Origin: an uncultured Actinomycetota bacterium | Lineage (GTDB): Bacteria > Actinomycetota > Humimicrobiia > Humimicrobiales > Humimicrobiaceae | DNA: 64,000 bases | NCBI GenBank assembly: GCA_964423265.1 | Contig: CAYREF010000003.1 | Span: 1,912 to 65,911 of the forward strand | Reading direction: 5' to 3' | Part shown: piece by piece, positions 1 to 64,000 of the stretch | Layout of the letters: the number at the start of each line of letters is the position of its first letter | Numbering within the stretch: the stretch's first letter is position 1 | Position numbers and translations under genes: made by a program | The notes under the pieces: model-generated | Database searches by the model: none | Told to the model about the DNA's origin: nothing | What the model saw: only the letters and a program-made list of their open reading frames with translations

Positions 1-534
1 TTTAACATTTTCATCCTCCAACAGTATTTTTAATGCTGGAGGCACAATTTTATGGGTAGAAAAAACAAAAAAATTTCCAAGGTTCTCAGAAGCTGCCCTT
101 TTTAGCACAACGGAGGTCAAAGGGGCTGTAGTCTCAAAGCCAATGGCAATAAATAGAGTGTTTACATTCCTATTTTCCATGGCAAAATTTAGTGCATCCA
201 TGGGCGAGTAGCAGACGGTAATATTTTTTCCGGTTGATTTCAAATCAAGCAGTGAGTCATGTGATCCCGGTACTCTTAACATATCACCAAAAGTAAAAAC
301 TTTCAGATCATAATTTTTTACAATTTCCAGAATCCAATCGATATCATAGATAGAGGTAACACATACCGGGCATCCTGGCCCGCTTATCAAGTTAATATTT
401 TTTGGTAGCAACTGCCGGAGTCCATTTCGGGAAATAGCCATAGTATGGGTTCCGCATACTTCCATGATATTTATGGTCTTATCCAGGGTTAATTTTTGGA
501 TATCGTTAATATATTTATTTAAGCTTTTCCGCAT
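1..534 (-). CDS. hypD: [NiFe]-hydrogenase maturation factor HypD, N-terminal part; runs off the window start
   Basis: Minus-strand translation from ATG at 534: MRKSLNKYINDIQKL...IMEVCGTHTMAI...SGPGCPVCVT...GFETTAP, the canonical HypD N-terminal motifs. The ATG overlaps the hypC stop (ATGCGGAAAAGCTTAAATAA). Confidence 0.85.
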   Translation of the reverse strand, partial: MRKSLNKYINDIQKLTLDKTINIMEVCGTHTMAISRNGLRQLLPKNINLISGPGCPVCVTSIYDIDWILEIVKNYDLKVFTFGDMLRVPGSHDSLLDLKSTGKNITVCYSPMDALNFAMENRNVNTLFIAIGFETTAPLTSVVLKRAASENLGNFFVFSTHKIVPPALKILLEDENVK

Positions 535-742
535 CTAAATATTCCTTCCAGTATCCATGGGTTTTTAATGCTTCTTCCTTATCTATAATTTGGATAGCAA
601 AGCCGGCATGGACAATAACATAATCGCCAACTTTTGCTTCTGGTATTAAGGATATGTCTATTTCCTTGGTTACACCCATGTTTTCAACCTTTGCTGTGTT
701 ATCTTCTATTTTTAAAATTTTTGCTGGGATTGCTAAGCACAT
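515..742 (-). CDS. hypC: Hydrogenase maturation chaperone HypC
   Basis: The ORF contains MCLAIPAKILKIED..., the HypC hallmark N-terminus (Cys2 after Met). The long ORF begins 21 codons upstream, but MCLAIP is the conserved start. It lies 11 nt downstream of hypF. Confidence 0.85.
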   Translation of the reverse strand: MCLAIPAKILKIEDNTAKVENMGVTKEIDISLIPEAKVGDYVIVHAGFAIQIIDKEEALKTHGYWKEYLDAEKLK

Positions 743-752
743 ATTACTCCTT

Positions 753-3116
753 TCATAAATAATTGCTGGCAAGATATGCTTGCCCCAGCGATATCCCGCC
801 ATCATTTACCGGCACTTTAAAATTGGTAAATACTTTAAATTTATTTTCCCTTAAGGTGGTAAAGCATTTTTTTAGTAATAAATTATTCTGGAAAACGCCT
901 CCGCTTAAGGCTATATCCTCTATCCCGTATTTCTCCCTGATTTTCTGGCTAATATCCAGTACTGCCCTGGCAAGGGTATTATGGAATTTAGCTGATATTA
1001 TATCAACAGTTACACCTTTGTGGATGTCTTTTATAATTTGTTCTAAAATATTAAAGTCATCAATTACAAATTTTTCTGCATCCAAATCTATTTTGTAAAA
1101 ATCATCACAACTATCATCGACGGCCATTTCCAAATGGATTGCTGCTTCCCCTTCATAGCTGTTTATGTGGGTGAGGTTAAGCAAGGAGCTAATGGCATCA
1201 AAAAACCTGCCCATGCTTGTAGTGAGGGGAGAGTTGTAACCTGAATCTGCCTGGGAAGCAATAACATTTGCCTCCATATTGCCAAAGATATCTTTATAAA
1301 ATGGGAAATTATCATAAATAAAGGGAATAAAGTTGTCTCCTTTGCCTTTCAATTTTTGGTACTTATAGAGGTAGCTTAAAGCCATCCTGTATGGCTTCCT
1401 GATTGAGATTTCACCGCCGGGTATATATTTTTCCCTGAGATGTCCGATCCTGGAAAACCTGTTTTCTTTAATTAAAAATATTTCGCTTCCCCAAATTTTT
1501 CCGTCATCGCCATATCCGGTGCCATCCCAGGAAAATCCCAATAAGTTGTCTTCAATATTGTTTTCTGCCATTACGCTTGCTATATGAGCTTTGTGGTGCT
1601 GGAATGAATGCCTGGGAATTGATTTGTCAAATTTGGCCGCATATTTTGTAGAACTATAGGCTGGATGATTATCTGTAGCTATGATGTCAATTTGGCTGAT
1701 ATTGAATAAATCCTTATATTTTTCTATTGTTTCTTCAAAAAATAAATTGGACTCTAAAGAACCTAGATCTCCTAAATGCTGGCTTACTATTCCATATCTT
1801 TCCTTGTATATACAAAATGTGTTTTTTTCTTGTGCTCCCAGTGCTAGTATAGTTTTATCTTTTATATCCCTGCTTAGTTTCACGGGATATGGAGAATAGC
1901 CCCGGGCTCTTCTTATAAGCATTTCACGGTTATCAAAAATCTTTACCACTGAATCATCATATCTTGAATATATTTCGCGGTCATGAATTAAAAAATAATC
2001 GCAAATTTCGTTTAATTTTTGCTTGGCCTGGTTATTTTTTGCTGCTATTGGCTCTTCTGTAATATTGCCGCTGGTCATAATCAGGGGTATATCAAGATAT
2101 TTAAAAAGCAAATGGTGGATGGGGGTATAGGGGAGCATTACCCCTTCAAATTGGTGATAGAAAGAGACATATTCAGATAAATATCTAGAATTGCCTTTTT
2201 TAACTAACACTATGGGAGCCCTGGGAGATAACAGGCTGCTTATTTCTCTTCCGGATACTTTGAACTGTTTTTTAACCTCTTCTATGTTTTTAATCATTAC
2301 TGCAAAAGGTTTAAAGGGTCTTTTTTTCCTTTGCCTTAGCTTGCCAACAACATCATCTGAGACAGCATCACAGGCTAGCTGAAACCCTCCCAGGCTTTTT
2401 ATTCCTATAATTTTACCTTCCAGTATTTTTTGGGCTGCCAGGTTAATGGGATTTTCCCCGGACACAGGACTTCCTTTTGAGTCTACCAGGGAAAGCGTAG
2501 GTCCGCATTTATTGCAAGCGATTGGCTGTGCATGAAATCTTCTGTCGCGGGGATCAAAGTATTCATTCTCACATTGGCTACATTTTTTAAATTTTTTCAT
2601 GGTTGTATACGGCCTGTCATAAGGCAGCTTTTCTATTATAGTAAACCTGGGGCCGCAATTGGTACAGTTTGTAAAGGGATATAGATATCTCCTGCTGTCA
2701 TCCTGATTATGTATGTCCTTTATACATTCTTTGCAGGTGGCAAGGTCGGGGGAAATTAACTGAAATTCTTTTTTACCTTTCTTGCTTTTTTCAATAGAAA
2801 ATCTTTCTATGCTGGTAAAAGGTTCTTCTTTTACTTCAATGTTTTCAATTATAGCGGGCGAAGGCTTTCTCTCTTTTATGCTATGGATAAATTTATGTAT
2901 TAATTTTGGAGAGCCATTAGCTGTGATGAGTACCCCTTCTGTAGTATTTGAAACTCTTCCGCTTATTTTATATTCATGAGCCAGGTTGAAAATAAAGGGT
3001 CTAAAACCAACGCCCTGCACTATTCCCAATATTTTAATTTTATAAGTTTTTACTTTATTTTTGGTTTCGGTTTTCATTATTCCATTTAAGATAATAAATT
3101 TTAGATATTTTAGCAA
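753..3116 (-). CDS. hypF: Carbamoyltransferase HypF ([NiFe]-hydrogenase maturation)
   Basis: 787-aa ORF (TTG start at 3116; an in-frame ATG at 3077 gives MKTETKNK...). It has an acylphosphatase motif (GIVQGVGFRPF), two CxxC...CxxC zinc-finger pairs, a YrdC-like region and a Kae1-like C-terminus. It lies in an operon with hypC-hypD. Confidence 0.9.
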   Translation of the reverse strand: MLKYLKFIILNGIMKTETKNKVKTYKIKILGIVQGVGFRPFIFNLAHEYKISGRVSNTTEGVLITANGSPKLIHKFIHSIKERKPSPAIIENIEVKEEPFTSIERFSIEKSKKGKKEFQLISPDLATCKECIKDIHNQDDSRRYLYPFTNCTNCGPRFTIIEKLPYDRPYTTMKKFKKCSQCENEYFDPRDRRFHAQPIACNKCGPTLSLVDSKGSPVSGENPINLAAQKILEGKIIGIKSLGGFQLACDAVSDDVVGKLRQRKKRPFKPFAVMIKNIEEVKKQFKVSGREISSLLSPRAPIVLVKKGNSRYLSEYVSFYHQFEGVMLPYTPIHHLLFKYLDIPLIMTSGNITEEPIAAKNNQAKQKLNEICDYFLIHDREIYSRYDDSVVKIFDNREMLIRRARGYSPYPVKLSRDIKDKTILALGAQEKNTFCIYKERYGIVSQHLGDLGSLESNLFFEETIEKYKDLFNISQIDIIATDNHPAYSSTKYAAKFDKSIPRHSFQHHKAHIASVMAENNIEDNLLGFSWDGTGYGDDGKIWGSEIFLIKENRFSRIGHLREKYIPGGEISIRKPYRMALSYLYKYQKLKGKGDNFIPFIYDNFPFYKDIFGNMEANVIASQADSGYNSPLTTSMGRFFDAISSLLNLTHINSYEGEAAIHLEMAVDDSCDDFYKIDLDAEKFVIDDFNILEQIIKDIHKGVTVDIISAKFHNTLARAVLDISQKIREKYGIEDIALSGGVFQNNLLLKKCFTTLRENKFKVFTNFKVPVNDGGISLGQAYLASNYL

Positions 3117-3201
3117 CTTTAAATGGTATTGTTAAATTTTTTAAGTTAAACTAAATAATTTATTTATGATATACTTTTTAAGTAAATAATAATCTAATTT
3201 T

Positions 3202-3399
3202 TTGCTTATGGCTCCAAAAAAAGTAATGCATTCGTTCAAAATAGAAAAAGACCTAATTGAACGCGCAAAAAAAGAAGCTAAAAGCCAGTCCATGGCTACT
3301 TCTGTATTTATAAGGCAAGCAATAATAGAAAAGCTAGAAAAGAAAAAGAAGCTGGAAGAGCTTGAAGAAAGAATTAAGAAACTCGAAGAAAAAGAATAA
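3202..3399 (+). CDS. Small ribbon-helix-helix (CopG/Arc/ParD-like) DNA-binding protein with a charged coiled-coil tail
   Basis: HSFKIEKDLIERAKKEAKSQSMATSVFIRQAIIEKL fits the RHH beta-strand, helix A and helix B. The C-terminus is KKKKLEELEERIKKLEEKE. There is no adjacent toxin gene. The start may be M at 3226. Confidence 0.5.
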   Translation: MLMAPKKVMHSFKIEKDLIERAKKEAKSQSMATSVFIRQAIIEKLEKKKKLEELEERIKKLEEKE

Positions 3400-3408
3400 T
3401 AGCTTTTT

Positions 3409-4644
3409 TTATTCTTCTATATCTTTTTCAGTTAAATCTTCTGCATCAATTAAAACAATATTTCCCAAGGTAAAGGTATTGTTAAAATCAAATTGCTCAG
3501 ATGAAGAAATTACTAATTCTGTAGAATCTAAATGATCAGTATCTAAAATAGAAATAGTAAAACCTAGTATGTCTTCATCCTGCGGATTGTAATTTGTAAA
3601 ATTATACCACGGTATACTAGCCTCAATTAAATAACCGTTAGATAAACGTGACGACTTAATATCCGCTCCATCTGGGGGAGAATTGGAAGGCCATCTGATA
3701 AAAGCCTCAGCTGCTATGTTGTTAAAGTTGCCAGGAGAGACTTCTATCTGGTAATCATCGCTGTTTAAAAATTGTATTTGGTAATCGCCTTCAAGGTCTG
3801 TATCTAGAACTATGACCACGCTATCCCCGTTGTTTAACTGGTCTCCAGTAAAGGATTGGGAAAATACATCATCGATAACTTCCACTGCAAAGTAAAAATT
3901 ATCATCATCCCAGCATGAATAAAATGTCCCTGAAATATCTGTGTGGCTGGTATAATTTTCTTTTTTAATTGTGGGTACAAAATTTGAAAATTTTTCATAA
4001 ATATCCCACTCTTGGATACTGGCATCTATTATCGGGGGAGTATAGCATTTATATGAGAAAATGGGTTTTCCGTTCACATCATTTTGCTTGCGGTATTGTG
4101 ATTCTGAAAGTATCCTAGCCTTTTTTTCTTCGATATCCTCACTGATTATTATCTCCTCTGATTCCTCCTGCTCATAGTTCACTAAAAAAGAAACTTCATT
4201 AGAAACAGCCACAATTTCATCTTCATCATTTACTGCCTGGGCTTGTATTTCGTATTCTCCAGCTTCTTTTGGGTTCCAGTTGAATTCATAGGGGGGTGCT
4301 GTAAATGTTTTTATTATTTCTCCGTTAAGTAAAACGTTTATATCCATGTTCTTGTTTTCTATTTCTTTTGCTTTAATTTCTATGGGCACACTCTCATTGG
4401 TATTAATAAAATTGTATATCTTACTATCTGTGGGGGAAGCAATAAATACATTATATTCTTCTACAGTTTCTGTTTCTACCGCCGTCTGGGAGAAAAAGTT
4501 TAAGTTAAGCCTGTTATTTATTGCAAAAAAAATAAATAAGGCCAATCCTATTATTATAATAAAAATAATATACGGGAAACGGTCCAGCAGGAAAGTTAGT
4601 TTCTTATATTTATTTTTCATCCTTTTCTTTTTGCCTTTCCTCAA
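3409..4644 (-). CDS. Signal-anchored surface protein: basic N-terminus plus TM helix, Ig-like domain, acidic linker and a CBM9/DOMON-like carbohydrate-binding domain
   Basis: MRKGKKKRMKNKYKK followed by FPYIIFIIIIGLALFIFFAI (TM helix). An Ig-like segment (APPYEFNWNPKEAGEYEIQAQAVN) follows. The C-terminal CWDDDNFYFAVEVIDD is typical of CBM9-like sugar-binding modules. Its start overlaps the stop of the upstream EF-G paralogue. Confidence 0.5.
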   Translation of the reverse strand: MRKGKKKRMKNKYKKLTFLLDRFPYIIFIIIIGLALFIFFAINNRLNLNFFSQTAVETETVEEYNVFIASPTDSKIYNFINTNESVPIEIKAKEIENKNMDINVLLNGEIIKTFTAPPYEFNWNPKEAGEYEIQAQAVNDEDEIVAVSNEVSFLVNYEQEESEEIIISEDIEEKKARILSESQYRKQNDVNGKPIFSYKCYTPPIIDASIQEWDIYEKFSNFVPTIKKENYTSHTDISGTFYSCWDDDNFYFAVEVIDDVFSQSFTGDQLNNGDSVVIVLDTDLEGDYQIQFLNSDDYQIEVSPGNFNNIAAEAFIRWPSNSPPDGADIKSSRLSNGYLIEASIPWYNFTNYNPQDEDILGFTISILDTDHLDSTELVISSSEQFDFNNTFTLGNIVLIDAEDLTEKDIEE

Positions 4645-6697
4645 TTAATTTTTCGGTAAGGTTTGGCGGCAATTCTTCATAATGAGAAAAATTTTGCTTG
4701 AAAAAGCCCCGCCCTTTAGTTATGGAAATTAAATCTATAGCATAATTAAATGTTTCTGCTTGGGGTACATTAGCTTTTATGGTTTGTGTTTTGTTGTCTG
4801 ATGGGGCCATAGAAATTATTTTGCCCCGCCTGGAATTTATATCCCCAATTATGTCTCCCATATATTCTTCAGGAACAATTATTTCAAGTTCCATTATGGG
4901 CTCCAGCAAACAGGGGCTGGCTTGTTGCATACCCTTTTTAAAAGCCATGGATGCAGCAATTTTAAAAGCCATCTCAGAAGAGTCAACGCTGTGGAAGGAG
5001 CCGTCAAAGAGGTTTACGTGCACATTTACTACTGGGTACTTTGCAAGCACACCTTCTTTCATGGCTTCTACTACCCCTTTTTCTACTCCTGGTATATAGC
5101 CTTTTGGAATAGCGCCACCAAAAATAGTGTCTTCAAATTCATAGCCTTCGCCATGCTTTTTAGGTTTCAGCTTCAAGAATACATGGCCATACTGGCCCCT
5201 GCCACCTGATTGTTTTTTGTATTTGTATTCGGTTTCTATCTCCTTTTTTATGGTCTCCTTATAGGCTACTTCTGGGGTTTGCAGTTCAGCGCCTATCTCA
5301 AATTTTTTCTTTAAGCTTTCCTTAACAATGGAAAGGTGTAACTCTCCCATTCCCCATACAAGATTTTGGTTTGTTTCAGAGTCTATTTCTTGTTTTAAAG
5401 TAGGATCTTCCTCAATTAGCCTGGAAAGTCCGCTATTTATTTTTTCTTCATCGCCTTTGGTCAAGGGCACTATGGTTCTGGGAAGGGTGGGTTCAGGGTA
5501 TATCACTTTTTCAATCTCTAATGGATTGTCTTCTAAAGAAATAGTATCATCATTCGAAATTTCAGTTATTTTTGAAACAGCAACTATATCTCCACAGGTT
5601 GCTTTCTCAATTTCAGTCTGTTCTTTGCCCTGTAGGTCAAAAATGTTGGAGAATTTAAAAGATTTTTCTGCTCCTGACACATAATAGCTCTCATTAGCTT
5701 TTATCTGGCCAGAGAAAAGTCTGAATACAGAAAGTTTTCCAATATACGGGTCCGACATGGTTTTAAACACATAGCCGCAAACTGGCCCACCTTCAGTTGG
5801 CTGGATTTCAGCTTCACTGCCATCTGGAATTTTGCTGGCTTTTACAGGATTAGTTTCCAGGGGGGAGGGCATTAGCTGATTTATGTATCCCATTAAAATA
5901 TCAATTCCAAAATTTTTTCCAGAAGATATTGAAAACAGGGGTATTACTTTCCCTTCCATAACAGCCTTTTTAAAATTTTTAGCAATTAATTCACTGCTAA
6001 TATTTTCCCCTTCTAAATATTTGTTTAGCAGTTCATCGTCGGTTTCAACAATTGATTCTATTAATTCATTGTGGTGGCTTTCCGCATTCTCTTTGTATTT
6101 GCCGGCTACCTCCGTTTCTTCACCTTTTGAAGAATCAGTCTTGTAATTAAATGCCTTGTTTTTTAACAGATCAATTACTTGTGAAAAATTTTCACCTGTT
6201 TCTGCCGGAATGGTTATGGGTACTAAATTTATATTGTAATTGTTTTTAACTTTTTCCAGTGAAGCAAAGAAATCCAAATTCTCCTGGTCTAGCTTGTTGA
6301 ACACGCAAAATGTTGGCACTTGCTTTTGTTTAAGCAGCCTTACAATTCTCTCAGAGGTAGCTTGTATTCCTGATTTTGGGTCAACCAGGAATAATGCACC
6401 GTCAATTATTTGGGTGGCGGCATATCCTTTGCCAATAAAGTCTATATAGCCAGGGGTATCTACCAGGTTAATATGGTAGCCGTCCCAGTTGTAATTTAGT
6501 ACGCTGGAATTTATAGAAAAGCCCTTCTCTTTCTCAATAGGGTCATTATCTGATACTGTATTTTTGCTTTCAACATTTCCTAATCTATCGGTAACCCCCG
6601 AATTAAAAAGAAAACATTCAGAGAGTGTTGTTTTGCCTGTGCTATTACCAGAAACCAATCCTATAACTTTCTTTTTATCACCACTTACATTACTCAT
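4610..6697 (-). CDS. EF-G family translational GTPase paralogue (divergent, EF-G2-like)
   Basis: G-domain motifs GNSTGKTT (P-loop), DTPGYIDF (switch II, with Tyr where His is expected) and NKLD; EF-G domains II-V follow. Likely start is ATG at 6697 (GGAGGaaattaATG); the listed ORF extends 33 codons further upstream. Confidence 0.8.
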   Translation of the reverse strand: MSNVSGDKKKVIGLVSGNSTGKTTLSECFLFNSGVTDRLGNVESKNTVSDNDPIEKEKGFSINSSVLNYNWDGYHINLVDTPGYIDFIGKGYAATQIIDGALFLVDPKSGIQATSERIVRLLKQKQVPTFCVFNKLDQENLDFFASLEKVKNNYNINLVPITIPAETGENFSQVIDLLKNKAFNYKTDSSKGEETEVAGKYKENAESHHNELIESIVETDDELLNKYLEGENISSELIAKNFKKAVMEGKVIPLFSISSGKNFGIDILMGYINQLMPSPLETNPVKASKIPDGSEAEIQPTEGGPVCGYVFKTMSDPYIGKLSVFRLFSGQIKANESYYVSGAEKSFKFSNIFDLQGKEQTEIEKATCGDIVAVSKITEISNDDTISLEDNPLEIEKVIYPEPTLPRTIVPLTKGDEEKINSGLSRLIEEDPTLKQEIDSETNQNLVWGMGELHLSIVKESLKKKFEIGAELQTPEVAYKETIKKEIETEYKYKKQSGGRGQYGHVFLKLKPKKHGEGYEFEDTIFGGAIPKGYIPGVEKGVVEAMKEGVLAKYPVVNVHVNLFDGSFHSVDSSEMAFKIAASMAFKKGMQQASPCLLEPIMELEIIVPEEYMGDIIGDINSRRGKIISMAPSDNKTQTIKANVPQAETFNYAIDLISITKGRGFFKQNFSHYEELPPNLTEKLIEERQKEKDEK

Positions 6698-6815
6698 TAA
6701 TTTCCTCCCAAAAATAGACATTAAAATTTTAAAAAGGCTTAAATCATAGAAAAAAATATACCATAAAAACATAGTTGTGTAAAAAAGTTTAACCATTATA
6801 ATAAGGGGGTTGAAG

Positions 6816-6846
6816 TTGTCGAAAGTTTTGGCAGAGTGCTATAATT
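6816..6846 (+). promoter_or_regulatory. Putative sigma-70 promoter with extended -10 (TTGTCG-N18-TGcTATAAT) for lemA-htpX; GGAGG RBS at 6896
   Basis: Sequence reading at the divergent intergenic region between the EF-G paralogue (-) and lemA (+). Confidence 0.35.
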
Positions 6847-6909
6847 TTGATAGGCTTAATGTGTTATAATTTGTTAGGATAAAATATTTACTAATTTGGA
6901 GGAAATTAA

Positions 6910-7479
6910 ATGTTAACGGGCATTATTGTGCTAATCGTAGTGTTGGTTGCTATTATTGTAGCAATACTGCTTACTGTGGTGGGTTATTATAATTCAATAA
7001 TTTCTACCAGGAATAAGGTAGACAATGCCTGGCATCAAATTGATGTGCAGCTGAGAAAGAGATATGACCTTATACCTAATTTGGTAGAAACAGTCAAAGG
7101 ATATGCAGCCCATGAAAAAGAAACCTTACAAAAGGTTACAGAGGCCAGGAATTTTGGTATAAATGCCAATTCGGTAAAGGAGCAGGCTGATGCAGAAAAC
7201 CAAATTACCAGTACCTTAAAATCTTTATTTGCTGTTTCTGAACAATACCCCAACCTTAAGGCTGACCAGCATTTTTCAAGGCTGATGGAACAGTTGAATG
7301 GAATTGAGAGCAATATTGCATATGCAAGGCAATTCTACAATGACATGGTCATGAAGTTTAATACCAAAATACAGACTTTTCCTGGAAATTTCTTTGCCAG
7401 GATGTTTAACTTCAGCCAAAAGGATTATTTTGAAATTACTGAAAGTTCGGCAAGAGGTCCTGTTAAGGTAGAATTTTAA
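6910..7479 (+). CDS. lemA: LemA family membrane protein
   Basis: N-terminal TM helix followed by the LemA signature (NKVDNAWHQIDVQLRKRYDLIPNLVETVKGYAAHEKETL). It is followed by an M48 protease gene, a conserved pairing. Confidence 0.85.
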   Translation: MLTGIIVLIVVLVAIIVAILLTVVGYYNSIISTRNKVDNAWHQIDVQLRKRYDLIPNLVETVKGYAAHEKETLQKVTEARNFGINANSVKEQADAENQITSTLKSLFAVSEQYPNLKADQHFSRLMEQLNGIESNIAYARQFYNDMVMKFNTKIQTFPGNFFARMFNFSQKDYFEITESSARGPVKVEF

Positions 7480-7495
7480 AAGGGGTGTTTGGCAT

Positions 7496-8428
7496 TTGTA
7501 CGAGCAGATAAGCAAAAACCGGATAAAAACCTATTTTATAATAGCCGGGTTTTTAGCTTTTATTGCTGCTATTGGCTATTTTATAGGCATATATCTAGAT
7601 TACAGATATGGAATTAGTGGAAATTATTCCATATTACTTTTGATTTTTGCCCTAATTATTGCAATATTGGCCAGTTTTGCAAGTTATTACAATAGTGATA
7701 AAATTGTATTGAAGTTAACCAGGGCAAAGCCTTTATCCAGGGAAGAAAATCCAAGAGTGTATTACATGGTGGAAGGCTTATCTATTGCTGCTGGAATTCC
7801 CATGCCTAAAATCTATGTTATAGAGGATAGGGGCATGAATGCTTTTGCAACGGGCAGGAATCCCGGCAAGGGGGTAATAGTATTTACCCGCGGTTTGATT
7901 GAAAATTTAAATGACCAGGAGTTAAAGGGTGTGGCTGCGCATGAGCTGTCACATATAAAAAATTATGACATATTATTAGGCACGGTAATAGTAGTTTTGG
8001 TGGGCATGGTTACCATAGCCAGTAATTTTATGCTCAGATCCTTTATATTTGGCGGAAGGAGGAGGTCAAGTAGAAGTTCAGGAGGACCTCTTTCTATAAT
8101 TTTGCTGGTAGTGGGGATTATCCTTATATTGCTTTCCCCTTTAATTGCAGCAGTTATAAGGTTTGCAGTTAGCAGGAATAGGGAATTTTTAGCTGATTCC
8201 AATGGAGCTTTAGTTACCAGGTATCCTGCAGGGCTGGCAAGCGCCTTGAGAAAAATTAACAAAAATAGCGCAGTAGAGACTGCCAATAATGCAACCGCAC
8301 ACCTTTTTATCTCTAATCCAATTGGCAAAAAAGCCAAATCTTTATTTACTAATTTATTTAATACTCATCCTCCCGCTGAAGAAAGAATAAAAAGGCTTGA
8401 GGAGATGTCGCTAGGAGTGGGAGTATGA
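7496..8428 (+). CDS. htpX: M48-family zinc metalloprotease HtpX-like
   Basis: HEXXH motif (AHELSHIKNYD), multiple TM helices, and a TTG start preceded by AAAGGGG. Confidence 0.85.
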   Translation: MYEQISKNRIKTYFIIAGFLAFIAAIGYFIGIYLDYRYGISGNYSILLLIFALIIAILASFASYYNSDKIVLKLTRAKPLSREENPRVYYMVEGLSIAAGIPMPKIYVIEDRGMNAFATGRNPGKGVIVFTRGLIENLNDQELKGVAAHELSHIKNYDILLGTVIVVLVGMVTIASNFMLRSFIFGGRRRSSRSSGGPLSIILLVVGIILILLSPLIAAVIRFAVSRNREFLADSNGALVTRYPAGLASALRKINKNSAVETANNATAHLFISNPIGKKAKSLFTNLFNTHPPAEERIKRLEEMSLGVGV

Positions 8429-8446
8429 GCAGGAGGTGTATATATA

Positions 8447-9328
8447 ATGGAAAAGGGAACTATAAAAGTTAAGGCAGGGCTGGCTGAAATGCTAAAAGGC
8501 GGGGTAATAATGGATGTTACCACGGTTGAGCAAGCAAAAATAGCTGAAGAAGCAGGAGCAGTGTCAGTAATGGCCCTGGAGAAAATACCGGCAGACATAA
8601 GGGCTACAGGTGGAGTGGCAAGGATGACAGATCCTGAAATAATACTGAAAATAATGGATGCTGTATCTATACCAGTGATGGCAAAAGCAAGGATTGGACA
8701 CTTTGGTGAAGCGCAGATACTGCAGTCAATAGGTATAGATTATATAGACGAAAGCGAAGTACTAACCCCAGCAGATGAAAAAAACCATATAAACAAATGG
8801 GATTTTAAAGTTCCTTTTGTTTGTGGTGCTACTAACCTTGGTGAAGCTTTACGCAGGATAGCCGAAGGTGCGGCCATGATTAGGACCAAGGGCGAGGCTG
8901 GAACCGGGGATGTAATCCATGCTGTAAGGCACTTGAGAACCATAAGGGATGAAATAGGAAAAGTTGCTTCTATACCTAGAGAAGAACTTATGTCGGAGGC
9001 GAAGAAGATGGGGGCACCATATGACCTCATTCGCTATGTAGCTGAAAATAAGAAGATTCCTGTAGTAAATTTTTCAGCCGGTGGAATCTCAACCCCTGCA
9101 GATGCTTCCATGATTATGCAACTGGGAGCTGACGGCATTTTTGTAGGCTCAGGGATATTTAAGTCTGAAGATCCAATGAAAATGGCACAGGCCATTGTGG
9201 AAACTACAACCCACTACAGCAATCCTGATGTAGTGGCTAGAGTGTCCAGGGGACTGGGTAATGCTATGACTGGCATATCGGTATCAAACATGGAAGAAAA
9301 AGACATGATCCAGACAAGAGGATGGTAA
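8447..9328 (+). CDS. pdxS: Pyridoxal 5'-phosphate synthase lyase subunit PdxS
   Basis: [42 protein letters not shown]... is a near-canonical PdxS/SNZ sequence. Confidence 0.95.
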
Positions 9329-9329
9329 T

Positions 9330-9947
9330 ATGGCTATAAAAGTAGGAGTGCTGGCGCTCCAGGGAGCCTTCAGGGAGCATATAAGGGCAATAAATAGCTG
9401 CGGGGCCCTTGGCTTTGAAGTTAAATTTCCAGAGCAGCTGGAAGAAGTCCGGGGGCTGATTATTCCTGGTGGAGAAAGCACTACTATTAATAAGCTTATA
9501 GCAAAATATGGATTCAGGAAGCCCCTGGATGAATTCTATAATAAGGGCAAGCCCATTTTTGGGACCTGTGCAGGAATGATAATGGTTGCAAGAAAAGTAA
9601 TAGGGGAAGATTTTGGGCTAGGCTATATTAATGTAATTGTAAACAGGAATGCTTATGGCAGGCAAATTGAAAGCTTCGAGGAACACATAGATTTAAAACT
9701 GGGTGCCAGTACAGGTCAAAAATTTAAAGCCATATTCATAAGAGCACCTAAGATATTGGAAATAGGGAATAATGTAAAAGTGTTGGGGAAAACAGAAAAT
9801 AAAATAGTGCTGGCTAGAGAAGGAAGTGTTATGGTTAGCGCTTTCCATCCTGAGTTAGGCAATGATCTCCGCATACATAAATATTTTTTAGGCATGGTTA
9901 ATAAATTTAAAGAAAAGAGGGTGAAAGAAAATGTCAGGGCATTCTAA
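9330..9947 (+). CDS. pdxT: Pyridoxal 5'-phosphate synthase glutaminase subunit PdxT
   Basis: Class I glutamine amidotransferase (GTCAGMIM... with the catalytic Cys in GTCAG) immediately downstream of pdxS. Confidence 0.9.
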   Translation: MAIKVGVLALQGAFREHIRAINSCGALGFEVKFPEQLEEVRGLIIPGGESTTINKLIAKYGFRKPLDEFYNKGKPIFGTCAGMIMVARKVIGEDFGLGYINVIVNRNAYGRQIESFEEHIDLKLGASTGQKFKAIFIRAPKILEIGNNVKVLGKTENKIVLAREGSVMVSAFHPELGNDLRIHKYFLGMVNKFKEKRVKENVRAF

Positions 9948-10686
9948 ATGGCATTCCATTAAACATAAAAAGGCTAAGGAAGATGCAAAAAGGGGCCAAA
10001 TATTCGGTAAGTTAAGTAGGATGATAACTGTTGCTGCCAGGGAAGGCGGTAGCGGTGACCCCAAGGATAATATAGCTTTAGCAAATGCTTTGGCTAAGGC
10101 CAAGGAATATAATATGCCTCAGGATAATATAGACAGGGCAATTAAAAGGGGGACTGGGGAGCTAGAAGGCGTTGATTATGAAAGTGCTGTTTATGAAGGA
10201 TACGGCCCCGGCGGCATTGCTATCCTAGTTGAAGTTATGACTGAAAATAAAAACCGTACCGCTTCTGATGTCAGAAATATTTTTAATAATAATAATGGAA
10301 GTCTGGGTGAAAGCGGAAGTGTGGGATGGCAGTTTGAAAGAAAAGGGATATTGATTGTAGAGAAAAATAATATTGAAGATGAAGAAGAGTTTATGCTTAA
10401 CGTTATTGATGCTGGAGCAGAAGATATTGATGAAGAAGAACAGAAATACGTGGTAAAGGCTGATCCTACTGATTTTATGAATGTAAAAAATTATATAGAA
10501 AAAAAGAAGATTGAGATTGAATCCAGTGGAGTAGAGATGATTCCTAAATCAACTTTGGAGCTGCCGAGGCAAGAGGCTATAAAAGCCCTAAAACTTATTA
10601 ATAAATTAGACGACCATGATGATGTCCAGAATGTAACCTCAAATTTAGATATACCTGATGAACTATTAAGTGAAATTGAATCATAA
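9931..10686 (+). CDS. YebC/PmpR family DNA-binding regulator
   Basis: MSGHSKWHSIKHKKAKEDAKRGQIFGKL is the canonical YebC N-terminus. Confidence 0.9.
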   Translation: MSGHSKWHSIKHKKAKEDAKRGQIFGKLSRMITVAAREGGSGDPKDNIALANALAKAKEYNMPQDNIDRAIKRGTGELEGVDYESAVYEGYGPGGIAILVEVMTENKNRTASDVRNIFNNNNGSLGESGSVGWQFERKGILIVEKNNIEDEEEFMLNVIDAGAEDIDEEEQKYVVKADPTDFMNVKNYIEKKKIEIESSGVEMIPKSTLELPRQEAIKALKLINKLDDHDDVQNVTSNLDIPDELLSEIES

Positions 10687-10701
10687 AAGGTTAAAAAAAG
10701 T

Positions 10702-11220
10702 ATGAGAATTATAGGCATTGATCCAGGCCTTGCAATTACTGGGGTTAGTGTATTGGAAGTAAAAAACAATAAATTTAGCCTCCTTTATTGTGACTGTATT
10801 GTAACCAGCAAAAACAATTCAATCCAAGACCGGTTAAATGAAATTTTTTCCTCCATTGATGGAGTTATAAAAAAATATTTGCCTGACTTTTTGGCAATAG
10901 AAGAAATCTTTTTTAGTATAAATGCCAAATCAGCCATTAAAGTGGGGCAGGCAAAAGGGGTATGTATCCTTGCCGGAAGCATGAATAATCTGGAGATATT
11001 CGAATATACTCCCTTACAGGTAAAGCAAGCTATTGTCGGTTATGGCAGGGCAACCAAGAAACAGATAAAGTACATGTTGCAGAGTATTTTGAACTTAGAT
11101 GAAGGTTACCTTCCAAAAAAAGATGATGCTTGGGATGCATTAGCCATATGTATCTGCCATGCCAACAATTACAAGTTTCAGCAAAAAATAAAGGATGCAG
11201 AACATGATAGCAAAAATTAG
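10702..11220 (+). CDS. ruvC: Holliday junction resolvase RuvC
   Basis: MRIIGIDPGLAITGVSVLEV, RNase H-like fold, catalytic acidic residues. Confidence 0.9.
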   Translation: MRIIGIDPGLAITGVSVLEVKNNKFSLLYCDCIVTSKNNSIQDRLNEIFSSIDGVIKKYLPDFLAIEEIFFSINAKSAIKVGQAKGVCILAGSMNNLEIFEYTPLQVKQAIVGYGRATKKQIKYMLQSILNLDEGYLPKKDDAWDALAICICHANNYKFQQKIKDAEHDSKN

Positions 11221-11791
11221 GGGAGAGATAATCGAGAAGCTACCTTCATATGCAGTTATTATGACTGCAGGGGTAGGGTTTAAAATATTGATTTCTTCAA
11301 GGACATTTGAAAGCCTTCCGGCAGTTGGAGATAAGGCAGAACTTGATATCTATACTTATGTAAGGGAAGATAATATCAGTCTGGTTGGTTTTTCTTCTTT
11401 AAAAGAAAAGAAAGTTTTTTTAAAATTACTGGATGTAAACGGGGTATCAATAAAAATTGCACTAAGCATATTTTCAATTTATTCTGTTGATGAAGTAAAA
11501 AATATTATAGCTGGCAGGGAAGCAGACTTGCTCCGGAGGGTGACTGGTATTGGCAAGAAGCTTGCGGAAAGAATTATTTTAGAATTAAGCGAGAAGTTTA
11601 GCAAGGAAACAGATGCCCTAGTAGGAAGTGGCATATTTAAAGACAGGAAACTCGTAGAGGTAAGGCAAGCTTTAAATTCTTTGGGGTACAGCAGCAGGGA
11701 GATAGATAAAGTGCTTGGCAGTATGGATTTAAAGGATATACAATCTAATAAAATAGAAGATATTTTAAAAATGGCATTAAAGGAGGTTTAA
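11195..11791 (+). CDS. ruvA: Holliday junction DNA helicase RuvA
   Basis: 198 aa with an OB fold, HhH motifs and a C-terminal domain; lies between ruvC and ruvB. Confidence 0.85.
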   Translation: MQNMIAKIRGEIIEKLPSYAVIMTAGVGFKILISSRTFESLPAVGDKAELDIYTYVREDNISLVGFSSLKEKKVFLKLLDVNGVSIKIALSIFSIYSVDEVKNIIAGREADLLRRVTGIGKKLAERIILELSEKFSKETDALVGSGIFKDRKLVEVRQALNSLGYSSREIDKVLGSMDLKDIQSNKIEDILKMALKEV

Positions 11792-11851
11792 AAGATTAAT
11801 AATAATTTTAACAAAGAAAGCGATGTAAGCCCAAGGCATGTAAAAGATGAT

Positions 11852-12823
11852 GTGGAACTAGATAAAAGTTTACGCCCCAGACTGACAGATGAGTTCATTG
11901 GACAGAAAAAGGTTAAGGACAACCTCCTTATTTTTATAAATTCTGCAAAAAAAAGAAAAAAGCCACTAGACCATGTAATACTTTCCGGGCCTCCCGGCCT
12001 GGGCAAGACTTGCCTGGCAGAAATTATTGCCAATGAGTTAGGAGTAAATTTCAGAGTAACATCAGGGCCTGCAATTGAAAGGCCTGGAGACCTGGCTGCC
12101 ATACTTACCAATTTGGAAAATTTTGACGTATTGTTCATAGATGAAATCCACCGGTTAAACAGGACTGTAGAAGAAATACTCTACCCGGCGATGGAAGATT
12201 TTAAGCTGGATATAATAATCGGTAAAGGACCTTCTGCCCGTTCTATAAGAATAGATGTAGCTCCCTTTACTATTATAGGGGCAACCACAAGAATAGGCCT
12301 GGTAGCATCCCCATTAAGGGACCGGTTTGGGGTAAACTTAAGACTTGATTATTATGAAGAGGAAAACATATTAAAAATTATTAAGAGGTCTGCCTCTATA
12401 CTCAGTTTAGATATAACAGATGGCGGCGCAAAAATTATTGCCAAAAGAAGTAGGGGAACCCCAAGAATTGCAAACCGGCTCTTAAGACGGGTACGGGATT
12501 ATGCACTGGTTTATGGTAAAGGTGAGATAACCAGGGATATTGCTGCGAAAGCACTTACCAAGCTGGAAATAGACAGGGCAGGCTTAGACTTTATTGATAA
12601 AAAGATATTAAAAACCCTTATAAACAAGTTCAGCGGCGGCCCTGTGGGGGTGAGCACCATTGCTGCTTCCATAGGGGAGGAAATTACTACCATTGAAGAT
12701 GTTTATGAGCCATATCTCCTGCAGCTTGGATTTATTAAAAGAACAGCCAAGGGCAGGGTGGCCACGAGATTGGCTTATAAGCATTTCGGCATTGAAAAAG
12801 ATGAAAACCCGGGCCTTTTTTAA
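11852..12823 (+). CDS. ruvB: Holliday junction ATP-dependent helicase RuvB
   Basis: Walker [14 protein letters not shown], Walker [14 protein letters not shown]+ fold. Confidence 0.95.
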
Positions 12824-12828
12824 ATAAT

Positions 12829-14963
<2,135 letters not shown>

Positions 14964-15045
14964 AAAAACAACCTATATATTTGCAAATTTCTGAAAAATG
15001 TTAATAATAGTAATGTTTACTAAAATAATATAAATGACTTGAGAG

Positions 15046-15465
15046 GTGTATATGAGAATATCAAAAAGATTTGTTGCCATATTGCTAATATCAATTTTTA
15101 TTATAGCAATAGGGACTATTAGCATCGGATGTTACCCCATGCAACCTACTGGCGAAGAAGGCGCAGCTGAAACCACGGGAGCAGAAGAAGAACCAGGCTT
15201 ACTGGCAAAATACGGTACCTGGATTTGGCTGGCAGTGCTCGTAGTTGCATTTTATTTCTTGCTGATAAGGCCACAGAGGCAAAGAAGCAAAAAATCACAG
15301 GAACTAAAAAGTAGCCTTAAAAGGGGAGACGAAGTAGTTACCGTTGGCGGATTTTATGGCAGGATAAAGGATGTCAGGGAAGATTCTATTATCATCACCC
15401 TATCCAGTGGAGTTGATGTAAAAGTAACCAAAGAAGCGGTATCTAAGAAGGTAAGCTCCACATAA
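15046..15465 (+). CDS. yajC: Preprotein translocase subunit YajC with an N-terminal signal-anchor/lipobox-like extension
   Basis: YajC core is WIWLAVLVVAFYFLLIRPQRQRSKK...GDEVVTVGGFYGRIKDV. The N-terminal ~50 aa (AILLISIFIIAIGTISIGC) is extra. There is a good RBS (GAGAGGTG) before the ATG. Confidence 0.75.
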   Translation: MYMRISKRFVAILLISIFIIAIGTISIGCYPMQPTGEEGAAETTGAEEEPGLLAKYGTWIWLAVLVVAFYFLLIRPQRQRSKKSQELKSSLKRGDEVVTVGGFYGRIKDVREDSIIITLSSGVDVKVTKEAVSKKVSST

Positions 15466-15467
15466 TT

Positions 15468-16994
15468 ATGCGAAACAAGAAGCTTCATATTACTATTCTA
15501 ATAATCCTTGCGGCAATAATTGGGACATGCATTTATTATGCATATCCTTTTGCTTCTTCCATAGAGCTGGGCTTGGACCTAAAGGGTGGAACCCAGATAA
15601 TACTAAAGCCTACTGATGTGGAAGAAGGCGGGGTCACCCAGGAATCCCTGGATAAAGCTATGCTTATAATAAGGGGGAGGATTGACAAGCTAGGTATATC
15701 CGAACCCTTGGTTACCAGGGATTATTCGGACAATATTGTAGTGCAACTTCCTGGGGTTAAGGATCCTGATAGGGCACTGGAAGTTATTGGCAAGACTGCC
15801 CAGTTAGAGTTCAGGATACTGAAAGGAGTATTTGTCTCAAGTGAAGGGCCGGTAACTTTCAATACTGATACCGGTAATTTTTCTACAGACCCCCAGGAGA
15901 CCGAAATTCATTTATATAATATGAGGTCTGGGACAGTGGAGGGCAAGGTTTTATCCCAGGACGGGGATTTGCTTTTAGCAGAGCCGGAAACAGAAGAGGT
16001 AATTGGAAAGTTTATGCCCAAGACTGCAAATGGAAAGTCTTTCTTAATAGACCCACAGACCCAGGAAACTGTGGGTGAGATATTGGTAGATTCTGGTACT
16101 GGGGAAACATCCCTTTTGGGGCCAGTACTCCTGACAGGAGATAAATTAGCAAATGCCCAGGCTGGCTATAATCCTAATGGCCAGATAGTAGTGAATATGA
16201 GCTTCAAGCCTGAAGGACAGGAAATTTTTTCAGAAATAACTAGAAATAATGTTGGTAAACAACTGGCAATAGTTTTAGATGATGAAATAAAATCAGCACC
16301 TGTTATTACTAAGGCTATTGAAGGTGATGCAGTAATAGAAGGAATAAACAGCTTGGAAGAAGCCAAGAATATTGCACTGGTGCTTCAAACAGGGGCGTTA
16401 CCGGTTAATTTACAAATAGAAGAAAACAGGACGGTTGGGCCTACTTTGGGCAGAGATGCCTTAACCAAGGGATTATATGCAGGGGTAATCGGATTTATTT
16501 TAATAATTGTGTTTATGGTTTCCTATTACCGGGGGTTGGGCCTTATATCTATTATTAACCTGCTTATTTATATAATCCTTTTCTGGGGTATCCTGGCTGG
16601 AATTGGAGCAGCATTAACCCTTCCGGGAATTGCAGGAATTATACTTACCATTGGCATGGCAGTTGATGCCAATGTAATCATTTTTGAGAGGATAAAAGAA
16701 GAAATAAAGAAGGGCAAATCCGCGAGGATGTCCATAAACGGAGGTTTCAGGCATGGTCTTAGAACAATTGTTGATGCAAATGTAACCACCCTTATAACGG
16801 CTGCTGCCCTATATAGGTTTGGCACAGGGCCAATCAGGGGCTTTGCGGTTACTTTAAGCCTGGGAGTAATTATCAGCATGTTGACCAGCTTGGTATTCAG
16901 CAGGTCAATTCTTTACCTTCTAGCAGGGTTTAAAAAAGTTGCCACTCCACAATTTTTAGGGATTTGGCTTAAAAAGAGGAGGAGTAGCTCTTGA
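15468..16994 (+). CDS. secD: Protein translocase subunit SecD
   Basis: 508 aa with a periplasmic domain followed by 6 C-terminal TM helices, adjacent to secF. Confidence 0.9.
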   Translation: MRNKKLHITILIILAAIIGTCIYYAYPFASSIELGLDLKGGTQIILKPTDVEEGGVTQESLDKAMLIIRGRIDKLGISEPLVTRDYSDNIVVQLPGVKDPDRALEVIGKTAQLEFRILKGVFVSSEGPVTFNTDTGNFSTDPQETEIHLYNMRSGTVEGKVLSQDGDLLLAEPETEEVIGKFMPKTANGKSFLIDPQTQETVGEILVDSGTGETSLLGPVLLTGDKLANAQAGYNPNGQIVVNMSFKPEGQEIFSEITRNNVGKQLAIVLDDEIKSAPVITKAIEGDAVIEGINSLEEAKNIALVLQTGALPVNLQIEENRTVGPTLGRDALTKGLYAGVIGFILIIVFMVSYYRGLGLISIINLLIYIILFWGILAGIGAALTLPGIAGIILTIGMAVDANVIIFERIKEEIKKGKSARMSINGGFRHGLRTIVDANVTTLITAAALYRFGTGPIRGFAVTLSLGVIISMLTSLVFSRSILYLLAGFKKVATPQFLGIWLKKRRSSS

Positions 16995-17875
16995 TATCGA
17001 GGGAAACCAACATAAATTTTATAGGAAAAAGGAAAATATGGTTTATAGTCTCTGCAATAGTTATTGCTATTGGGATTATAGGGTTTATTGCCCAGGGAGG
17101 TTTTAACCTGGGAATAGATTTTCTTGGCGGCTCACTAATGGAAGTAGAATTTGAAAGGGATGTGGAAGTCGACGAGGTAAGGCAGGTAATGGAAGATATT
17201 GGCTTTGAGGGAGCTATTCTGCAGCGTACTGAATCAGACCGCTTTATTATAAGGACTATCACCAGGGATACTGAAACCAAAAATGAGATACTAGAAGCTT
17301 TAGATAGAGAGATTGGAGTAGATGGCCCGCCTTTGCAAGACAGAAATGTTTTACCGGGATTTGGGAAATTAATCACCCGTTACGCCCTGATAGCTATAGG
17401 AGTGAGCATTTTAGGGATTATGCTCTATGTCTGGATAAGGTTTGAGTTCAGGTTCGGAGCTACTGCCATTGTAACCCTGGCCCATGATGTATTAGTTACT
17501 CTTGGGGTTTATGCAATTCTGCACCGGGAAATCAATACTTCAACCATTGCGGCTATACTTACTATTATAGGTTATTCTTTAAATGACACTATTGTTGTTT
17601 TTGACCGTATAAGGGAAAACACTCCCCAGGCCAACAAAAACGGGTATGCAAATGTGGTAAATAATTCTGTTAATAAAACTCTTTCCAGATCCATAAACAC
17701 TTCTGTTACCACCCTTTTCCCTGTCATTATCTTACTAGTTATTGGCAGCACTGCGCTGCAGGATTTTGCCCTTGCTTTAACTGTAGGAATAATTTCTGGA
17801 ACTTATTCATCAATATTTTTTGCCAGCCCAATCCTGGTAACATGGAATAACAGATTTCCAAGGTATAAAAAATAA
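16991..17875 (+). CDS. secF: Protein translocase subunit SecF
   Basis: 294 aa with the SecD/SecF TM architecture; its start overlaps the secD stop. Confidence 0.9.
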   Translation: MISRETNINFIGKRKIWFIVSAIVIAIGIIGFIAQGGFNLGIDFLGGSLMEVEFERDVEVDEVRQVMEDIGFEGAILQRTESDRFIIRTITRDTETKNEILEALDREIGVDGPPLQDRNVLPGFGKLITRYALIAIGVSILGIMLYVWIRFEFRFGATAIVTLAHDVLVTLGVYAILHREINTSTIAAILTIIGYSLNDTIVVFDRIRENTPQANKNGYANVVNNSVNKTLSRSINTSVTTLFPVIILLVIGSTALQDFALALTVGIISGTYSSIFFASPILVTWNNRFPRYKK

Positions 17876-17877
17876 TT

Positions 17878-19599
17878 ATGGAAAGCATTTTCCATAGGTG
17901 GAGACCAAGGAATAAAAAGAAACAAGAAAAAGCTTTTAATTTAAGTTATAGTCCAGTCCTGGCACAAATTCTGGCAAACCGGGGGATGGTAAAAGAAGAG
18001 GACATCAATTTGTTCTTAAAGCCATCTATTAAGCATTTACATGAACCCTTTCTTTTACCTAATATAGAGCCTGCAGTTGAGCGGCTTATAAGAGCAGTAA
18101 AAGACAGGGAAAAAATCCTCATATTTGGAGACTATGATGCAGATGGGGTAATAAGTGCGGCTATATTATATAATTTTTTAGATAAGCTGGATGCAGGGCC
18201 CCAAGTGTATATCCCCAGCAGGTTTGATGAAGGTTATGATATAAACCTGGATTTTTTAAAAAAAGTAAAAGATTCTTATGGTTTAGTTATATGTGTGGAC
18301 TGTGGTACCAATAGCCTTAAGGTGCAGCAGCATGTTTTAGCTGGCAGCGGACCTGATTTTATTGTCTGTGACCATCATGAACCTGTAAAAAGCCTGGAAG
18401 AAGATAATAATCCCCGGTATATAATTATAAATCCCAAGCTTAGGTCATCGGGGTATCCCTTCAAACATTTAAGCGGGGGAGGGGTTACTTTTAAATTCAT
18501 AATTGCAACGCTTAGAAAGATAAGCGAAGTTAAAAAGGTTAAGTTCCATAAAAGCTACTTGAACGAATTGCTGGATATGGTTGCTGTATCCACTATTGCA
18601 GATGTTATGCCAATTTTAGATGAAAACAGAGTTATAGTAAAAAAGGGGTTAGAACTTATGGGAAAGACCTCAAATAAAGGCTTGCGGGGCATAATAGAGA
18701 ATGTATTGGAGGGAAAGGATGAGATTAGCGCCTATGATGTTGCCTTTATAATAGCTCCCCGGCTTAATGCTGCTGGGAGGATAGAAAGAGCTTATAGCAG
18801 CATTGAATTGTTAAAAAACGGTTGCATGGATATTGATAAAAAAGTTTGCAAGCTTAATGGGTTTAACCAAAGAAGGAAAAAAATCCAGGATAAAATTTTT
18901 AAAGAGATAACAAGCAGCGGGAACTTAGAAAATATTGTGAAAAATGAGAGAATTTATGTAGGAAAGTCGGAAGAATGGAACGAGGGGGTACTAGGCATAG
19001 TAGCTTCAGACATTGTAAAGAAATATAATATTCCAGCCATATTGTTTAAAGAGAAAGGAGGACAGCTAAAAGGCTCGGGAAGGAGCATTCCCGGCTTTAA
19101 TTTGCATGAAAGCCTTTCTTTGATAGATAAATATTTTACTAAGTATGGTGGACATGAACTGGCATGTGGAATAACCATGGAAAAAAGCAAGTATGGGGAT
19201 TTTAAGCGTGAGATTACAAGTATTGCCAGTAATGGTATTAGTGGGGAAGATATTAAAAAGAAGCTGTACTATGACCTTGAGATAAATTTTTCACAGATAG
19301 ACCCAAAATTGGTAAAAGATTTGAAATTGCTGGAGCCTTGCGGAGTTGGAAACCCAAAACCGGCATTTATGACAAAAAACTGCACTATTAGGGATATCAG
19401 GTTATTGAAAGGCGGAAAGCATGTTAAGCTTAGCTTAGAAAATAGCGGAACCTGCTTACAGGCTATAATGTTTGGGGTTGGACAGCAGATAAAAGAAAAA
19501 ATAAGGAAGGGCAGTAAAATAAATATACTTTATTACGTCCAGGAGAATGAATGGATGGGAAATAAAAATATTCAGCTGGTGCTAGTTGACTTATTTTAG
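17878..19599 (+). CDS. recJ: Single-stranded-DNA-specific exonuclease RecJ
   Basis: DHH motifs (IFGDYDADGVISAAILY; CDHHEP) and a DHHA1 domain. Confidence 0.85.
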   Translation: MESIFHRWRPRNKKKQEKAFNLSYSPVLAQILANRGMVKEEDINLFLKPSIKHLHEPFLLPNIEPAVERLIRAVKDREKILIFGDYDADGVISAAILYNFLDKLDAGPQVYIPSRFDEGYDINLDFLKKVKDSYGLVICVDCGTNSLKVQQHVLAGSGPDFIVCDHHEPVKSLEEDNNPRYIIINPKLRSSGYPFKHLSGGGVTFKFIIATLRKISEVKKVKFHKSYLNELLDMVAVSTIADVMPILDENRVIVKKGLELMGKTSNKGLRGIIENVLEGKDEISAYDVAFIIAPRLNAAGRIERAYSSIELLKNGCMDIDKKVCKLNGFNQRRKKIQDKIFKEITSSGNLENIVKNERIYVGKSEEWNEGVLGIVASDIVKKYNIPAILFKEKGGQLKGSGRSIPGFNLHESLSLIDKYFTKYGGHELACGITMEKSKYGDFKREITSIASNGISGEDIKKKLYYDLEINFSQIDPKLVKDLKLLEPCGVGNPKPAFMTKNCTIRDIRLLKGGKHVKLSLENSGTCLQAIMFGVGQQIKEKIRKGSKINILYYVQENEWMGNKNIQLVLVDLF

Positions 19600-19652
19600 G
19601 TTATGGTGAAAATGTTTTATAATATAAGCCAATAAAAAATAATTTAGGGATT

Positions 19653-21896
19653 ATGGGCAAAATTAAGGAAAAAGAAGCAATAAGCGGCAGTCAGCAAACA
19701 AAAAAAGTGGATACTGATGCCATGTTTGAGCGGCTGGTGGATAAAGTTTCCTCATACAATCCGCAAGTGGATAAAAAATTAATGAGGGAAGCATATTCCA
19801 TTGCAAAGGAAAACCATAAAGACCAGCACAGGAAATCAGGAGAACCTTTTGTAGCCCATCCGCTGGAAGTGGCAACCATATTAGCTAATATTGAAATGGA
19901 CCAGGTTTCTATAGTATCTGCAATCTTGCATGACTTGGTAGAGGATACTGAATTCAGCGTTAAGACCATAAAAAAGAAATTTGGGAAAAAGATTGCCAAT
20001 ATAATAAACGGTGTAACCAAGCTGGACAAGATTATATTTCACAGCAAAGAAGAGAGACAGGTTGAAAATTTAAGAAAAATGATTATCGCTATGTCTGAGG
20101 ATGTGAGGATAATACTGGTCAAGCTGGCTGATAGGCTACATAATATGAGAACCCTGTCGTCCCTAAAGAAAGAAAAAAAGGAAAAAAAGTCTCTGGAGAC
20201 TATTGAAATTTATGCCCCTATTGCCCATAGACTGGGGATTTTTCAGATAAAATCAGAGTTGGAGGATTTAGCCTTTGAGCACCTATATCCCAAACAATAC
20301 AAGCTTATTAAGGAAATGACTAAAGAAAAAATGTCTGAAAGGAAATCATTAATAGATAAAGCCATAAAAACAGTTGACCGGAAATTGAAAGAGGTAGGGA
20401 TAACTTCTGAGATAAACGGAAGGAAGAAAAATTACTACAGCATTTATAATAAAATAACCAAGCAAAACAGAAAATTTGATGATATTTATGACTTGATGGC
20501 GATAAGAATAATTGTGAATGACGTAAAAACCTGTTATGGAGTTTTGGGCACCATACATTCTTTGTGGAAACCTGTACCGGGAAGGTTTAAGGATTATATT
20601 GCTAACCCTAAATTTAATATGTACCAGTCTCTCCATACTACTGTAATCGGAGATAAGGGAAAACCGGTAGAAATCCAGATCAGAACATTTGAGATGCATA
20701 AATTTGCTGAGTATGGTATCGCTGCCCATTACAAGTATAAGGAAGGGAATTTGGAACTGAGTGAATTTGATAAGAGAATTGCCTGGATTAGGCAGATACT
20801 TGACTGGCAAAGGGAGTTAAAAGATCCCGAAGACTATATGGAGTCATTAAAGCTGGACCTTTTTGAAGAGGAAGTATTTGTATTTACCCCCAAGGGAAAG
20901 GTTATTAATCTGCCAAGGGAATCAACCCCTATTGATTTTGCTTACCAGATACATACAGATATAGGCCATAATTGCATTGGGGCCAAGGTTAATGGCCAGA
21001 TGGTACCCATTGAAAGCATTCTTGATAATGGTGATATTGTAGAAATTATTGTTTCAAAGACACCTAAGGGACCTAGCAGGGACTGGCTTAATGTGGTTAA
21101 GACATCAAGTGCTAGGAATAAGATTAAACAGTGGTTTAACCGTGAAGAAAGACAGGAAGCCTATAATGCAGGCAGGGAAATACTGGCAAAAATTTTGCGT
21201 AGGAACAGCCTGTCTTTTAAAAGCGTACCTTCTGAGGTAATTGAAGATGTAGCCAAGGACATGAATTTTGAAAAGGTTAGTAAGCTTTTTAGTAATATAG
21301 GGTCCCATAAAATATCACCTCACCAGGTATATACCAAGATAGTAAAAAGACTAAACCAGGTGGAGCCGGAAAAAGAGATGACCGTTGAGGATATTCCTCA
21401 AAAAGAAGTTAGACAGAAAGAAAAGAAAGACAGGAGTAAAACCGGGATTAAGGTAAAAGGAATGGATGGCATGCTGGTAACAATTGCCAAGTGCTGTAAT
21501 CCGGTTCCGGGAGACAGAATTATAGGATATATTACCAGGGGCAAGGGAATATCTGTTCATAGGAAAGACTGCAACAATATTAAAAACCTGGATGTAATGA
21601 ACAAAAAAAGGTTCATAGAAGTTGAATGGGATACCAGGGCTCCACATAAGTTTAATGCAGAAATCCAGGTCGAAGCACTGGACAGGACAAAATTGCTTAG
21701 GGATATTACTAATGTAATAAGCGAGTATGACATAAATATTGTCTCTGCAAGTACTTTAAACCAGGATAAAGTAGGGCATGCCAAATTCAGGTTTTTAATA
21801 GAAATTAGTAATAAATATATAATAAAAGATATTATCAATAATTTAAAAAAGATAGATTCAATTTACGATGTGTTTAGAATATTACCTAGAAAGTAG
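19653..21896 (+). CDS. relA: Bifunctional (p)ppGpp synthetase/hydrolase RelA/SpoT family
   Basis: HD hydrolase domain (HRKSGEPFVAHPLEVA...HD), synthetase domain, TGS and ACT domains. Confidence 0.9.
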   Translation: MGKIKEKEAISGSQQTKKVDTDAMFERLVDKVSSYNPQVDKKLMREAYSIAKENHKDQHRKSGEPFVAHPLEVATILANIEMDQVSIVSAILHDLVEDTEFSVKTIKKKFGKKIANIINGVTKLDKIIFHSKEERQVENLRKMIIAMSEDVRIILVKLADRLHNMRTLSSLKKEKKEKKSLETIEIYAPIAHRLGIFQIKSELEDLAFEHLYPKQYKLIKEMTKEKMSERKSLIDKAIKTVDRKLKEVGITSEINGRKKNYYSIYNKITKQNRKFDDIYDLMAIRIIVNDVKTCYGVLGTIHSLWKPVPGRFKDYIANPKFNMYQSLHTTVIGDKGKPVEIQIRTFEMHKFAEYGIAAHYKYKEGNLELSEFDKRIAWIRQILDWQRELKDPEDYMESLKLDLFEEEVFVFTPKGKVINLPRESTPIDFAYQIHTDIGHNCIGAKVNGQMVPIESILDNGDIVEIIVSKTPKGPSRDWLNVVKTSSARNKIKQWFNREERQEAYNAGREILAKILRRNSLSFKSVPSEVIEDVAKDMNFEKVSKLFSNIGSHKISPHQVYTKIVKRLNQVEPEKEMTVEDIPQKEVRQKEKKDRSKTGIKVKGMDGMLVTIAKCCNPVPGDRIIGYITRGKGISVHRKDCNNIKNLDVMNKKRFIEVEWDTRAPHKFNAEIQVEALDRTKLLRDITNVISEYDINIVSASTLNQDKVGHAKFRFLIEISNKYIIKDIINNLKKIDSIYDVFRILPRK

Positions 21897-21898
21897 AC

Positions 21899-22528
21899 TT
21901 GAAAGTAAAGAAATTAATTTTAGGTTTTTTCAGTGTCAACTGCTATATTTTACAATTTAATAGCGATGAATGCATAATAATAGATCCCGGAGCCGATTAT
22001 GAAAGCATAAGGGATTATTTAGAATCCAATAAATTAAGCCCTTTATTTATATTAAATACTCATGGACATTATGACCACATAGGCGCTGTAAAAAATGTAA
22101 TAAAGGATTACAATATCCCTTTTTATATCCATGAAATAGAAGAAGATATAGTGCAAAAGCCTGATCACAACATGTCTTCTGCTTTCGGAGGTCAATCCCT
22201 TTCCCTGGATAATTACAGGCTAATAACGGAAGAAAATTTTAAAGAAGGAAAAAGATTAGGCTTAGAAGTTAAAAGAATGCCTGGCCATACTCCCGGAAGT
22301 ATAATAATAAGATATAAAAATTTGTTGTTTACCGGAGACCTATTATTTAAAAATGCTATAGGCCGGACCGATTTGCCCGGAGGTAGTGCAGAAGAAATTA
22401 AAGAATCTTTAATAAATTTAAGCAAAATGGATAAAAATTTGTTAATATATCCAGGACATGGCGGGGACACCAGTTTAGAATTTGAACTGGATAATAATTA
22501 TTATTTAAGTAAACGATTTTTAGGATAA
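21899..22528 (+). CDS. MBL-fold metallo-hydrolase
   Basis: HGHYDHIG metal-binding motif; TTG start 2 nt after the relA stop. Confidence 0.7.
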   Translation: MKVKKLILGFFSVNCYILQFNSDECIIIDPGADYESIRDYLESNKLSPLFILNTHGHYDHIGAVKNVIKDYNIPFYIHEIEEDIVQKPDHNMSSAFGGQSLSLDNYRLITEENFKEGKRLGLEVKRMPGHTPGSIIIRYKNLLFTGDLLFKNAIGRTDLPGGSAEEIKESLINLSKMDKNLLIYPGHGGDTSLEFELDNNYYLSKRFLG

Positions 22529-22546
22529 TAGGGCGTGTGATAAACA

Positions 22547-23818
22547 TTGGACTTAAATTCACCTAGGGGTACTACAGACATATTTGGAGAGAAATTAGGC
22601 TACAGAAACTTTATTGAAGGAACTGCAAAAAAGCTGTTTAGCCTTTTTAATTACCAGGAAATAAAGACACCGGCTTTTGAACATACCGAAGTTTTTAGCA
22701 GAGGCATAGGGGAAAATACAGATATTGTACAAAAAGAAATGTATACCTTTAAGGACAAAAAGGGAAGATCCCTTACTTTACGGCCGGAAGGAACAGCTTC
22801 TGTAGTAAGAGCAATAATAGAGCATAAGTTATATTCAAAAAGATTGCCGCTGAAGGTTTACTATAATGGCAATATGTTTAGATATGAAAGGCCCCAGAAA
22901 GGCAGGATGAGGGAATTCCACCAATTAGGGGTAGAAGCAGTAGGAGTAAGCAATCCAGCAATAGATGCGGAAGTGATTTGGCTTGCCAACCAGCTGTTTG
23001 GAAAATTAGGCTTTAAGGATTTAACTTTGCTGGTTAACAGCATTGGCTGCCACAAATGCCGGAAGGATTTTATAAAAAAATTTAAAGCATACATAGAACC
23101 AAAAAAAGATGAGCTTTGCCGGGATTGTAAAAACAGGTTTTCAAATAACCCTTTAAGGATTTTTGATTGCAAAAAAAAGAGCTGCATAAATGTCATAAGC
23201 AATTCTCCTAAAATTTATAATTATTTATGTAAAGATTGCAGGGAGCATATAGAAAAGGTAATAGCTTATCTTAAAAATTTAAATATAAATTACGAAATAG
23301 ATTATAATCTGGTAAGAGGTTTTGACTATTATACAAAAACAATATTTGAGGTTATATCCCGCCAGATAAAGAGTGCCCAGAACGCCTTGGGCGGTGGGGG
23401 AAGGTATGACAATTTAATAGGGCAATTTGGAGGACCGGATATGCCAGCTATTGGGTTTGCTATTGGTGTGGATAGGACTGCAATGCTAATGAAACAGTTG
23501 GACATAAAAATTAGCGATCAAGAAAAGAAAAAGAAAATTTACTTGATTGCAATGGATGAAAGCTATTATTCTTTTCTTCTAAAAGTGGCAAAATTTTTAA
23601 GGGATACTTTTATTTGTGAAATAAATTTTAGTATAAAAAGTGTTGGCTCTGAGCTAAAATGGGCAGAAAAGAATAATTTTGATTTTGCTGCGATAATTGG
23701 GGAGCAAGAGATAAGAGAAAATAAGATAACGGTAAAAGACATCAGGGCTTTTAAGCAACATGAGTTTAACTGGCTAACCGAAAAGGACAATTTAATGGAA
23801 TTTTTGAAAGGAAAATAG
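22547..23818 (+). CDS. hisS: Histidine--tRNA ligase
   Basis: Class II aaRS motifs (LTLRPEGTASVVRA; GGGRYDNL); TTG start. Confidence 0.9.
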   Translation: MDLNSPRGTTDIFGEKLGYRNFIEGTAKKLFSLFNYQEIKTPAFEHTEVFSRGIGENTDIVQKEMYTFKDKKGRSLTLRPEGTASVVRAIIEHKLYSKRLPLKVYYNGNMFRYERPQKGRMREFHQLGVEAVGVSNPAIDAEVIWLANQLFGKLGFKDLTLLVNSIGCHKCRKDFIKKFKAYIEPKKDELCRDCKNRFSNNPLRIFDCKKKSCINVISNSPKIYNYLCKDCREHIEKVIAYLKNLNINYEIDYNLVRGFDYYTKTIFEVISRQIKSAQNALGGGGRYDNLIGQFGGPDMPAIGFAIGVDRTAMLMKQLDIKISDQEKKKKIYLIAMDESYYSFLLKVAKFLRDTFICEINFSIKSVGSELKWAEKNNFDFAAIIGEQEIRENKITVKDIRAFKQHEFNWLTEKDNLMEFLKGK

Positions 23819-23820
23819 AT

Positions 23821-25629
23821 ATGGGCTTTGATTTTGAAAAAGATATAAATTACCAAAATTTTAAAACTAGCCTCAGGAAAAATTTATGCGGGGAACTGGA
23901 TACAGACAGCATAGGCGAAGAAGCTGTTTTATGCGGCTGGGTAAACAGCAGAAGGGATCATGGAAAACTGATATTTATAGACCTGAGGGATTTTTCAGGT
24001 ATTATCCAGTTGGTTTTTGATCCCAGCGTCAATAAAGAATCCTATAATCTTGCCAAGGAAGCCAGGGGCGAGTATGTTTTGAGGGTAAGTGGCAAAGTCA
24101 GAAAAAGGTCTGAAGAAACTATTAACTATGATTTAAAAACTGGGCAGATTGAAGTAGCTGTAAATGATGCTGAGATACTGGATAAGTCAAAAACCCCACC
24201 TTTTATGCTAAATGAAAGGGATAAGGTAGAAGAAACACATAGGTTAAAGTATAGATATATCGATTTGAGAACTCTCCAGATGCAAAAAAATATTAGGCTT
24301 AGGCACAAAGTTACTTCTGCAACCAGAAATTATTTAAACGGAAAAGGATTTTTAGAGATAGAAACTCCTATATTGGCAAAAAGCACTCCTGAGGGTGCCA
24401 GGGATTTTTTAGTTCCATCCCGACTAAATCCAGGAAAGTTTTATGCTTTGCCCCAATCCCCCCAATTGTTTAAGCAAATATTGATGTTTTCAGGATTTGA
24501 CCGGTGTTACCAGATAGCAAGGTGTTTTAGGGATGAAGACCTTAGAGCTGACAGACAACCTGAGTTTACCCAGATAGATCTGGAGATGTCTTTCGTAGAG
24601 CCGATTGATGTAATGAAAACTATAGAAGAGATGCTGGCTGAAATTTTCAGGAAGGTTTTAGGGACTGAGATAGAAAAGCCTTTTAAGAGGATAAGCTGGC
24701 AGGAGAGCATGGAAACATACGGAACAGATAAACCAGACCTCCGGTTCGGCCTTGAAATAAATGACATATCAGAAATTTTTGAGGGTACCGAGTTTAAAAT
24801 ATTTAAAGGGGTATTAAAAAACAAGGGAGTCATTAAAAGTATTGTGGTTGACAATTACCAGGATTTCAGCAGAAATGAATTGGACAATTTAATAAAAATT
24901 GCCAGGGATTGCGGCGCGGGGGGGCTGGTATGGATGAAGGTAGAAAAAGACCAGCTGGAATCCCCAATAGCCAAGTTCTTAAAGGAAGAGGAGAAGAAGG
25001 CACTGATTAAGCAACTAAATTTAAAAGATAAAAACCTGTTAATAATTGTTGCTGATGATTTCTTAATAACTTGTAAAACCCTAGGGACTATAAGGGGGCA
25101 TATAGCAAAGAAATTAAATATGGCAAAAAAGGGTTTTAAGCTGGTATGGGTTGATAACTTTCCACTATTTGAGTTGGATCAGAAACTTAACCGGATTTCA
25201 CCGGTACATCACCCATTTACCATGCCCAGTCAGGAAACTATAAAATTTTTAGAGGACGAACCTTTAAAGGTTAAATCATTAGCCTATGATATTGTGCTTA
25301 ACGGGGAAGAAATCGGGGGAGGCTCCATAAGGATAAATGACTTGGATTTACAAAATAAAATTTTTGAGTTATTAAGAATGGATAAAAAAACCATAGAAGA
25401 AAATTTTGGTTTTTTCATAAAGTCCCTGGAGTATGGAATCCCACCTCATGGCGGAATAGCCTTGGGTCTTGACAGATTGGTAATGCTGCTAGGCAACTTG
25501 GAAAGTATAAGGGACGTAATTGCTTTCCCCAAGACTCAATCTGCAATTTGCATGTTAACTGATTCGCCATCTCCGGTCACCAGGGAACAACTAAAAGAGG
25601 TAAATATTGATTTAACTTCGGAAGAGTAA
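23821..25629 (+). CDS. aspS: Aspartate--tRNA ligase
   Basis: OB-fold anticodon-binding domain (LCGWVNSRRDHGKLIFIDLRD) and class II motifs (FRDEDLRADRQPEFTQ; GGGSIRI). Confidence 0.9.
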   Translation: MGFDFEKDINYQNFKTSLRKNLCGELDTDSIGEEAVLCGWVNSRRDHGKLIFIDLRDFSGIIQLVFDPSVNKESYNLAKEARGEYVLRVSGKVRKRSEETINYDLKTGQIEVAVNDAEILDKSKTPPFMLNERDKVEETHRLKYRYIDLRTLQMQKNIRLRHKVTSATRNYLNGKGFLEIETPILAKSTPEGARDFLVPSRLNPGKFYALPQSPQLFKQILMFSGFDRCYQIARCFRDEDLRADRQPEFTQIDLEMSFVEPIDVMKTIEEMLAEIFRKVLGTEIEKPFKRISWQESMETYGTDKPDLRFGLEINDISEIFEGTEFKIFKGVLKNKGVIKSIVVDNYQDFSRNELDNLIKIARDCGAGGLVWMKVEKDQLESPIAKFLKEEEKKALIKQLNLKDKNLLIIVADDFLITCKTLGTIRGHIAKKLNMAKKGFKLVWVDNFPLFELDQKLNRISPVHHPFTMPSQETIKFLEDEPLKVKSLAYDIVLNGEEIGGGSIRINDLDLQNKIFELLRMDKKTIEENFGFFIKSLEYGIPPHGGIALGLDRLVMLLGNLESIRDVIAFPKTQSAICMLTDSPSPVTREQLKEVNIDLTSEE

Positions 25630-25647
25630 TCTTTAAGGAGGGAAAAA

Positions 25648-26535
25648 ATGAAAGACAAGCTTAGTGGAGTGTTTGTTCCAACCATTACCCCTTTTGTAGG
25701 AGATGAAGTACAGTATGCTAAATTAGAAGAGAACTTAATAAAATTAAATAAGTCTTCTATTACCGGCCATCTGGCGCTGGGTTCTAATGGAGAATACAAA
25801 AGCCTTACCAGAGATGAGCAGTTGAAGGTATTGGAAGTGTTTGTTAAAAACAAAGGTGATAAGGTAATAATGGCTGGCACAGGTTGCGAATCAACCACCG
25901 AAACCATCCAGCTTAGCAAGGAAGCTGAAAGGATTGGAGCAGATTTTGTAAGTGTTTTAACTCCAAGTTATTTTAAAAAAATAATAAATGACGAAGTACT
26001 TATAAATTATTATACAGAGATAGCAGACAACATAAATATACCTCTGCTAATTTATAATGCTCCCGGTTTTACCAGCGGAGTAACAATTTCTGCAAAGGCT
26101 GTGAGGAAACTAGCCCGGCATCCTAATATAGTGGGCATGAAAGATAGTTCTAAGGCTGGAATTATGGGTTATATTACTGCCACTATGGATATTGATGATT
26201 TCTATGTTCTAGCTGGTTCTATTAACTTCTTTTTTACAGGGCTTGTTTGTGGAGCTGTTGGCGGGGTTTTATCATTGTCAAATGCTATACCTAATCTTTG
26301 CTGTAAATTGTATAATTTATACTTAAATGGCAAAATTGAGGAAGCAAAACGCTTGCACTTAAAGCTATTTCAGGTTAACGGAAAGGTATCCGGGGCTAAT
26401 GCTGTAAGCGGGGTTAAAGCTGCTGCATCTATCTGCGGGTATTTTGGTGGGGAGCCTAGAAAGCCATTAGCAGCCCTGGCTCCGGAAGAAAAAAAAGGAC
26501 TTAAGGAATATTTTAAGCAAGAAGGATTGATTTAA
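25648..26535 (+). CDS. DHDPS/N-acetylneuraminate-lyase-family class I aldolase or dehydratase (paralogue 1)
   Basis: TPF...GSNGEY motif and Schiff-base lysine context (IVGMKDSSK). Only 18 bp after aspS, with an AAGGAGG RBS. Confidence 0.75.
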   Translation: MKDKLSGVFVPTITPFVGDEVQYAKLEENLIKLNKSSITGHLALGSNGEYKSLTRDEQLKVLEVFVKNKGDKVIMAGTGCESTTETIQLSKEAERIGADFVSVLTPSYFKKIINDEVLINYYTEIADNINIPLLIYNAPGFTSGVTISAKAVRKLARHPNIVGMKDSSKAGIMGYITATMDIDDFYVLAGSINFFFTGLVCGAVGGVLSLSNAIPNLCCKLYNLYLNGKIEEAKRLHLKLFQVNGKVSGANAVSGVKAAASICGYFGGEPRKPLAALAPEEKKGLKEYFKQEGLI

Positions 26536-27510
26536 ATGGCAAAGGTATTGTTGGGACAAAAAATACACAAGGATGCAATAAATTTTCTCAAAAACAAAGG
26601 TTTTGAGGTCATTGTTTCCAGCTCTCCGGAGGATGAAGTGGTGAGAAAGCAAATTAAAGATATTGATGGCCTTATTGTAAGGACTGCTACCAAATTAAGC
26701 AGAGAGACAATATTGGCGGCAAAAAGGCTGAAAGTTATAGGAAGAACAGGAAAAGGGGTGGACAATGTAGATGTAAAAGCTGCTTCAGAAAAAAATATTT
26801 TCGTGTGTAACGCCCCTGAAGCCAATATTGAGACAGTGGCAGAGCATGCTATTGCCTTTATGCTTGTTCTTGCTAAAAATTTGAAAGCCATGGACAATGC
26901 AGTAAGGGGCTTAAGGTGGAAGATAAGGAATAACTATATTCCCATAGATATTTCTGGAAAAATTTTAGGATTAGTTGGTTTTGGCAATATTGGCAGGGCA
27001 ATGGCCAGAAAATGTTATAATGCATTTAACATGGATATAATCGCCTATGATCCTTTTTTACCTGAAGGTTTAGAAGTTAATTTCCCCTTTAAGCTTAAAG
27101 GTAGTTTGGATGAGGTATTTATGGAAGCAGACTTTGTGTCCCTGCATATTCCTTATACTAAAGAGAATCATCATCTGGTTGGAAAAAACCTTTTGAGTAA
27201 AATGAAGAAAGGCTCCTTTTTGATAAACACTTCACGCGGAGGAATTGTAGATGAAAAAGCATTGGCTGGTATTCTAAAAGATGGAGGCATAGGCGGGGCT
27301 GCTTTGGATGTATTTGAAAACGAGCCTCCTAAAAAAAAGAACCCGCTATTAGGTATTGAAAGCGTTATCCTTACACCGCATTCTGCAGCCTTAACCGGTG
27401 AAAGTTCCAGGAGAATGGCTATGCATGCAGCAGAAGGAGTAACAGATGTTTTAGAGGGGCGAAAACCCCGGTGGGTATTTAACAGGGATAGCATTAAAGC
27501 AGGCAAATAA
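26536..27510 (+). CDS. D-isomer-specific 2-hydroxyacid dehydrogenase (paralogue 1)
   Basis: GLVGFGNIGRAMARK Rossmann motif and catalytic His in TPHSAALT. Its start abuts the upstream stop. Confidence 0.8.
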   Translation: MAKVLLGQKIHKDAINFLKNKGFEVIVSSSPEDEVVRKQIKDIDGLIVRTATKLSRETILAAKRLKVIGRTGKGVDNVDVKAASEKNIFVCNAPEANIETVAEHAIAFMLVLAKNLKAMDNAVRGLRWKIRNNYIPIDISGKILGLVGFGNIGRAMARKCYNAFNMDIIAYDPFLPEGLEVNFPFKLKGSLDEVFMEADFVSLHIPYTKENHHLVGKNLLSKMKKGSFLINTSRGGIVDEKALAGILKDGGIGGAALDVFENEPPKKKNPLLGIESVILTPHSAALTGESSRRMAMHAAEGVTDVLEGRKPRWVFNRDSIKAGK

Positions 27511-27573
27511 TTTTTGCATTTTTTTAAACGGATAATTTATATAGTATGCTGTTAATCATATAAGGAGGTTAAA

Positions 27574-27969
27574 ATGAAATATGTAAAAAATATACAAGAT
27601 TTAAAGGCTGATATTGATCCCAGGTCCTTAAGGGATAGGGTAAAAAAGCGGGACAAAGCTATATTAAGAGACACAAATTATGTAATTGATCCTGAAGATG
27701 AAGGTTGTGAGTCAAGGAGGCTAACTCTAGGCCACACCATAATTTATCCTACCGGTACTACTACGGGGCACTCACATGATGATATGGAAGAAGTATACTA
27801 TGTAGTAATGGGTAAAGGAGTTATGGTTGTTGGAGATGATGAGTATGATATTAGGCAGGGTGATGCTCTATACGTGCCTCCTGGAGAGTTTCATACAACC
27901 AAGCAAAGGGGAAATTTACCCCTTATCGTGGTTTGGGTAACTTGCAAGGTTGATCCTGATGAAAGATAA
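27574..27969 (+). CDS. Cupin-domain protein with cPGI-like metal-site motifs (possible sugar or sugar-phosphate isomerase)
   Basis: TTGHSHDDMEEVYY (TxGHxHx4EEvY) and PPGEFHTT (PPxxxH); 131 aa. Confidence 0.55.
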   Translation: MKYVKNIQDLKADIDPRSLRDRVKKRDKAILRDTNYVIDPEDEGCESRRLTLGHTIIYPTGTTTGHSHDDMEEVYYVVMGKGVMVVGDDEYDIRQGDALYVPPGEFHTTKQRGNLPLIVVWVTCKVDPDER

Positions 27970-28001
27970 GAAATAAAATTTTTCGAATAGGGGAGAAAGC
28001 T

Positions 28002-29444
28002 ATGATAAGAGAAAAATTACTAATTGGTGGAGAATGGGTAAAAGCAGAAGCTAAGGACACCATGGAGGTAATTAATCCGGCTTATGGAGAAGTTTTTGGG
28101 GAAGTCCAAAAAGCCCGCAGGAAAGATGTATGTAAGGCTATTAATGCTGCCGGTGAAGCATTTGGTAAATGGTCTAAACTAACTCCTTTCGAAAGGGGAG
28201 AGTACCTCAGGAAAGCCAGTGACATGGTATATGAAAGAGTAGATGAGATTGCCAAACTTATGACCCAGGAAGAAGGGAAGCCTCTAAAGGAAGCTGCAGG
28301 AGAAGTTAAAAAAGGTGCAAAGATTTTAGATTATTATGCCGAAGAGGGTGAAAGAGTGTATGGAAGGATTATTGCCAATGAGGATAAAAATATGGAAAGC
28401 AGAGTAATATATCAACCGATTGGAGTGGCAGGAGCTATTTCTCCCTGGAATTATCCCATTGAATTGCTTGCATGGAAAGTTGGAGGTGCCCTTGCTTCTG
28501 GCTGTACTGTAGTTGCAAAGCTGCCATCAGAAACGCCTTTATCTCCTCTTGCTTTTATTAAATGCCTTGTGGATGCAGGTGTACCTGATGGGGTAGTAAA
28601 TGCAATTACCGGTTCTGGCTCCGAAGTGGGCCCAATACTTTTTAATAGCAAAAAAGTAAAAAAGATTGCTTTTACAGGCTCAACCAGTACTGGAAGGGAA
28701 GTTCTAAAGGGTTGTGCGGACACATTTAAAAAGGTATCTGTAGAATTAGGCGGAAGTCTTCCCATGGTCATATGCAAGGATTGTAATCTTGATAAGGCTG
28801 TAGAAGGAGCTGTAAGAAGATCATTTAGGAATATGGGCCAGATATGCATAGCTGTAAACAGGATTTATGTGGATGCGGCTATATATGAAGATTTTATCGA
28901 AAAATTTGCAGAACAGGCAGGAAAGCTAACTATTGGCGACGGATTAAAAGAAGATTGTAATTTGGGACCTATGTGTACTACCGGTGGGGTAAAAACAGCA
29001 AAAAGGCATATAGAAGATGCAGTATCAAAGGGGGCTAAAGTTGCTTGCGGCGGGGGAAAGCCCTCTGCAGAAAAGTATAAGAAAGGTTATTATTTCCAGC
29101 CCACAATTCTCCGTGATGTTGACCATAGTATGCTGGTTATGCAGGAAGAGACCTTTGGTCCGGTAGTCGGGGTCATGTCTTTTAAGACATTAGAGGAAGC
29201 TGTAGAGCTTGCCAATGATTCTCCTTACGGGTTGGCCGCAATTGTATTTACTGAAAGCTTAAGCATAACAAACAGGCTATCGCTGGAAATAGAGGCTGGA
29301 AATGTAGCTATCAATAATGTGGATGCAGGCGTTATAAATGCACCTTACGGGGGATGGAAAGAAAGTGGCTATGGGCATGAGCATGGGCCTGAAGGTTTAT
29401 ACGAGTATCTGTTAATTAAGCATATAAGGCTCCGTTATCTCTAA
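28002..29444 (+). CDS. NAD(P)+-dependent aldehyde dehydrogenase (hydrolytic ALDH, paralogue 1)
   Basis: General-base motif ELGGSLP, catalytic Cys in GQICIAVNRIYV, NAD site FTGSTSTG. Confidence 0.85.
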   Translation: MIREKLLIGGEWVKAEAKDTMEVINPAYGEVFGEVQKARRKDVCKAINAAGEAFGKWSKLTPFERGEYLRKASDMVYERVDEIAKLMTQEEGKPLKEAAGEVKKGAKILDYYAEEGERVYGRIIANEDKNMESRVIYQPIGVAGAISPWNYPIELLAWKVGGALASGCTVVAKLPSETPLSPLAFIKCLVDAGVPDGVVNAITGSGSEVGPILFNSKKVKKIAFTGSTSTGREVLKGCADTFKKVSVELGGSLPMVICKDCNLDKAVEGAVRRSFRNMGQICIAVNRIYVDAAIYEDFIEKFAEQAGKLTIGDGLKEDCNLGPMCTTGGVKTAKRHIEDAVSKGAKVACGGGKPSAEKYKKGYYFQPTILRDVDHSMLVMQEETFGPVVGVMSFKTLEEAVELANDSPYGLAAIVFTESLSITNRLSLEIEAGNVAINNVDAGVINAPYGGWKESGYGHEHGPEGLYEYLLIKHIRLRYL

Positions 29445-29479
29445 AGATAATTTGCTAATTATAAGCAAGGAGAATTCAA

Positions 29480-31024
29480 ATGGCAAATAAATATATAATT
29501 GGCATAGATATAGGTACTACTGGCTGTAAATCGATTATGGTTGATGCAAATGGCCAGCTGATATGCTCTGCAACAGAAGAATACCCCCTGTATACGCCTA
29601 ATCCCGGCTGGGCAGAACAGAATCCTGGCGACTGGTGGGATGCAACAGTTAAAACTTTACAAAGAATCATTAAAGAAAGTGCGGTCCCTACAGAAGAGAT
29701 AAAGGGAATAGGTCTTTCTGGACAAATGCATGGCTTGGTACCATTGGATAAGGATGGGGAGGTTGTAAGGCCTGCATTTCTTTGGAATGACCAAAGGACA
29801 GAAAAACAGTGCAGGGAAATTATTGCTGCTGCAGGCGGAGAAAAAGAATTATTAAAGTATACCAACAATAGCATGCTTCCAGGTTATACCGGCGGAAAGA
29901 TACTTTGGCTAATGCAAGAAGAGCCCGGAAATTTTAAAAAGTCAAAAATTTTTTTGAATCCAAAAGATTATATTAGGTATAAGCTTACTGGAAAATTTGC
30001 TACTGAAGTATCAGATGCCTCGGGGACTGGGTTATTTGATGTGGAAAATAGAAGATGGAGTGAAGAGCTACTAGAAATTTTAAAAATCCCTAAAAAGCTA
30101 CTGCCGCAGTGCTATGAGTCTCCCGAGGTTACTGGTTATGTAACAGTGGAAGTATCTACATTGGCCGGCCTTAAAGAAAATACTCCAGTAGTCGGGGGAG
30201 GGGGAGACTCTGTTGTACAAACTACCGGAACCGGCCTTATAAACGAGGGGATATTAGGGCTAACCCTTGGCACTGCAGGAATTGTAGCTATGGGGCTAGA
30301 AAGATTTAAGTTTAATTCGACTGGAAAGCTACAAATATTTTGTAATAATGCCCCAAATAAATGGCATATAATGGGGGTAACTTTGGCTGCAGGAGGGTCA
30401 TTTCATTGGTTTAAAAATAATTTATGCAAGCATGAAATAAGGGTGGCAGAAAAAACAGGCCAGAGTGTTTTTGAAATAATAAATAAAAGTATTGAAAAGC
30501 AAACAGAACCAGGGAGTAAAAATCTGGTATTCTTACCTTATTTAATTGGTGAAAGATGTCCTTACCCTGATCCAAATGCCAAAGGTGTTTTCGTGGGATT
30601 AACCTTAAGGCATACCCATGCAGACATGGCCAGGAGTGTAATGGAAGGTGTAGGTTTCAGCCTAAAACAGGTTTATGATTTAATAATTGATATGGATAGA
30701 AATCTTGCTGTAAACGAGATACGGACTTCTGGAGGAGGCTCTTCCAGCCTTCTTTGGAGGCAAATTATTGCAGATATTTTCCAACTTCCGGTAAAGACTG
30801 TTAGTGGAAGCAAAGAAGGCGGAGCTTACGGAGCGGCATTAGTTGCTGGAACCGGCTGTGGCATATGGTCTAGCATGGAAGAAGCAACCAAGGTGCTGAA
30901 GGTAGAAACAGAGTTGTTACCAGATAAGAAAAATAAAGGAATTTATACTCAACTGTATGGGGTTTATGCCAAACTTTACAACAATTTAAAAGAAGGTTTT
31001 GACGCTTTATCAACTATTAAATAA
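29480..31024 (+). CDS. FGGY-family carbohydrate kinase (xylulokinase/gluconokinase-like)
   Basis: N-terminal IGIDIGTTGCKS, FGGY N- and C-domains, GGGSSS. Confidence 0.8.
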   Translation: MANKYIIGIDIGTTGCKSIMVDANGQLICSATEEYPLYTPNPGWAEQNPGDWWDATVKTLQRIIKESAVPTEEIKGIGLSGQMHGLVPLDKDGEVVRPAFLWNDQRTEKQCREIIAAAGGEKELLKYTNNSMLPGYTGGKILWLMQEEPGNFKKSKIFLNPKDYIRYKLTGKFATEVSDASGTGLFDVENRRWSEELLEILKIPKKLLPQCYESPEVTGYVTVEVSTLAGLKENTPVVGGGGDSVVQTTGTGLINEGILGLTLGTAGIVAMGLERFKFNSTGKLQIFCNNAPNKWHIMGVTLAAGGSFHWFKNNLCKHEIRVAEKTGQSVFEIINKSIEKQTEPGSKNLVFLPYLIGERCPYPDPNAKGVFVGLTLRHTHADMARSVMEGVGFSLKQVYDLIIDMDRNLAVNEIRTSGGGSSSLLWRQIIADIFQLPVKTVSGSKEGGAYGAALVAGTGCGIWSSMEEATKVLKVETELLPDKKNKGIYTQLYGVYAKLYNNLKEGFDALSTIK

Positions 31025-31033
31025 GAGTTAAGG

Positions 31034-31663
31034 TTAGAAATACTTTTTTACAGCTTCTAGATGTTCAATTATCAAGGCTGAAGCTTCGTTAGGGTGGTTT
31101 TTTAAAATTTCTTCTATTATCCTATTATGGTATTTAAGGCTTTCTTTTAGCTTAGTTCTAAAGCCCTTAGTATAGGATAAGAGCAAAATATTAAATGAAT
31201 TATTTATATGCTTCAGGTAAGAATTTGCTGATGTTTCAAGAAGGTAAAGATGGAATTTTTTGTCTATTTCAAAATATTCGCTTGGATTTTTACCCTTTAC
31301 GGCTTGTTCAAATTTTTGCTTAAAATCCAAAAGTCTATCTTTTATGGAATTGTTAAGGTTTTCAGAAATTTTTTCTACTGCCAGGCTTTCAAAAGAGCCC
31401 CTTATTTCAAGAAGCTCGTAGAATTCCTGTTTTGAAATTTTTCGGACAAAAAAGCCTTTTCTAGGATGGTATTCTATAAGCCTTTCGTTCTGGAGGACTG
31501 ACAGAGCTTGTATTAAAGGAATCTTGCTTATACCCAGTCTTTCTGCCATTTTTTCCTGGATAATTTTTTCCCCGGGCTTAAGTAAGTCCTCAAGAATTAG
31601 GAGCTTAATTTTGCTGTAAGCCTGTTCACTTAAATTATTCTGCTTGATTTTGTTAATGTTCAT
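31034..31663 (-). CDS. GntR/FadR-family transcriptional regulator (FCD effector domain), paralogue A
   Basis: wHTH EKMAERLGISKIPLIQALSVLQNERLIEYHPRKGFFV followed by a helical effector domain. Confidence 0.8.
   Translation of the reverse strand: MNINKIKQNNLSEQAYSKIKLLILEDLLKPGEKIIQEKMAERLGISKIPLIQALSVLQNERLIEYHPRKGFFVRKISKQEFYELLEIRGSFESLAVEKISENLNNSIKDRLLDFKQKFEQAVKGKNPSEYFEIDKKFHLYLLETSANSYLKHINNSFNILLLSYTKGFRTKLKESLKYHNRIIEEILKNHPNEASALIIEHLEAVKKYF
31423..31582. repeat. 160-bp block identical to 32057..32216 (GntR HTH-coding segment); similarity continues at >90% to about 31640 and 32274
   Basis: Direct comparison of the two sequences. A second 49-bp identical block is at 31185..31233 and 31819..31867. 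Confidence 0.9.
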
Positions 31664-32294
31664 CTAAAAGATGTGACTCCTTTTTATGTTCTATATGGAC
31701 TTTCATTAATTTTAATGCTTCAGCCATTTCTTTTTTAAGTATTGCATTAATAATCTTTCTGTGGTAGTCCATGCTTAATTCAATTTTTGTCCTAAAGCCT
31801 TTGGTAAAGCAAAGAAGTAAAATATTAAATGAATTATTTATATGCTTCAGGTAAGAATTTGCTGATGCTTCAAAAAGAAAGTAATGGAATTTTTTATCAA
31901 CATCATAATATTTAATATAGTCTTTTTTTTCATTATATTTTTCGAAATCGCTTAAAAATTTCCGGAGTGTTTTTTTAACTCCCTCATTTAAATTGCCAAT
32001 TATTTTTTGCACTGCAAGGCATTCCAGGATTCTCCTTACGTCGATAAGGTCATAATATTCCTGTTTTGAAATTTTTCGGACAAAAAAGCCTTTTCTAGGA
32101 TGGTATTCTATAAGCCTTTCGTTCTGGAGGACTGACAGAGCTTGTATTAAAGGAATCTTGCTTATACCCAGTCTTTCTGCCATTTTTTCCTGGATAATTT
32201 TTTCCCCGGGCTTAAGCACGTCATCAAGAATTAGGAGCTTAATTTTGCCGTAAGCCTGTTCACTTAAATTATTTTGATTTATTTTTAAGTCCAT
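31653..32294 (-). CDS. GntR/FadR-family transcriptional regulator, paralogue B (tandem duplicate)
   Basis: The N-terminal HTH is nearly identical to paralogue A. The effector domain has diverged but keeps ANSYLKHINNSFNILLL. Confidence 0.8.
   Translation of the reverse strand: MDLKINQNNLSEQAYGKIKLLILDDVLKPGEKIIQEKMAERLGISKIPLIQALSVLQNERLIEYHPRKGFFVRKISKQEYYDLIDVRRILECLAVQKIIGNLNEGVKKTLRKFLSDFEKYNEKKDYIKYYDVDKKFHYFLFEASANSYLKHINNSFNILLLCFTKGFRTKIELSMDYHRKIINAILKKEMAEALKLMKVHIEHKKESHLLDEH
32057..32216. repeat. Second copy of the 160-bp identical block (see 31423..31582)
   Basis: Direct comparison. Confidence 0.9.
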
Positions 32295-32639
32295 ATTAGC
32301 TTTTTACATAATGCATTAGCTAAAAATAAAAGGCTTTTTTATTGATATATATTTTTTAGTATTGACATTATTTGCATACATTATACAATATTCATTAACA
32401 ACTTAAAATGTAAATTTTTAAAAAATCACTAAACATAGATTAAACAATAATTTTAAAGGGAAGAAGATAAATTTTTAAAATATTGTATACTGTATATGCT
32501 AAATAGGTTCCTTTGCCTGGTTTAGTATTTATTGATAGTAAAGAATTATAACTATAAAATTATTAACACAATGAGGTGAGATATAGAAAACCTACTTTGT
32601 TAATTTAAATTCCGTTGTAGAACCCAATTATTAGGATAG

Positions 32640-32885
32640 GAGGATGAATCTGATATACAATCCACAGTAAAAATAGTAGAATTCCAGGGGGATAGCACTG
32701 TGTTAACTTTAAAGCTTGATGATCCTGCTAATAGCGAAATATAGGTTACCACTTCAGTGGGAAGTGAAAGCTACAAGAGGAATGAAAAGTCCTGGCTAAA
32801 ATTTAAGCCAGAATTTGTGCACCTCTTTGATAAGGAAGAAAAAGCAATAATAAAAAGTCTGGGTATCGAAAGCATTATTTGCTAA
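32640..32885 (+). pseudogene. Decayed 3' remnant of a sugar ABC-transporter ATP-binding gene (MalK/MsmX-type TOBE domain) with an internal TAG
   Basis: A single frame reads EDESDIQSTVKIVEFQGDSTVLTLKLDDPANSEI*VTTSVGSESYKRNEKSWLKFKPEFVHLFDKEEKAI.... This matches the MalK C-terminus pattern (VEQLGNETQIHIQI...PERCHLFRED). There is no start codon and no ATPase domain upstream. Confidence 0.4.
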
Positions 32886-32947
32886 ACTAAAAATCAAAAG
32901 TGGTAAGCCGGATTTGGATTGCAAAAGAAATCTGGAAAGCTATAAAT

Positions 32948-33727
32948 ATGGGTAAAAAAAGAGACGCTCTATCATTTTTTAAACTAGATGGTAAAAAAGC
33001 AGTGGTAACAGGTGCGGGAAGAGGCCTGGGAAAAGAATTAGCAATAGGTCTGGCAGAAGCAGGAGCAGATGTAGCGTTAGTTGACAAGCTGAAAAAAGAA
33101 GCTTCCGATGGCTGCAAGCAAATAGAGGCAATGGGAAGGAATGCAATTGCCATTGAAGCGGATGTAAGCAAGGAGGAGGATGTAAAAGCTGCAGTTCATT
33201 CTATAAAAAAAGAATTTGGGGAAATAAACATTCTGGTTTGTAATGCCGGCATAGTTAGCTGGTCTCCAGCTGAGGAAATGTCTATAGAAGACTGGCAAGA
33301 AGTTATTGATGTTAACCTGACTGGTGTTTTCCTTTTTTGCAAATGGGTAGCAAAAGAAATGAAAAAACAGGGGGGAGGCAGCATAATTAATATATCCTCT
33401 ATGTCCGGAATTATAGTAAATGTTCCCCAAAAACAATGTCATTATAATGCTTCCAAGGCAGGAGTTAGCCATCTTACAAAATCATTGGCAGTTGAATGGG
33501 CTCCTTACAATATAAGGGTAAATGCAATCTGTCCCGGTTACATTATGACCCCTCTTTTGAAACTGGCGGATAAAAAGTACATAGATGAATGGACTTCATA
33601 TACCCCCCAGAAAAGGATACCTGACCCTTCTGAGTTTAAGGGCTTGTGCATATTCTTAGCATCAAGCGCCTCCAGTTATGTAACTGGTAGTGCTATTGTC
33701 GCAGATGGGGGATATAGTTTGTGGTAA
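32948..33727 (+). CDS. SDR-family oxidoreductase (KduD/gluconate-5-dehydrogenase-like)
   Basis: GKKAVVTGAGRGLGKELA and a YxxxK active site (YNASKAG). ATG at 32948 is preferred over the ORF-track start. Confidence 0.8.
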   Translation: MGKKRDALSFFKLDGKKAVVTGAGRGLGKELAIGLAEAGADVALVDKLKKEASDGCKQIEAMGRNAIAIEADVSKEEDVKAAVHSIKKEFGEINILVCNAGIVSWSPAEEMSIEDWQEVIDVNLTGVFLFCKWVAKEMKKQGGGSIINISSMSGIIVNVPQKQCHYNASKAGVSHLTKSLAVEWAPYNIRVNAICPGYIMTPLLKLADKKYIDEWTSYTPQKRIPDPSEFKGLCIFLASSASSYVTGSAIVADGGYSLW

Positions 33728-33766
33728 TTTTAAGCGTTTAATAATATTTTTAAAGGAGGATAAAAT

Positions 33767-35110
33767 ATGGCTGTTAATTCTAAGCTTAAATTCGGATTTA
33801 TAAACCTGGCTCTAGATTTTTTAGAAAAGGAAGATCTGGAAACTGCAACTAAATATGCGAATGAAGCAAAGGGATACCTGCAGGAAGAATTGGGGATATC
33901 TATAGTAGAGTCAGCTTCTTCGGTGGATAGTAGGGCTAAATCCAGGATTGCATGGCAAAAATTTAAGGAAGAAAATGTTGATGCAGTAGTAATATTTAAT
34001 GGCACTTTTAGTACTGGAGAAGTGGCTACCGAAGTTATTAGAAATCTGGATGTACCTTACCTTATTTGGGGAATAGAAGAATTTGCCATAAAAAAACATA
34101 ACTTTACTGGCTCTATGGTAGGAGTTTTGCCTTTGGGAACTGTGTTTAAGAATTTTGGGAGGCCTTTCTCCTTTGCTTATGGAAATGTTGGGGGCGGAAA
34201 ACCCAAGAAAAATGTTAATAAGTTTGTAAAGGCTGTGGAGGCTATTTCTTATTTAAATGAAGCCACTATCGGCGTTATAGGAATGAGGCCTGATGGCTTT
34301 GAAATTTCAGATTTTGATGAGCTGGCTATAAAGAATAAGTTTGGAACTACCATTACAAAAGTATCCATGTACGGTTTTTCTAAAGTAATTGAAAGTGTAA
34401 CTGAAAAAGAAATAGACAAGGATATGGAGCAACAGAAGAAAATTTTTAATATTGCTGATAAAGATCTTGAGGAAGCCAGGGGAATTTCAAAGGTTTATCT
34501 TGCTACTAAAAAAGCTGTTGAAGAAAACAACTTAAATGCATACGCTCCGGATTGCTGGCCTGAATTGAGAGATATTGATTGTACCCCGATTTGCCCGGCA
34601 AACGGAAGATGCAATGCGGAAGGAGTAATGGCATCTTGTGAATGTGATGTTGACGGGGCTTTAACCTTAATGTTGCAACATGTTTTGGCTGAATCAACCC
34701 CATGGTTTGCGGATTTTGTAAATATTATAGAGGAAAATGATACTTTACTTTTCTGGCATTGCGGTAATGCCCCCTATAATTTATCAACGGATAAACCAAA
34801 AATAGAAAAGATTTTTGGCGGTCTCTCACAGGTAGCTGCTCTAAAAAGCGGAGTGGTAACAGTTTGCAGGCTTAATTCTATAAGGGGCGAATATGTATTG
34901 CATGCTGGCATTGGGGAAGCAGTTGAAACAGAGCCGCTGCTAAAAGGCAGCAACCTTTCAATAAGGATGGAGGGCGGCAATTTAGAATTTGTGGAATCAT
35001 TGCTAGATAATGGAATCCCCCACCATAATGGATTGGTTTACGGGGATATCCTGGAAGAATTAGAAGAATTTGCAAAACTCATGCAAATACCTTTTATTGT
35101 AAGTAAATAA
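33767..35110 (+). CDS. Sugar isomerase of the L-arabinose/L-fucose isomerase (AraA/FucI, COG2407-like) family
   Basis: 447 aa; the N-terminal Rossmann-like region and C-terminal part (WHCGNAPYN...HAGIGE) loosely resemble AraA. Family-level call only. Confidence 0.45.
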   Translation: MAVNSKLKFGFINLALDFLEKEDLETATKYANEAKGYLQEELGISIVESASSVDSRAKSRIAWQKFKEENVDAVVIFNGTFSTGEVATEVIRNLDVPYLIWGIEEFAIKKHNFTGSMVGVLPLGTVFKNFGRPFSFAYGNVGGGKPKKNVNKFVKAVEAISYLNEATIGVIGMRPDGFEISDFDELAIKNKFGTTITKVSMYGFSKVIESVTEKEIDKDMEQQKKIFNIADKDLEEARGISKVYLATKKAVEENNLNAYAPDCWPELRDIDCTPICPANGRCNAEGVMASCECDVDGALTLMLQHVLAESTPWFADFVNIIEENDTLLFWHCGNAPYNLSTDKPKIEKIFGGLSQVAALKSGVVTVCRLNSIRGEYVLHAGIGEAVETEPLLKGSNLSIRMEGGNLEFVESLLDNGIPHHNGLVYGDILEELEEFAKLMQIPFIVSK

Positions 35111-35126
35111 TTTTTAAGGAGGAAAT

Positions 35127-36602
35127 ATGAAAAAGTATAAACTATTTATCAATAATCAATGGGTAGATGCTGAAGATAAGAAAACCTTTGTATCTAAATG
35201 CCCTGCTACAGGCGAAGAACTTGCAGAACTGGCCCTGGCCAAGGAGAAGGATGTGGACAAAGCAGTAGCGGCAGCAAGGGCGGCTTTCCCTAAATGGGCT
35301 GCAACCAGCGGAGATGACAGGGCAAACTTGATGATGAAAGCTATGGATATAATGAAAAAAAGACATGATGAGCTGGCAGAAATAGAAGCAAAAGATGTGG
35401 GAAAACCAATAAAGGAAACTCAAGATGTTGACATTGAATATGCTTTAATGGCTATGGAGTATTTTTCGAATAAGGCCAGACAAATAAGGGGAGATGAAGT
35501 TCCAATTGAAGGCGGAGAAACTTTATGTTATGAGACCTGGGAACCTTATGGAGTAGTTGCCTCAATTATCCCATGGAATTTTCCTGTCCATATAGCTACC
35601 AGAACCATTTGTCCTGCACTTTCAGCAGGTAATACCGTTGTACTAAAAGCTTCCTCGCTCGCACCAATTACTTGCCAGATATTGGGTGAAATATTTTTGG
35701 AAGCAGGATATCCGGAAGGTGTGCTAAACATTGTTTCAGGATCAGGTAGTATAACAGGCGAGGCTATGTTAGTACATCCTGATATCGACATGATATCATT
35801 TACTGGATCTTCTGCAGTTGGTAGGCGGTGCATGCAGGCTGCAGCTGAATCAAATCTTAAAAAAGTTATACTCGAGCTTGGCGGCAAAGGTCCATTTATA
35901 GCAACTAAGGACTGCAGGCTAAGCGATGCTGTAAATTCTCTCATACTGGGTTTCTGTTTCATGCAGGGTGAAGTTTGCTGTGCTTCTACCAGATTATATG
36001 CACATGAGGATATTTATGATGAATTTGTGGACTTATTGGTAAAAAGGTGCCAGAAGATAAAACTTGGGGACATAATGGATTCTGGAACGCAAATGGGTTC
36101 GCTAATAGATGAAGACCGGCTAAAGGCTGTGGACGGCTATGTTAAAAGAGCCGTAAAAGACGGCGCTAAGCTGTTATGTGGTGGCGAAAGGGTAACTGAT
36201 CCTCCTATGGATAAAGGATATTACTACCCACCCACAGTACTTGAAGTTGATGATAACAAGATGGAATGTGTACAGGAAGAGATATTTGGTCCTGTAGTTA
36301 CGGTTATGAAATACAGAGATTTTGATGAAGCCCTAAGGCTTGCCAATGATACGGTTTATGGCCTGGGAGCAACAGTGTGGAGTGAAGATGTTAGAAAACT
36401 AGTTAAAGCTACCAGGACTTTTGATGCGGGCATAGTTTGGATGAATACAAATGTAATGTCTAAGATAGAAGCTTCTTATGGCGGAAACAAAATGAGTGGA
36501 CTTGGAAGAGAAGGTGGAGAAGTAGGTCTGATGGAATACCTCAAATGCAAAAACAATGTTCTTTTCCTGGGAGAAGAAGGTAACTATTACGATTTTAAAT
36601 AA
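35127..36602 (+). CDS. NAD(P)+-dependent aldehyde dehydrogenase (hydrolytic ALDH, paralogue 2)
   Basis: ELGGKGP, catalytic Cys in GEVCCASTRLY, FTGSSAVG. Confidence 0.85.
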   Translation: MKKYKLFINNQWVDAEDKKTFVSKCPATGEELAELALAKEKDVDKAVAAARAAFPKWAATSGDDRANLMMKAMDIMKKRHDELAEIEAKDVGKPIKETQDVDIEYALMAMEYFSNKARQIRGDEVPIEGGETLCYETWEPYGVVASIIPWNFPVHIATRTICPALSAGNTVVLKASSLAPITCQILGEIFLEAGYPEGVLNIVSGSGSITGEAMLVHPDIDMISFTGSSAVGRRCMQAAAESNLKKVILELGGKGPFIATKDCRLSDAVNSLILGFCFMQGEVCCASTRLYAHEDIYDEFVDLLVKRCQKIKLGDIMDSGTQMGSLIDEDRLKAVDGYVKRAVKDGAKLLCGGERVTDPPMDKGYYYPPTVLEVDDNKMECVQEEIFGPVVTVMKYRDFDEALRLANDTVYGLGATVWSEDVRKLVKATRTFDAGIVWMNTNVMSKIEASYGGNKMSGLGREGGEVGLMEYLKCKNNVLFLGEEGNYYDFK

Positions 36603-36620
36603 ATAATGCTGTATTTATAA

Positions 36621-36667
36621 GAAAAAAAAAGGGGGCTCCTTGCTGGAGCCTCTCCTTTGTAATTTTT
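36621..36667 (+). terminator. Probable intrinsic terminator after ALDH-2 (A-run, GGCTCC-ttgct-GGAGCC hairpin, T-rich tail)
   Basis: Seen: aaaaaaaaagggGGCTCCttgctGGAGCCtctcctttgtaatttttt. Confidence 0.4.
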
Positions 36668-36714
36668 TAAAAATTACTATATGATTGAAGCCACTTTATA
36701 GAAGGATGATATAG

Positions 36715-37683
36715 ATGGGCGATGAGAGATTAAAAGTAGTATTTACTGATTTTGATTTTAATGATGTAAATATAGAAAAAGAGGTATTAGGGGAAACAAA
36801 CTGCGATATAGTTGAACTCCAAACCAAGGATGAAGATAAGCTAGCTGCAGAATGCGCCGATGCTGATGGATTAATAGTCCAGTATGCACCTATAACTGAA
36901 AAAGTTATAAACAGCATGAAAAAGTGTCAAGTTATATCCAGGTATGGAATTGGTGTAGATACTATAGATTTAGCCGCAGCTTCCAAAAAAGGAATACATG
37001 TATGTAATGTCCCTGATTATTGTCTGGATGAAGTTGCAGACCACAGCCTGGGGTTGATGTTCTCTTTGGGCAGGAAAATTGTAGCTCTGGACAATGCAGT
37101 GAAAAATGGCAAGTGGGATGCAGTTGGCGTAGCCCGGCCTATTTTTAATTTTAAGAGGCTGGTACTGGGAATTATCGGATTCGGAAAAATACCCCAGCAC
37201 TTATACCCTAAAACAGAACCCCTTTTTGGTAAAACTTTAGTATTTGACCCCTATATATCCAATGAAATAAAGGAAAAATTTAGCCTTAACATGGCCAGTT
37301 TTTACGAGATACTCCTGAACTCAGATTTTATATCTATACACTGTCCTTTAAATGATGCTACTTACCATATGTTTGATGAACGGGAATTCCAGCTTATGAA
37401 GCCAACTGCCTTTTTAGTTAATACGTCAAGGGGTGGTATAATAAATACCAAAGCCCTTTATCTGGCATTGCTTAACGGGCATCTGGCGGGGGCAGGCTTG
37501 GATGTTTTGGAAGAAGAACCTCCGGGAATGGACAATGAGCTGGTAAAGATGGATAATGTGATAGTAACCCCTCATGCTGGATTTTATTCAGAGTCCTCAA
37601 TTGAGGATTTAAAATATAAGACGGCTCAGAACATAGTTAAAATTTTAAAAGATGACCAGCCGCAAAACGTGGTAAATAAATAG
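36715..37683 (+). CDS. D-isomer-specific 2-hydroxyacid dehydrogenase (paralogue 2; atypical GxGxxG)
   Basis: Catalytic and NAD-binding domains with TPHAGFYS. The dinucleotide motif reads GIIGFGKIPQ. Confidence 0.75.
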   Translation: MGDERLKVVFTDFDFNDVNIEKEVLGETNCDIVELQTKDEDKLAAECADADGLIVQYAPITEKVINSMKKCQVISRYGIGVDTIDLAAASKKGIHVCNVPDYCLDEVADHSLGLMFSLGRKIVALDNAVKNGKWDAVGVARPIFNFKRLVLGIIGFGKIPQHLYPKTEPLFGKTLVFDPYISNEIKEKFSLNMASFYEILLNSDFISIHCPLNDATYHMFDEREFQLMKPTAFLVNTSRGGIINTKALYLALLNGHLAGAGLDVLEEEPPGMDNELVKMDNVIVTPHAGFYSESSIEDLKYKTAQNIVKILKDDQPQNVVNK

Positions 37684-37706
37684 GATTTTGAAAGGAGAAA
37701 TATATT

Positions 37707-38888
37707 ATGGATATCCCTGAAGGTGTAATAGTTGCAATGCTTACACCGTTTGATGAAAAAGGCAGAGTAGACGAAATTGAAGTCAGAAGGTTTGTGGACT
37801 TCTTAATCAACAAGGGAGTTGACGGGTTATTTCCGGTTGCTTCCTGCGGTGAATATACTCATATGGATATGGGGGAACGAAAATTCTTAATTGATGTGGT
37901 GGTTGATGAAGCAAATGGAAGGGTTCCTGTAATTCCAGGATCCGGAGCTACTTGCTACCACAAATCTATAGATATAGCTAGCTATGCAAAGGATAAAGGC
38001 TGTGAGGCGGTAGTTTTACACGGCCCTTATTTTTTCCAGAATGCCAAGGAAGTTGTTGAAGGGCACTTAAGGAAAGTTGCAGAATCTGTGGATATACCCA
38101 TCTTCCTTTATAACATTCCTTTCTTTGCCAATGAAATTACTCCTCAGATGGCTGAAAAGCTGTGTGGGATGCCTAATGTGGTGGGTATTAAAGATTCTTC
38201 AGGTAATATGGTAAATGTTATGAATCTTTTAGAGATGACTAGAAAAATAGATCCGGATTTTAGGGTACTAGTAGGTGCAGAAGAGATAATGCTTCCTGCA
38301 CTCATGATGGGAGGCAAGGGTTGCATGACGGCAACAGCTGGAATTTTACCTGAATTTATGGTAGGAATTTATGAAAATTTTAAAAATAAGAATATCCAGA
38401 ACGCTTATAATCTGCAATTTGCCATACTTTCCCTTATAAGGGAAATGAAGAGTGTAAATTTCCCCCAGGGTTTTAAGGAAGCATTAGATTTAAGGGGTAT
38501 AAAGGTAGGCCCTCCCAAGATGAATTATCCCGAACAAGAACTGGCCAAAATTGCTGACCTCAAGACAAGGCTAGAAATGGAAATGAAAAACCTGCTTGAG
38601 AGGTATTTTACGGGAGTTCCGCTAAACTATAGAGCAGACAAGCAATTTCTACAGAAATTCAGCTATCCAGCAGAAACTGCTCCTGAACAATCCGGGGAAA
38701 AGAAATACAATGATTGTTTAGTTTGTGGAATGTGCGAGGGAGATGTTGAGTGCAAGGTGGTCCCTTGTGACAGCATGCAGGAAAAGCCTTTAAGTAATTC
38801 TAAAACTGAAAAAATATCCAATGACATAGATGAAGACCAATTAAAAGAAATTATTACAAAAACTATAAAAAAAGTTCTAGGCAACTGA
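37707..38888 (+). CDS. DHDPS/NAL-family class I aldolase (paralogue 2) with a ~90-aa C-terminal tail: Cys cluster plus terminal amphipathic helix
   Basis: Core motifs VASCGEYTHMD and VVGIKDSSG. The tail reads ...CLVCGMCEGDVECKVVPC...EDQLKEIITKTIKKVLGN*. Confidence 0.7.
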   Translation: MDIPEGVIVAMLTPFDEKGRVDEIEVRRFVDFLINKGVDGLFPVASCGEYTHMDMGERKFLIDVVVDEANGRVPVIPGSGATCYHKSIDIASYAKDKGCEAVVLHGPYFFQNAKEVVEGHLRKVAESVDIPIFLYNIPFFANEITPQMAEKLCGMPNVVGIKDSSGNMVNVMNLLEMTRKIDPDFRVLVGAEEIMLPALMMGGKGCMTATAGILPEFMVGIYENFKNKNIQNAYNLQFAILSLIREMKSVNFPQGFKEALDLRGIKVGPPKMNYPEQELAKIADLKTRLEMEMKNLLERYFTGVPLNYRADKQFLQKFSYPAETAPEQSGEKKYNDCLVCGMCEGDVECKVVPCDSMQEKPLSNSKTEKISNDIDEDQLKEIITKTIKKVLGN

Positions 38889-38907
38889 GTAGAAAGGAAA
38901 ATAAAAG

Positions 38908-39171
38908 ATGAATAAGGCAATTGGACTGATTGAAACAAGGGGTCTGGTAGGTTCTATTGAAGCAGCAGATGCCATGGTAAAAGCAGCCAATGTAAAGCTC
39001 ATATCCAAAGCATATGTAGGCGGAGGATTGGTTACTGTAGTGGTTGAAGGTGATGTAGGTGCAGTTAAATCTGCAGTGGACGCAGGCAGTGCTGCTGCTA
39101 AAAGAGTAGGGGAATTAATTTCTGTTCATGTGATTCCAAGACCCCATGAAGATACCTCAAAAATACTTTAA
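38908..39171 (+). CDS. Bacterial microcompartment hexameric shell protein (BMC-H; PduA/EutM/CcmK family)
   Basis: [80 protein letters not shown] aligns to PduA along its whole length (the (I/V)HVIPRPH end is diagnostic). The RBS is 20 bp after the aldolase stop. Confidence 0.9.
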
Positions 39172-39446
39172 ATGAGCCTTTTTTTTGAGTGCTTCTGTTT
39201 ATTGAATAAACAAAATAATTATGATAATATCAAAATTGGATACTCTGTTTGGTTCGTGATTAAAGTTAAGTTTTGTGCCAACAATTTAACTTTGGAAGCT
39301 CAAACTTTACCTGTGGCGTAAATGCCCGGGTTACCGGGACTTATAAAACAGATAGGAGAGCATCCACCTGCTGAGGCAGGGCATAAAAACCTTAGTAATT
39401 GCGGCCAAACGGGGTATCCATTTTATTAAAATGAATTTTTTTTATT

Positions 39447-42119
39447 ATGGATTTGCGTAAACAATTTTTAGATTATTTTGAAAAAAAAGGCCATTTAATA
39501 TTACCGTCTTCGAACCTAATACCTGAAGATGACCCTAGCGTCCTTTTGACTACTGCAGGCATGCAGCAATTCAAACCCTACTATCTGGGAACAAAGACTC
39601 CGCCCAGAAAGAGAATAGCTACTGTACAAAAATGTTTCAGGACGTCAGACATTGACAGTGTTGGTTATTCCAAAAGGCATTTAACTTTTTTTGAAATGCT
39701 AGGCAATTTTTCGTTTGATGATTATTTTAAAAAAGAGGCAATAGAATTTGCCATTGACTTTATTGTCAATGATTTAGGGATTTCTATTAAAAAATTATGG
39801 GCGGCAGTATTTAAAGGTGAAGGAAAACTTCCTAAAGATAAACAGGCGGTTACATTATGGAAAAGCAAAGGGATTCCAGAAGAGCGGATTTGTGAATTCG
39901 GGAAATCTGAAAATTTCTGGGGTCCTGCAGGCGATACTGGTCCTTGTGGGCCATGCACCGAAATTTATTATGATTTTGGAGAAGAATACGGTTGTGGGAA
40001 GAAAGAATGTGGTCCCAGCTGTGATTGTGACAGGTTTCTAGAGATTTGGAATTTAGTTTTTACCCAATATGATTTTAATGGAAAAGATTATCTGGAATTA
40101 CCTAGCAAAAACATAGATACAGGCATGGGCCTGGAAAGGATTGCTGCGGTAATGGAGGGAGACCCTTCAGTATTCAATACATTATTGTTCAAAGATATAA
40201 TGGAAAAAATAAATGGCTTGTCTGGAGAACACAACAAAAAGGATAGAAAAAAAACCAGGGCCAAAAGGATTATTGCTGATCACATAAGAGCTATTTATTT
40301 TTTAATTTCTGACGGTATAATACCCTCTAATGAAGGAAGAGGTTATATCTTAAGAAGAATTATAAGGAGAGCTATACGGTATGGAAAGCTCCTAGAGATA
40401 AAAGGGCAGTTCTTAAATGAAATAGGTAAACAAGTCATTAAAAATTATAGCTCAACTTATCCTGAGTTAAAGGAGAAAAAAGAATTTTCAGAGAAAGTGG
40501 TAAGGGACGAGGAAGAAAGGTTTTCGAAAACATTAAAAGAGGGGAGTAAGGTATTGCTAGAGAATATAGAGGCTTTAAAAAAAGAAGGCAAGGATTCTAT
40601 TGATACCAGGGATGCCTTTAAATTATATGATACCTTTGGCTTTCCTATAGAATTGACCCAGGAAATATTAAACGATCACGGCATAAGAGTTAATTTGGGA
40701 GAATTTAAGGATTACCTAGAAGAGCATTCTAAAAAGTCAAAAAATAAAACGGCTTTTGACAAAAAATTGGATGAAAAAATTAACATCTATTCAGAGGTTT
40801 CAAAAAAATATAGTACCGAATTTATAGGATATGAAAATTTTAGGGCAGACTCTGAAGTATTAAAAATATTTAAATATGATAATAAGAAGCTTGCTCCTGC
40901 CAGGCAGCTTTCAGAAGGTGAAAAAGGTGAAATAATTTTAAGGGCAACACCATTCTATGGGGAAAAGGGCGGCCAGGTTGGCGACCAGGGTGTAATAACT
41001 GAAGATGGTTCTAAATTTGCTGTAAGTGATACCCAGATACCGGTAGATAGCCTGTACTTGCATAAAGGGCAGCTAAATAAGGGTAAAATAAAGGTTGGAG
41101 ATAAGATTAAAGCTGCTGTTGATATAAAACGGAGGAAAGACATAAGCAGAAATCATACTTCAACTCACCTGCTCCATTGGGCCCTAAGAATTGTTTTAGG
41201 ACAGGAGGTAAAGCAATCAGGGTCTTTTGTGGCTAATGACAGGTTTAGGTTTGACTACACTGCTTACCAGACACCAAATGAAGAAGATTTTAGGAGAATT
41301 GAGAAACTGGTAAATGAAAAAATTCAGGCAAACGATACAGTTAAGTGCTTTGAAACTACAAGAGAGTATGCAGAAGAAATTGGAGCTATTTCACTTTTTG
41401 AAGAAAAATACGGTAAATTTGTAAGAGTAGTGGAAATAAATAATTATAGCAGGGAATTATGTGGAGGAACTCATGTAAAAAGGACAGGCGATTTAGGGTT
41501 GTTTAAAATATTGTCTGACACTAACATAGGGGCAAATTTAAGGAGAATGGAGGCTTGTACCGGTATGCATGCCTATAACTTACTTAATGGCAAAAATGAA
41601 CTAATAGAAAAAGTTAAAGATATATTAGGAACCAGTGAAAATAATTTACTGAATGCAGTAAAAGAGACAAAAGGGAAACTTGATAAATTACAGGATGAAC
41701 TTAGCCATATGAGGATTAACTTAGCCAGGGATGAAATCCTTAAAAAATTTGGCTATGACAAAAATAACGGTAAATTAAAAATTATATATTATGATTTTTC
41801 GAAATCCGGTAACAAGGATTCAATGGATGCGAAAAGTATGGGAATAATTGGAGATGAAATAAGGGACATATACAATCAAAGGAATACCGCCATTATTTTC
41901 GGTAATATATTGGGCGATAAGCCAGTATTGATACTTCAGGCTACTGATGATTTAATTGACCAGGGACTTCATTGTGGAAAGCTAGCCAAAGCTGCTGGAA
42001 AAATTTTAAAAGGCGGAGGAGGCGGAAAACCGGGTTTTGCTCAATCAGGAGGATCAGATAGTTCACAGCTTGGCAAGGCAATTATAGCCATGAAAGAAAA
42101 AATTGAACAAGAATTATGA
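39447..42119 (+). CDS. alaS: Alanine--tRNA ligase
   Basis: 890 aa with a class II catalytic core, editing domain (HTSTHLLH...CGGTHV) and C-terminal DHHA1-like domain. Confidence 0.95.
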   Translation: MDLRKQFLDYFEKKGHLILPSSNLIPEDDPSVLLTTAGMQQFKPYYLGTKTPPRKRIATVQKCFRTSDIDSVGYSKRHLTFFEMLGNFSFDDYFKKEAIEFAIDFIVNDLGISIKKLWAAVFKGEGKLPKDKQAVTLWKSKGIPEERICEFGKSENFWGPAGDTGPCGPCTEIYYDFGEEYGCGKKECGPSCDCDRFLEIWNLVFTQYDFNGKDYLELPSKNIDTGMGLERIAAVMEGDPSVFNTLLFKDIMEKINGLSGEHNKKDRKKTRAKRIIADHIRAIYFLISDGIIPSNEGRGYILRRIIRRAIRYGKLLEIKGQFLNEIGKQVIKNYSSTYPELKEKKEFSEKVVRDEEERFSKTLKEGSKVLLENIEALKKEGKDSIDTRDAFKLYDTFGFPIELTQEILNDHGIRVNLGEFKDYLEEHSKKSKNKTAFDKKLDEKINIYSEVSKKYSTEFIGYENFRADSEVLKIFKYDNKKLAPARQLSEGEKGEIILRATPFYGEKGGQVGDQGVITEDGSKFAVSDTQIPVDSLYLHKGQLNKGKIKVGDKIKAAVDIKRRKDISRNHTSTHLLHWALRIVLGQEVKQSGSFVANDRFRFDYTAYQTPNEEDFRRIEKLVNEKIQANDTVKCFETTREYAEEIGAISLFEEKYGKFVRVVEINNYSRELCGGTHVKRTGDLGLFKILSDTNIGANLRRMEACTGMHAYNLLNGKNELIEKVKDILGTSENNLLNAVKETKGKLDKLQDELSHMRINLARDEILKKFGYDKNNGKLKIIYYDFSKSGNKDSMDAKSMGIIGDEIRDIYNQRNTAIIFGNILGDKPVLILQATDDLIDQGLHCGKLAKAAGKILKGGGGGKPGFAQSGGSDSSQLGKAIIAMKEKIEQEL

Positions 42120-42517
42120 GAATATTAGGCTTAGATATTGGTGATAAGAGGGTAGGCTTAGCAATAACTGATAAGAACAGCCAAGTGGCTTCTCCGCTGA
42201 TGGTGCTTGAGAATAATGAAAACATAAAAGAAAATATTAAAAAAATTATTAAAGCCTATGACATCAGAAAGATTGTTGTGGGTATACCTTACAATCTCAA
42301 GGGACAAACAGGCCACCAGGCTAAGAAGACGCTTAACTTCATAGATTTAAATTTGTCAGATTTGGGAATTGAAATTATAAAAGCGGACGAAAGATTTACC
42401 TCAAAGATTCCTAAAAATCAGTTGCAACATCTTGACAAGAGTGTAATAGATAAGTATTCTGCCTGTATCCTATTAAATGATTATTTAACCAAAAAATTAA
42501 ACAATGAAAAAAATTAA
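42116..42517 (+). CDS. ruvX: Holliday-junction-resolvase-like pre-16S rRNA nuclease YqgF/RuvX
   Basis: MRILGLDIGDKRVGLAITD; overlaps the alaS stop. Confidence 0.85.
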   Translation: MRILGLDIGDKRVGLAITDKNSQVASPLMVLENNENIKENIKKIIKAYDIRKIVVGIPYNLKGQTGHQAKKTLNFIDLNLSDLGIEIIKADERFTSKIPKNQLQHLDKSVIDKYSACILLNDYLTKKLNNEKN

Positions 42518-43505
42518 AATAATACCCTTGGTGTTAATAATAATTTTTATTATTTCTTCCTGCAGCAACCTTTCCGGCAACAGCATCCAGGAAAATAATA
42601 TTGAGGAAGGTATAATGGTAGAAGTGGAAATAAGGGAAGGGGCAAGCCTGGCTGAAATTGCAGATTTGCTGGAAGAAAAAGGAGTCGTTGAAAGTGGCTT
42701 TGTATTCAGGTTATATGTTCAGCAAAAAGGCAAAGAAAAGGAGCTGCTGCCAGGAAAGTATAATTTAGAGACAGGCTCTGAGATGGAAGATGTGCTAAAT
42801 ATAATTTCATCAGGACCCAAAATTATAACCTATAAGCTTGCAATACCTGAAGGCTACATAGCAGAGCAGGTAAAGGAGAAGATAGTTGAAAAATTGCCTT
42901 TTATAGATTATCCGGAGGTTAATAATGCTTTAAGTGTAAGCAATTATAGTTATCCATTTTTACAAGGTATAGAAAGCCTGGAGGGATTCCTGTTTCCAAA
43001 AACTTATGAAGTAACTGCCAAATATGAGGCCGGAGACATTATTGAAATGATGCTCAACCAGTACCAGCATGAAACAAGTGCTCTGGATTATTCATTTGCC
43101 CAGGAAAATGACTTATCTCCATATGATATTTTAAAGATTGCCTCACTTATTGAAAGAGAAGCATATATTCCAGAGGAGCGCGAGCTTATTTCTGCTGTAA
43201 TCCATAATAGGCTGGATATCGGCATGCCTTTAGAAATTGATGCCACTGTTAGGTATGCTCTAGATAAGTGGGATAAAGACTTGACTAAATCAGACCTTGA
43301 ATATGATTCCAAGTATAATACAAGAATTTATCCAGGTCTTACACCTACACCCATTTGCAACCCAGGAGCTGCTTCCATTGAGGCAGCCCTAAATCCTGCA
43401 GAGGTGGACTACCTTTATTTTGTAGTAACAGATGAGGAAAAACATACGCATTCTTTTTCAAACACATTAGAAGAACATGAGCAACTTACCAATAACCAAA
43501 AATGA
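42504..43505 (+). CDS. mltG: Endolytic murein transglycosylase MltG (YceG family), lipoprotein-type N-terminus
   Basis: YceG-like domain with a signal peptide and lipobox IISSC. Confidence 0.8.
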   Translation: MKKIKIIPLVLIIIFIISSCSNLSGNSIQENNIEEGIMVEVEIREGASLAEIADLLEEKGVVESGFVFRLYVQQKGKEKELLPGKYNLETGSEMEDVLNIISSGPKIITYKLAIPEGYIAEQVKEKIVEKLPFIDYPEVNNALSVSNYSYPFLQGIESLEGFLFPKTYEVTAKYEAGDIIEMMLNQYQHETSALDYSFAQENDLSPYDILKIASLIEREAYIPEERELISAVIHNRLDIGMPLEIDATVRYALDKWDKDLTKSDLEYDSKYNTRIYPGLTPTPICNPGAASIEAALNPAEVDYLYFVVTDEEKHTHSFSNTLEEHEQLTNNQK

Positions 43506-44112
43506 TATTGTAAAGGAATATTTGGAAGAAAAAAAATTCCTAGGGGAATTCAGAAATGATGCAGAATTGAAAAAAATTCCCATTATTAGTGATGCAGTAG
43601 GTCAGTTCCTGAGTTTTTTTTGCATCCTAAATAAGCCAGACTCTATTTTAGAGATAGGTTGCGGGATAGGATATTCTTCGTATTTTTTATTAAAAAACAC
43701 TCCAAGGGCAAACTATATTGGTATTGACTTAAACAAGGAGAGGGCAAAAATTGCTAAACGGAAGTTAAAACAACTTTTTCCGGGAAAAAGAATAAAAATT
43801 TTAACCGGGGATGCAATCAAAAAAGTAAAAGAACTTGACTGTCAAGCAGATTTAGTTTTTATAGATGGAGCAAAGCATGAGTATCCAGATTATTTAAAAA
43901 GCCTTTTGGGTAAGGTTAGAAGGCATGGCTATATAATTGCCGATAATGTACTCTACAAAAACAAGGTGTTAAGCAAAAAAAAAGATTCACATGATACTAA
44001 TAGTGTAGAAGGTATTAGGGAATATATTATGCTGGCTTCAAATAAGAATAATTTCAAAACATATTTTTTTGATATTAATGATGGGATATCCGTATCTGAG
44101 GTGTTGATTTAA
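43477..44112 (+). CDS. Class I SAM-dependent O-methyltransferase (TrmR/YrrM-like)
   Basis: SAM motif ILEIGCGIGYSS and DLVFIDGAKHEY. It keeps the Bacillus mltG-yrrM-U32 neighbourhood. Confidence 0.7.
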   Translation: MSNLPITKNDIVKEYLEEKKFLGEFRNDAELKKIPIISDAVGQFLSFFCILNKPDSILEIGCGIGYSSYFLLKNTPRANYIGIDLNKERAKIAKRKLKQLFPGKRIKILTGDAIKKVKELDCQADLVFIDGAKHEYPDYLKSLLGKVRRHGYIIADNVLYKNKVLSKKKDSHDTNSVEGIREYIMLASNKNNFKTYFFDINDGISVSEVLI

Positions 44113-45338
44113 TGCAGGGGTTTAAGGTACCTGAACTACTTGTACCTGCAAATAACTTAAATGTGTTAAAGTACGCTGTACAATATGGGGCTGATGCAGT
44201 TTATGTGGGTGGTAAAAAATTTAATTTAAGGAGCGTTAGGGGTAATTTTACAGTAGAACAATTAAAAGAAGGGGTAGAATATGCCCATAAAAATGGTGTT
44301 AAGCTTTATCTTACTTTAAATTCAGTATTATTTGAAGATGAAACAGAAGAGCTCAAAAATTATATTGGCCAGATAAGGGATATAGGTATAGATGCAGTAA
44401 TAATAGCGGACCTAGGTATATTCAGCATAATCCAGAAGCATTGGCCAGGTGTAAAGATAAATATAAGTACCCAGGTTAACACAACCAATAGCCGTGCTGT
44501 TAATTTCTGGAAACAACTGGGGGCTAGCAGAGTTAATATTGCCAGGGAGGTTAAGTTTAAAGACCTTAAGGAAATTAAGGAAAAAACTGGCATTGAAATT
44601 GAAGTGTTTACACATGGGGCTTTGTGCATCTCTTATTCTGGCAGGTGCATGCTTAGCAAGTATATGGTGGGGCGTGATGCCAATAGGGGGAAATGTGCCC
44701 ATAGCTGCAGGTGGAAATATTATCTTATGGAAGAGGAGAGGCCTAACCTTTTTTTTCAAATTGAACAAAACAAAAAGGGTACCTATATTTATAATTCAAG
44801 GGATTTATGCCTCTTGCCGAGGTTAGAAGAGGTGGCAAGAATAAAAATAGACAGTTTGAAAATTGAAGGCAGGATGAAAACAGAAAATTATGTTGCTCTA
44901 ACCACTTGGGTGTATAGGCGTGCCCTTGACTATTTAAAGGCAGGTAATTTTAACCAGGAAAAGATAAATTTTTTAATGGAAGAGCTGGAAAAATGCTCGC
45001 ATAGGAATTTTACTTTAGGCTTTATGTTTTTGGAGGACCATAAGGAATTAGAGGACAATGAAAATGTGGGCTATATTAAAAAATATAGCTTTGTGGCCGT
45101 GTATAAAAGCTTTAGCGAGCATTTTAATGGGCCTGTCCTAAGAATTAAGAACCAGCTAAAAGTTGGAGAAACTTTAGATATTCTGCAACCAGGAAAAGAT
45201 CCGGTTAAAGTAAATATAGGGGAGATGGTAAAGGAAGAGAATAATGAACCGGTTGAAATTGCAAATCCTAATGATAGAATTATTATTCCAGGAATAGGAA
45301 ATTTAGATAAATTCTCTATTTTTAGAATAAAAACTTAA
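44112..45338 (+). CDS. Peptidase U32 family protein (YrrN/YrrO/TrhP-like)
   Basis: U32 N-terminal TIM-barrel signature (ELLVPANNLNVLKYAVQYGADAVYVGG) and Cys-rich segments. Confidence 0.8.
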   Translation: MQGFKVPELLVPANNLNVLKYAVQYGADAVYVGGKKFNLRSVRGNFTVEQLKEGVEYAHKNGVKLYLTLNSVLFEDETEELKNYIGQIRDIGIDAVIIADLGIFSIIQKHWPGVKINISTQVNTTNSRAVNFWKQLGASRVNIAREVKFKDLKEIKEKTGIEIEVFTHGALCISYSGRCMLSKYMVGRDANRGKCAHSCRWKYYLMEEERPNLFFQIEQNKKGTYIYNSRDLCLLPRLEEVARIKIDSLKIEGRMKTENYVALTTWVYRRALDYLKAGNFNQEKINFLMEELEKCSHRNFTLGFMFLEDHKELEDNENVGYIKKYSFVAVYKSFSEHFNGPVLRIKNQLKVGETLDILQPGKDPVKVNIGEMVKEENNEPVEIANPNDRIIIPGIGNLDKFSIFRIKT

Positions 45339-45386
45339 AATAATAATTTAGTTGAATCATTAATAAAAATATTTATAATTATAAAT

Positions 45387-45671
45387 ATGAGTAACTCTGT
45401 AAAAACATTTAAAATAGTTTTGGCTGGAAGAGTGCAAGGTGTAGGATTCAGGTATTTTACTGAATCAAGGGCAAGCAAGTATGCTATCAGGGGCCATGTA
45501 AGAAATAGGCCAGACGGAAAAGTAGAAATTGTTTGCCAGGGAAATAGCAAAGATCTTGACCAGTTTATAGAAGAGGTAAAAAAAGGACCTTCTTTTGCTG
45601 AGGTTGCTGATATCAATATAGAAAAGGTTGAAAACTCCAGAAATTATAATAGCTTTGAAATAAAATTTTGA
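45387..45671 (+). CDS. Acylphosphatase
   Basis: VLAGRVQGVGFRYFT signature; 94 aa. Confidence 0.8.
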   Translation: MSNSVKTFKIVLAGRVQGVGFRYFTESRASKYAIRGHVRNRPDGKVEIVCQGNSKDLDQFIEEVKKGPSFAEVADINIEKVENSRNYNSFEIKF

Positions 45672-46549
45672 AAATGATTAATTCAAAGACCAGGGTTGTG
45701 GCCCTTATAGGGTATCCTTCCAGGCATAGCTTATCTCCAATAATCCAAAATCACTTTATAAGCGAAAATAATAAGAATGCTGTCTATTTAGTGTTTGAAT
45801 TTAAACCTGATAAATTTATTCAGTCTTTTAATGGTATAAAGAACCTAGGGTTTATGGGGCTAAATGTTACCATGCCCTACAAAATGGAAGTTTATAAGAG
45901 ATGTACATATTTGGATGATACTGCAAGGGAAACCAGGTCTGTAAATACAGTTAAGTTTGTTGGTGGGGGAAAGATAGAAGGTTATAATACTGATGTTTAT
46001 GGTTTGCTGAAGTCTCTGGATGATTATGGATTTGGTTATAAGAGCAAAAATTGCCTGATACTTGGAGCAGGAGGAGCTGCCAGGAGCGCTGTTTTTGCTT
46101 TACTGGGTAGGCCGGTTAATACTATTTTCATATATAACCGGACAACCAAAAAAGCAAAGAAAGTAAAAAAATTATACAGAAAGCATGATAGAGGCAAAAT
46201 AGGGATAATCCGGGATTTAGGGGAAATAAATCCGGATAAGATAGATTTAATCATAAACTGTACTCCTGTGGGGATGGAGACAGGCGAAGGGTTAAAAGAA
46301 AAGCTTCCAGTACCCAGGAAATGGAACCTGCACGGCAAATTTATATTTGATATGGTTTATAATCCTGTTAATACCAACTTGGTTATGAAAGCTAAAAATG
46401 AAGACGCAAAGGTAATCAGCGGTTTGGATATGCTGGTTAACCAGGCTGCATTTTCTTTTAAGATATGGTTTAATATAAAAAAGGTTCCACAAACATCTAT
46501 GATTGCAGAGAAAATAAAAAAAATAATGCTCACTGGAGAAAAAATATGA
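45668..46549 (+). CDS. aroE: Shikimate dehydrogenase
   Basis: VVALIGYPSRHSLSPIIQNHF; NADP site ILGAGGAARS. Confidence 0.8.
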   Translation: MKMINSKTRVVALIGYPSRHSLSPIIQNHFISENNKNAVYLVFEFKPDKFIQSFNGIKNLGFMGLNVTMPYKMEVYKRCTYLDDTARETRSVNTVKFVGGGKIEGYNTDVYGLLKSLDDYGFGYKSKNCLILGAGGAARSAVFALLGRPVNTIFIYNRTTKKAKKVKKLYRKHDRGKIGIIRDLGEINPDKIDLIINCTPVGMETGEGLKEKLPVPRKWNLHGKFIFDMVYNPVNTNLVMKAKNEDAKVISGLDMLVNQAAFSFKIWFNIKKVPQTSMIAEKIKKIMLTGEKI

Positions 46550-47604
46550 ATTTAGATGATATTTTAAAGAGAGCGGCTGAAAGCAATGCTTCCGACCTCC
46601 ATATGACAGTATACCTTCCACCCGTGTTAAGAATAAATGGGGCCTTGGAAAAGCTGGAAGATTTCCCTAAATTTGAGCCGGATAGCTTAAAAGAACTGCT
46701 CTATAGCATTTTAACTGAAAAAGAGAAAAAAAGGCTTGAAAATGATTTAGAACTTGATTTTTCTCATTCTATATCCGGAGTAGGCAGGTTTAGGTGTAAT
46801 TACTATTTCCAGAGGGGCAGCCTCTCAGGGGCTTTTAGGGTTATAAGTACTGACATAAAGGCAATAGAAGAACTAAATTTACCCAAACAAATAGAGGAAT
46901 TCTCTACCTATCCGAGGGGATTGGTCCTTGTTACAGGCCCCACGGGAAGTGGTAAATCTACCACTTTGGCATCTGTTATTGATTTAATAAATAAAAAAAG
47001 GTCGGAAAATATTATTACAGTTGAAGATCCCATAGAGTATTTACACAAGCACCAGAAAAGCATTATTGCCCAGCGGGAAGTAGGCAGTGATACAAGATCA
47101 TTTGCAAATGCCCTAAAATATGTGCTAAGGGAAGATCCAGACATTATATTAGTGGGCGAGATGAGGGACCTAGAAACAATCTCCAGTGCATTGACTGCTG
47201 CTGAGACTGGACACCTTGTATTTTCTACTCTGCATACCCAGGATGCCCCACAAACTATTGACAGGATTATTGACATATTCCCAACCCACCAGCAACAACA
47301 GATAAGAGTTCAATTGGCCGGAACCTTAAAAGCCATAATGGTCCAGCAGCTATTGCCAGCTTCAGACCATAATGGCAGGGTGCCTGCAGTAGAGCTAATG
47401 TTTACAACTGGCGCTATCAGGAACATGATAAGAGAAATGAAAACGCACCAGATATATTCTGCTATACAATCCGGTGGCAGGAGAGGCATGGTTACCATGG
47501 ACAGGTCTTTAGCTAATTTATACAGACAAGGCAAAATATCAAAAGATCTAGCCTTGGAGAAGTGCCATAACCTAGAAGAAATGAAGAGGATGATAGGGGA
47601 ATGA
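46546..47604 (+). CDS. pilT: Type IV pilus retraction ATPase PilT
   Basis: ASDLHMTVYLPPVLRINGAL, Walker A GPTGSGKSTT; 352 aa (PilT size, not PilB). Confidence 0.85.
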   Translation: MNLDDILKRAAESNASDLHMTVYLPPVLRINGALEKLEDFPKFEPDSLKELLYSILTEKEKKRLENDLELDFSHSISGVGRFRCNYYFQRGSLSGAFRVISTDIKAIEELNLPKQIEEFSTYPRGLVLVTGPTGSGKSTTLASVIDLINKKRSENIITVEDPIEYLHKHQKSIIAQREVGSDTRSFANALKYVLREDPDIILVGEMRDLETISSALTAAETGHLVFSTLHTQDAPQTIDRIIDIFPTHQQQQIRVQLAGTLKAIMVQQLLPASDHNGRVPAVELMFTTGAIRNMIREMKTHQIYSAIQSGGRRGMVTMDRSLANLYRQGKISKDLALEKCHNLEEMKRMIGE

Positions 47605-48821
47605 CTTTATATAGCTATAGGGTTAGAAATGAAAAAGGCGAGCTGATAGAGGATACCATTGATTCTCAAAATGAGGAAGCAGTAGCCTCAAGCCTCAGGG
47701 AAATGAATTATTACATAATTGATATAAAGGAAACAAGGCCAGCTTCCAAGGGATTTAGCATACAATTAAATTTATTTAACCGTATTAGGCCCAGGGACAT
47801 ATCAGTATTTACCAGGCAATTTTCTACTTTAATTTCATCAGGCATGTCTTTAATAGAATCGCTGGAAGTGTTAAGGGAACAGGCTAGCAATGAACGTTTT
47901 GGTGAAATTCTACTGGATGTAAGGAGAAGTGTCGAGTCAGGGTTAACTTTATCAGAATCCCTGGCAAAGCACCCTAATATTTTTTCTAATTTATACATAA
48001 GCATGGTAAGTGCTGGAGAAGCAGGTGGAGTTTTGGATGAAACCCTTGATAAATTAGCTATGTTTTTAGAGAAAGAAGAAAATATAAGGTTAAAGATCAG
48101 GAATAAAACTGCATATCCTAAATTTGTTCTGGGCTTTGCGGTATTTATAATGATTGTAATAATATTATTTATTGTTCCCACATTCCAGGGCATATATGAA
48201 GAATTAGGAGTTCAGCTTCCGGTATTAACCAGGATAATAATTTTTATAGGTGATTTATTTAAGAAATTCTATACTTATATAATTTTAGCCATACTGATTT
48301 TTGGCGGAAGATATGCTTTCAAAAAATATATAAATACCCCTCGGGGCAGGTATAATTTTGATAGTCTAAGGATTAAATTACCAAAAGTAGGGGGTATAAT
48401 AAAAAAGATAGCTTTAGCCAGGTTTAGCAGGATATTAGGGACATTAATATCTGCAGGAATTCCCATACTAAGGAGTTTGGACATATTAATGGGTGTATCC
48501 GGTAACAAAATAATTGACAATTCCATAGAAGAAATAAAGGAGGACATAAGTGAAGGTGAAGGTATGGCTGAACCAATGAAAAACCATGCCATTTTTACTC
48601 CCATGATGATACAAATGGTAAATGTTGGGGAAAAATCCGGGGCTCTTGATGATATTTTAAACAAGGTGGCAGATTTTTACGATGAAGAGGTAAGCAATTC
48701 AATTGAAACTGTAATAACAATTCTGGAACCGATTCTCTTATTAGTGGTAGCTGTAATGGTAGCAATTATAGTATTATCACTCTATCTCCCGCTTTTTAAT
48801 GTATATCAATACATAAGTTAA
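47601..48821 (+). CDS. pilC: Type IV pilus platform protein PilC (GspF family)
   Basis: Two GspF repeats and 3 TM helices. Confidence 0.85.
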   Translation: MTLYSYRVRNEKGELIEDTIDSQNEEAVASSLREMNYYIIDIKETRPASKGFSIQLNLFNRIRPRDISVFTRQFSTLISSGMSLIESLEVLREQASNERFGEILLDVRRSVESGLTLSESLAKHPNIFSNLYISMVSAGEAGGVLDETLDKLAMFLEKEENIRLKIRNKTAYPKFVLGFAVFIMIVIILFIVPTFQGIYEELGVQLPVLTRIIIFIGDLFKKFYTYIILAILIFGGRYAFKKYINTPRGRYNFDSLRIKLPKVGGIIKKIALARFSRILGTLISAGIPILRSLDILMGVSGNKIIDNSIEEIKEDISEGEGMAEPMKNHAIFTPMMIQMVNVGEKSGALDDILNKVADFYDEEVSNSIETVITILEPILLLVVAVMVAIIVLSLYLPLFNVYQYIS

Positions 48822-48906
48822 TAAAAATTTAATATATATTTGTTGACAAAATCTATAATTATGTTAAATTAATATTGTAATATTTAATAAATAATATAAT
48901 TAATAT

Positions 48907-48935
48907 TTGACTAATTATTATATATAATATATAAT
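48907..48935 (+). promoter_or_regulatory. Consensus sigma-70-like promoter TTGACT-N17-TATAAT upstream of pilA, in an extremely AT-rich tract
   Basis: ttgact aattattatatataata tataat. RBS AAGGAGG at 48971. Confidence 0.35.
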
Positions 48936-48982
48936 TAAAACTTGTTAAAATGATAAAATTATTTTGAAACAAAGGAGGTCAT

Positions 48983-49417
48983 GTGAGAAGAATATATAAT
49001 TATTTTAGAAGAGATGAAAAAGGTTTCACACTGGTAGAGCTTCTGATTGTAGTAATCATACTTGCAGTAATATCCGGAATTGCAGTACCAAGCTATCTGG
49101 CCTTAAGAAACAGGGCCAGGGAATCTGCAACTGAAAATGAGATGAGGAACATAGCAACAGCTGTAGAGATGTATGCAGCAGATAACAATGGTAGCTATCC
49201 TACCTCTGCAGACGCTACAGCACTAGCTAGCGACATTAGTGCCTACATGGACAATATGCCAACGGCAGATGCTTGGGGCACAACCTATCAGTACACAAGT
49301 GCCGATGCCGATGGTAGCAGTTATACATTGGAAAGTTATGGTGTTGATAAAGATATTGACGGCGGCGACAACATAGTATTGACCGACGGGTCGTTTACAG
49401 AAACTGGCAGCTATTAA
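48983..49417 (+). CDS. pilA: Type IV major pilin (prepilin, class III signal)
   Basis: Leader MRRIYNYFRRDEKG followed by FTLVELLIVVIILAVISGIAV (F+1, E+5). Confidence 0.8.
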   Translation: MRRIYNYFRRDEKGFTLVELLIVVIILAVISGIAVPSYLALRNRARESATENEMRNIATAVEMYAADNNGSYPTSADATALASDISAYMDNMPTADAWGTTYQYTSADADGSSYTLESYGVDKDIDGGDNIVLTDGSFTETGSY

Positions 49418-49450
49418 AAGCAATAACTACTAAATTAGTTTAAATTTGAA

Positions 49451-49493
49451 GTAAAGAGGCTTAACAAAAAATAAGCCTCTTTACTTATTTTTT
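49451..49493 (+). terminator. Strong rho-independent terminator after pilA
   Basis: Perfect 12-bp inverted repeat GTAAAGAGGCTT-aacaaaaaat-AAGCCTCTTTAC followed by TTATTTTTT. Confidence 0.7.
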
Positions 49494-49610
49494 GACTATA
49501 AAAAAACAGTGTGTTAATATACAAAAGTACAAATAGTTATTTCCCTATATAGTAATAGAAAAGTATAAATATAGTAATTTAATATAGAAAATATATAATA
49601 GGATTGCAAA

Positions 49611-50363
49611 ATGAAAATCTTTCTATATATCCTATTTTTTTTGATTGGCCTTGTAATAGGAAGTTTTTTGAATGTCGTAATATATAGGATCCCCCGGAAA
49701 AAATCTATTATAAATCCCCCCATTTCGGTTTGCCCTTACTGTGAGGCTAAAATTGCTTTTTATGATAATATCCCCATAATTTCATATCTAATCCTTAAAG
49801 GTCGGTGCAGGCATTGCAAGGCAAGGATTCCTGTAATTTATCCATTAATTGAATTGCTTACTGCTATGTTTTTTGTGGTTAGTTTTTACTTTTTTGGCTT
49901 AAGCTTACCGTTTTTATCTGCGGTAATTTTTACTAGCGCATTAACTACTATATCAGCTATAGATATGCAGTTTAGGATAATTCCCAATATAATTACCTGG
50001 CCGTTAACGGCTATTGGATTGGGCTTAAGTATAATAATAGATTTAGAGAACTGGTGGATGCCACTGGCATTCTCTGCAGGGGCTTTTGTTTTTATGCTCA
50101 TAATCCATTTGATCTACCCTAAGGGGATGGGGATGGGGGATGTGAAACTGAGCATGATGATAGGGGCATTTTTGGTTAAGGCGGTTATACCGGGATTGTT
50201 TTTTGGTTTTTTAGCGGGTTCTTTGTATGGGTTGGGTGCTATTATAGCCAGGAAGAAAAAATTCAAGCAGACAATACCATTTGGACCATTTATAGCCATT
50301 GGTAGTATAATAGCATTGTATTGTGGTAATGATATTATAAGGTGGTATTTGGAATTTTTTTAA
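49611..50363 (+). CDS. pilD: Prepilin peptidase PilD (A24 family)
   Basis: N-terminal zinc motif CPYCEAKI...CRHCKARI, TM helices, catalytic Asp residues. Confidence 0.85.
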   Translation: MKIFLYILFFLIGLVIGSFLNVVIYRIPRKKSIINPPISVCPYCEAKIAFYDNIPIISYLILKGRCRHCKARIPVIYPLIELLTAMFFVVSFYFFGLSLPFLSAVIFTSALTTISAIDMQFRIIPNIITWPLTAIGLGLSIIIDLENWWMPLAFSAGAFVFMLIIHLIYPKGMGMGDVKLSMMIGAFLVKAVIPGLFFGFLAGSLYGLGAIIARKKKFKQTIPFGPFIAIGSIIALYCGNDIIRWYLEFF

Positions 50364-50377
50364 AAGGTTAGGTTAAT

Positions 50378-51490
50378 ATGGCAGTAATAGGAATGGATAT
50401 AAGCTCAAACAGGATAGCTATAGCAGAAATATCTGGAAAACGCAATAATTTTTCAATAAATAATGCTGCAGTTTTTGATTTACCTGACTATATTGTTGAA
50501 AAGGGAGAGATAAAAGATACAAGGGTATTTTCACAAAGCCTGAGGGATATTTGGAATTATTATAGGTTTTCCACAAATAAAGTATATATTGGGATTACCA
50601 ATCCTAAGGTTATAGCTAAAGAGATAAAGTTGCCTGTTACAGAAGAAGGTGAATTGGATTCTTCAATTAAATACCAGATTAATGAACTTGTTCCCATTGC
50701 TAAAAACAATATAAGCTATGATTATTTTATAATAGAAAAGGGCGATAATTTTTCAAGGGTAATGATTGCTGGTGCAGCAAAGAATGTAATTGAGGGAATT
50801 GTGGAAGGTGTAAGGTTAGCAAAGCTTAGTCCGGTGGCTATGGACCTCAATTGCTTTTCCCTATACAGGCTTATAAATAATTTCTACCAGTTTTCAAAAG
50901 AAAAGGAAAATAATGCTTATTGCCTGGTAAACATAGGTAAAAGTAATACTATAATAGATATAGTAATGGATAATGAAATAAAGTTTCCCAGGTTTTCCAA
51001 TATGGGATTAAAAAATTTCATGGAAAATATATCCAAAGAGTTGGACATAAATTATAAAAAGGCCGAGGATCTGCTATATGGGTTTGACTTTACCACAGAA
51101 TTTGATGTCAAATTTGATAAAGGTTCCGAATATTTTGAAGAAAAGGTAGGCAATGAAAATATAAATGGTGCAGACATTAAAAAGAGTCAGGTAGTAAAAA
51201 AAATAGCAAACCAATTTGTAAGTGAAATAAACCGCTCGATTGATTTTTTCCTGCAGGAAAACCAGAATTACAGTATTGATAAAATTATTTTATGCGGGGA
51301 TGTGCCAGAGAATTTTGAAGTATTTTTCGAGAGCCAAATAAACTATGACACGGAATTATTTGATATTGCCAAGAATTTTGATATAGAGAGTTTAACCCGG
51401 AGAAGGATTTACAAGGATAAGGATTTGAGCATGCTGGTAAATCACCTTGCTTTAGCAATTGGGATGGCTTTCAGGGGTTACAGGATATGA
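50378..51490 (+). CDS. pilM: Type IV pilus assembly protein PilM (actin-like ATPase fold)
   Basis: MAVIGMDISSNRIAIAE; 370 aa; followed by pilN and pilO. Confidence 0.75.
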   Translation: MAVIGMDISSNRIAIAEISGKRNNFSINNAAVFDLPDYIVEKGEIKDTRVFSQSLRDIWNYYRFSTNKVYIGITNPKVIAKEIKLPVTEEGELDSSIKYQINELVPIAKNNISYDYFIIEKGDNFSRVMIAGAAKNVIEGIVEGVRLAKLSPVAMDLNCFSLYRLINNFYQFSKEKENNAYCLVNIGKSNTIIDIVMDNEIKFPRFSNMGLKNFMENISKELDINYKKAEDLLYGFDFTTEFDVKFDKGSEYFEEKVGNENINGADIKKSQVVKKIANQFVSEINRSIDFFLQENQNYSIDKIILCGDVPENFEVFFESQINYDTELFDIAKNFDIESLTRRRIYKDKDLSMLVNHLALAIGMAFRGYRI

Positions 51491-52173
51491 AATACATTGA
51501 TTTACTTCCCAAAAAGGAAAAAATTACTAACAGGAAAACAATAGCCCTCAATGTGGTGATTGTTTTCCTTATTATCATATTTGCCCTTTGCATACTGGCT
51601 GTATTTTTCTTAAATGATATAAACGGGAACCTTTCAGCCAGGCTTGAAAAATATGAAGCGGCCAATATGGAACTGCAAGGGAAAATAAATAAATTGGAAA
51701 TTTTTGAGGAATTTAAAAACAAAGTAAAAGATAAAAAAGAAATAGTAGATGAGCTTAATGATGGGCTGATTTTATGGTCAGATATTATATATGCTCTGGG
51801 AGAGTCAATGCCTGAAGATACCTATATTGAAGGTTTTGATGGCAATATCTCATCTTTGCAGGATTACCTGGATAGTGTAGAGGGTGGTGAAGAAGTTGAA
51901 ACTGATAAAATAACCTCTTTTTCTATAAGAGGTTTTGCCAAGGAATATAAAGAAATGTCAAATTTAATAATAAATATCAAGAGCTTTCCTTTAATCGGGG
52001 ATGCCTGGGTGGAAAATATAAATAAAACTACTGTCTCTGAAAATGTTGATGCAATATCATTTACAATCAACTCTTTTTGGGAACTTCAACCTTTTATAGA
52101 GGATATAGAGGTTGAGCAGCCAGGAGAGGGGGTACAGTCCCAGGATGAGGATAGTGAATCGATGGTAGAATAA
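51487..52173 (+). CDS. pilN: Type IV pilus assembly protein PilN
   Basis: N-terminal YIDLLP (INLLP-like PilM-binding motif), TM helix, coiled coil. Confidence 0.6.
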   Translation: MKYIDLLPKKEKITNRKTIALNVVIVFLIIIFALCILAVFFLNDINGNLSARLEKYEAANMELQGKINKLEIFEEFKNKVKDKKEIVDELNDGLILWSDIIYALGESMPEDTYIEGFDGNISSLQDYLDSVEGGEEVETDKITSFSIRGFAKEYKEMSNLIINIKSFPLIGDAWVENINKTTVSENVDAISFTINSFWELQPFIEDIEVEQPGEGVQSQDEDSESMVE

Positions 52174-52174
52174 A

Positions 52175-52708
52175 ATGAGTAATACACATAGAATTATAAT
52201 AATAGTAATAATAGCAGTAATAATATTGATGTTGGGATTGTTATTTATTAGGCCTGTAATCCAACGCACATTAGGGCTTATTGGAAAGATTAAAGAGGAA
52301 GAAAACGTCAATTCGAGGCATATTGCCAGATTAAATGAGCTGGTAGAGATAAGCAAAGAATATAATTCTTTATATGCCCAGTACCAAAAATACTTGACTG
52401 AGTTGCCTTCAGGGAGCAATGTGCAGGTATTGACCAATGAATTCTATAATATATCCCAGTATACTAATACTGAGATACAATCCATAAATTTTGAGGAAGT
52501 TATAGAAAAAGATAGCAATATTGGCATTATTCAGACCAATTTAGTAATACAAGGCTCTTATTATGATATATTGGTATTTGTAAAGACTGTGGAGATAATG
52601 CCCAGGAGCATGAGAATAATAGGGATTGAAATTAGCCAGGCAGGGGAAGATTATAGTAACCTAATAGGAGTAATAGAAGCAGAAAGTTATTTCCAAAGGA
52701 CAAATTAA
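52175..52708 (+). CDS. pilO: Type IV pilus assembly protein PilO-like
   Basis: TM helix, coiled coil and C-terminal domain; position in the operon. Confidence 0.5.
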   Translation: MSNTHRIIIIVIIAVIILMLGLLFIRPVIQRTLGLIGKIKEEENVNSRHIARLNELVEISKEYNSLYAQYQKYLTELPSGSNVQVLTNEFYNISQYTNTEIQSINFEEVIEKDSNIGIIQTNLVIQGSYYDILVFVKTVEIMPRSMRIIGIEISQAGEDYSNLIGVIEAESYFQRTN

Positions 52709-52710
52709 AA

Positions 52711-53190
52711 ATGGCAAAAAAAACCATCATAATTTTATTTATATCAGTATTTTTAATTATAACAGGCTGCAGTTCTGAGCAGATAGTAAACCAGTACCTT
52801 GTAAAGGATATAGAAATTGACGATGTGGGTGATATAAATGTTGATGAAAGAAAAATTTCAAGTATTGAAAGAATTGACCAGGAAGCGGGCAGCAGTTTTG
52901 AAATAGAAACAGACATACTGGAATCAGAAGAGAATATAAAAGATCCTTTTAAGCCATTTTACCTAAATGGGGAAGATGAACCTGAAAATGTAATTAGGCT
53001 GGATGCAATCTATTCCAAGGACGGTATAGAATATATTGAAGTTAAATTCAATGACCATGTTTACAAACTTAAGGAAGAAGATGTATTTGCAGAGAATTTT
53101 CAGGTCCAGGCCATAAACGAGAATTCTGTTGTTGTGCTTAAGGGTGATGAAATAATAACCTTGTTTTTAAATGAAATTTATTTTGATTAG
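52711..53190 (+). CDS. Lipoprotein, possibly PilP-like
   Basis: Lipobox IITGCSS and a C-terminal beta-rich domain; follows pilO. Confidence 0.4.
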   Translation: MAKKTIIILFISVFLIITGCSSEQIVNQYLVKDIEIDDVGDINVDERKISSIERIDQEAGSSFEIETDILESEENIKDPFKPFYLNGEDEPENVIRLDAIYSKDGIEYIEVKFNDHVYKLKEEDVFAENFQVQAINENSVVVLKGDEIITLFLNEIYFD

Positions 53191-54333
53191 GTGGTAGAAA
53201 ACTTGAGATTTTTAACTTCAGGAAAATCACATGGCAAAGCTTTAGTAGGTATTATTGACGGCTACCCCTCTGGCGTAAAAATTGATATTTCTTTCATAAA
53301 TAAGGAATTAGCCAGGAGGCAAAAAGGTTATGGCAGGGGAGGCCGCATGGATATTGAAAGGGATAAAGCAGATATTATTGCAGGGATAAACGGTAATATT
53401 TCTACGGGTTCACCCATTTCCTTTATCATTAAAAATAAGGACTGGGAAAACTGGAAAAATAAAAAGGAAGACCCTCTACTTAATCCAAGGCCTGGCCATG
53501 CAGATTTTCCAGGTTTTTTAAAATATAGGCTTTCCAGCATAAGGGATGTTATTGAAAGAAGCAGTGCCAGGGAAACCTCTGCAAGAGTTGCAGTAGGTGC
53601 TTTTGCAAAATTATTTTTAGCCTGCCTGGGTATAGGGATTTTTAGTTATGTAAGGAGCATTGGCAAAGCTAGTTTTGCTGGTAGTTTCAAGGTGAAAAAG
53701 GATAATTACGAGCTGGTGGAAGGATCACCGGTAAGATGCCCGGATAGAGAAACAGAGGCCAAGATAATTAAAGAAATTGAAAGGGCGAAAAAAGAAGGTG
53801 ATACCTTGGGGGGTAGCTTTAAGGTGATAGCAAAAGGGCTGCCGCCAGGAATAGGGAATTTTATCCAGTGGGACAGCCGCCTAGATTCAAAAATCGGAGA
53901 AGCCTTTATGAGTATACCAGCAATTAAAGCAGTAGAAATCGGGGAAGGGTTTAGATCCGGTAAAATAAAGGGTACGGATTTCCATGATGAAATACATTAT
54001 AATAAAAATAAAGGCTTTTATAGGAAAACAAATAATGCAGGGGGAATAGAAGGGGGAATGAGCAATGGAGAAGATATTGTGGTGGGTGCGGTAATGAAGC
54101 CTATACCCACCACGCGTAAAGGATTAAAGACGGTAAATATTTTCTCCAAAAAGGCTGATATAAGTTTGAAGGAAAGATCTGATGTTTGTGCTGTGCCCAG
54201 TGCTTCTATTGTAGGAGAGGCTATGCTGGCAATTGTGCTGTCAAATTTTATACAGGATAAATTTGGCAGTGACAATATAGGGGAAATTTCAGAAAATATG
54301 GATAATTATTTAAAGTATTATGAAAGTATTTAA
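53191..54333 (+). CDS. aroC: Chorismate synthase
   Basis: LRFLTSGKSHGKALVGIIDG. The conserved N-terminus suggests TTG at 53203 (MRFLTSGKSHG) rather than GTG at 53191. Confidence 0.9.
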   Translation: MVENLRFLTSGKSHGKALVGIIDGYPSGVKIDISFINKELARRQKGYGRGGRMDIERDKADIIAGINGNISTGSPISFIIKNKDWENWKNKKEDPLLNPRPGHADFPGFLKYRLSSIRDVIERSSARETSARVAVGAFAKLFLACLGIGIFSYVRSIGKASFAGSFKVKKDNYELVEGSPVRCPDRETEAKIIKEIERAKKEGDTLGGSFKVIAKGLPPGIGNFIQWDSRLDSKIGEAFMSIPAIKAVEIGEGFRSGKIKGTDFHDEIHYNKNKGFYRKTNNAGGIEGGMSNGEDIVVGAVMKPIPTTRKGLKTVNIFSKKADISLKERSDVCAVPSASIVGEAMLAIVLSNFIQDKFGSDNIGEISENMDNYLKYYESI

Positions 54334-54843
54334 ATGGATTTTAAAAACTTATCCCTTATTGGATTTATGGGCTCTGGTAAAAGTACAGTGGGGAAATTAT
54401 TGGCAGAGAAATTAGGCTTTTTATTTATAGACATTGACAGAATCATTGAGATTAAAGAAAAAAAACCGATATCTAAGATTTTTAAAGAAAAAGGGGAAAA
54501 ATATTTTAGGGATGTAGAATCTGAGGTTATTAGGAAAATATATAGAAATAAAAATTGCATATTTGCCTGTGGGGGCGGTGCTATCCTGAAGGGGGAAAAC
54601 TTTAAGGTTATAAAAAAATTAAGTAAAATAATATACCTTAAAGTTTCTCCTTCTGAAATACTTAAAAGAGTGGGCAACTCAAAGGATAGGCCTTTATTAC
54701 AGTCAAAGGATAAGATGAAAAGGGTTAAAGCCTTATTAAAAAAAAGAAAAGAAATTTATGAAAAATGTGCAGATATTATAGTAGATACCGATAAAAAGGA
54801 GAAAGAAGAAGTGGTAAGTGAGATAATAGAAAGGGTGAAATGA
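54334..54843 (+). CDS. aroK: Shikimate kinase
   Basis: Walker A GFMGSGKSTVGK. Confidence 0.85.
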   Translation: MDFKNLSLIGFMGSGKSTVGKLLAEKLGFLFIDIDRIIEIKEKKPISKIFKEKGEKYFRDVESEVIRKIYRNKNCIFACGGGAILKGENFKVIKKLSKIIYLKVSPSEILKRVGNSKDRPLLQSKDKMKRVKALLKKRKEIYEKCADIIVDTDKKEKEEVVSEIIERVK

Positions 54844-55946
54844 AGAAAATCAGAACAAAACTTAGCAATAGGACTTATGGAATTTATGTAAGGAAAGACA
54901 TAGATAAAATCTTTAAAAAACTTATTCAGAAGCATTTTTCTGATGCAGAGAAATTAGTGCTGGTTACTAACAATACCATCTACTCCCTGTATGGAGAAAA
55001 GATAAGGGGATTACTAAAAGATAGTGGGTTAGATACCCTTCTTATAACCATCGAAGATGGTGAAAAATATAAAACTCTTGACACTGTTAAATATTTCTAT
55101 AAAAAATTTAAGGAGTTTAATATACACAGGAATGACCTAATAGTTCCGTTTAGTGGTGGGGTTATTGGAGATACTGCCGGTTTTGCTGCAGCCACATTCC
55201 ATAGGGGAGTAAGGCTTATACAGTATCCAACAACTATAATTGGCCAAATTGATAGCAGCATTGGAGGAAAAGTAGGTATAAACTATGATAAGCTGAAAAA
55301 TTTCATCGGAAGCTTTTACCAACCATTCATGACTTTGGTAGATACAAACCTACTTTCTACTTTAAAGGAGATAGAGATTATAAATGGTTTTGGGGAAATT
55401 ATCAAAAATGGAATAGTTTTTGATAAAAAAATACTAGATTTGATTGATAAGAGGGTACCTAGTGAAGGTGAAAATAGATTATTTGATTTTATAAAAACCA
55501 AGACTTTTGAAGATATAATTTTTATGTCCTGCAATATTAAAGCTAAGGTTGTGGAAAAGGATGAATTTGACCAATATTACAGGCATCTTGAGAATTTTGG
55601 CCATACAGTTGGCCATGCCATAGAAAGAGCTTCAAATCTTACTAAAATTAACCACGGGCAGGGGGTTAGTCTGGGGATGCTGGTAGCATTGGATATTTCC
55701 CGCGAATTGGGCCTAATAGAGAAAGATCTTAAAGATTATATATTAAAGTTCTACAAGAAGCTGAAACTTCCTTGTAAAATAAAAGGCCTTGAGCCTGAAG
55801 AAATAATGAAATCGCTAATGTATGATAAGAAATTCACTGCATCTAAAAATAAGTTTGTATTATTGAAAGGAATAAATAAACCAACTTTTTATTTTAATGT
55901 AAAAAAAGGTATAATAGAAAAGTGTATAATTAATAATATGGAATAA
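54840..55946 (+). CDS. aroB: 3-dehydroquinate synthase
   Basis: GGGVIGDTAGFAA and metal-binding His residues (HTVGHAIE). Confidence 0.9.
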   Translation: MKKIRTKLSNRTYGIYVRKDIDKIFKKLIQKHFSDAEKLVLVTNNTIYSLYGEKIRGLLKDSGLDTLLITIEDGEKYKTLDTVKYFYKKFKEFNIHRNDLIVPFSGGVIGDTAGFAAATFHRGVRLIQYPTTIIGQIDSSIGGKVGINYDKLKNFIGSFYQPFMTLVDTNLLSTLKEIEIINGFGEIIKNGIVFDKKILDLIDKRVPSEGENRLFDFIKTKTFEDIIFMSCNIKAKVVEKDEFDQYYRHLENFGHTVGHAIERASNLTKINHGQGVSLGMLVALDISRELGLIEKDLKDYILKFYKKLKLPCKIKGLEPEEIMKSLMYDKKFTASKNKFVLLKGINKPTFYFNVKKGIIEKCIINNME

Positions 55947-55948
55947 AT

Positions 55949-56383
55949 ATGAAAAATATAATAATAATTAACGGGCCAAACCTGAATTTACTTGGAAAGA
56001 GGGAGGAAAAAATATATGGCAACAGAAGTTTTGATTCAATTTTAAAAGAATTGAAATCTTATAGCCGGGACAATAATATTAATTTAGAATATTTCCAGTC
56101 TAACTCAGAAGGAATAATTATTGATAAAATACATGAGTCAATTGGAAAAAAAGATGCAATAATTATAAATCCTGGTGCGCTTACCCATTACAGCTATAGC
56201 TTACATGATGCTATCATTGCCTCTAAAATTCCGGCAATTGAGGTACACATATCAAATATATATAATAGAGAAGAATGGAGAAAAAAATCTGTAATTTCTC
56301 CTGCAGCTAAAGGGATAATTTGTGGATTTGGCCTAGATGTATATAAATTAGCACTAAATGCGGCTAATAATTTAATAGGCTAA
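55949..56383 (+). CDS. aroQ: Type II 3-dehydroquinate dehydratase
   Basis: IIIINGPNLNLLGKRE. Confidence 0.9.
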   Translation: MKNIIIINGPNLNLLGKREEKIYGNRSFDSILKELKSYSRDNNINLEYFQSNSEGIIIDKIHESIGKKDAIIINPGALTHYSYSLHDAIIASKIPAIEVHISNIYNREEWRKKSVISPAAKGIICGFGLDVYKLALNAANNLIG

Positions 56384-56392
56384 TATAAAAAG

Positions 56393-57391
56393 ATGCTTAA
56401 ATTTAATCAATTCTTATGGGTAAAATTACATAATGTAAAAAAAAGGGTAAAGGATGGGGAAAAAGGACTTACTCTAGTAGAAGTAGTAATCGCCTTACTT
56501 ATTATCTCCATAATAACTGCTATTGTAATCCATAGCAGCATTATGGCCATAGATACCTCAGAATATAATAAAACCAAGACCATCGCAATCTCCATTGCCA
56601 ATGAAGAGATGGAGAAAATAAGGGCTATGGATTATGGGGATATAGGCATAGCTGGAGGGGACCCTGAGGGAACCTTGGAAAGCGAAGCTGTCAATCCTGA
56701 AGGCTACACTATAAATTATGATGTAAGCTGGGTAGAGGGGGAAGATAGCTACAAGCAGGTAGCTGTAAGTGTTTTTAAGCAGCCAATGAAAGTTGATGTA
56801 GAAGTTATTACCCAGATTTACCCATCGGATTCCAGCGGTGCAGGCGGGGAAGAAGGACATCCTGCTCCCACTAACTTAATAATTACTTCAGACACTGGTG
56901 AGGGCGATAGTAGGGCCATAGTTCTGGAGTGGAGTGCCCCTGTTACTGACCTTAATATTGTAGAGTATAAAATATATAGGGATGGAAGTTATATTGGCAG
57001 TGATGATGATACCAGCTATATTGATAATCCAGGGGGAGATGGCCCCTACACTTATTATGTAACTGCCTTATATGAAGATGGAGAAGAAAGCGGTCCAAGC
57101 AATGAAGTAGTAGCTGATGAATTAGCGGTGCACCCGCCCCCACAAAACCTAGAGGTTTTATCGGATGAAGGAAATGGTAAATGGAGGGAAGTTGAATTAT
57201 CCTGGGACGCACCTGATACCGGACTTAATGTTTCTGAGTATAGAATATACAGAAATGGATCTTTTATTGATAGTACCGCATCCTTAGCTTATACTGATAT
57301 GCCAGGAAACAATAGCACTTACACTTATTATGTAACTGCCTTATATGAAGATGGAGAAGAAAGCGGGTCCAGCAATGAAGTTTCTAGTTAA
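56393..57391 (+). CDS. Prepilin-type minor pilin/pseudopilin with two tandem FN3-like domains
   Basis: Class III signal (GEKG followed by LTLVEVVIALLIISIIT, E+5), then two ~85-aa repeats ending YTYYVTALYEDGEESG(P/S)SNEV. Confidence 0.7.
   Translation: MLKFNQFLWVKLHNVKKRVKDGEKGLTLVEVVIALLIISIITAIVIHSSIMAIDTSEYNKTKTIAISIANEEMEKIRAMDYGDIGIAGGDPEGTLESEAVNPEGYTINYDVSWVEGEDSYKQVAVSVFKQPMKVDVEVITQIYPSDSSGAGGEEGHPAPTNLIITSDTGEGDSRAIVLEWSAPVTDLNIVEYKIYRDGSYIGSDDDTSYIDNPGGDGPYTYYVTALYEDGEESGPSNEVVADELAVHPPPQNLEVLSDEGNGKWREVELSWDAPDTGLNVSEYRIYRNGSFIDSTASLAYTDMPGNNSTYTYYVTALYEDGEESGSSNEVSS
57049..57096. repeat. 48-bp perfect direct repeat (second copy at 57320..57367) inside the FN3-pseudopilin gene
   Basis: tacacttattatgtaactgccttatatgaagatggagaagaaagcgg occurs twice. 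Confidence 0.9.
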
Positions 57392-57938
57392 AAGAAAAGA
57401 TAGCGGAGAGCAAGGTTATAGCCTGGTAGAGCTGCTGTTAGTTTTGGTGCTGATGTTTCTGGTGGTGGCAGCAATCACTCTAACCTACTTTACTTCTGCC
57501 AATGCCAATAATGCTGTTATAAGTACAGCCACTTCTGAAATTGATGCCAGGACTGCATTGTATTTAATGAAACGGGAGTTAAGGGAAGCAGCCGCTATAA
57601 GTCATGCGGGACAGGATAGGGTTACTTTTACAAGCGATATAAACAGTGATGATACTTATGAAGAAGTAAGCTACTATCTTTCAACCCAGAATAGTTATTA
57701 TGATTTAATAAAGACAGTTGATGGTGGAGAGGGCAGAGTAATTTTATCCAAAATTGTAAATTCTAATTTTTTTGTCTATTATTCTCAACTGGATCAGGAG
57801 CTGGGGTTGCCAATATCCGGGGAGCAGCTGGGCAATATTAAAATAATTGAGATAAATATTTCTGTAGACCAGAGCGGCGCGCAGAGCAGCAGGACTATGG
57901 ATTTAAATACAAAACTAACATTAAGGAATAATATTTAA
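57375..57938 (+). CDS. Prepilin-type pseudopilin (minor pilin)
   Basis: MKFLVKRKDSGEQG followed by YSLVELLLVLVLMFLVVAAITL. ATG at 57375 overlaps the upstream stop. Confidence 0.6.
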   Translation: MKFLVKRKDSGEQGYSLVELLLVLVLMFLVVAAITLTYFTSANANNAVISTATSEIDARTALYLMKRELREAAAISHAGQDRVTFTSDINSDDTYEEVSYYLSTQNSYYDLIKTVDGGEGRVILSKIVNSNFFVYYSQLDQELGLPISGEQLGNIKIIEINISVDQSGAQSSRTMDLNTKLTLRNNI

Positions 57939-57939
57939 A

Positions 57940-59490
57940 ATGAAGTTAAATAAAACAGAAAACAAGGGCAATATAACTATACTGGTTTTAGTCATAGCAG
58001 TGGTAGTTATATTAGGGACAGCATCAATGCTTGGCTATGTATTTAGGGATATACAGTTTACTGAGGTAGATGAGGGAAAACTCAGGGCTTTTAATTTTGC
58101 TGAGGCAGGTATTGCTGATTTCCAATATAATTTAGCCCAATATTTAAATGGTAAAATAGAAGAGTTACCCGAAAGCGGTTATTCAAACCAAATCACTAGT
58201 GATGAAAGAGTGGAAGGTAGTTATACTGTAACTTATGAAGAAATAACTGATGAAGATAGCCTAAATGGGTATGATGTTACTTCAATAGGGACTGATAGCA
58301 ATGATAACCAAAGAAAAATAAAGGTAACTTTTAATATAAACCTGAGCAGCAGTTCTAGCTTTGATATTTATGATTATATTTATTGTAACAATTCTATTAC
58401 CTTTAGTGGTGATGGAAAGCCAATAGAAGGCCCTTTTTATACAGAGGGTGATATGGCTTTCCAGGGTAGCTCAGGCATGCTTCAGCAATATAGCACTGGA
58501 CCTGTGGTAGTTGAGGGAAACCTTAGCTTAACCGGTAATACAACAAGTATTTCATCTGATACATTGGAAGTAGGCGGAAATGTAGTAGTAGCTAATAGTT
58601 CAAGGATTAAAAAAGCTTTATTAAGCATAGGAGGTAATCTAAGCGTTACTGGGGATGCAGAGGTTGATTATGAGCTCCAAAGCCCCATGATTGTTATGGG
58701 CGATGTTTATATAGATGGCAGTTCTCGTATTGGAGAATCGGGCAGGGATCTTGTTTTGTCAATTCAGGGTGACTTAACAGAAAGCGGCGCGCCACGTATA
58801 TATGCAGATAGAAATGATAGCCTTACTTATTATTTTTCTGATCCAGGTTATAATGTAAATGATTTGATAAACCAGTTTGAATCAAATATAAATGGTACTG
58901 CCTTGCATATAGATGAAGATGTTTTACTTGAAGAAGATGTCCCTTTTAGCAGAACATCCGGTGGAAATATTTTAAATTTCTATAAAGACGACGGTAAATC
59001 TATAATAGAAATTAGTGGCAATGTTTTTATAAATGGAGATTTAACATTAGGGGTAGAAAGATGGTGGCCTAAACATACTGATATTTATTACTATACTGGT
59101 GAAGGAACAATATATACAACAGGCTCTATAGTTTCACATACAAAAATTGTTCCATTAAATGAAAGTGAATTTCCTGAAGATAGCTTATTATGTTTGGTTT
59201 CTAATACAAACATAAACTTAGATATTTGGAGGGATTACTGGGAAACACCTACTTGCGACCAGCCTAATATGTTTATGGTAGCAATTGCAAAAAATGATAT
59301 AGTAGTGCAAAAAGGTTCGTTAAAAGGCACAGCTATATCAGGAGGTTTATTGGATGTAGATAAAGATTTTGGAAAAATTTGTTATTTGCAGGACTTAAAA
59401 GATCATCTGCCTGTGGACTTGCCGACTGCTAGTGGGCAAACAGAGGGAGCAGCAAGTTTTGTTATTGAAAAATGGCAGGAAATAAATTAG
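57940..59490 (+). CDS. PilX-N-like signal-anchored large pilus-associated protein with beta-helix-like repeats (putative tip or adhesin component)
   Basis: N-terminal TM (ITILVLVIAVVVILGTASMLG) and PilX_N-like region. Later repeats: NLSLTGNTTSISSDTLEVGGNVVVANSS...IGGNLSVTGDAEVD. Confidence 0.45.
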   Translation: MKLNKTENKGNITILVLVIAVVVILGTASMLGYVFRDIQFTEVDEGKLRAFNFAEAGIADFQYNLAQYLNGKIEELPESGYSNQITSDERVEGSYTVTYEEITDEDSLNGYDVTSIGTDSNDNQRKIKVTFNINLSSSSSFDIYDYIYCNNSITFSGDGKPIEGPFYTEGDMAFQGSSGMLQQYSTGPVVVEGNLSLTGNTTSISSDTLEVGGNVVVANSSRIKKALLSIGGNLSVTGDAEVDYELQSPMIVMGDVYIDGSSRIGESGRDLVLSIQGDLTESGAPRIYADRNDSLTYYFSDPGYNVNDLINQFESNINGTALHIDEDVLLEEDVPFSRTSGGNILNFYKDDGKSIIEISGNVFINGDLTLGVERWWPKHTDIYYYTGEGTIYTTGSIVSHTKIVPLNESEFPEDSLLCLVSNTNINLDIWRDYWETPTCDQPNMFMVAIAKNDIVVQKGSLKGTAISGGLLDVDKDFGKICYLQDLKDHLPVDLPTASGQTEGAASFVIEKWQEIN

Positions 59491-59533
59491 ACAAATAAAT
59501 GCCATTTCTAAATTATAATAGTAAAGGTTTACT

Positions 59534-60643
59534 ATGAAAGATTTTTTTTATTCAAAATTTTTAGAATTAAAAAAAATATTAAAAATAAAAGATATTGAGT
59601 GCTTTTTAGTATTAAAAGCAGAAAATATCTTATATCTAACAGGGTTTTATGGCCCGGGGTCTGGTAGCATACTGATCGTGACTCATGATAAATGTTACTT
59701 TTTAGTTAGCTCAATTTATCATCTTGAGGCAAAAGATAAGATAAATAATAAGAAAATAGAAATAATTAAATTCCAATATAATAAATATTCGCAATTATTA
59801 AGCATAATAAAAAAAATTAAGGAAAAGAAATTTACTATAGAAGATAGTAACCTTTCTTATAAAGCATATACAAAAATTAAAGAAAACATTATAAAAGAAA
59901 AAAAGGTATTAAAAACCTCTAAAGGTATTATAGAAAAATTAAGAATCATAAAGAATAAAGAAGAGCTAGAAAATATAAAAAAAGCATGCAATATATCTGA
60001 TCAAGCAATACAGGGCATATTTAAATATAAAGAAAAGCTATATGATTATTCCGAAGCAGAAGTTGCTTTGGAGCTTGAAAAGATTATGGTAGAAAATGGT
60101 GCATCAGGCAGGTCTTTTGACATAATAGTAGCAAATAATGATAAAGCGTCATTGCCGCATCATATATCAGGCGGTGAGAGGATTAAATCTGGATTAATTT
60201 TAATAGACTTTGGATGCAAGTATAATAATTACTGTTCGGATATTACCAGGACTTTTTTTATAAATAACAAAAAGCACCACAAAATTAGGGAGATTTATGA
60301 TATAGTTTTACAGGCCCAGCAGCTGGCAATTGAGAATTGCAGGGAAGGTATTACCTGCAGGGAACTGGATAGGATTGCCAGGGAGTATATTGAAAAAAAA
60401 GGTTATGGAGAAAATTTTGGGCATGGATTAGGCCATGGGGTGGGCCTTGAAGTACATGAAGGCCCTATCCTTAATAGTAAGTCGGAGCTGGAACTGAAAG
60501 AAAATATGGTAGTAACCATAGAGCCGGGAATATACATTGAGGGAATAGGGGGCGTAAGGATTGAGGATATGGCAGTGGTTAAAAAAGGAGGATGCGAGAT
60601 TTTGTATACAGCTGATAAATCTTATATAGACATAACTGAATAG
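59534..60643 (+). CDS. Xaa-Pro aminopeptidase (M24B)
   Basis: [13 protein letters not shown] and metal ligands (DFG...D...E). Confidence 0.85.
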
Positions 60644-60653
60644 GAAGGAAGAA

Positions 60654-61214
60654 ATGATAACCACCAATGATTTAAAAAACGGCATGACTATAGAATATGA
60701 AGGCGAATTATATAAAATATTGTTTTTCCAGCATGTGAAACCTGGAAAAGGTAAGGCCTTCGTTAAAACTAAATTGAAAAATTTAGACACAGGTTCTACA
60801 ATTGAAAAGACTTTCAGGGCTGGGGAAAAGGTAAAACAGGCAATACTGGATTTTAAAAATATGCAATTTCTATATAAAGATGTGCACTATATATTCATGG
60901 ATACAAATACTTATGAACAGATACCAATAAGTGAAAATAATATCGGAGACAAGAAAGATTTTTTAAAAGAAAATATGGAAGTAAATGTTGCTTTTTATGA
61001 AGGCAGGCCGGTATCAATAGATCTGCCTATATTTATAGAAGCAGAAATTGTAAAAACCCAGCCTGGCGTTAAAGGGGATACAGTAGGTTCTTCCTATAAG
61101 CCGGCTAAAATAGAGACTGGAGCAAACATACAAGTACCATTATTTATAAATGAAAACGATATAATCAAAGTGGATACAAGATCTGGTGAATATATTACCA
61201 GGGTTAGCAAGTAA
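60654..61214 (+). CDS. efp: Elongation factor P
   Basis: [40 protein letters not shown], including the KPGKG loop. Confidence 0.95.
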
Positions 61215-61216
61215 TT

Positions 61217-61624
61217 ATGAAAAAGGTATCTAGAAGAGAAAGCAGGGAAAAAGCAATAATTATATTATACCAAAGTGATTTAATGGGGAAAAATGCAACT
61301 GATATAGTAAGAAATGAATTACTTTTGGGAAATGAAATTGGTGAATTTTCCATAAAGTTGATAAAAGGTGTGCATGGAAAAAAGAAGGAAATTGATAATA
61401 TAATAGGAAAGGTTGTAAAAAACTGGTCTTTAGACCGGATAGCTATAATTGACAGAAATATATTAAGGGTAGCCATTTATGAGATGTATTATATGGATGA
61501 CATACCGTTAAAGGTGTCTGTAGACGAGGCTATTGAGATTGCAAAAGTTCTCGGCCAGAAGGATGATACCCCTAAATTTGTAAATGGCATATTAGGAAAG
61601 ATATTGGAAGATTTAAATTCCTGA
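61217..61624 (+). CDS. nusB: Transcription antitermination factor NusB
   Basis: SRRESREKAIIILYQ...; 135 aa. Confidence 0.9.
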   Translation: MKKVSRRESREKAIIILYQSDLMGKNATDIVRNELLLGNEIGEFSIKLIKGVHGKKKEIDNIIGKVVKNWSLDRIAIIDRNILRVAIYEMYYMDDIPLKVSVDEAIEIAKVLGQKDDTPKFVNGILGKILEDLNS

Positions 61625-61648
61625 AAGTAATTTGCCCGCCAATAAATT

Positions 61649-62518
61649 ATGTATCCAAATTATTTAGTTGAAAAATTTAATTCATATTTATATACAACAC
61701 TTAAAGACTATAAAAATGCGCCCAAAGTTTTAAGAGATGCTATTTACTATTGTATAAAAAGTGGGGGTAAAAGGTTTAGGCCTGTATTATGCATGCTAAC
61801 GGCCATTACCATGAATAAAAATTTTAGGGAAGTATTTCCAACAGCATGTGCTATTGAATTTATCCATTCTTATTCACTAATACACGATGATCTTCCTTCT
61901 ATAGACAATGATGATCTCAGGAGGGGTAAGCCCACGTGCCATAAGGTATTCGGCGAAGATATTGCCATATTAACAGGAGACGCCCTATTTGCTGAAGCTT
62001 TTAATATTATAATTAAATATCAGGATATAGATCCTGATATTAAAATGGAAATTATCAGTGAAATAGGAGAAGCTTCAGGGGCTAAGGGTATGGTGGCAGG
62101 GCAGGTAATAGACGTTTTTTATACAGGAAAAAAACTTTCAAAAAAACAGCTGGAAATTATGCATAACAATAAAACAGGAAAATTGATATCAGCTTCTATA
62201 AAGTGTGCTGCCCTTATATGTAGGGCTAACCCAAAAACCATTAGCAAATTGGTAAGTTTCTCTAAAAATATTGGACTGGTTTTCCAGATTACTGATGATA
62301 TTCTAGATATAACTTCTGACGAGAAAATACTGGGAAAGGCAGTGGGAAAGGATAAGATATTAAATAAAAATACTTTTCCCAAGATATGGGGGCTGGAAAA
62401 ATCAAAAAAAATAGCCCGTAAAAAAGTCGAGGAAGCTATCGGGATGGTAGAGGAAATGGATATAAATGTTAAGCCTTTGGTAGACATTGCTAAGTTTTTG
62501 ATAGAAAGGAAGGCGTAG
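61649..62518 (+). CDS. ispA: Polyprenyl diphosphate synthase (FPP/GGPP synthase)
   Basis: First DDxxD motif (LIHDDLPSIDNDDLRRGKPT) and second motif (QITDDILD). Confidence 0.85.
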   Translation: MYPNYLVEKFNSYLYTTLKDYKNAPKVLRDAIYYCIKSGGKRFRPVLCMLTAITMNKNFREVFPTACAIEFIHSYSLIHDDLPSIDNDDLRRGKPTCHKVFGEDIAILTGDALFAEAFNIIIKYQDIDPDIKMEIISEIGEASGAKGMVAGQVIDVFYTGKKLSKKQLEIMHNNKTGKLISASIKCAALICRANPKTISKLVSFSKNIGLVFQITDDILDITSDEKILGKAVGKDKILNKNTFPKIWGLEKSKKIARKKVEEAIGMVEEMDINVKPLVDIAKFLIERKA

Positions 62519-62565
62519 ACATAAAAAAAGAGAAACTTATCGATTTAATATTAGAAAAAAAAATT

Positions 62566-63345
62566 GTGAATAACAGAAAACTTGCAAAAGCCCTTATAAT
62601 TGAAGGGAAAGTAAGGGTGGAAAACAAAGCGGTGGACAAACCCGGAGCCTTGATTTCTGCTGGAGCAGACATTGATGTAAACTTGGACAATTCTTATGTA
62701 TCCAGGGGAGGCACAAAGCTGGAAGGCTGCTTTAAAGATTTCAATTTATCTGCAGAAGATGTAGATGCGGCAGATGTGGGCTCTTCTACAGGAGGATTTA
62801 CAGATTTTCTCCTTAGGAAAGGAGCAAAAAAGGTAATAGCTATTGATGTAGGGTATGGGCAGCTTTCCTGGAAGCTCAGGCAATCACCTCAGGTGTTCGT
62901 GTTTGAAAGAACAAATATCAGATACCTGGATATAGAGAAATTGCCTTTTTATTCTGATCTTACAGTAGTAGATGTGTCTTTTATATCTATTAAAAAAATA
63001 TTTCAAAAAATACTTGACATTACCAAGCAGGGTAAAAAAATATTATTATTAGTAAAACCACAATTTGAATTAAAAAAAGAAGAAGTACAGGAGAAAGGCA
63101 TTATAACGGACAGTGGCCTCCATGGCCGGGTTTTAAAAAGGATGACCATATTTTTTAACCGTTTTCCTGTTACGGTAGAGGGCATTACTTTTTCAAAAAT
63201 AAAGGGAACAAAGGGTAATATAGAATATTGGATTTATTTAACAAAATCAGTAAAAGGAAAAGAAAATATCAAATATTATGATAAAATGATTAATGATGTA
63301 GTGGAGAAATCACATTGTTTTTTCAATAAAAGGGAAAGAGGATAA
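62566..63345 (+). CDS. tlyA: TlyA-family rRNA 2'-O-methyltransferase (S4 plus FtsJ-like)
   Basis: [10 protein letters not shown]...[31 protein letters not shown]. The GTG start at 62566 truncates the S4 domain; the frame is open upstream to 62494. Confidence 0.8.
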
Positions 63346-64000
63346 TGGCAAAAAAAATAGGCATAGTATCCAATAACCAAAAAGAAAAAGCTATTGAAAC
63401 GGCCAAAGAGATACATGATTTCTTGGTAAAAAAAGATTGTAGTGTATCGCTATTAAAAAAAGATGTTATGCCCAGCAAATATTCTTTAAGCAGCATAGGA
63501 GATAAAGAATTCGAAGAAAAGGTAGACTATATAATATCTGTTGGTGGTGACGGCACTTTTTTAAGGGCAGCAAAATATGCTTTTAAAAGGGAAGTCCCCA
63601 TTATGGGCGTAAATATGGGGAATTTGGGTTTTTTAGCAGAAATAGAAACCAAAAAGCTATACACTGCTTTAGAAAATTTACTAAAAGAAGAATTTATAAT
63701 AGAAAACCGAATGCTAATTGAGGGGAGAATAATTAGGAATGGCAAAGAGCTGGAAAAAAGAAGCCTTCCCTATGTTGCCCTTAATGAATTTGTGGTTACC
63801 AGATCAATGACTGAGAAAATAATTAAAATAAGCTTAACTGCAAACGGCTATCCTGTATCTGAATTCGGGGCTGATGGATTAATAATTTCAACGCCCACAG
63901 GATCTACTGCTTATTCATTGTCGGCTGGGGGGCCGGTTGTTGAGCCTACTAATGAAGTTTTGATAATAACTCCAATATGTCCCCATACCCTATATAATAG
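63345..64000 (+). CDS. nadK: NAD kinase, 5' part (runs off the window end)
   Basis: [10 protein letters not shown]...[10 protein letters not shown]...GNLGFL...NEFVV...[21 protein letters not shown]. The ATG overlaps the tlyA stop (TAATG). Confidence 0.8.

Follow-up and report, generated by a model that had tools for sequence, protein, structure and literature searches.

Gene content of the aspS-alaS region

The window, i.e. the whole 64-kb stretch of DNA that was analysed, contains a block of 13 genes between aspS and alaS, whose coordinates and families were assigned from ORF calls and Pfam (Table 1). The Pfam scan agreed with the gene families and ORFs of a preliminary description of this DNA, and its coordinates also stood, except for the SDR gene, whose listed ORF starts at a GTG at 32900; we prefer the ATG at 32948, which fits the 259-aa orthologue in the related locus L001. 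The housekeeping genes on both sides follow the Bacillus-like order described earlier (ruvB-queA-tgt-yajC-secD-secF-recJ-relA-MBL-hisS-aspS on the left and alaS-ruvX-mltG-methyltransferase-U32 peptidase on the right), and the left flank with aspS recurs in L002, L003, L009 and L026. The 18-nt spacing between aspS and DHDPS1 and its strong ribosome-binding site (AAGGAGG) are both real. The reported distance of 275 nt between BMC-H and alaS is also correct, to which we add that this gap is occupied by a 6S RNA gene, kept at the equivalent position in L001, L002 and L026.

Table 1. Features of the aspS-alaS region, in window coordinates
Feature	Position	Strand	Evidence
aspS, left housekeeping flank	23821..25629	+	Pfam tRNA-synt_2, GAD, OB anticodon-binding domain
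DHDPS1, standard-length (295 aa) DHDPS/NAL-family class I aldolase or dehydratase	25648..26535	+	PF00701, 156 bits
2HDH1, D-2-hydroxyacid dehydrogenase, PGDH/glyoxylate-reductase type	26536..27510	+	PF02826, PF00389
Small cupin (131 aa)	27574..27969	+	Cupin_2
ALDH1, non-acylating aldehyde dehydrogenase, SSADH/KGSADH type	28002..29444	+	PF00171
FGGY sugar kinase, xylulokinase-like	29480..31024	+	FGGY_N, FGGY_C
GntR1, GntR/FCD regulator	31034..31663	-	PF00392, PF07729
GntR2, GntR/FCD regulator, tandem duplicate of GntR1	31653..32294	-	PF00392, PF07729
Promoter-like site TTGACA-16-TACAAT	32362-32389	+	Best such site, 11/12 consensus positions
17-nt inverted-repeat pair I3	32376-32392 / 32479-32495	+	94% complementary
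ABC-transporter ATPase gene remnant (3' end)	32640..32855	+	tblastn/blastn against L001
SDR oxidoreductase, gluconate-5-dehydrogenase/KduD type	32948..33727	+	adh_short_C2
ISO, FucI/AraA-superfamily sugar isomerase	33767..35110	+	Fucose_iso_C, weak (34.6 bits, cut-off 29.3)
ALDH2, non-acylating NAD(P) aldehyde dehydrogenase	35127..36602	+	PF00171
GC-rich stem-loop, ALDH2/2HDH2 gap	36631..36653	+	9-bp stem, 6 GC pairs
2HDH2, D-2-hydroxyacid dehydrogenase	36715..37683	+	PF02826, PF00389
DHDPS2, long-form (393 aa) DHDPS/NAL-family class I aldolase	37707..38888	+	PF00701, 215 bits, residues 5-269
Cys motif C337-x2-C340-G-x-C343 in DHDPS2 extension	38715..38735	+	Alignment
C-terminal amphipathic helix of DHDPS2, residues 376-392, DQLKEIITKTIKKVLG, predicted encapsulation peptide	38832..38882	+	AlphaFold and conservation
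BMC-H shell protein (87 aa)	38908..39171	+	PF00936, 99.5 bits
6S (SsrS) RNA gene	39239..39419	+	Rfam RF00013, 99.3 bits (gathering score 46.4), full-length
alaS, right housekeeping flank	39447..42119	+	Pfam tRNA-synt_2c, tRNA_SAD, DHHA1

In module 1 (DHDPS1 to the FGGY kinase), 2HDH1 reached no NCBIfam equivalog cut-off, and the top NCBIfam models of ALDH1, SSADH (493 bits) and GucD (431 bits), both stayed under theirs; the FGGY kinase scored 524 bits against TIGR01312 XylB (cut-off 380). A search for PDB relatives of the cupin gave weak ones, cupin-type sugar-phosphate isomerases and DddK, and no match to KdgF; a 76% identical cupin copy adjoins ISO in L052. In module 2 (SDR to BMC-H), the top NCBIfam models of the SDR are under cut-off, and its gene occurs in L001, L042 and L054 but not in L002, L026 or L027. 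ISO aligns over its full length with the sulfoquinovose isomerase model SftI, at 206 bits far under the cut-off of 700, and a sequence search returned no PDB relative for it; an ISO-ALDH pair recurs on a Spirochaetes contig. The nearest PDB sequences to ALDH2 are of the betaine-aldehyde dehydrogenase and ALDH2 types, and those to 2HDH2 are PGDH and glyoxylate reductase. BMC-H scored 116 bits against the EutM model (cut-off 133).

Regulators and intergenic elements

The ORFs of GntR1 and GntR2 overlap by 11 nt and their products are 68% identical; they are the sole true duplication in the block. They had been described as divergent regulators between the modules, which is right for module 2 only, as the tandem pair on the minus strand is convergent with module 1. 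The promoter-like site and the I3 repeat (32362..32495) are candidates for the promoter and operator of module 2, both being consensus matches in AT-rich DNA only. In front of module 2, the 650-nt gap contains the ATPase remnant, whose match is the second of the ATPases encoded upstream of SDR in L001: tblastn aligns it with residues 297-368 (60% identity over 72 aa, E = 2e-22), and blastn gives 72% over 208 nt. The stem-loop between ALDH2 and 2HDH2 has no clean T-tract on the plus strand.

Organisation and age of the block

The preliminary description saw duplicated enzyme sets in two partly parallel modules, with pairs of paralogues. However, the enzyme pairs share just 26%, 33% and 35% identity, and other lineages unite both sets in a single operon, SDR-ISO-ALDH-2HDH-DHDPS1-2HDH-DHDPS2. 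DHDPS1 is always partnered with 2HDH1 in relatives, and in L042, L044 and L054 this pair is found inside module 2, immediately upstream of the long DHDPS. Because of this placement and the low identity of the pairs, the two modules are one conserved gene set, rearranged in the window.

The block had also been called an inserted island. Inspection of the aspS/alaS neighbourhood in relatives contradicted this, since the block occupies the same position, between aspS and 6S RNA-alaS, in five related MAG loci (L001, L002, L003, L009 and L026), whose aspS and alaS share no more than 62-75% identity with those of the window. With a GC3 of 0.32, the island genes fall within the spread of the flanking genes (0.26-0.39), and the Pfam/ORF scan found no mobility genes in the block. 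Because relatives with such divergent synthetases share the position and the composition is native, the cluster is an old, lineage-conserved feature of Humimicrobiia-type Actinomycetota and not a recent insertion. The gene content between aspS and alaS differs between relatives: L003 holds only DHDPS2 and BMC-H, and among the sampled loci the cupin-ALDH1-XylB set, including ALDH1 itself, was found in the window alone. BMC-H, the best-conserved gene in the block (87-97% identical in L001, L002 and L003), and ALDH2 (84-91% in L001, L002 and L009) exceed the identities of aspS and alaS in relatives and are under purifying selection.

The C-terminal extension of DHDPS2

DHDPS2 and BMC-H had both been listed before, but the extension of DHDPS2, which resembles an encapsulation peptide and tells more about the locus than any other feature, had been missed. 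DHDPS2 has 393 aa, not ~295; its Pfam domain extends to residue 269 and the canonical fold to ~298, leaving ~95 further residues. It is a DHDPS/NAL-family enzyme carrying the Schiff-base lysine and the catalytic tyrosine, and 62 homologues all retain K162, Y135 and the G48-E49-Y50 motif unchanged. Its AlphaFold model is a TIM barrel (pLDDT 83), the fold of which matches YagE, DapA and NanA (~295 residues, 27-28% identity).

Along the extension, an alignment of 95 long homologues showed first a conserved segment, then the CxxCGxC motif, next a linker that is variable and disordered, and finally an amphipathic helix. The Cys motif, present in 89 of the 95 with C340 invariant and C337 and C343 conserved at 97%, probably binds a metal or an Fe-S centre; a fourth cysteine lies within 10 residues in 58 of them. 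AlphaFold predicts the helix at residues 376-392 and a disordered linker at 357-373 (pLDDT <50). The helix motif is kept in 86/95 homologues, and the tail has a mean hydrophobic moment of 0.65, the linker one of 0.36. In a search of 1.8 billion representative proteins the extension was confined to the long-form DHDPS family, with 13 matches, of which the seven inspected were all fragments or variants of this family. No encapsulation peptide was recognisable on ALDH2, 2HDH2, ISO or SDR.

Association of the long-form DHDPS with shell genes

The canonical BMC-H gene begins 19 nt past the stop codon of DHDPS2, close enough for co-transcription, and also lies immediately 3' of DHDPS2 in L001, L002, L003, L026 and L027. 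Three other, independent arrangements were found. Five tandem BMC-P genes adjoin the long-form DHDPS in L020-23, L005, L008, L030, L031, L047, L049 and L050; the order is DHDPS2-BMC-H-2HDH in L069; and in L024 a complete metabolosome locus (two BMC-P, a PduS-like protein, BMC-T, class II aldolase, BMC-H, PTAC, AldDh, BMC-H and BMC-T) follows ~1.5 kb downstream, past DUF386 and DeoR genes. Among long-form family clusters flanked by at least 8 kb, 8 of 15 have shell genes versus 0 of 20 loci of shorter DHDPS relatives (<55% identity; Fisher p = 2.7e-4), and roughly one in two long-form loci with ample flank lacks any shell gene within 10 kb. In the 64-kb window BMC-H is the one shell gene, and no BMC-P, BMC-T, PTAC or clearly acylating AldDh is encoded.

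Proposed function and alternative interpretations

We consider it reasonably likely that this is a carbohydrate or sugar-acid cluster ending in a BMC module of the satellite type, where a tagged, pyruvate-dependent class I aldolase sets free a reactive aldehyde at a shell or within it. The ABC transporter of the relatives, the SDR and ISO may convert an imported sugar to the substrate of DHDPS2, which would cleave a 2-keto-3-deoxy sugar acid to pyruvate and a short reactive hydroxy-aldehyde, most likely L-lactaldehyde or glycolaldehyde. To judge from its sequence pattern and gene context, the terminal helix would act as an encapsulation peptide that anchors the aldolase on a BMC shell or in its interior, and ALDH2, 2HDH2 and DHDPS1-2HDH1 may handle the products. 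Genes for the remaining shell proteins (BMC-P, BMC-T), and for an acylating AldDh/PTAC core if there is one, would lie elsewhere in the genome; as none of these was found in the 64 kb, a closed shell in this genome is an assumption. With ~27% identity to each of DapA, YagE and NanA, the aldolase clade is no closer to one than to another, so the substrate is not deducible from sequence. A catabolic cluster for sugar acids or carbohydrates with GntR/FCD regulators, as proposed previously, is supported, and the aldehyde-handling step is plausible. The assignment to a Weimberg/Dahms-type pathway was not supported, as the island encodes no sugar-acid dehydratase or lactonase and scores with the KdgD models are 72-106 bits, where the cut-offs are 278-374; the lack of a dehydratase also leaves the source of the 2-keto-3-deoxy substrate unexplained.

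The single shell gene, the hydrolytic type of both ALDH1 and ALDH2 without PTAC, the long-form loci that lack shell genes in their flanks and the orphan BMC-H genes in unrelated contexts of related MAGs (L112, L113) would all suit an ordinary cytosolic sugar-acid operon, with a DHDPS2 tail serving oligomerisation, regulation or metal binding and a BMC-H without a role in the pathway. We regard this as unlikely, because the long form stands beside shell genes in four arrangements and its shorter relatives never do, the tail has the full linker and amphipathic helix architecture of an encapsulation peptide, and the best-conserved gene of the block lies only 19 nt past DHDPS2. On their own, BMC-H proteins assemble into sheets and tubes, and BMC-H is the sole shell gene at the locus in the clade of the window. 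Encapsulation peptides can drive condensation (PMC12339742). BMC-H together with the tagged aldolase might form an open scaffold, for instance hexamer sheets, tubes or a condensate, in which the enzyme is concentrated and no closed icosahedral organelle arises. This is less likely still: in sister lineages the enzyme occurs with five BMC-P genes or a complete locus, which points to closed shells, and BMC genes are often scattered over several loci, as in the FRAG types and satellite loci (PMC8217296).

The variable content between aspS and alaS, the ATPase remnant as evidence of rearrangement and the genuine tandem duplication of GntR could be taken as signs of a recently acquired accessory island, its halves arising by internal duplication or by two acquisitions for two substrates. 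The position kept beside divergent synthetase genes, the native composition without mobility genes, the low identity of the enzyme pairs and the operons holding both sets in other lineages make this very improbable. That the DHDPS genes are dapA paralogues of lysine biosynthesis has a negligible probability, although TIGR00674 (dapA) is the top NCBIfam model for both proteins and DapA is among the top PDB sequence matches. DHDPS1 and DHDPS2 score 165 and 171 bits, respectively, under the equivalog cut-off of 206, and no dapB or other lysine-biosynthesis gene lies in the block. In an alignment to what we take to be the E. coli DapA sequence, both have Phe at the position of its essential Arg138; in the long family, F140 is invariant. 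The earlier non-lysine reading is thereby upheld.

Comparison with known microcompartment systems

The enzyme family of DHDPS2 is not yet established as microcompartment cargo. Sutter et al. 2021 (PMC8217296 and its Supplementary Data 2) described BMC aldolases with C-terminal encapsulation peptides, Cys-rich extensions specific to BMCs, satellite loci adding a substrate-specific module, and a pfam00701 aldolase close to MUF2 loci. An independent parallel is provided by L075, in which the tail of a dehydratase gene (IlvD/Edd-type, read by eye) is followed by a DHDPS, a PTAC with an N-terminal helix resembling an encapsulation peptide, and an AldDh.

Gene content and genomic position of the block

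ORF and Pfam analyses located thirteen ORFs between aspS and alaS and confirmed the families named for them in the preliminary description. The first ORF follows aspS after an 18-nt spacer with a strong ribosome-binding site (AAGGAGG), and the last one is separated from alaS by 275 nt, as had been described. The latter spacer is not empty but contains a full-length 6S RNA gene, which matched model positions 1-187 of 187 (99.3 bits against a gathering score of 46.4) and is kept at the same place in three relatives, and the block is thus placed between aspS and ssrS-alaS. A promoter-like TTGAAT...TAATAT was seen upstream of this 6S RNA gene. In Bacillus subtilis the 6S-1 RNA gene presumably also lies just downstream of aspS and, with that order as a guide, the block seems to be placed between the aspS and 6S genes of an ancestral aspS-6S arrangement. 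The Bacillus-type housekeeping flanks reported earlier were found as well, with ruvB-queA-tgt-yajC-secDF-recJ-relA-...-hisS-aspS on the left and alaS-ruvX-mltG-methyltransferase-U32 peptidase on the right. Close homologues carry annotations as Candidatus Humimicrobiaceae or as unclassified Actinomycetota MAGs.

Features of the catabolic block and its immediate flanks
Feature	Coordinates	Strand	Remarks
aspS	23821-25629		left flank
DHDPS (DHDPS1)	25648-26535
D-2-hydroxyacid dehydrogenase (2HDH1)	26536-27510
cupin	27574-27969		131 aa
ALDH (ALDH1)	28002-29444
FGGY kinase	29480-31024		above NCBIfam xylulokinase cut-off
GntR/FCD regulator	31034-31663	-
GntR/FCD regulator	31653-32294	-
promoter-like site	32362-32389
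inverted repeat, first arm	32376-32392		ATACATTATACAATATT
inverted repeat, second arm	32479-32495		AATATTGTATACTGTAT
MalK-like ATPase gene remnant	32640-32855	+	last 72 codons
SDR	32948-33727
FucI/AraA-superfamily isomerase (ISO)	33767-35110
ALDH (ALDH2)	35127-36602
GC-rich stem-loop	36631-36653		9-bp stem
second 2-hydroxyacid dehydrogenase (2HDH2)	36715-37683
second DHDPS (DHDPS2)	37707-38888		393 aa
BMC-H	38908-39171	+	PF00936, 99.5 bits
6S RNA (ssrS)	39239-39419	+	RF00013, 99.3 bits
alaS	39447-42119		right flank

Conservation and organisation of the block in relatives

The arrangement of the block in relatives was determined by tblastn of the window proteins against loci retrieved via the long DHDPS. 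Three of these loci (L002, L009 and L026) have the order aspS-DHDPS1-2HDH1-(another FGGY)-GntR-ISO-ALDH2-2HDH2-DHDPS2-BMC-H-6S-alaS, L001 has ABC transporter-SDR-ISO-ALDH2-2HDH2-DHDPS2-BMC-H-6S-alaS, and L003 contains only aspS-DHDPS2-BMC-H, so that the same site is occupied in all five. The aspS and alaS products of these relatives are 62-75% identical to those of the window, whereas ALDH2 and BMC-H are 84-91% and 87-97% identical, respectively. The shared site and the higher identity of the block proteins argue that the block is old, vertically retained and under strong constraint, with a fluid left half. The earlier reading of an inserted island, and with it a recently acquired genomic island, was therefore abandoned, as the GC3 of the block (0.32, against 0.35 in the flanks) falls inside the flank range, Pfam scans of the block detected no integrase and no transposase, and the five relatives carry the block at the same site. 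The slightly raised total GC content of the block comes from codon positions 1 and 2.

The enzyme sets had also been described as duplicated. However, the paralogue pairs are only 26% (DHDPS), 33% (2HDH) and 35% (ALDH) identical, which rules out a recent duplication, and in a sister lineage (L042, L044 and L054) both sets form one co-directional string, (ABC ATPases)-SDR-ISO-ALDH2-2HDH2-DHDPS1-2HDH1-DHDPS2. The two apparent modules are thus best read, from gene order, as a single conserved set of genes, which became split in the clade of the window, with cupin-ALDH1-XylB-GntR-GntR as an addition specific to the genome of the window. A cupin gene whose product is 76% identical to that of the window adjoins ISO in L052. 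What looked like an island is a stable trait of an uncultured lineage, which occurs in anoxic sediments.

Regulators, transporter remnant and non-coding elements

The presence of two GntR/FCD regulator genes was verified, although they are arranged in tandem and do not diverge from each other. Their ORFs overlap by 11 nt and the products are 68% identical, indicating that this pair is a genuine duplication. Instead of the tandem pair, L002, L009 and L026 have only one GntR gene, a different one that is encoded on the plus strand.

The 650-nt gap 5' of the SDR gene contains the end of a MalK-like ABC-transporter ATPase gene, with 60% identity to the intact gene ahead of SDR in L001. An intact four-gene transporter precedes SDR in L001, L027 and L042, and the remnant therefore points to the loss of a dedicated transporter operon in the genome of the window. 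In the best promoter-like site, the -10 element is overlapped by the first arm of a 17-nt inverted repeat (arms 94% complementary, in an AT-rich region where a chance match is possible). Given this overlap, the repeat may be a candidate GntR operator. In the 112-nt gap between ALDH2 and 2HDH2, a GC-rich stem-loop without a clean T-tract on the plus strand could be an attenuator or an RNA-processing site.

Family and predicted chemistry of the two DHDPS paralogues

Both paralogues belong to the DHDPS/NAL family (PF00701, 156 bits for DHDPS1 and 215 bits for DHDPS2, with a cut-off of 22), and a role in lysine biosynthesis had to be considered for them. However, both score below the TIGR00674 (dapA) cut-off of 206 bits (164.9 and 170.9 bits, respectively), and the position that we take to correspond to Arg138 of Escherichia coli DapA, the residue binding aspartate semialdehyde, is Phe in both. 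F140 is invariant in the long-form family to which DHDPS2 belongs. Neither protein was therefore retained as DapA, in agreement with the earlier description, and the hundreds of MAG proteins named "dihydrodipicolinate synthase family protein" are unlikely to be lysine-synthesis enzymes.

The nearest solved relatives of DHDPS2 are YagE, DapA and NanA, with similar scores and about 27% identity where reported; its structural model matched all three in Foldseek with target-normalised TM scores of 0.83-0.88, YagE being the best. YagE is a 2-keto-3-deoxy sugar-acid aldolase. The Schiff-base lysine K162, the catalytic tyrosine Y135 and the G-E-Y motif are invariant among 62 long-form homologues, and the two catalytic residues align with what we take to be K161 and Y133 of E. 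coli DapA. By eye, a GAEE motif of DHDPS2 stands at the presumed position of the GYDE sugar-binding motif of NanA. The chemistry of DHDPS2 is accordingly predicted to be of the class I pyruvate aldolase/lyase type. YagE/YjhH, KDG aldolase, L-KDF aldolase and NanA share its fold and its catalytic Lys and Tyr; however, they are only about 27% identical to it, no equivalog model was reached, and none of the characterised DHDPS/NAL aldolases has a 95-residue tail or a shell-gene neighbour. Four barrel cysteines of DHDPS2, at residues 47, 83, 99 and 206, are 90-100% conserved in the long-form family, and C47 lies within the active-site S-C-G-E-Y motif. Their conservation suggests redox sensitivity or extra metal ligation.

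DHDPS2 carries a C-terminal extension resembling an encapsulation peptide

DHDPS2 exceeds the canonical fold by about 95 residues, whereas DHDPS1 is a 295-aa protein. No record identical in sequence to the DHDPS2 of the window was retrieved. The preliminary description had noticed the gene for BMC-H, a bacterial microcompartment (BMC) shell protein, and had overlooked that the tail of the neighbouring DHDPS2 resembles an encapsulation peptide (EP). Alignment of 95 long homologues (365-412 aa) resolved the extension into four elements. The barrel is followed by a conserved helix with a YFPG...YP segment and then by the motif KKYxDCxxCGMCxGD. Of its cysteines, C340 is invariant and C337 and C343 are 97% conserved, and 58 of the 95 proteins have a fourth Cys close by. 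A low-complexity linker of variable length and composition leads to a terminal helix. Its pattern is hydrophobic-x-x-hydrophobic-hydrophobic-x-x-hydrophobic-hydrophobic-(K/R)-x-hydrophobic, and the helix of the window reads LKEIITKTIKKVL. This pattern is found within the last 30 residues of 86 of the 95 proteins and elsewhere in only 5.

The AlphaFold model of DHDPS2 (pLDDT 83) has a confident barrel, a disordered stretch at residues 357-373 (pLDDT below 50) and a helix at residues 376-392 of 393 (pLDDT about 84). The hydrophobic moment of the tail is 0.62 in the window protein and 0.65 on average in the family, against 0.36 for the linker. DHDPS2 thus ends in an amphipathic helix of about 15-20 residues behind a poorly conserved flexible linker, which we take to be the architecture of BMC encapsulation peptides. 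A HMMER search with the extension against 1.8 billion representative proteins returned 13 matches; the seven inspected were fragments or variants of the same family, and the extension was found neither as a separate protein nor on another enzyme among them. As far as sequence comparison goes, the extension is confined to the long-form DHDPS family.

Association of the long-form DHDPS with shell genes

The start codon of BMC-H lies 19 nt past the stop codon of DHDPS2, and the product contains the KAAN and PRPH edge motifs, as read from its sequence. The long form is directly 5' of BMC-H in the clade of the window and in L027. In a second clade (L020-23, L005, L008, L030, L031, L047, L049 and L050) it adjoins a tandem array of five BMC-P genes, and both divergent and co-directional orientations occur. 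In L024 (769-13466), a complete metabolosome locus starts about 1.5 kb downstream of the long DHDPS, past DUF386 and DeoR genes, and contains 2 BMC-P, a PduS-like protein, BMC-T, a class II aldolase, BMC-H, the phosphotransacylase PTAC, AldDh, BMC-H and BMC-T; HpcH aldolase, Eda aldolase and KDG-kinase-like (PfkB) genes lie upstream. In L069, the long DHDPS is followed by BMC-H-2HDH-GntR. Shell genes were thus seen near the long form in four distinct arrangements. With the long-form family defined by an identity of at least 55%, and with de-replicated clusters and flanks of at least 8 kb, shell genes were found in 8 of 15 long-form clusters and in none of 20 loci of shorter DHDPS relatives (<55% identity; p = 2.7e-4). 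This gene context provides independent support for reading the tail as an EP. Roughly half of the long-form loci have no shell gene inside 10 kb, a weakness of this reading that would nevertheless be compatible with a dispersed FRAG-like or satellite organisation.

Several of these loci show further peculiarities. The five tandem BMC-P (EutN_CcmL) genes of L020 (8334-9793; also L005, L008, L030, L031 and L047-L050) are mutually divergent, an unusually high number of pentamer genes, with no BMC-H within 10 kb; their neighbours include DUF386, a short DHDPS, SDR, a dehydratase of the enolase superfamily, URO-D, a sugar ABC transporter and GntR. L024 combines four different aldolase families in one locus. 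In L054 (11136-14550), where the gene order is fused, three genes come after the long DHDPS, of which the first resembles, by eye from its N-terminal sequence, a zinc-type alcohol dehydrogenase, the second is SDR and the third encodes a 459-aa AldDh that is only 29% identical to the BMC AldDh of L024. L075 (44-4239) contains what looks by eye like an IlvD/Edd-type tail, a more distant, tail-less DHDPS of 314 aa, PTAC and AldDh; the N-terminus of its PTAC, MNDQLIRKITEQVLAEL, is an encapsulation-peptide-like helix, and at this locus a DHDPS-type aldolase may, independently, supply a BMC core.

The window itself has a single BMC-H gene but lacks BMC-P, and lies outside the definition of a main BMC locus (Sutter et al. 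2021): no BMC-P was detected in the 64 kb by tblastn with five divergent BMC-P queries (E <= 1e-3), and EutN_CcmL (PF03319) had no match among 29 window ORFs (those of the 22 kb around the island and ten more in the flanks). Shell gene and enzyme occur together in the 64 kb, and the block may be a satellite locus, which by the same authors' definition has shell genes, alone or with enzymes, away from a main locus. Pfam scans revealed no BMC-T or acylating AldDh gene in the window and no PTAC (PF06130) in the island, and ALDH1 and ALDH2 resemble the hydrolytic BADH, SSADH and ALDH2 types, have no N-terminal extension and do not make up a metabolosome core, which combines an acylating, EP-bearing AldDh with PTAC (PduL). 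In L024, unlike in the window, both components of such a core, AldDh and PTAC, adjoin the long DHDPS. When a main BMC locus was sought via close homologues of BMC-H, matches were found only in other assemblies or unrelated loci. They included an SPU-like locus (L028) and an orphan gene for an 87-aa BMC-H, 78% identical to that of the window (L112 and L113, 10001-10264), which has a GAF-ANTAR regulator gene on one side and a glutamate synthase operon on the other, on Actinobacteria-labelled MAG contigs, with no other BMC gene inside 8-10 kb (contig end on one side).

Substrate and proposed mechanism

The earlier view of the block as a catabolic cluster was borne out, and aldehyde chemistry is plausible. 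Its assignment to Weimberg/Dahms-type routes was not supported. These routes and the oxidative uronate pathways combine DHDPS-family enzymes, NAD(P) ALDHs, SDR and GntR, as the window does; however, Weimberg/Dahms routes reach the 2-keto-3-deoxy acid by a sugar dehydrogenase, a lactonase and a dehydratase, whereas Pfam detected no IlvD/Edd- or enolase-type dehydratase and no lactonase among the 13 island genes, only the SDR being present. The KdgD and KGSADH (alpha-ketoglutarate semialdehyde dehydrogenase) equivalog models were not reached either; KdgD models gave 72-106 bits with cut-offs of 278-374, and the GucD model gave 431 and 395 bits with a cut-off of 770. When PDB was searched by sequence, the cupin, ALDH2 and 2HDH2 matched generic relatives only and ISO had no match, and a KdgF-like cupin is unsupported. 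Sulfoglycolysis via ISO was discarded, as the match to the sulfoquinovose isomerase SftI is far under the cut-off. Outside the phylum, the surroundings of ISO offered nothing beyond a conserved pairing of ISO with ALDH and sugar-uptake genes of a generic kind. The ISO family, with an adjoining ALDH gene, reaches Spirochaetes and other phyla; in L110 (7924-12852) ISO neighbours an aldehyde:ferredoxin oxidoreductase gene, and in L111 (9088-13495) it lies between two AP_endonuc_2 (xylose-isomerase-like) genes and URO-D, behind a sugar ABC transporter. URO-D-family genes recur in such sugar clusters (L111, also L020).

The block forms an operon-like string that ends in a class I aldolase with a predicted tag and in a canonical BMC-H. 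In the mechanism that we propose from these sequences, the tail of DHDPS2 would dock the aldolase to the shell, where a 2-keto-3-deoxy sugar acid would be cleaved to pyruvate and a reactive hydroxy-aldehyde. The latter would then pass either to a BMC core whose genes lie elsewhere or to ALDH2 and the 2-hydroxyacid dehydrogenases. The substrate might arrive as a deoxy-keto acid, e.g. from unsaturated uronates, or might be supplied by DHDPS1 or an enzyme encoded elsewhere. As a first guess, the aldehyde would be lactaldehyde, because in L024 an HpcH aldolase and a PVM/MIC4-like locus with a class II aldolase lie close to the long form, because ISO is FucI-like, and because lactaldehyde is the intermediate known from PVM. 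Possible alternatives are glycolaldehyde, glyceraldehyde, tartronate semialdehyde and hydroxypyruvaldehyde.

BMC types are defined by their signature enzyme, and to our knowledge this enzyme is, in the aldolase-based types described to date, a class II (pfam00596) or DeoC (pfam01791) aldolase with sugar phosphates as substrates. The locus was rated as a putative module of the BMC satellite type, whose tagged signature enzyme would belong to a new class. Going further, we suggest tentatively, and with somewhat less than even confidence, that the deep-branching Actinomycetota (Humimicrobiia and relatives) have an undescribed kind of BMC, whose signature enzyme would be a DHDPS/NAL class I pyruvate aldolase with a C-terminal EP and a Cys-rich module that possibly binds Fe-S or metal, acting on non-phosphorylated 2-keto-3-deoxy sugar acids, and whose shell genes would be dispersed (a single BMC-H here, five tandem BMC-P in sister loci). 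If true, organelle-confined catabolism would extend to non-phosphorylated 2-keto-3-deoxy sugar acids and would gain a sugar-acid route of the non-phosphorylative kind, with aldolases of a third class. The enzyme would also become a candidate for supplying the aldehyde at some of the numerous catalogued loci in which AldDh occurs and no signature enzyme is obvious, and its compact, sequence-defined C-terminal tag and Cys-rich module could serve in cargo-loading tests.

Comparison with known BMC systems

The PVM, PVM-like and MIC4 metabolosomes, whose signature enzyme is a class II aldolase (pfam00596) and which serve fucose/rhamnose utilisation (PMC8217296), resemble what is proposed for the window in combining an aldehyde-releasing aldolase bearing a C-terminal EP with sugar utilisation; C-terminal EPs are present on all pfam00596 BMC aldolases (Sutter et al. 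2021, PMC8217296 Supplementary Data 2). The proximity of the long DHDPS to a locus of the PVM/MIC4 type in L024 is a further point of contact. However, the PVM/MIC4 aldolase is a metal-dependent class II enzyme acting on ketose-1-phosphates, whereas DHDPS2 is predicted to be a pyruvate-dependent class I enzyme (PF00701) for a non-phosphorylated 2-oxo acid, and the window lacks the AldDh/PTAC core and BMC-P. The ACI BMC of Acidobacteria likewise combines an aldolase bearing a C-terminal EP with a D-2-hydroxyacid dehydrogenase (pfam00389/02826) and has satellite loci, but its aldolase is of class II, its main locus has a BMC-P triplet and the phylum is different (PMC8217296).

The literature searched contained no description of the long-form DHDPS family or of any BMC in Humimicrobiia, and the only mention found of a pfam00701 class I aldolase near a BMC concerns the MUF2 loci of Gemmatimonadetes (PMC8217296 Supplementary Data 2). 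There, a separate protein, which has its N-terminal domain in common with the aldolase, carries a Cys-rich middle domain and a C-terminal EP (PMC8217296 Supplementary Data 2), whereas in DHDPS2 the Cys motif and the predicted EP are fused to the aldolase, the two being compared by description only; phylum and locus organisation also differ. Satellite loci or "EUT modules", in which a shell gene and a substrate-specific enzyme lie off the main locus, are thought to extend a BMC to another substrate (Sutter et al. 2021, PMC8217296); the block of the window may be of this kind, and its enzyme family would be new for such modules. Functionally, the aldolase-based metabolosomes (PVM, PVM-like, MIC4, MUF and ACI) and the satellite modules are the closest systems, from which the locus differs in the class of its tagged enzyme.

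Follow-up and report, generated by a model that had tools for sequence, protein, structure and literature searches.

How two neighbouring regulator genes can share 160 bp of DNA without a single difference, while silent sites over much of their remaining length are saturated with changes, is the question raised by this locus. It lies in a window of 64,000 nucleotides (the whole stretch of DNA that was analysed) from an uncultured bacterium of the Humimicrobiia, and our answer is that the two genes are very probably an old tandem pair, partly homogenised by recurrent gene conversion and sharing a predicted operator. The genes are the following:

31653–32294, minus strand: gene B, the upstream GntR/FadR-type (FCD) regulator, a 213-aa ORF with PF00392 and PF07729.
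31034–31663, minus strand: gene A, the downstream GntR/FadR-type (FCD) regulator, a 209-aa ORF with PF00392 and PF07729.

The two ORFs overlap by 11 bp, with the ATG of A within the last four codons of B, and this overlap suggests that the B-A pair is probably co-transcribed as one bicistronic unit. The GntR winged helix-turn-helix (wHTH) profile PF00392 scored 44.6 bits in A and 45.1 bits in B (Pfam cut-off 27), and the FCD profile PF07729 scored 61.7 and 64.9 bits, respectively (cut-off 24.3). An AF2 model of B (pLDDT 88) has an N-terminus composed of helices alpha1, alpha2 and alpha3 and a two-strand wing, as in GntR-type wHTH domains, followed past residue 77 by the 6–7 helices of an all-helical FCD effector/oligomerisation domain. 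Its nearest PDB folds are TM0439 and the VanR-type FCD regulators, the best matches being TM0439, PmiR, Atu1419/VanR and McbR. His137, His178, His200, Glu91 and Asp133 are invariant or nearly so in the family alignment, a set of residues that would fit a TM0439-like metal site; in FCD-type members of the FadR subfamily, an effector bound in the FCD pocket, often with the help of a metal, causes the release of DNA. No third copy was found within the 64-kb window.

We located the shared segments, all offset by 634 bp where they match exactly, as follows:

32057–32216, minus strand: tract 1 in B, 160 bp exact, codons 27–79, covering the complete wHTH (beta1, alpha2, alpha3, wing) as far as the point where the linker helix begins (AF2).
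31423–31582, minus strand: tract 1 in A, an exact 160-bp match to 32057–32216.
32217–32285, minus strand: 5′ extension of tract 1 in B, encoding the N-terminus and helix alpha1, with some 90% identity to 31583–31651 of A.
31583–31651, minus strand: 5′ extension of tract 1 in A, the counterpart of 32217–32285.
31819–31867, minus strand: tract 2 in B, 49 bp exact, residues ~143–159, a motif that is conserved in the family and lies in the FCD domain (end of alpha6 and alpha7).
31185–31233, minus strand: tract 2 in A, an exact 49-bp match to 31819–31867.

The ORFs, their peptides and both blocks agree with a preliminary description of this DNA, as does the near-identity of about 217 bp that it had reported over the wHTH and N-terminus, which reaches 31639 with 4 mismatches. 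Across the whole alignment the paralogues differ at 158 of 624 sites, and a run of 160 identical bases is far outside chance expectation (the maximum in 20,000 permutations was 51 bp; analytic P ~8e-19). When substitutions were counted per segment by the Nei-Gojobori procedure, tract 1 showed no differences at its 34 synonymous or 125 non-synonymous sites, whereas the flanking FCD domain was saturated at silent sites (pS 0.78–0.82) and, outside the converted patch, retained about 50% protein identity, so the FCD body has indeed diverged as previously described. The first mismatches 3′ of tract 1 fall at alignment columns 245–246, and this 3′ edge is the border between the wHTH and the linker; tract 1 thus coincides with the DNA-binding domain. 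The 5′ extension is of mixed character, with long-standing A/B differences beside private changes and 4 sites that were co-substituted.

The preliminary description had left open a recent duplication, and such an event, followed by very fast and possibly positively selected divergence of the effector domains with the wHTH still unchanged, would account for the tandem order and the identical 5′ parts. However, the saturation of silent sites in the FCD domain is beyond the reach of selection on the protein. Furthermore, among the relatives that we reached through the proteins P0012, P0014, P0015 and P0018, exact-sequence look-ups of A and B of the window themselves having given no hit, the same order of B, A and kinase is found in at least five more distant Humimicrobiia lineages (L002, L003–L008, L011, L079 and L078), where the pairs and their neighbours are kept but the paralogues have diverged over their whole length. 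These distant pairs are about 60–70% identical in DNA overall and lack a long identical block in the wHTH region; here the orthology of A across lineages is based on synteny and protein trees, the C-terminal DNA similarity being low. Their tract-1 region has a pS of 0.53–0.71 and their longest exact runs are 14–38 bp, and since the same codons thus differ at 53–71% of synonymous sites in five other lineages, protein constraint does not explain the block. The FCD domains are also apart within the family: the FCD tree places A and B in different clades, B with the B-type proteins P0006, P0007 and P0020, and A with P0032 and P0034, which are single-copy regulators adjoining the same FGGY kinase operon. 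The shared synteny with diverged pairs, together with the saturated silent sites, shows that the duplication is older than the divergence of several Humimicrobiia lineages, and we consider the probability of a recent one to be minimal. The preliminary description had also reasoned that its reading would suffer if orthologous pairs lacked raised identity in the HTH region. That criterion was ill chosen: the distant pairs do lack it and the close relatives possess it, a pattern that gives the conversion a date and is no argument against it.

The most direct evidence for conversion came from a sister genome, L009 (GCA_051744245), which is 94–95% identical to the window, is syntenic and carries the same 160-bp block. 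Inside tract 1, the window and L009 differ at 8 sites, each changed in both paralogues together, with no private changes and no A-versus-B differences, so that A and B are identical within either genome and the paralogues are closer to each other than to their orthologues. Outside the tracts, by contrast, there was only 1 concerted site against 122 A-versus-B sites (Fisher P = 5e-12 for the contrast with tract 1). If no conversion had followed the split, each genome should show about 7.6 A/B differences, and the probability of finding none is ~5e-4 in each. These co-substitutions require exchange after the species split, which a recent duplication does not provide. The domain trees are discordant, since the A and B sequences of the window and of L009, together with P0012, form a single clade in the N-terminal tree and are separated in the FCD tree. 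The absence of synonymous differences in the tract, the co-substitutions and the discordant trees support recurrent conversion and, as far as the assembled sequences can tell, show that it continued after the split from L009. The earlier suggestion of ongoing gene conversion homogenising the wHTH part is borne out by these data.

A DNA or RNA element embedded in the block, such as an internal promoter, an sRNA or a binding site, could also cause identity at silent sites if purifying selection at the nucleotide level froze both copies. Yet the block differs from that of L009 at 8 of 160 sites, the same rate as elsewhere in these genes, and every such change is present in both copies; the same region is 28–34% different between the paralogues of other lineages. 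No Rfam family matched positions 30000–34000 at E <= 0.1. The likelihood of this explanation is therefore close to nil.

All sequences used here are short-read metagenome assemblies and the perfect identity is known at the assembly level, which raises the possibility that one paralogue was collapsed or copied into the other, or that the repeat was mis-threaded. Repeats of such size do disturb assembly: the L001 contig terminates inside the block, and in the case of L137 assembly at k = 141 gave a loop contig of 772 bp. Nonetheless, the window, L009 and L001, three assemblies made independently from different samples, all contain the repeat, and broken or looped contigs are the expected outcome of a genuine exact repeat. 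The collapse of a bubble in a de Bruijn graph requires k-mers common to both flanks. The copies diverge directly 3′ of the block, and the last co-substituted site lies 19 bp from its edge, so that differing copies would have stayed unmerged. An artefact is thus highly improbable. The protein P0004, which we considered as a natural A/B chimera formed by unequal crossing-over, was discarded as an artefact, since its ORF runs round the 772 bp of a loop contig (a period of 631 bp plus k = 141).

Gene conversion also raises the question of which copy was the donor. In L009, tract 2 is longer (80 bp), and at alignment columns 406–432 an A-to-B direction is supported by the window B, which, like P0006, retains the B-type motif FHYFLFE at a place where L009 appears converted. 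The diagnostic residues of tract 1 are a mixture of A-like and B-like. Its DNA identity to the outgroup B copies slightly exceeds that to the A copies in L002/L003 (0.72 versus 0.66) and is equal in the other lineages. A reading of tract 1 as B-derived, which came from L002/L003 only, was dropped, because single-copy A-type relatives make several features taken as B-like (KPGEKII, IPLIQ, VRKIS) A-like. The GC3 of tract 1 (0.36) is near that of B-type orthologues, and is too weak a signal for a donor call.

Since residues 27–79, the whole wHTH, are identical in A and B, the two proteins may be expected to read the same DNA. We examined the surrounding region, which comprises the following features:

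25648–31024, plus strand: left catabolic module, convergent with A (DHDPS-family protein, 2-hydroxyacid dehydrogenase, cupin, aldehyde dehydrogenase, FGGY/xylulokinase-like kinase).
32362–32389, plus strand: best sigma-70-like intergenic promoter, TTGACA-16-TACAAT, 11/12, a consensus match only.
32372–32388, no strand assigned: predicted shared operator TTGCATAcatTATACAA, a 17-bp palindrome that lies 77 bp before the start codon of B and has 1 mismatch to TTGTATA-N3-TATACAA.
32479–32499, no strand assigned: second, degenerate operator-like site, with the exact core TATACAATAT at 32480–32489 and 3 mismatches over the full site, kept in L009.
32640–32855, plus strand: C-terminal (TOBE) remnant of a MalK-type ABC ATPase with an in-frame stop, a relic of a transporter operon.
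32948–38888, plus strand: right catabolic module, divergent from B (SDR, fucose-isomerase-like protein, aldehyde dehydrogenase, 2-hydroxyacid dehydrogenase, DHDPS-family protein), with the SDR start set at 32948 from the 259-aa L009 orthologue.

The motif found upstream of B is of the palindromic kind that had been suggested as a target for motif search. GntR operators are palindromes with a GT...AC core, NyGTNxACNy, and TTGTATA-N3-TATACAA is compatible with the consensus of the FadR subfamily, TKGTN2-3ACMA (PMC7641319). Within the 64 kb, only the site at 32372–32388 matches the motif with one mismatch or fewer, and in L009, L002, L003, L011, L078, L079, L134 and L012 perfect or 1-mismatch copies precede the first GntR gene by about 100–310 bp. 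Similarly, the 10-mer core of the operator is found, mostly within 100 bp upstream, at homologues from several phyla. The second site lies about 100 bp from the first in inverted orientation. With one family-typical type of operator nearby and identical DNA-reading residues, we infer that A and B would bind the same palindromic operator, with 32372–32388 as the predicted site; the earlier proposal of a common operator for both repressors holds as a prediction. Two other candidates were dismissed: one at the start of the cupin gene (27581–27597) is explained by the conserved coding of MKYV.NIQ, one inside the DHDPS gene lies at 26308–26324, and neither is conserved as a site in L003, L004 or L130. 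The motif scan found no operator for the left (kinase) module, and a consensus search of the intergenic region gave no convincing promoter for the B-A unit.

The sigma-70-like promoter overlaps the predicted operator and faces the SDR operon. In L002/L003 it is a transporter operon that stands divergent from B; in the window lineage this operon has been deleted, and the predicted operator now faces the catabolic operon. With both proteins binding the same operator, two sensors with different effector domains would act at a single point of control, and both would probably have to be released for full induction. The two may, as had been suggested, sense different ligands, and each might belong to one of the flanking modules. 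An adaptive variant of conversion can be framed, in which homogenisation of the wHTH was selected because it put two sensors on one operator, as a two-input gate or as heterodimers, and selection against converted FCD domains set the 3′ boundary. The position of that boundary exactly at the wHTH/linker border, in both the window and L009, is consistent with this, as is the transporter deletion, after which rewiring could matter. On the other hand, identical boundaries in the two genomes are also expected from an inherited ancestral tract. More importantly, in L011/L079, and probably in the L136/L137 lineage, identity is raised in the FCD half and not in the wHTH, so the earlier statement that conversion homogenises the DNA-binding part applies to the window and L009 but fails as a rule. 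In unconverted pairs, moreover, the longest exact A/B matches fall at alignment columns 172–225 and 421–485, which are the places of both tracts in the window. The tracts thus sit in the most conserved stretches of unconverted pairs, indicating that a neutral, homology-limited process suffices and that no adaptive cause is needed, and we regard the adaptive variant as unlikely. A more specific proposal, in which selection favoured concerted evolution confined to the DNA-binding domain as a device by which A was rewired to the operator of B (or the reverse) at about the time of the transporter deletion, is distinctly doubtful. If true, it would provide a two-ligand gate on one operator, or mixed dimers, with conversion stopping the drift of DNA specificity.

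We therefore favour recurrent, homology-limited conversion. The raised FCD-half identity of other lineages makes the position of the tracts look driven by homology and not targeted to DNA binding. On this view, homologous recombination of the non-reciprocal kind has occurred repeatedly between the direct copies, which are 634 bp apart, and keeps the 160-bp wHTH segment and, similarly, the short segment of the effector domain identical in the lineage of the window genome and its close relatives. The places of the tracts would be set mainly by the exact homology left between the paralogues that is enough to seed recombination, and an identical island, once made, would sustain itself. Recombination between the repeats could plausibly also delete or amplify a copy, for which contig breaks and a loop contig at the repeat in other assemblies are indirect evidence only. 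When the flanking modules were compared, their paralogous enzymes showed neither DNA repeats nor conversion.

The sensing and DNA-reading domains of one gene here have separate evolutionary histories. Whole-gene trees and orthology calls for such regulators mislead, and regulon prediction for paralogous GntR regulators must allow for shared operators. Short-read assemblies break or form loops at exact repeats of such length, which brings false "chimeric" proteins such as P0004 into databases. TTGTATA-N3-TATACAA is a testable predicted operator for a GntR clade present in several phyla.

In their domain architecture, a wHTH with an all-helical FCD domain, A and B resemble TM0439 (3FMS/3SXY), Atu1419, McbR and Zobellia AusR (PMC7641319). 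As for AusR, whose palindromic operator lies upstream of its own gene, overlaps promoter elements and occurs in one to several copies, the same arrangement is predicted here. Their identity to solved structures is only 16–25%, and A and B are two co-encoded paralogues sharing one DNA-binding sequence. Concerted evolution and gene conversion of bacterial paralogues have been surveyed (PMC6053082; 26 long-lasting cases, without transcription factors), gene conversion among bacterial paralogues is the subject of Santoyo and Romero 2005 as that work is cited in PMC4256081, and the tandem PE_PGRS17/18 pair of M. tuberculosis is a further case (PMC1762029). In the literature searched, we found no direct precedent for conversion in GntR or other bacterial transcription-factor paralogues. 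The present pair shares with the known cases a greater similarity of paralogues within a genome than of orthologues between genomes, equal similarity at synonymous and non-synonymous sites, tandem copies and non-reciprocal exchange. It differs from them in being homogenised only in part, over one whole domain and a patch of 49–80 bp, and silent-saturated otherwise, and from the surveyed cases (PMC6053082) in consisting of transcription factors and in the shallow time depth shown here, at the species or genus level. A closer parallel at the level of domains is found in modular PKS/NRPS genes, for which a "trapped in a cycle" model of concerted evolution has been described (PMC4256081): there, too, recombination homogenises particular domains while others escape by divergence or functional constraint. 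Those genes encode repeated modules in giant enzymes, whereas here the homogenised domain sets the DNA specificity of a two-gene regulator pair. Gene conversion is established in bacteria, as is concerted evolution at the level of domains, and no new mechanism is revealed; the pair offers a clean natural case of a transcription-factor paralogue whose DNA-binding specificity is set by recombination and not by point mutation.

The two adjacent GntR/FCD regulator genes A and B, in which the ATG of A falls within B's last four codons, share exact blocks of 160 bp and 49 bp, as had been noticed in the preliminary description:

31653-32294, minus strand: gene B, ORF of 213 aa
31034-31663, minus strand: gene A, ORF of 209 aa
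31423-31582 = 32057-32216, minus strand: tract 1, 160 bp exact by sequence comparison, offset 634 bp
31185-31233 = 31819-31867, minus strand: tract 2, 49 bp exact by sequence comparison, offset 634 bp

Near-identity reaches 31639 (4 mismatches in 217 bp), compared to 158 differences at the 624 aligned sites of the whole genes, and 20,000 permutations of the A/B sites gave a longest identical run of at most 51 bp, against the 160 bp observed. The 64-kb window holds no third copy. In both proteins, matches exceeding the Pfam cut-offs identify a GntR wHTH (PF00392) and an FCD domain (PF07729), and the AlphaFold model of B (pLDDT 88), together with PDB searches, places them with TM0439 and the VanR-type FCD regulators. 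In this model, tract 1 corresponds to B residues 27-79: it takes in beta1, alpha2, alpha3 (the recognition helix) and the wing, and its end coincides with the linker helix's first turn. The residues of tract 2 (about 143-159) form a motif that is conserved throughout the family.

The sources of the homologues, which include the window's own proteins (P0001 and P0009), are named as Candidatus Humimicrobiaceae and Actinomycetota MAGs. B followed by A, convergent with an FGGY kinase/aldehyde dehydrogenase/cupin operon, is also present in the relatives' loci L001, L002 (GCA_054606855), L003-L008 (JGI and Logan metagenomes), L009, L011, L078 and L079; an A-type gene stands alone beside the kinase operon in L130-L133, and a B-type gene stands alone in L134 and L077. 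The sister genome L009 (GCA_051744245) is fully syntenic with the window at 94-95% identity, and L001 (GCA_046483145) is ~99% identical to L009. The contig of L001, an independent assembly, begins at position 1 inside tract 1, as expected from an unresolved exact repeat. A conserved 55-aa ORF without a Pfam hit lies between B and the transporter operon in L003 (5717-5884, minus strand) and in L004-L008; it has no counterpart in the window.

The B-A pairs of L002, L003, L011, L078 and L079 (hereafter the unconverted pairs) show paralogue DNA identities of 59-70%, with longest exact runs of 14-38 bp, and none has a long identical wHTH block. Nei-Gojobori counts per segment revealed 0/34 synonymous and 0/125 non-synonymous differences in tract 1 of the window pair, with saturation in the flanking FCD sequence (pS 0.78-0.82). 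Constraint on the protein cannot explain this identity, since the tract-1 codons reach pS 0.53-0.71 in the five unconverted pairs. Nor can a recent duplication, one of the two alternatives in the preliminary description, because the FCD flanks are saturated at silent sites and the synteny of two distinct genes is conserved among relatives. At the protein level, the window paralogues share 92% identity over residues 1-79 and 50% over the FCD domain, compared to 51-69% and 47-63%, respectively, in the unconverted pairs. In neighbour-joining trees of the FCD domain, A groups with the homologues P0032/P0034 and B with P0006/P0007/P0020. For the N-terminal part, both window copies (W_A, W_B), both L009 copies (L009_A, L009_B) and P0012 form one clade. 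These comparisons indicate that the duplication is old and the exchange recent.

The 160-bp block is also present in L009, with the same boundaries. We scored site patterns among the four copies, a concerted site being one at which W_A = W_B differs from L009_A = L009_B. Inside tract 1 there were eight concerted sites, no A-versus-B sites conserved between the genomes and no private sites, and outside the tracts the corresponding numbers were 1, 122 and 20 (Fisher's test, P = 5e-12). One of the eight is non-synonymous (VLQNER vs VLRNER), and co-substitution is also seen beyond tract 1, at four sites of a 5' extension (alignment columns 51-72) and at two sites of tract 2. Given an orthologue divergence of 4.7%, copies evolving independently since the split would be expected to show about 7.6 tract-1 differences per genome; none was seen (probability of zero about 5e-4 for each genome). 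At least one conversion thus followed the split of the two lineages, and each of them has most likely undergone one or more. New mutations do occur in the block, since A of L001 has a private change there (K to Q). Tract 2 reaches 80 bp in L009, against 49 bp in the window. L009_B appears to have been converted from A across alignment columns 406-432, because the B-type motif FHYFLFE, present in P0006, is retained in window B. On the donor of tract 1, diagnostic residues are mixed between A and B types, and DNA identity to outgroup A and B copies is nearly equal. With zero tract-1 differences, disagreeing trees and concerted sites against L009, the earlier suggestion of ongoing gene conversion held up, and we consider concerted evolution of A and B by this process very probable.

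An assembly artefact could in principle produce such identity. However, the same structure was recovered in three independent assemblies, and the block copies are already divergent directly 3' of the block, so that in a de Bruijn graph differing copies would give no bubble to collapse. Moreover, the L001 contig ending in the block and the loop contig L137 are the marks expected of a real exact repeat. A frozen nucleotide-level element embedded in the block is ruled out, since the block changes between genomes at a normal rate and no Rfam family matched the region.

The longest exact A/B matches in the unconverted pairs fall in the two tract regions (alignment columns 172-225 and 421-485), as homology-seeded recombination predicts. 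In the L011 (4001-5264) and L079 (3001-4261) pairs, DNA identity is raised not over the wHTH but over the C-terminal half of the FCD domain (runs of 35-38 bp, pS 0.38-0.53, the other pairs being saturated or nearly so), which suggests older or partial conversion in another part of the gene. L137, a 772-bp circular de Bruijn loop contig (631-bp period + k = 141), implies that in a further lineage (L136/L137) A and B share at least 140 bp of exact repeat within the FCD half. The protein P0004 was rejected as an A/B chimera, being a false protein from an ORF called around this loop. Conversion thus appears to be recurrent in the pair and not aimed at the DNA-binding domain, since L011, L079 and probably L137 show raised identity in the FCD half; homogenization of the DNA-binding part, as first described, applies to the window and its close relatives and not as a rule. 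Selection for a common wHTH in A and B is possible but unnecessary.

The pair belongs to a putative sugar or sugar-acid island bounded by aspS (23821-25629) and alaS (39447-42119), and is flanked by two enzyme modules and, upstream of B, by several smaller features:

25648-31024: left module, DHDPS-family protein, D-2-hydroxyacid dehydrogenase and aldehyde dehydrogenase, plus cupin and FGGY (xylulokinase-like) kinase
32948-38888: right module, DHDPS-family protein, D-2-hydroxyacid dehydrogenase and aldehyde dehydrogenase, plus SDR and fucose/sulfoquinovose-isomerase-like protein
32640-32855, plus strand: 3' remnant of a MalK-type ABC ATPase gene (TOBE domain), interrupted by an in-frame stop and located in the interval from B to the SDR gene
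32372-32388: predicted operator 77 bp upstream of B, the sole window site with at most one mismatch to TTGTATA-N3-TATACAA
32362-32389, plus strand: best sigma-70-like promoter match, TTGACA-16-TACAAT, overlapping the predicted operator
32479-32499: degenerate second operator-like site

No DNA repeats or exchange were seen between the enzyme paralogues of the two modules. In L009 the ATPase relic is longer (4819-5232, a 137-aa fragment), the window having a further deletion of ~350 bp. As a complete ABC sugar transporter operon, divergent from B, occupies this position in L002/L003, the transporter was lost in the lineage of the window and L009, which left its predicted operator and promoter region facing the SDR operon. 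A short conserved string, TATGCTGTTAAT, precedes the start codon of the cupin gene by ~25-30 nt in the window (27511-27573), L009 and L130, and its counterpart in L003/L004 is ATTGTTAAT; the string may serve the cupin/aldehyde dehydrogenase/kinase sub-operon as a promoter or 5'-UTR element.

Having identical wHTH domains, A and B of the window must, on this evidence, have the same intrinsic operator specificity; the recognition helices are unlike each other in L002/L003 (ISKIPIIQAL vs ISIGMIIGAL). The window has exactly two copies of the 10-mer TATACAATAT, both of them upstream of B; in loci of Bacteroidota, Syntrophales, Spirochaetes and others, this 10-mer mostly precedes a GntR homologue by <100 bp. 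The consensus TTGTATA-N3-TATACAA (often TTGTATACAATATACAA) lies upstream of a homologous GntR/FCD gene, mostly by ~20-100 bp, in L019, L021, L022, L029, L032, L039, L045, L050, L073, L096, L049, L129 and L134, making it a candidate autoregulatory operator for a clade spanning several phyla. In L009, L002, L003, L011, L078, L079, L134 and L012, perfect or one-mismatch copies precede the first GntR gene by ~100-310 bp. Of the shared palindromic operators sought, a candidate thus lies upstream of B, and none was found for the left, kinase-containing module. The candidate operator fits the FadR-subfamily consensus, and the predicted multi-copy, promoter-overlapping layout matches the description of AusR (PMC7641319).

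In a likely working model with two repressors and two effectors, a single transcript would yield both B and A, each of which would bind the common operator as a repressor and be let go by its own effector, so that the divergent SDR-isomerase-dehydrogenase operon, and probably B-A too, would need both signals in order to be fully induced. These predicted regulatory consequences of conversion are a reasonable reading of the sequence.

That bacterial paralogues undergo gene conversion and evolve in concert is already established (PMC6053082; PMC1762029; Santoyo and Romero 2005, as cited in PMC4256081). In the literature searched we found no report of domain-restricted conversion in GntR or other bacterial transcription-factor paralogues, and transcription factors account for 0/26 cases in one survey (PMC6053082). 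Because paralogue conversion and domain-restricted concerted evolution have already been described, the A/B pair is a well-supported further example of an established phenomenon. It resembles the PKS/NRPS modules, in which concerted evolution is likewise limited to domains and for which a self-sustaining cycle has been proposed (PMC4256081), and the same cycle model would apply to both.

Follow-up and report, generated by a model that had tools for sequence, protein, structure and literature searches.

The 64-kb stretch of DNA analysed here (the window) encodes an aldolase with a long C-terminal tail and, immediately downstream of it, a single BMC-H shell protein (Table 1). This arrangement raises the question of whether the aldolase and the shell protein belong together, and if so, to what kind of compartment and with what chemistry.

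Table 1. Features of the aldolase/BMC-H locus and its surroundings (positions within the window).
Feature	Position	Strand	Basis or detail
Rest of sugar/sugar-acid island, between aspS and alaS	25648..36602	+	Pfam, NCBIfam
Tail-less DHDPS paralogue	25648..26535	+	295 aa
Two GntR/FCD regulators in island	31034..32294	-	
ALDH_b	35127..36602		
GC-rich hairpin, 9-bp stem with 6 GC pairs, possible terminator	36631..36653	+	pattern match
Promoter-like site	36657..36685		pattern match only
D-isomer-specific 2-hydroxyacid dehydrogenase, no terminal extension	36715..37683	+	PF02826/PF00389
ORF, DHDPS/NAL-type class I aldolase with tail	37707..38888	+	393 aa; tail ~100 aa
Aldolase catalytic core, aa 1-295	37707..38591	+	Schiff-base Lys162, Tyr135; PF00701
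Family-specific ordered extension, aa 296-331 (LLERYFTGVPLNY...FSYP), packs on core	38592..38699	+	AF2; conservation 0.49
Cys motif, aa 332-354, KKYNDC337LVC340GMC343EGDVEC349KVVPC354	38700..38768	+	alignment; conservation 0.61
Disordered linker, aa 355-375, poorly conserved	38769..38831	+	AF2; conservation 0.16
Terminal amphipathic helix, aa 376-393 (EDQLKEIITKTIKKVLGN), candidate encapsulation peptide	38832..38885	+	AF2, hydrophobic moment
Intergenic spacer, 19 nt, ribosome-binding site GAAAGGAAA	38889..38907	+	sequence read
BMC-H shell protein, PduA/EutM-like, single PF00936 domain, 87 aa	38908..39171	+	Pfam, PDB alignment

The upstream gene of the pair encodes an intact class I (Schiff-base) enzyme of the DHDPS/NAL family. 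In a Pfam profile search, PF00701 matched residues 5-269 with an E-value of 1.1e-63 and a score of 215 bits (cut-off 22.1). Lys162 (VVGIKDSSG) and Tyr135 (LYNIP) were invariant in the 23 to 25 homologues aligned, and the AF2 model of the core was a confident beta/alpha barrel with pLDDT values mostly above 90. We take K162 and Y135 to be the equivalents of DapA K161 and Y133. Scores for NCBIfam models were 171 bits for DapA (TIGR00674; 170.9, under its cut-off of 206.15), 155 for HpaI-like, 150 for NanA and 103-106 for KdgD, and the enzyme did not reach the cut-offs of the DapA, NanA, archaeal KDG aldolase, HpaI-like or KdgD models. Given that the scores lie under the equivalog cut-offs, identities as DapA or NanA were rejected. 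The profile scores place the aldolase in an uncharacterised DHDPS/NAL subfamily, and YagE is at best a distant relative (E 1e-37).

The tail, which ends in ...DIDEDQLKEIITKTIKKVLGN, is common to some 100 homologues with identities of 55-98%, almost all of them from Actinomycetota/Humimicrobiia MAGs. Its four segments are an ordered extension, a CxxCGxC motif, a disordered and non-conserved linker, and a conserved amphipathic helix of approximately 17 aa. Residues 301-320 of the ordered extension, the conservation of which is moderate, were modelled with a pLDDT of about 91-92 and without regular secondary structure. The pLDDT fell below 50 across residues 339-373, and a helix was predicted at residues 376-392 with values of 66-86, placing it in the last 18 aa. 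Column conservation in the tailed family was 0.81 for the core, 0.61 for the Cys motif, 0.16 for the linker and 0.44 for the helix, and the distance from the Cys motif to the helix varied from 12 to 41 aa. Short forms without the Cys motif (P0111-P0119, L039) keep the terminal helix and have only a P/S/A-rich linker. The closest tail-less homologues (L042-L048, 44-47% identity), together with the paralogue in the window, end at about 295-311 aa. When 1.84 billion representative proteins were searched with a tail profile comprising the Cys motif and the helix, no other cargo family was detected at this sensitivity; the hits were partial sequences of the aldolase family itself, together with a Cys repeat protein and repeated-helix proteins that are unrelated to it.

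The tail shares several properties with encapsulation peptides (EPs) as defined in the literature (PMC12339742, PMC11585597), namely a terminal position, homologues that lack the extension, a predicted helix of about 18 residues, a variable linker and a BMC context. The hydrophobic moment of the helix is 0.62 (family median 0.66), compared with a background median of 0.39, although it ranks only near the 94th-95th percentile of the background; the value lies inside the range of 0.57-0.81 obtained for the AldDh, PTAC and aldolase II EPs in related loci. In pattern, the window helix IDEDQLKEIITKTIKKVL is like the EPs IDEKTVEKIVRSVIENL, DTEKLIRDVVVNV and DELVKLVTRIVVNIV, which the organelle's three core enzymes carry. 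EP profiles are cargo-specific, and the sole published profile compared was that of the GRM5 alcohol-dehydrogenase EP (Sutter 2021 ep_hmms, first 13 positions), which did not match the window tail (-8 bits) and gave 18-23 bits for the short forms P0111-P0119. An HMM of 61 unique AldDh NH2-terminal EPs from the lineage yielded no significant match to the window tail, but this HMM has no power, since it also missed the known PTAC and aldolase II EPs. Given that matches to published EP profiles are not significant, the resemblance to PduP, PduD and EutC is one of pattern only. Together with the structure model, these results support an EP anatomy for the tail, with an amphipathic terminal helix predicted behind a disordered, poorly conserved linker. 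A previous sequence-only reading of this DNA had described the C-terminal helix as EP-like, a description that holds for its anatomy and not for a sequence match to published EP profiles.

That reading overlooked the conserved Cys motif of the tail, with the spacing C337-x2-C340-G-x-C343-x5-C349-x4-C354. A CxxCxxC pattern is present in 89 of 94 tailed homologues, a fourth Cys lies no more than 8 aa away in 56, and alignment A3 shows no variation at C7, C10 and C13. In the rest of the retrieved loci, CxxCxxC was found mainly in 4Fe-4S-type domains (CxxCGxCxxxCP contexts), and the aldolase motif is possibly a metal or Fe-S site. The classical EP model has no place for a conserved Cys motif, which counts against the EP reading.

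The 87-aa protein matched PF00936 over its full length (E 1.1e-28, profile positions 1-75 of 75) and is neither permuted nor tandem. Its residues 3-86 are collinear with the solved structure of PduA (7mmx; E 1.4e-35, few mismatches). The edge motifs DAMVKAAN (K25) and IPRPH match those of PduA and of the HO BMC-H and are invariant in alignment A5, and the pore loop reads KAYVGGG. Judged from this alignment, the protein is a satellite paralogue of the second main-locus BMC-H in relatives, from which it differs in lacking a basic COOH-terminal extension. No terminator-like site was detected in the spacer between the aldolase and BMC-H genes, and the two are presumably co-transcribed.

The 2-hydroxyacid dehydrogenase gene, which ends 23 nt 5' of the aldolase gene, is a conserved partner in modules of the window type, being kept upstream of the tailed aldolase in L001, L020, L021, L028, L029 and L031. 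The GC-rich hairpin lies between this gene and the upstream ALDH gene (end 36602); as a terminator, it could mark the start of a three-gene unit. The remainder of the island encodes the tail-less DHDPS paralogue, a 2-hydroxyacid dehydrogenase, a cupin, an ALDH, a xylulokinase-type FGGY kinase, an SDR, a fucose-isomerase-like isomerase and a second ALDH. The island is syntenic in L001, L021 and L029, and in L022, which lacks it, aspS is followed directly by the aldolase-tail and BMC-H pair. No signal of horizontal transfer of the island was apparent in GC content (0.35-0.41 for the island versus 0.34-0.38 for the flanks).

With tblastn, the 64-kb window contained no BMC-P, BMC-T, PduS, PduL/PTAC, class II aldolase or BMC-type acylating AldDh. 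Also absent from the window were the genes that occur with tailed aldolases in other contexts, namely those for the dehydrogenase, the lactonase, the dehydratase and YhcH. Both nearby ALDHs carry ELGG and have no extension, and ALDH_b matched BMC AldDh only weakly (about 20% identity); a nearby ALDH was therefore rejected as the BMC acylating AldDh. The sequence-only reading had anticipated much of this picture: the normal DHDPS/NAL core with its Schiff-base Lys, the paralogue without a tail, a BMC-H of 87 aa with its own ribosome-binding site, ELGG in the two nearby ALDHs, and a window free of BMC-P, BMC-T, PduL and acylating ALDH were all confirmed.

Tailed aldolase genes adjoin shell genes in three independent arrangements. 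BMC-H lies directly downstream in the window and in L001-L003, L020-L022 and L030 (63-86% aldolase identity), five BMC-P genes lie divergently upstream in L004, L005, L024 and L027, and the aldolase is located at the edge of a complete locus in L023 (confirmed with Pfam). The recurrence of the aldolase-tail and BMC-H pair in seven loci other than the window shows that the pairing is not due to chance. Among GTDB representatives, shell genes were present within 10 kb of 7 of 17 tailed loci and of none of 58 tail-less homologues (Fisher p ~1e-5), which supports a tight link between the tailed aldolase and BMC shell genes; the 10 tailed loci with no shell gene within that distance count against the tail being an EP and against a satellite. 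Genes for an SDR, a lactonase and an MR_MLE dehydratase are located directly upstream of the tailed aldolase in L006, L032 and L034 and adjacent to it in L004 and L027. In eight loci, a gene for a YhcH/DUF386 anomerase lies directly downstream; YhcH supplies NanA with open-chain substrate (PMC8141875).

Two MAGs that carry the syntenic pair of the window (L020 and L021, with aldolase identities of 86% and 77%) also contain main-locus genes. MAG GCA_018399435.1 holds both L020 (JAGYOJ010000009), the BMC-H of which is 97% identical to that of the window, and L103 (JAGYOJ010000031), with the gene order BMC-H, PTAC, AldDh, BMC-H, BMC-T, LarA and so on. Neither BMC-P nor a class II aldolase is present on the L103 contig, because the contig starts inside the locus. 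MAG GCA_051744345.1 holds L021 (JBNJCW010000015), which shows full synteny with the window from aspS to alaS, and a complete main locus, L100 (JBNJCW010000051). The latter encodes DeoR, two BMC-P, PduS, BMC-T, a class II aldolase with a COOH-terminal EP, BMC-H, PTAC and acylating AldDh each with an NH2-terminal EP, BMC-H and BMC-T, and ends with LarA followed by a lactate-oxidase-like set. In MAG GCA_022865545.1, a tailed aldolase (L025) is accompanied by L014, the contig of which accommodates four complete BMC-P genes of a quintet; relatives have two BMC-P genes in the main locus in addition to this separate quintet. AldDh of the main-locus family is found widely across this lineage, in about 90 clusters. 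The full set of AldDh (with NH2-terminal EP), PTAC, PF00596 aldolase, acetate kinase and PduS-PduT is present in L101 and L104, with L100 and L023 lacking only the kinase. The AldDh proteins P0317 and P0326 were rejected as partners of the pair, given that they lie in other MAGs, and are only further examples of main loci.

[quoted passage not shown] The window has the content of a satellite, in that its 64 kb contain a single BMC-H and lack BMC-P. The region 37707..39171 is thus probably a satellite module of a metabolosome whose main locus, as seen in relatives, lies elsewhere in the genome. The sequence-only reading had offered a satellite or a minimal microcompartment; the main loci in pair-bearing MAGs, full for L100 and partial for L103, support the former and not the latter.

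A stand-alone minimal module, in which sheets or tubes of BMC-H act as a scaffold for the aldolase without a closed shell or any link to another locus, is thus highly improbable. The absence of any other shell or core gene from the window and the persistence of the pair as a unit, as in L022, are what such a module would predict, and BMC-H proteins alone can form sheets and tubes (PMC10100840). However, a conventional main locus, entire or in large part, is encoded by each of the two closest checkable relatives, in which the syntenic pair is identical, other members of the family adjoin BMC-P genes or sit within a full locus, and the main-locus AldDh family is common in the lineage. It is unlikely, albeit less so, that the tail does not serve targeting at all and instead extends a cytosolic aldolase for metal binding, regulation or oligomerisation, with the BMC-H being a permeability-tuning satellite paralogue whose only link to the aldolase is co-regulation in response to one shared sugar. 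Short forms that have lost the Cys motif keep the helix, and the linker varies freely, which is the signature of an EP; moreover, the tail is confined to BMC-connected lineages and loci, is never found in the tail-less sister group, and has a pattern like that of the EPs carried by the organelle's three core enzymes. These features have to be set against the nonsignificant EP profile matches, the hint of another function provided by CxxCGxC, the lack of extensions on the adjacent ALDH and 2-hydroxyacid dehydrogenase, the similar amphipathic helices of the unrelated proteins P0252-P0257, and the 10 of 17 tailed loci without a nearby shell gene.

Targeting might also be as proposed and the chemistry different, with an enzyme of the KdgD or 2-keto-3-deoxy-pentonate dehydratase type making alpha-ketoglutarate semialdehyde in the compartment. 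The DHDPS superfamily includes such dehydratases (PMC13398020), the SDR-lactonase-MR_MLE context suits the Weimberg route as well as aldolase routes, and the window ALDHs score fairly well, under the cut-offs, with KGSA dehydrogenase models. We nevertheless consider this chemistry quite improbable: the NCBIfam scores favour DapA, HpaI-like and NanA over KdgD, the known partner of the YhcH anomerase is an aldolase, NanA (PMC8141875), and the resident class II aldolase, AldDh, PTAC and LarA point to lactaldehyde and lactate chemistry. In a rather unlikely elaboration, the tail would be a two-part device that combines an EP with a CxxCGxC metal or Fe-S site, the latter, often with a fourth Cys, cross-linking cargo or coupling the aldolase to the PduS/PduT Fe-S electron conduit in its shell. 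A class II aldolase in L008 ends with the same motif, which also recalls the Cys-rich cargo extensions of MIC3, MIC6 and MUF2, which were noted and left unexplained there. Such a device would imply that cargo in a family of uncharacterised metabolosomes is organised at a second level, dependent on redox state or a metal, and the DHDPS-type aldolase would then define a new sugar-acid-fed BMC function.

For the satellite module that we favour, the terminal helix would act as an EP that brings the aldolase into the cargo condensate, docked on the BMC-H layer. Once encapsulated, the aldolase would convert a 2-keto-3-deoxy sugar acid to pyruvate and an aldehyde, most likely lactaldehyde, with glycolaldehyde and glyceraldehyde as alternatives. 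The resident acylating AldDh-PTAC(-acetate kinase) core, which would also handle lactaldehyde from the class II fuculose/rhamnulose-phosphate aldolase, would capture this aldehyde. On induction of the module, the extra co-expressed BMC-H would join the shell, where it may provide a docking surface or change permeability for the sugar acid or pyruvate. Through the proposed aldolase and AldDh-PTAC steps, the module would thus connect a non-phosphorylative route for sugar acids to a MIC4/PVM-like metabolosome of the fucose/rhamnose type. The unextended hydrolytic ALDH and the 2-hydroxyacid dehydrogenase encoded directly upstream could process the aldehyde in the cytosol, an observation that counts against the module reading.

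Comparable satellites are the EUT modules (EutABC and EutL; HO, SPU3, SPU6) and the aldolase and BMC-P satellites (HO, MIC3) (Sutter et al. 2021, PMC8217296). These likewise place a shell gene and an aldehyde-generating enzyme away from the main locus with BMC-P, AldDh and PTAC, and they share with the window module a likely role in widening the substrate range of the organelle. The window module differs from them in its DHDPS/NAL enzyme, its plain BMC-H rather than EutL or BMC-P, and its extra Cys motif. PF00701 is absent from the enzyme table of the 2021 BMC catalogue (PMC8217296), so that the aldolase would represent a new cargo family in a known kind of organelle. The novelty would be the DHDPS/NAL family as BMC cargo, not a class I aldolase in general. 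The earlier claim that class I aldolase cargo is without precedent was too broad: the DeoC-type DERA (PF01791) that is a signature of SPU BMCs (PMC11585597) is likewise a class I aldehyde-generating aldolase, sometimes with terminal extensions. DERA belongs to another Pfam family, acts on deoxyribose-5-phosphate, has NH2-terminal extensions and does not involve pyruvate chemistry.

A PF00596 class II aldolase with a COOH-terminal EP is found in PVM, PVM-like, GRM5, ACI, MIC4, MUF2 and MUF3 BMCs, and in the lineage studied here it is present in the main loci L023, L100, L101 and L104. The parallel previously drawn with fucose/rhamnose BMCs and their class II aldolase is thus borne out by the EP-tagged enzyme in the main locus of relatives. 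Both enzymes have a COOH-terminal EP-like helix behind a linker, and both would free lactaldehyde from a deoxy-sugar derivative, a reaction that is proposed for the window enzyme. Whereas the PF00596 aldolase is a metal-dependent class II enzyme that acts on a ketose-1-phosphate and yields DHAP, the window enzyme is a Schiff-base TIM barrel predicted to act on a 2-keto-3-deoxy acid and to yield pyruvate. The MIC4 and MUF3 loci in the catalogue contain AldDh, PTAC, PF00596 aldolase, acetate kinase and PduS/PduT, the same set as in L101 and L104, and MIC4 hosts in the 2021 catalogue include Actinobacteria (PMC8217296). The likeness rests on this enzyme set: unlike the BMC-P triplet described for MIC4/MUF3, relatives have two BMC-P and the separate quintet, and LarA, FAD-oxidase, CCG genes and the PF00701 satellite are outside the published description of these types.

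The only published link between PF00701 and BMCs that we found is a BMC locus in Gemmatimonadetes, which features a Cys-rich segment and a COOH-terminal EP, a combination resembling that of the window tail with its candidate EP. Compared by description only, it differs in phylum and in having the EP on a separate protein that is not the aldolase. Non-phosphorylative routes for L-fucose, L-rhamnose and pentoses, exemplified by bifidobacterial L-fucose metabolism (PMC5080750), pentose Route I (PMC6336799) and E. coli YagE/YjhH, have a DHDPS/NAL-family 2-keto-3-deoxy-acid aldolase as their last enzyme and lead to pyruvate and lactaldehyde or glycolaldehyde. Several homologues share the context of these routes, with a dehydrogenase, a lactonase, an enolase-superfamily dehydratase and a DHDPS-type aldolase. 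Unlike the window enzyme, the aldolases of these routes are cytosolic, tail-less proteins of about 300 aa.

The conserved Cys motif in these cargo tails is unexplained by current EP models. The pair would represent a clean natural "plug-in" satellite, with one enzyme, one targeting-type tail and one shell tile, and would for this reason be useful for engineering of cargo loading. Metabolosomes of the MIC, MUF and FRAG types have been catalogued with their functions remaining cryptic, and a PF00701 aldolase tied to their shell genes provides a concrete, testable lead.

The tailed class I aldolase and the BMC-H gene behind it are the last genes of an island (25648..39171) inserted between aspS and alaS. 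Housekeeping genes flank the island (relA, hisS and aspS on one side; alaS, ruvX and yceG on the other), with no marked difference in GC content between island and flanks. The island also encodes a tail-less DHDPS paralogue, two 2-hydroxyacid dehydrogenases, a cupin, two hydrolytic ALDHs, a xylulokinase-type FGGY kinase, two GntR/FCD regulators, an SDR and a fucose-isomerase-like isomerase. The regulator genes oppose the rest of the island and halve it; the related loci L001 and L021 have a single plus-strand GntR gene in their place. Both ORFs of the pair were as described in the sequence-only reading, with the DHDPS/NAL core recognized by PF00701 and the shorter ORF passing the PF00936 profile check. 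Residues 3-86 of the BMC-H protein align with crystallised PduA over almost the full length with few mismatches, and the edge motifs DAMVKAAN and IPRPH are retained. The two genes are separated by 19 nt containing a ribosome-binding site, and no terminator was found between them. A hairpin further upstream suggests a transcription unit that would comprise a 2-hydroxyacid dehydrogenase gene, the aldolase gene and the BMC-H gene. A search of the window for BMC-P, BMC-T, PduS, PTAC, class II aldolase and BMC-type acylating aldehyde dehydrogenase (AldDh) detected none, confirming the earlier observation for BMC-P, BMC-T, PTAC and AldDh.

Positions of features in the window and, where a locus is named, in loci fetched around homologues
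Feature	Position	Strand	Description
Tail-less DHDPS paralogue	25648..26535		295 aa; stops at end of DHDPS fold
GntR/FCD genes	31034..32294	minus	two, overlapping and adjacent
Isomerase	33767..35110		fucose-isomerase-like
Hairpin	36631..36653		upstream of 2-hydroxyacid dehydrogenase gene
Tailed aldolase	37707..38888	+	393 aa; PF00701 match residues 5-269, E 1e-63
Ordered extension of tail	aa 296-331		packed on barrel in AF2 model, pLDDT about 91-92
Cysteine motif of tail	38700..38768 (aa 332-354)		KKYNDC-LV-C-GM-C-EGDVE-C-KVVP-C; between ordered extension and linker
Linker of tail			conservation 0.16 vs 0.81 in core; length 12-41 aa; pLDDT below 50
Terminal helix of tail	aa 376-392		AF2 pLDDT 66-86; conservation 0.44
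Satellite BMC-H	38908..39171	+	87 aa; entire PF00936 BMC domain matched, E 1e-28
aspS, tailed aldolase, BMC-H	L022 4829..8160		one MAG
Class II aldolase	L008 9487..10275		CxxCGxC at C-terminal end
Five-BMC-P cluster	L004 8334..9793
Five-BMC-P cluster	L011 8877..10288
Five-BMC-P cluster	L017 9721..11075
Five-BMC-P cluster	L104 1..360
PTAC	L100 4466..5512		N-terminal encapsulation peptide; uncalled in source annotation
Basic-tailed BMC-H	L100 6959..7330		uncalled in source annotation
LarA-to-RACo set	L100 7892..13302
LarA-to-RACo set	L101 12375..18573
LarA-to-RACo set	L103 3874..10077

In a homologue search of 5.8 billion proteins, the tail was carried by more than 100 homologues (55-98% identity), and the few with source names are almost all labelled as Actinomycetota or Candidatus Humimicrobiaceae MAGs. 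As noted earlier, the paralogue in the window lacks it. Alignments divide the tail into four parts: an ordered extension, a cysteine motif, a linker and a terminal helix. In more distant relatives (proteins P0111-P0119 and locus L039; 43-51% identity) neither the extension nor the cysteine motif is left, and what remains is the helix behind a linker rich in P/S/A (for example, ...DRAEVERIVKQVVEQLARKNL). Encapsulation peptides (EPs) have been defined as amphipathic helices, about 18 residues long, that sit at a terminus and are set off by a disordered linker of low conservation (PMC12339742, PMC11585597). The anatomy predicted for the aldolase tail from alignments and the AF2 model matches this definition, which supports the EP-like character attributed to it in the sequence-only reading. 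One MAG (JAMDEN01) contains two different tailed DHDPS paralogues, 63% and 62% identical to the tailed window protein, with no shell genes in the fetched flanks of either (L031 and L033), so that diversification of the tailed family has also taken place inside single genomes.

The core of one published EP profile (the GRM5 alcohol dehydrogenase EP HMM of Sutter et al. 2021) gave 18-23 bits for the short-form relatives and -8 bits for the window helix. A second HMM, trained on N-terminal EPs taken from 61 unique AldDh sequences in the lineage, matched AldDh only and cannot decide the question, because it also misses the known PTAC and class II aldolase EPs of the same loci. With a hydrophobic moment of 0.62 (family median 0.66), the window helix falls within the 0.57-0.81 spanned by bona fide EPs of the lineage; it clearly exceeds the background median of 0.39 but reaches only about the 95th percentile of background. 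By eye, the pattern of the window helix, IDEDQLKEIITKTIKKVL, is like that of three EPs of a related main locus (AldDh, IDEKTVEKIVRSVIENL; PTAC, DTEKLIRDVVVNV; class II aldolase, DELVKLVTRIVVNIV), a resemblance with no statistic attached. The helix part of the tail profile also matched unrelated proteins of 177-506 aa (P0252-P0257), in which a helix such as ESQLHKIVSESVKKVLKE occurs two to four times, usually including both ends of the protein; these proteins have no obvious link to BMCs and fit no nameable family.

The cysteine motif was not reported in the sequence-only reading. CxxCxxC is present in 89 of the 94 tailed proteins, with a fourth cysteine no more than 8 aa away in 56. The motif is conserved, with the consensus DC-x2-CG-x-C-x-GD(-x2-3-C), and disordered in the AF2 model; it possibly binds a metal or an Fe-S cluster. 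CxxCGxC also forms the C-terminal end of a class II aldolase (...DGCLGCGACSNGRH) encoded behind a short-form DHDPS with an EP, in a lineage of high GC content (locus L008). Cysteine-rich cargo extensions are mentioned, unexplained, for the types MIC3, MIC6 and MUF2 in the BMC catalogue (PMC8217296). The motif is the most interesting loose end.

The strongest evidence is the genomic association of the tailed aldolase with shell genes, which it adjoins in three different arrangements. BMC-H lies directly downstream in the window and in L001-L003, L020-L022 and L030; five distinct BMC-P genes, conserved as a set, lie divergently upstream in L004, L005, L024 and L027; and in L023 the aldolase borders a complete metabolosome locus. 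The gene order in L023, called mostly by Pfam and for BMC-P, BMC-H and DeoR by tblastn/blastp, is HpcH aldolase, KDPG aldolase, PfkB kinase, tailed aldolase, YhcH/DUF386, DeoR, two BMC-P, PduS, BMC-T, class II aldolase with a C-terminal EP, BMC-H, PTAC and AldDh each with an N-terminal EP, BMC-H with an extension, and BMC-T. Among GTDB species representatives, shell genes were found within 10 kb at 7 of 17 tailed loci versus 0 of 58 tail-less homologues (p about 1e-5), a contrast that is supportive rather than rigorous because the two groups differ in taxonomy. Given that in L022 aspS is followed directly by the aldolase and BMC-H genes, the other ten island genes being absent, the pair travels as a unit of its own, with the aspS/alaS insertion point unchanged.

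The five BMC-P paralogues, also clustered in L024 and L027, form orthologous sets between genomes. They lie either divergent from the tailed aldolase or beside an SDR gene between folate/cobalt-transport genes and moeA, where a ParE/Phd pair adjoins them. One MAG holds both a tailed aldolase (L025) and, on a contig with room for just that many complete genes, four members of the BMC-P quintet (L014). Should the quintet and the two BMC-P genes of a main locus share one genome, the pentamer gene count would be unusually high.

The sequence-only reading had proposed either a satellite or a minimal microcompartment module, and the genomes of relatives favor the former. L021 keeps the complete gene order of the window across the island and its aspS and alaS borders (77% identity for the aldolase, 90% for BMC-H), and its MAG (GCA_051744345.1, WGS prefix JBNJCW01) carries a complete main locus, L100, on a separate contig, which argues against a minimal compartment. 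L100 comprises DeoR, two BMC-P, PduS, BMC-T, class II aldolase, BMC-H, PTAC, AldDh, basic-tailed BMC-H and BMC-T, followed by LarA, FAD-linked oxidase, CCG Fe-S protein, GcvH and RACo. L020, nearer to the window than any other relative in the genome collection (86% identity for the aldolase, 97% for BMC-H), shares a MAG (GCA_018399435.1, JAGYOJ01) with L103, which reads BMC-H, PTAC, AldDh, BMC-H, BMC-T, then LarA, FAD-oxidase and CCG Fe-S genes; as this contig begins within the locus, the BMC-P end falls outside it. L101 and L104 also have this main locus, there together with acetate kinase, and its AldDh family forms about 90 clusters in this lineage. From these relatives we infer a main locus for the window organism itself. 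The pore loop of the satellite BMC-H, KAYVGGG, is closest to that of the second main-locus BMC-H (KAYVGSG/KEYAGGG), whose basic tail it lacks.

The PTAC and basic-tailed BMC-H genes of L100, though missing from the source annotation, are intact and in frame; automated BMC gene counts in these MAGs will therefore be too low. In all examples the main-locus shell genes are followed by genes for LarA (lactate racemase), FAD-linked oxidase, CCG-type Fe-S protein, GcvH and a RACo-like protein, which suggests that this BMC type has its own gene set for lactate handling and reductive activation.

PF00701 is missing from the BMC-associated families of the 2021 catalogue (Supplementary Data 6; PMC8217296), in which its sole mention is a "nearby pfam00701 class I aldolase" in MUF2, where a separate protein bears a six-cysteine domain and a C-terminal EP. 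A full-text literature search found no paper linking microcompartments with DHDPS/NAL enzymes, 2-keto-3-deoxy acids or Humimicrobiia. Class I aldolases are already known as BMC signature enzymes (DERA in SPU BMCs; PMC11585597), and satellite enzyme-plus-shell modules have precedents too (EUT modules; PMC8217296). The novelty therefore lies in the proposed cargo family and in the satellite variant, within an already known type of organelle, and not in the system as such.

The main locus of relatives shares its enzyme set with the catalogue types MIC4/MUF3, and its logic is as in PVM-like fucose/rhamnose BMCs. Judging from family functions, lactaldehyde would be released by the class II aldolase and converted to acyl-CoA by AldDh, PTAC and acetate kinase would yield acid and ATP, and LarA and the lactate-oxidase-like complex would act next. 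The tailed enzyme scored below the cut-offs of the DapA, NanA, KDG aldolase and KdgD models, which places it in an uncharacterised subfamily; less probably, it may be a dehydratase producing alpha-ketoglutarate semialdehyde rather than an aldolase (PMC13398020). Genes for an SDR, a lactonase and an enolase-superfamily dehydratase precede the tailed aldolase in L006, L032 and L034, as well as in L004 and L027, and a YhcH-type anomerase gene follows it in eight loci. YhcH passes the open-chain 2-keto-3-deoxy acid to NanA (PMC8141875). The context of these other family members is, as far as gene content indicates, the signature of oxidative, non-phosphorylative sugar routes whose final products are pyruvate and either lactaldehyde or glycolaldehyde (PMC5080750, PMC6336799), whereas that of the window type differs, with isomerase, ALDH and 2-hydroxyacid dehydrogenase genes. 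The best named match of the window isomerase, the sulfoquinovose isomerase model SftI (206 bits, far below the cut-off of 700 bits), gives a weak hint on the sugar used by the window-type module. With the tailed enzyme read as an aldolase, the satellite module would, on the best reading, supply a second source of aldehyde to the same organelle.
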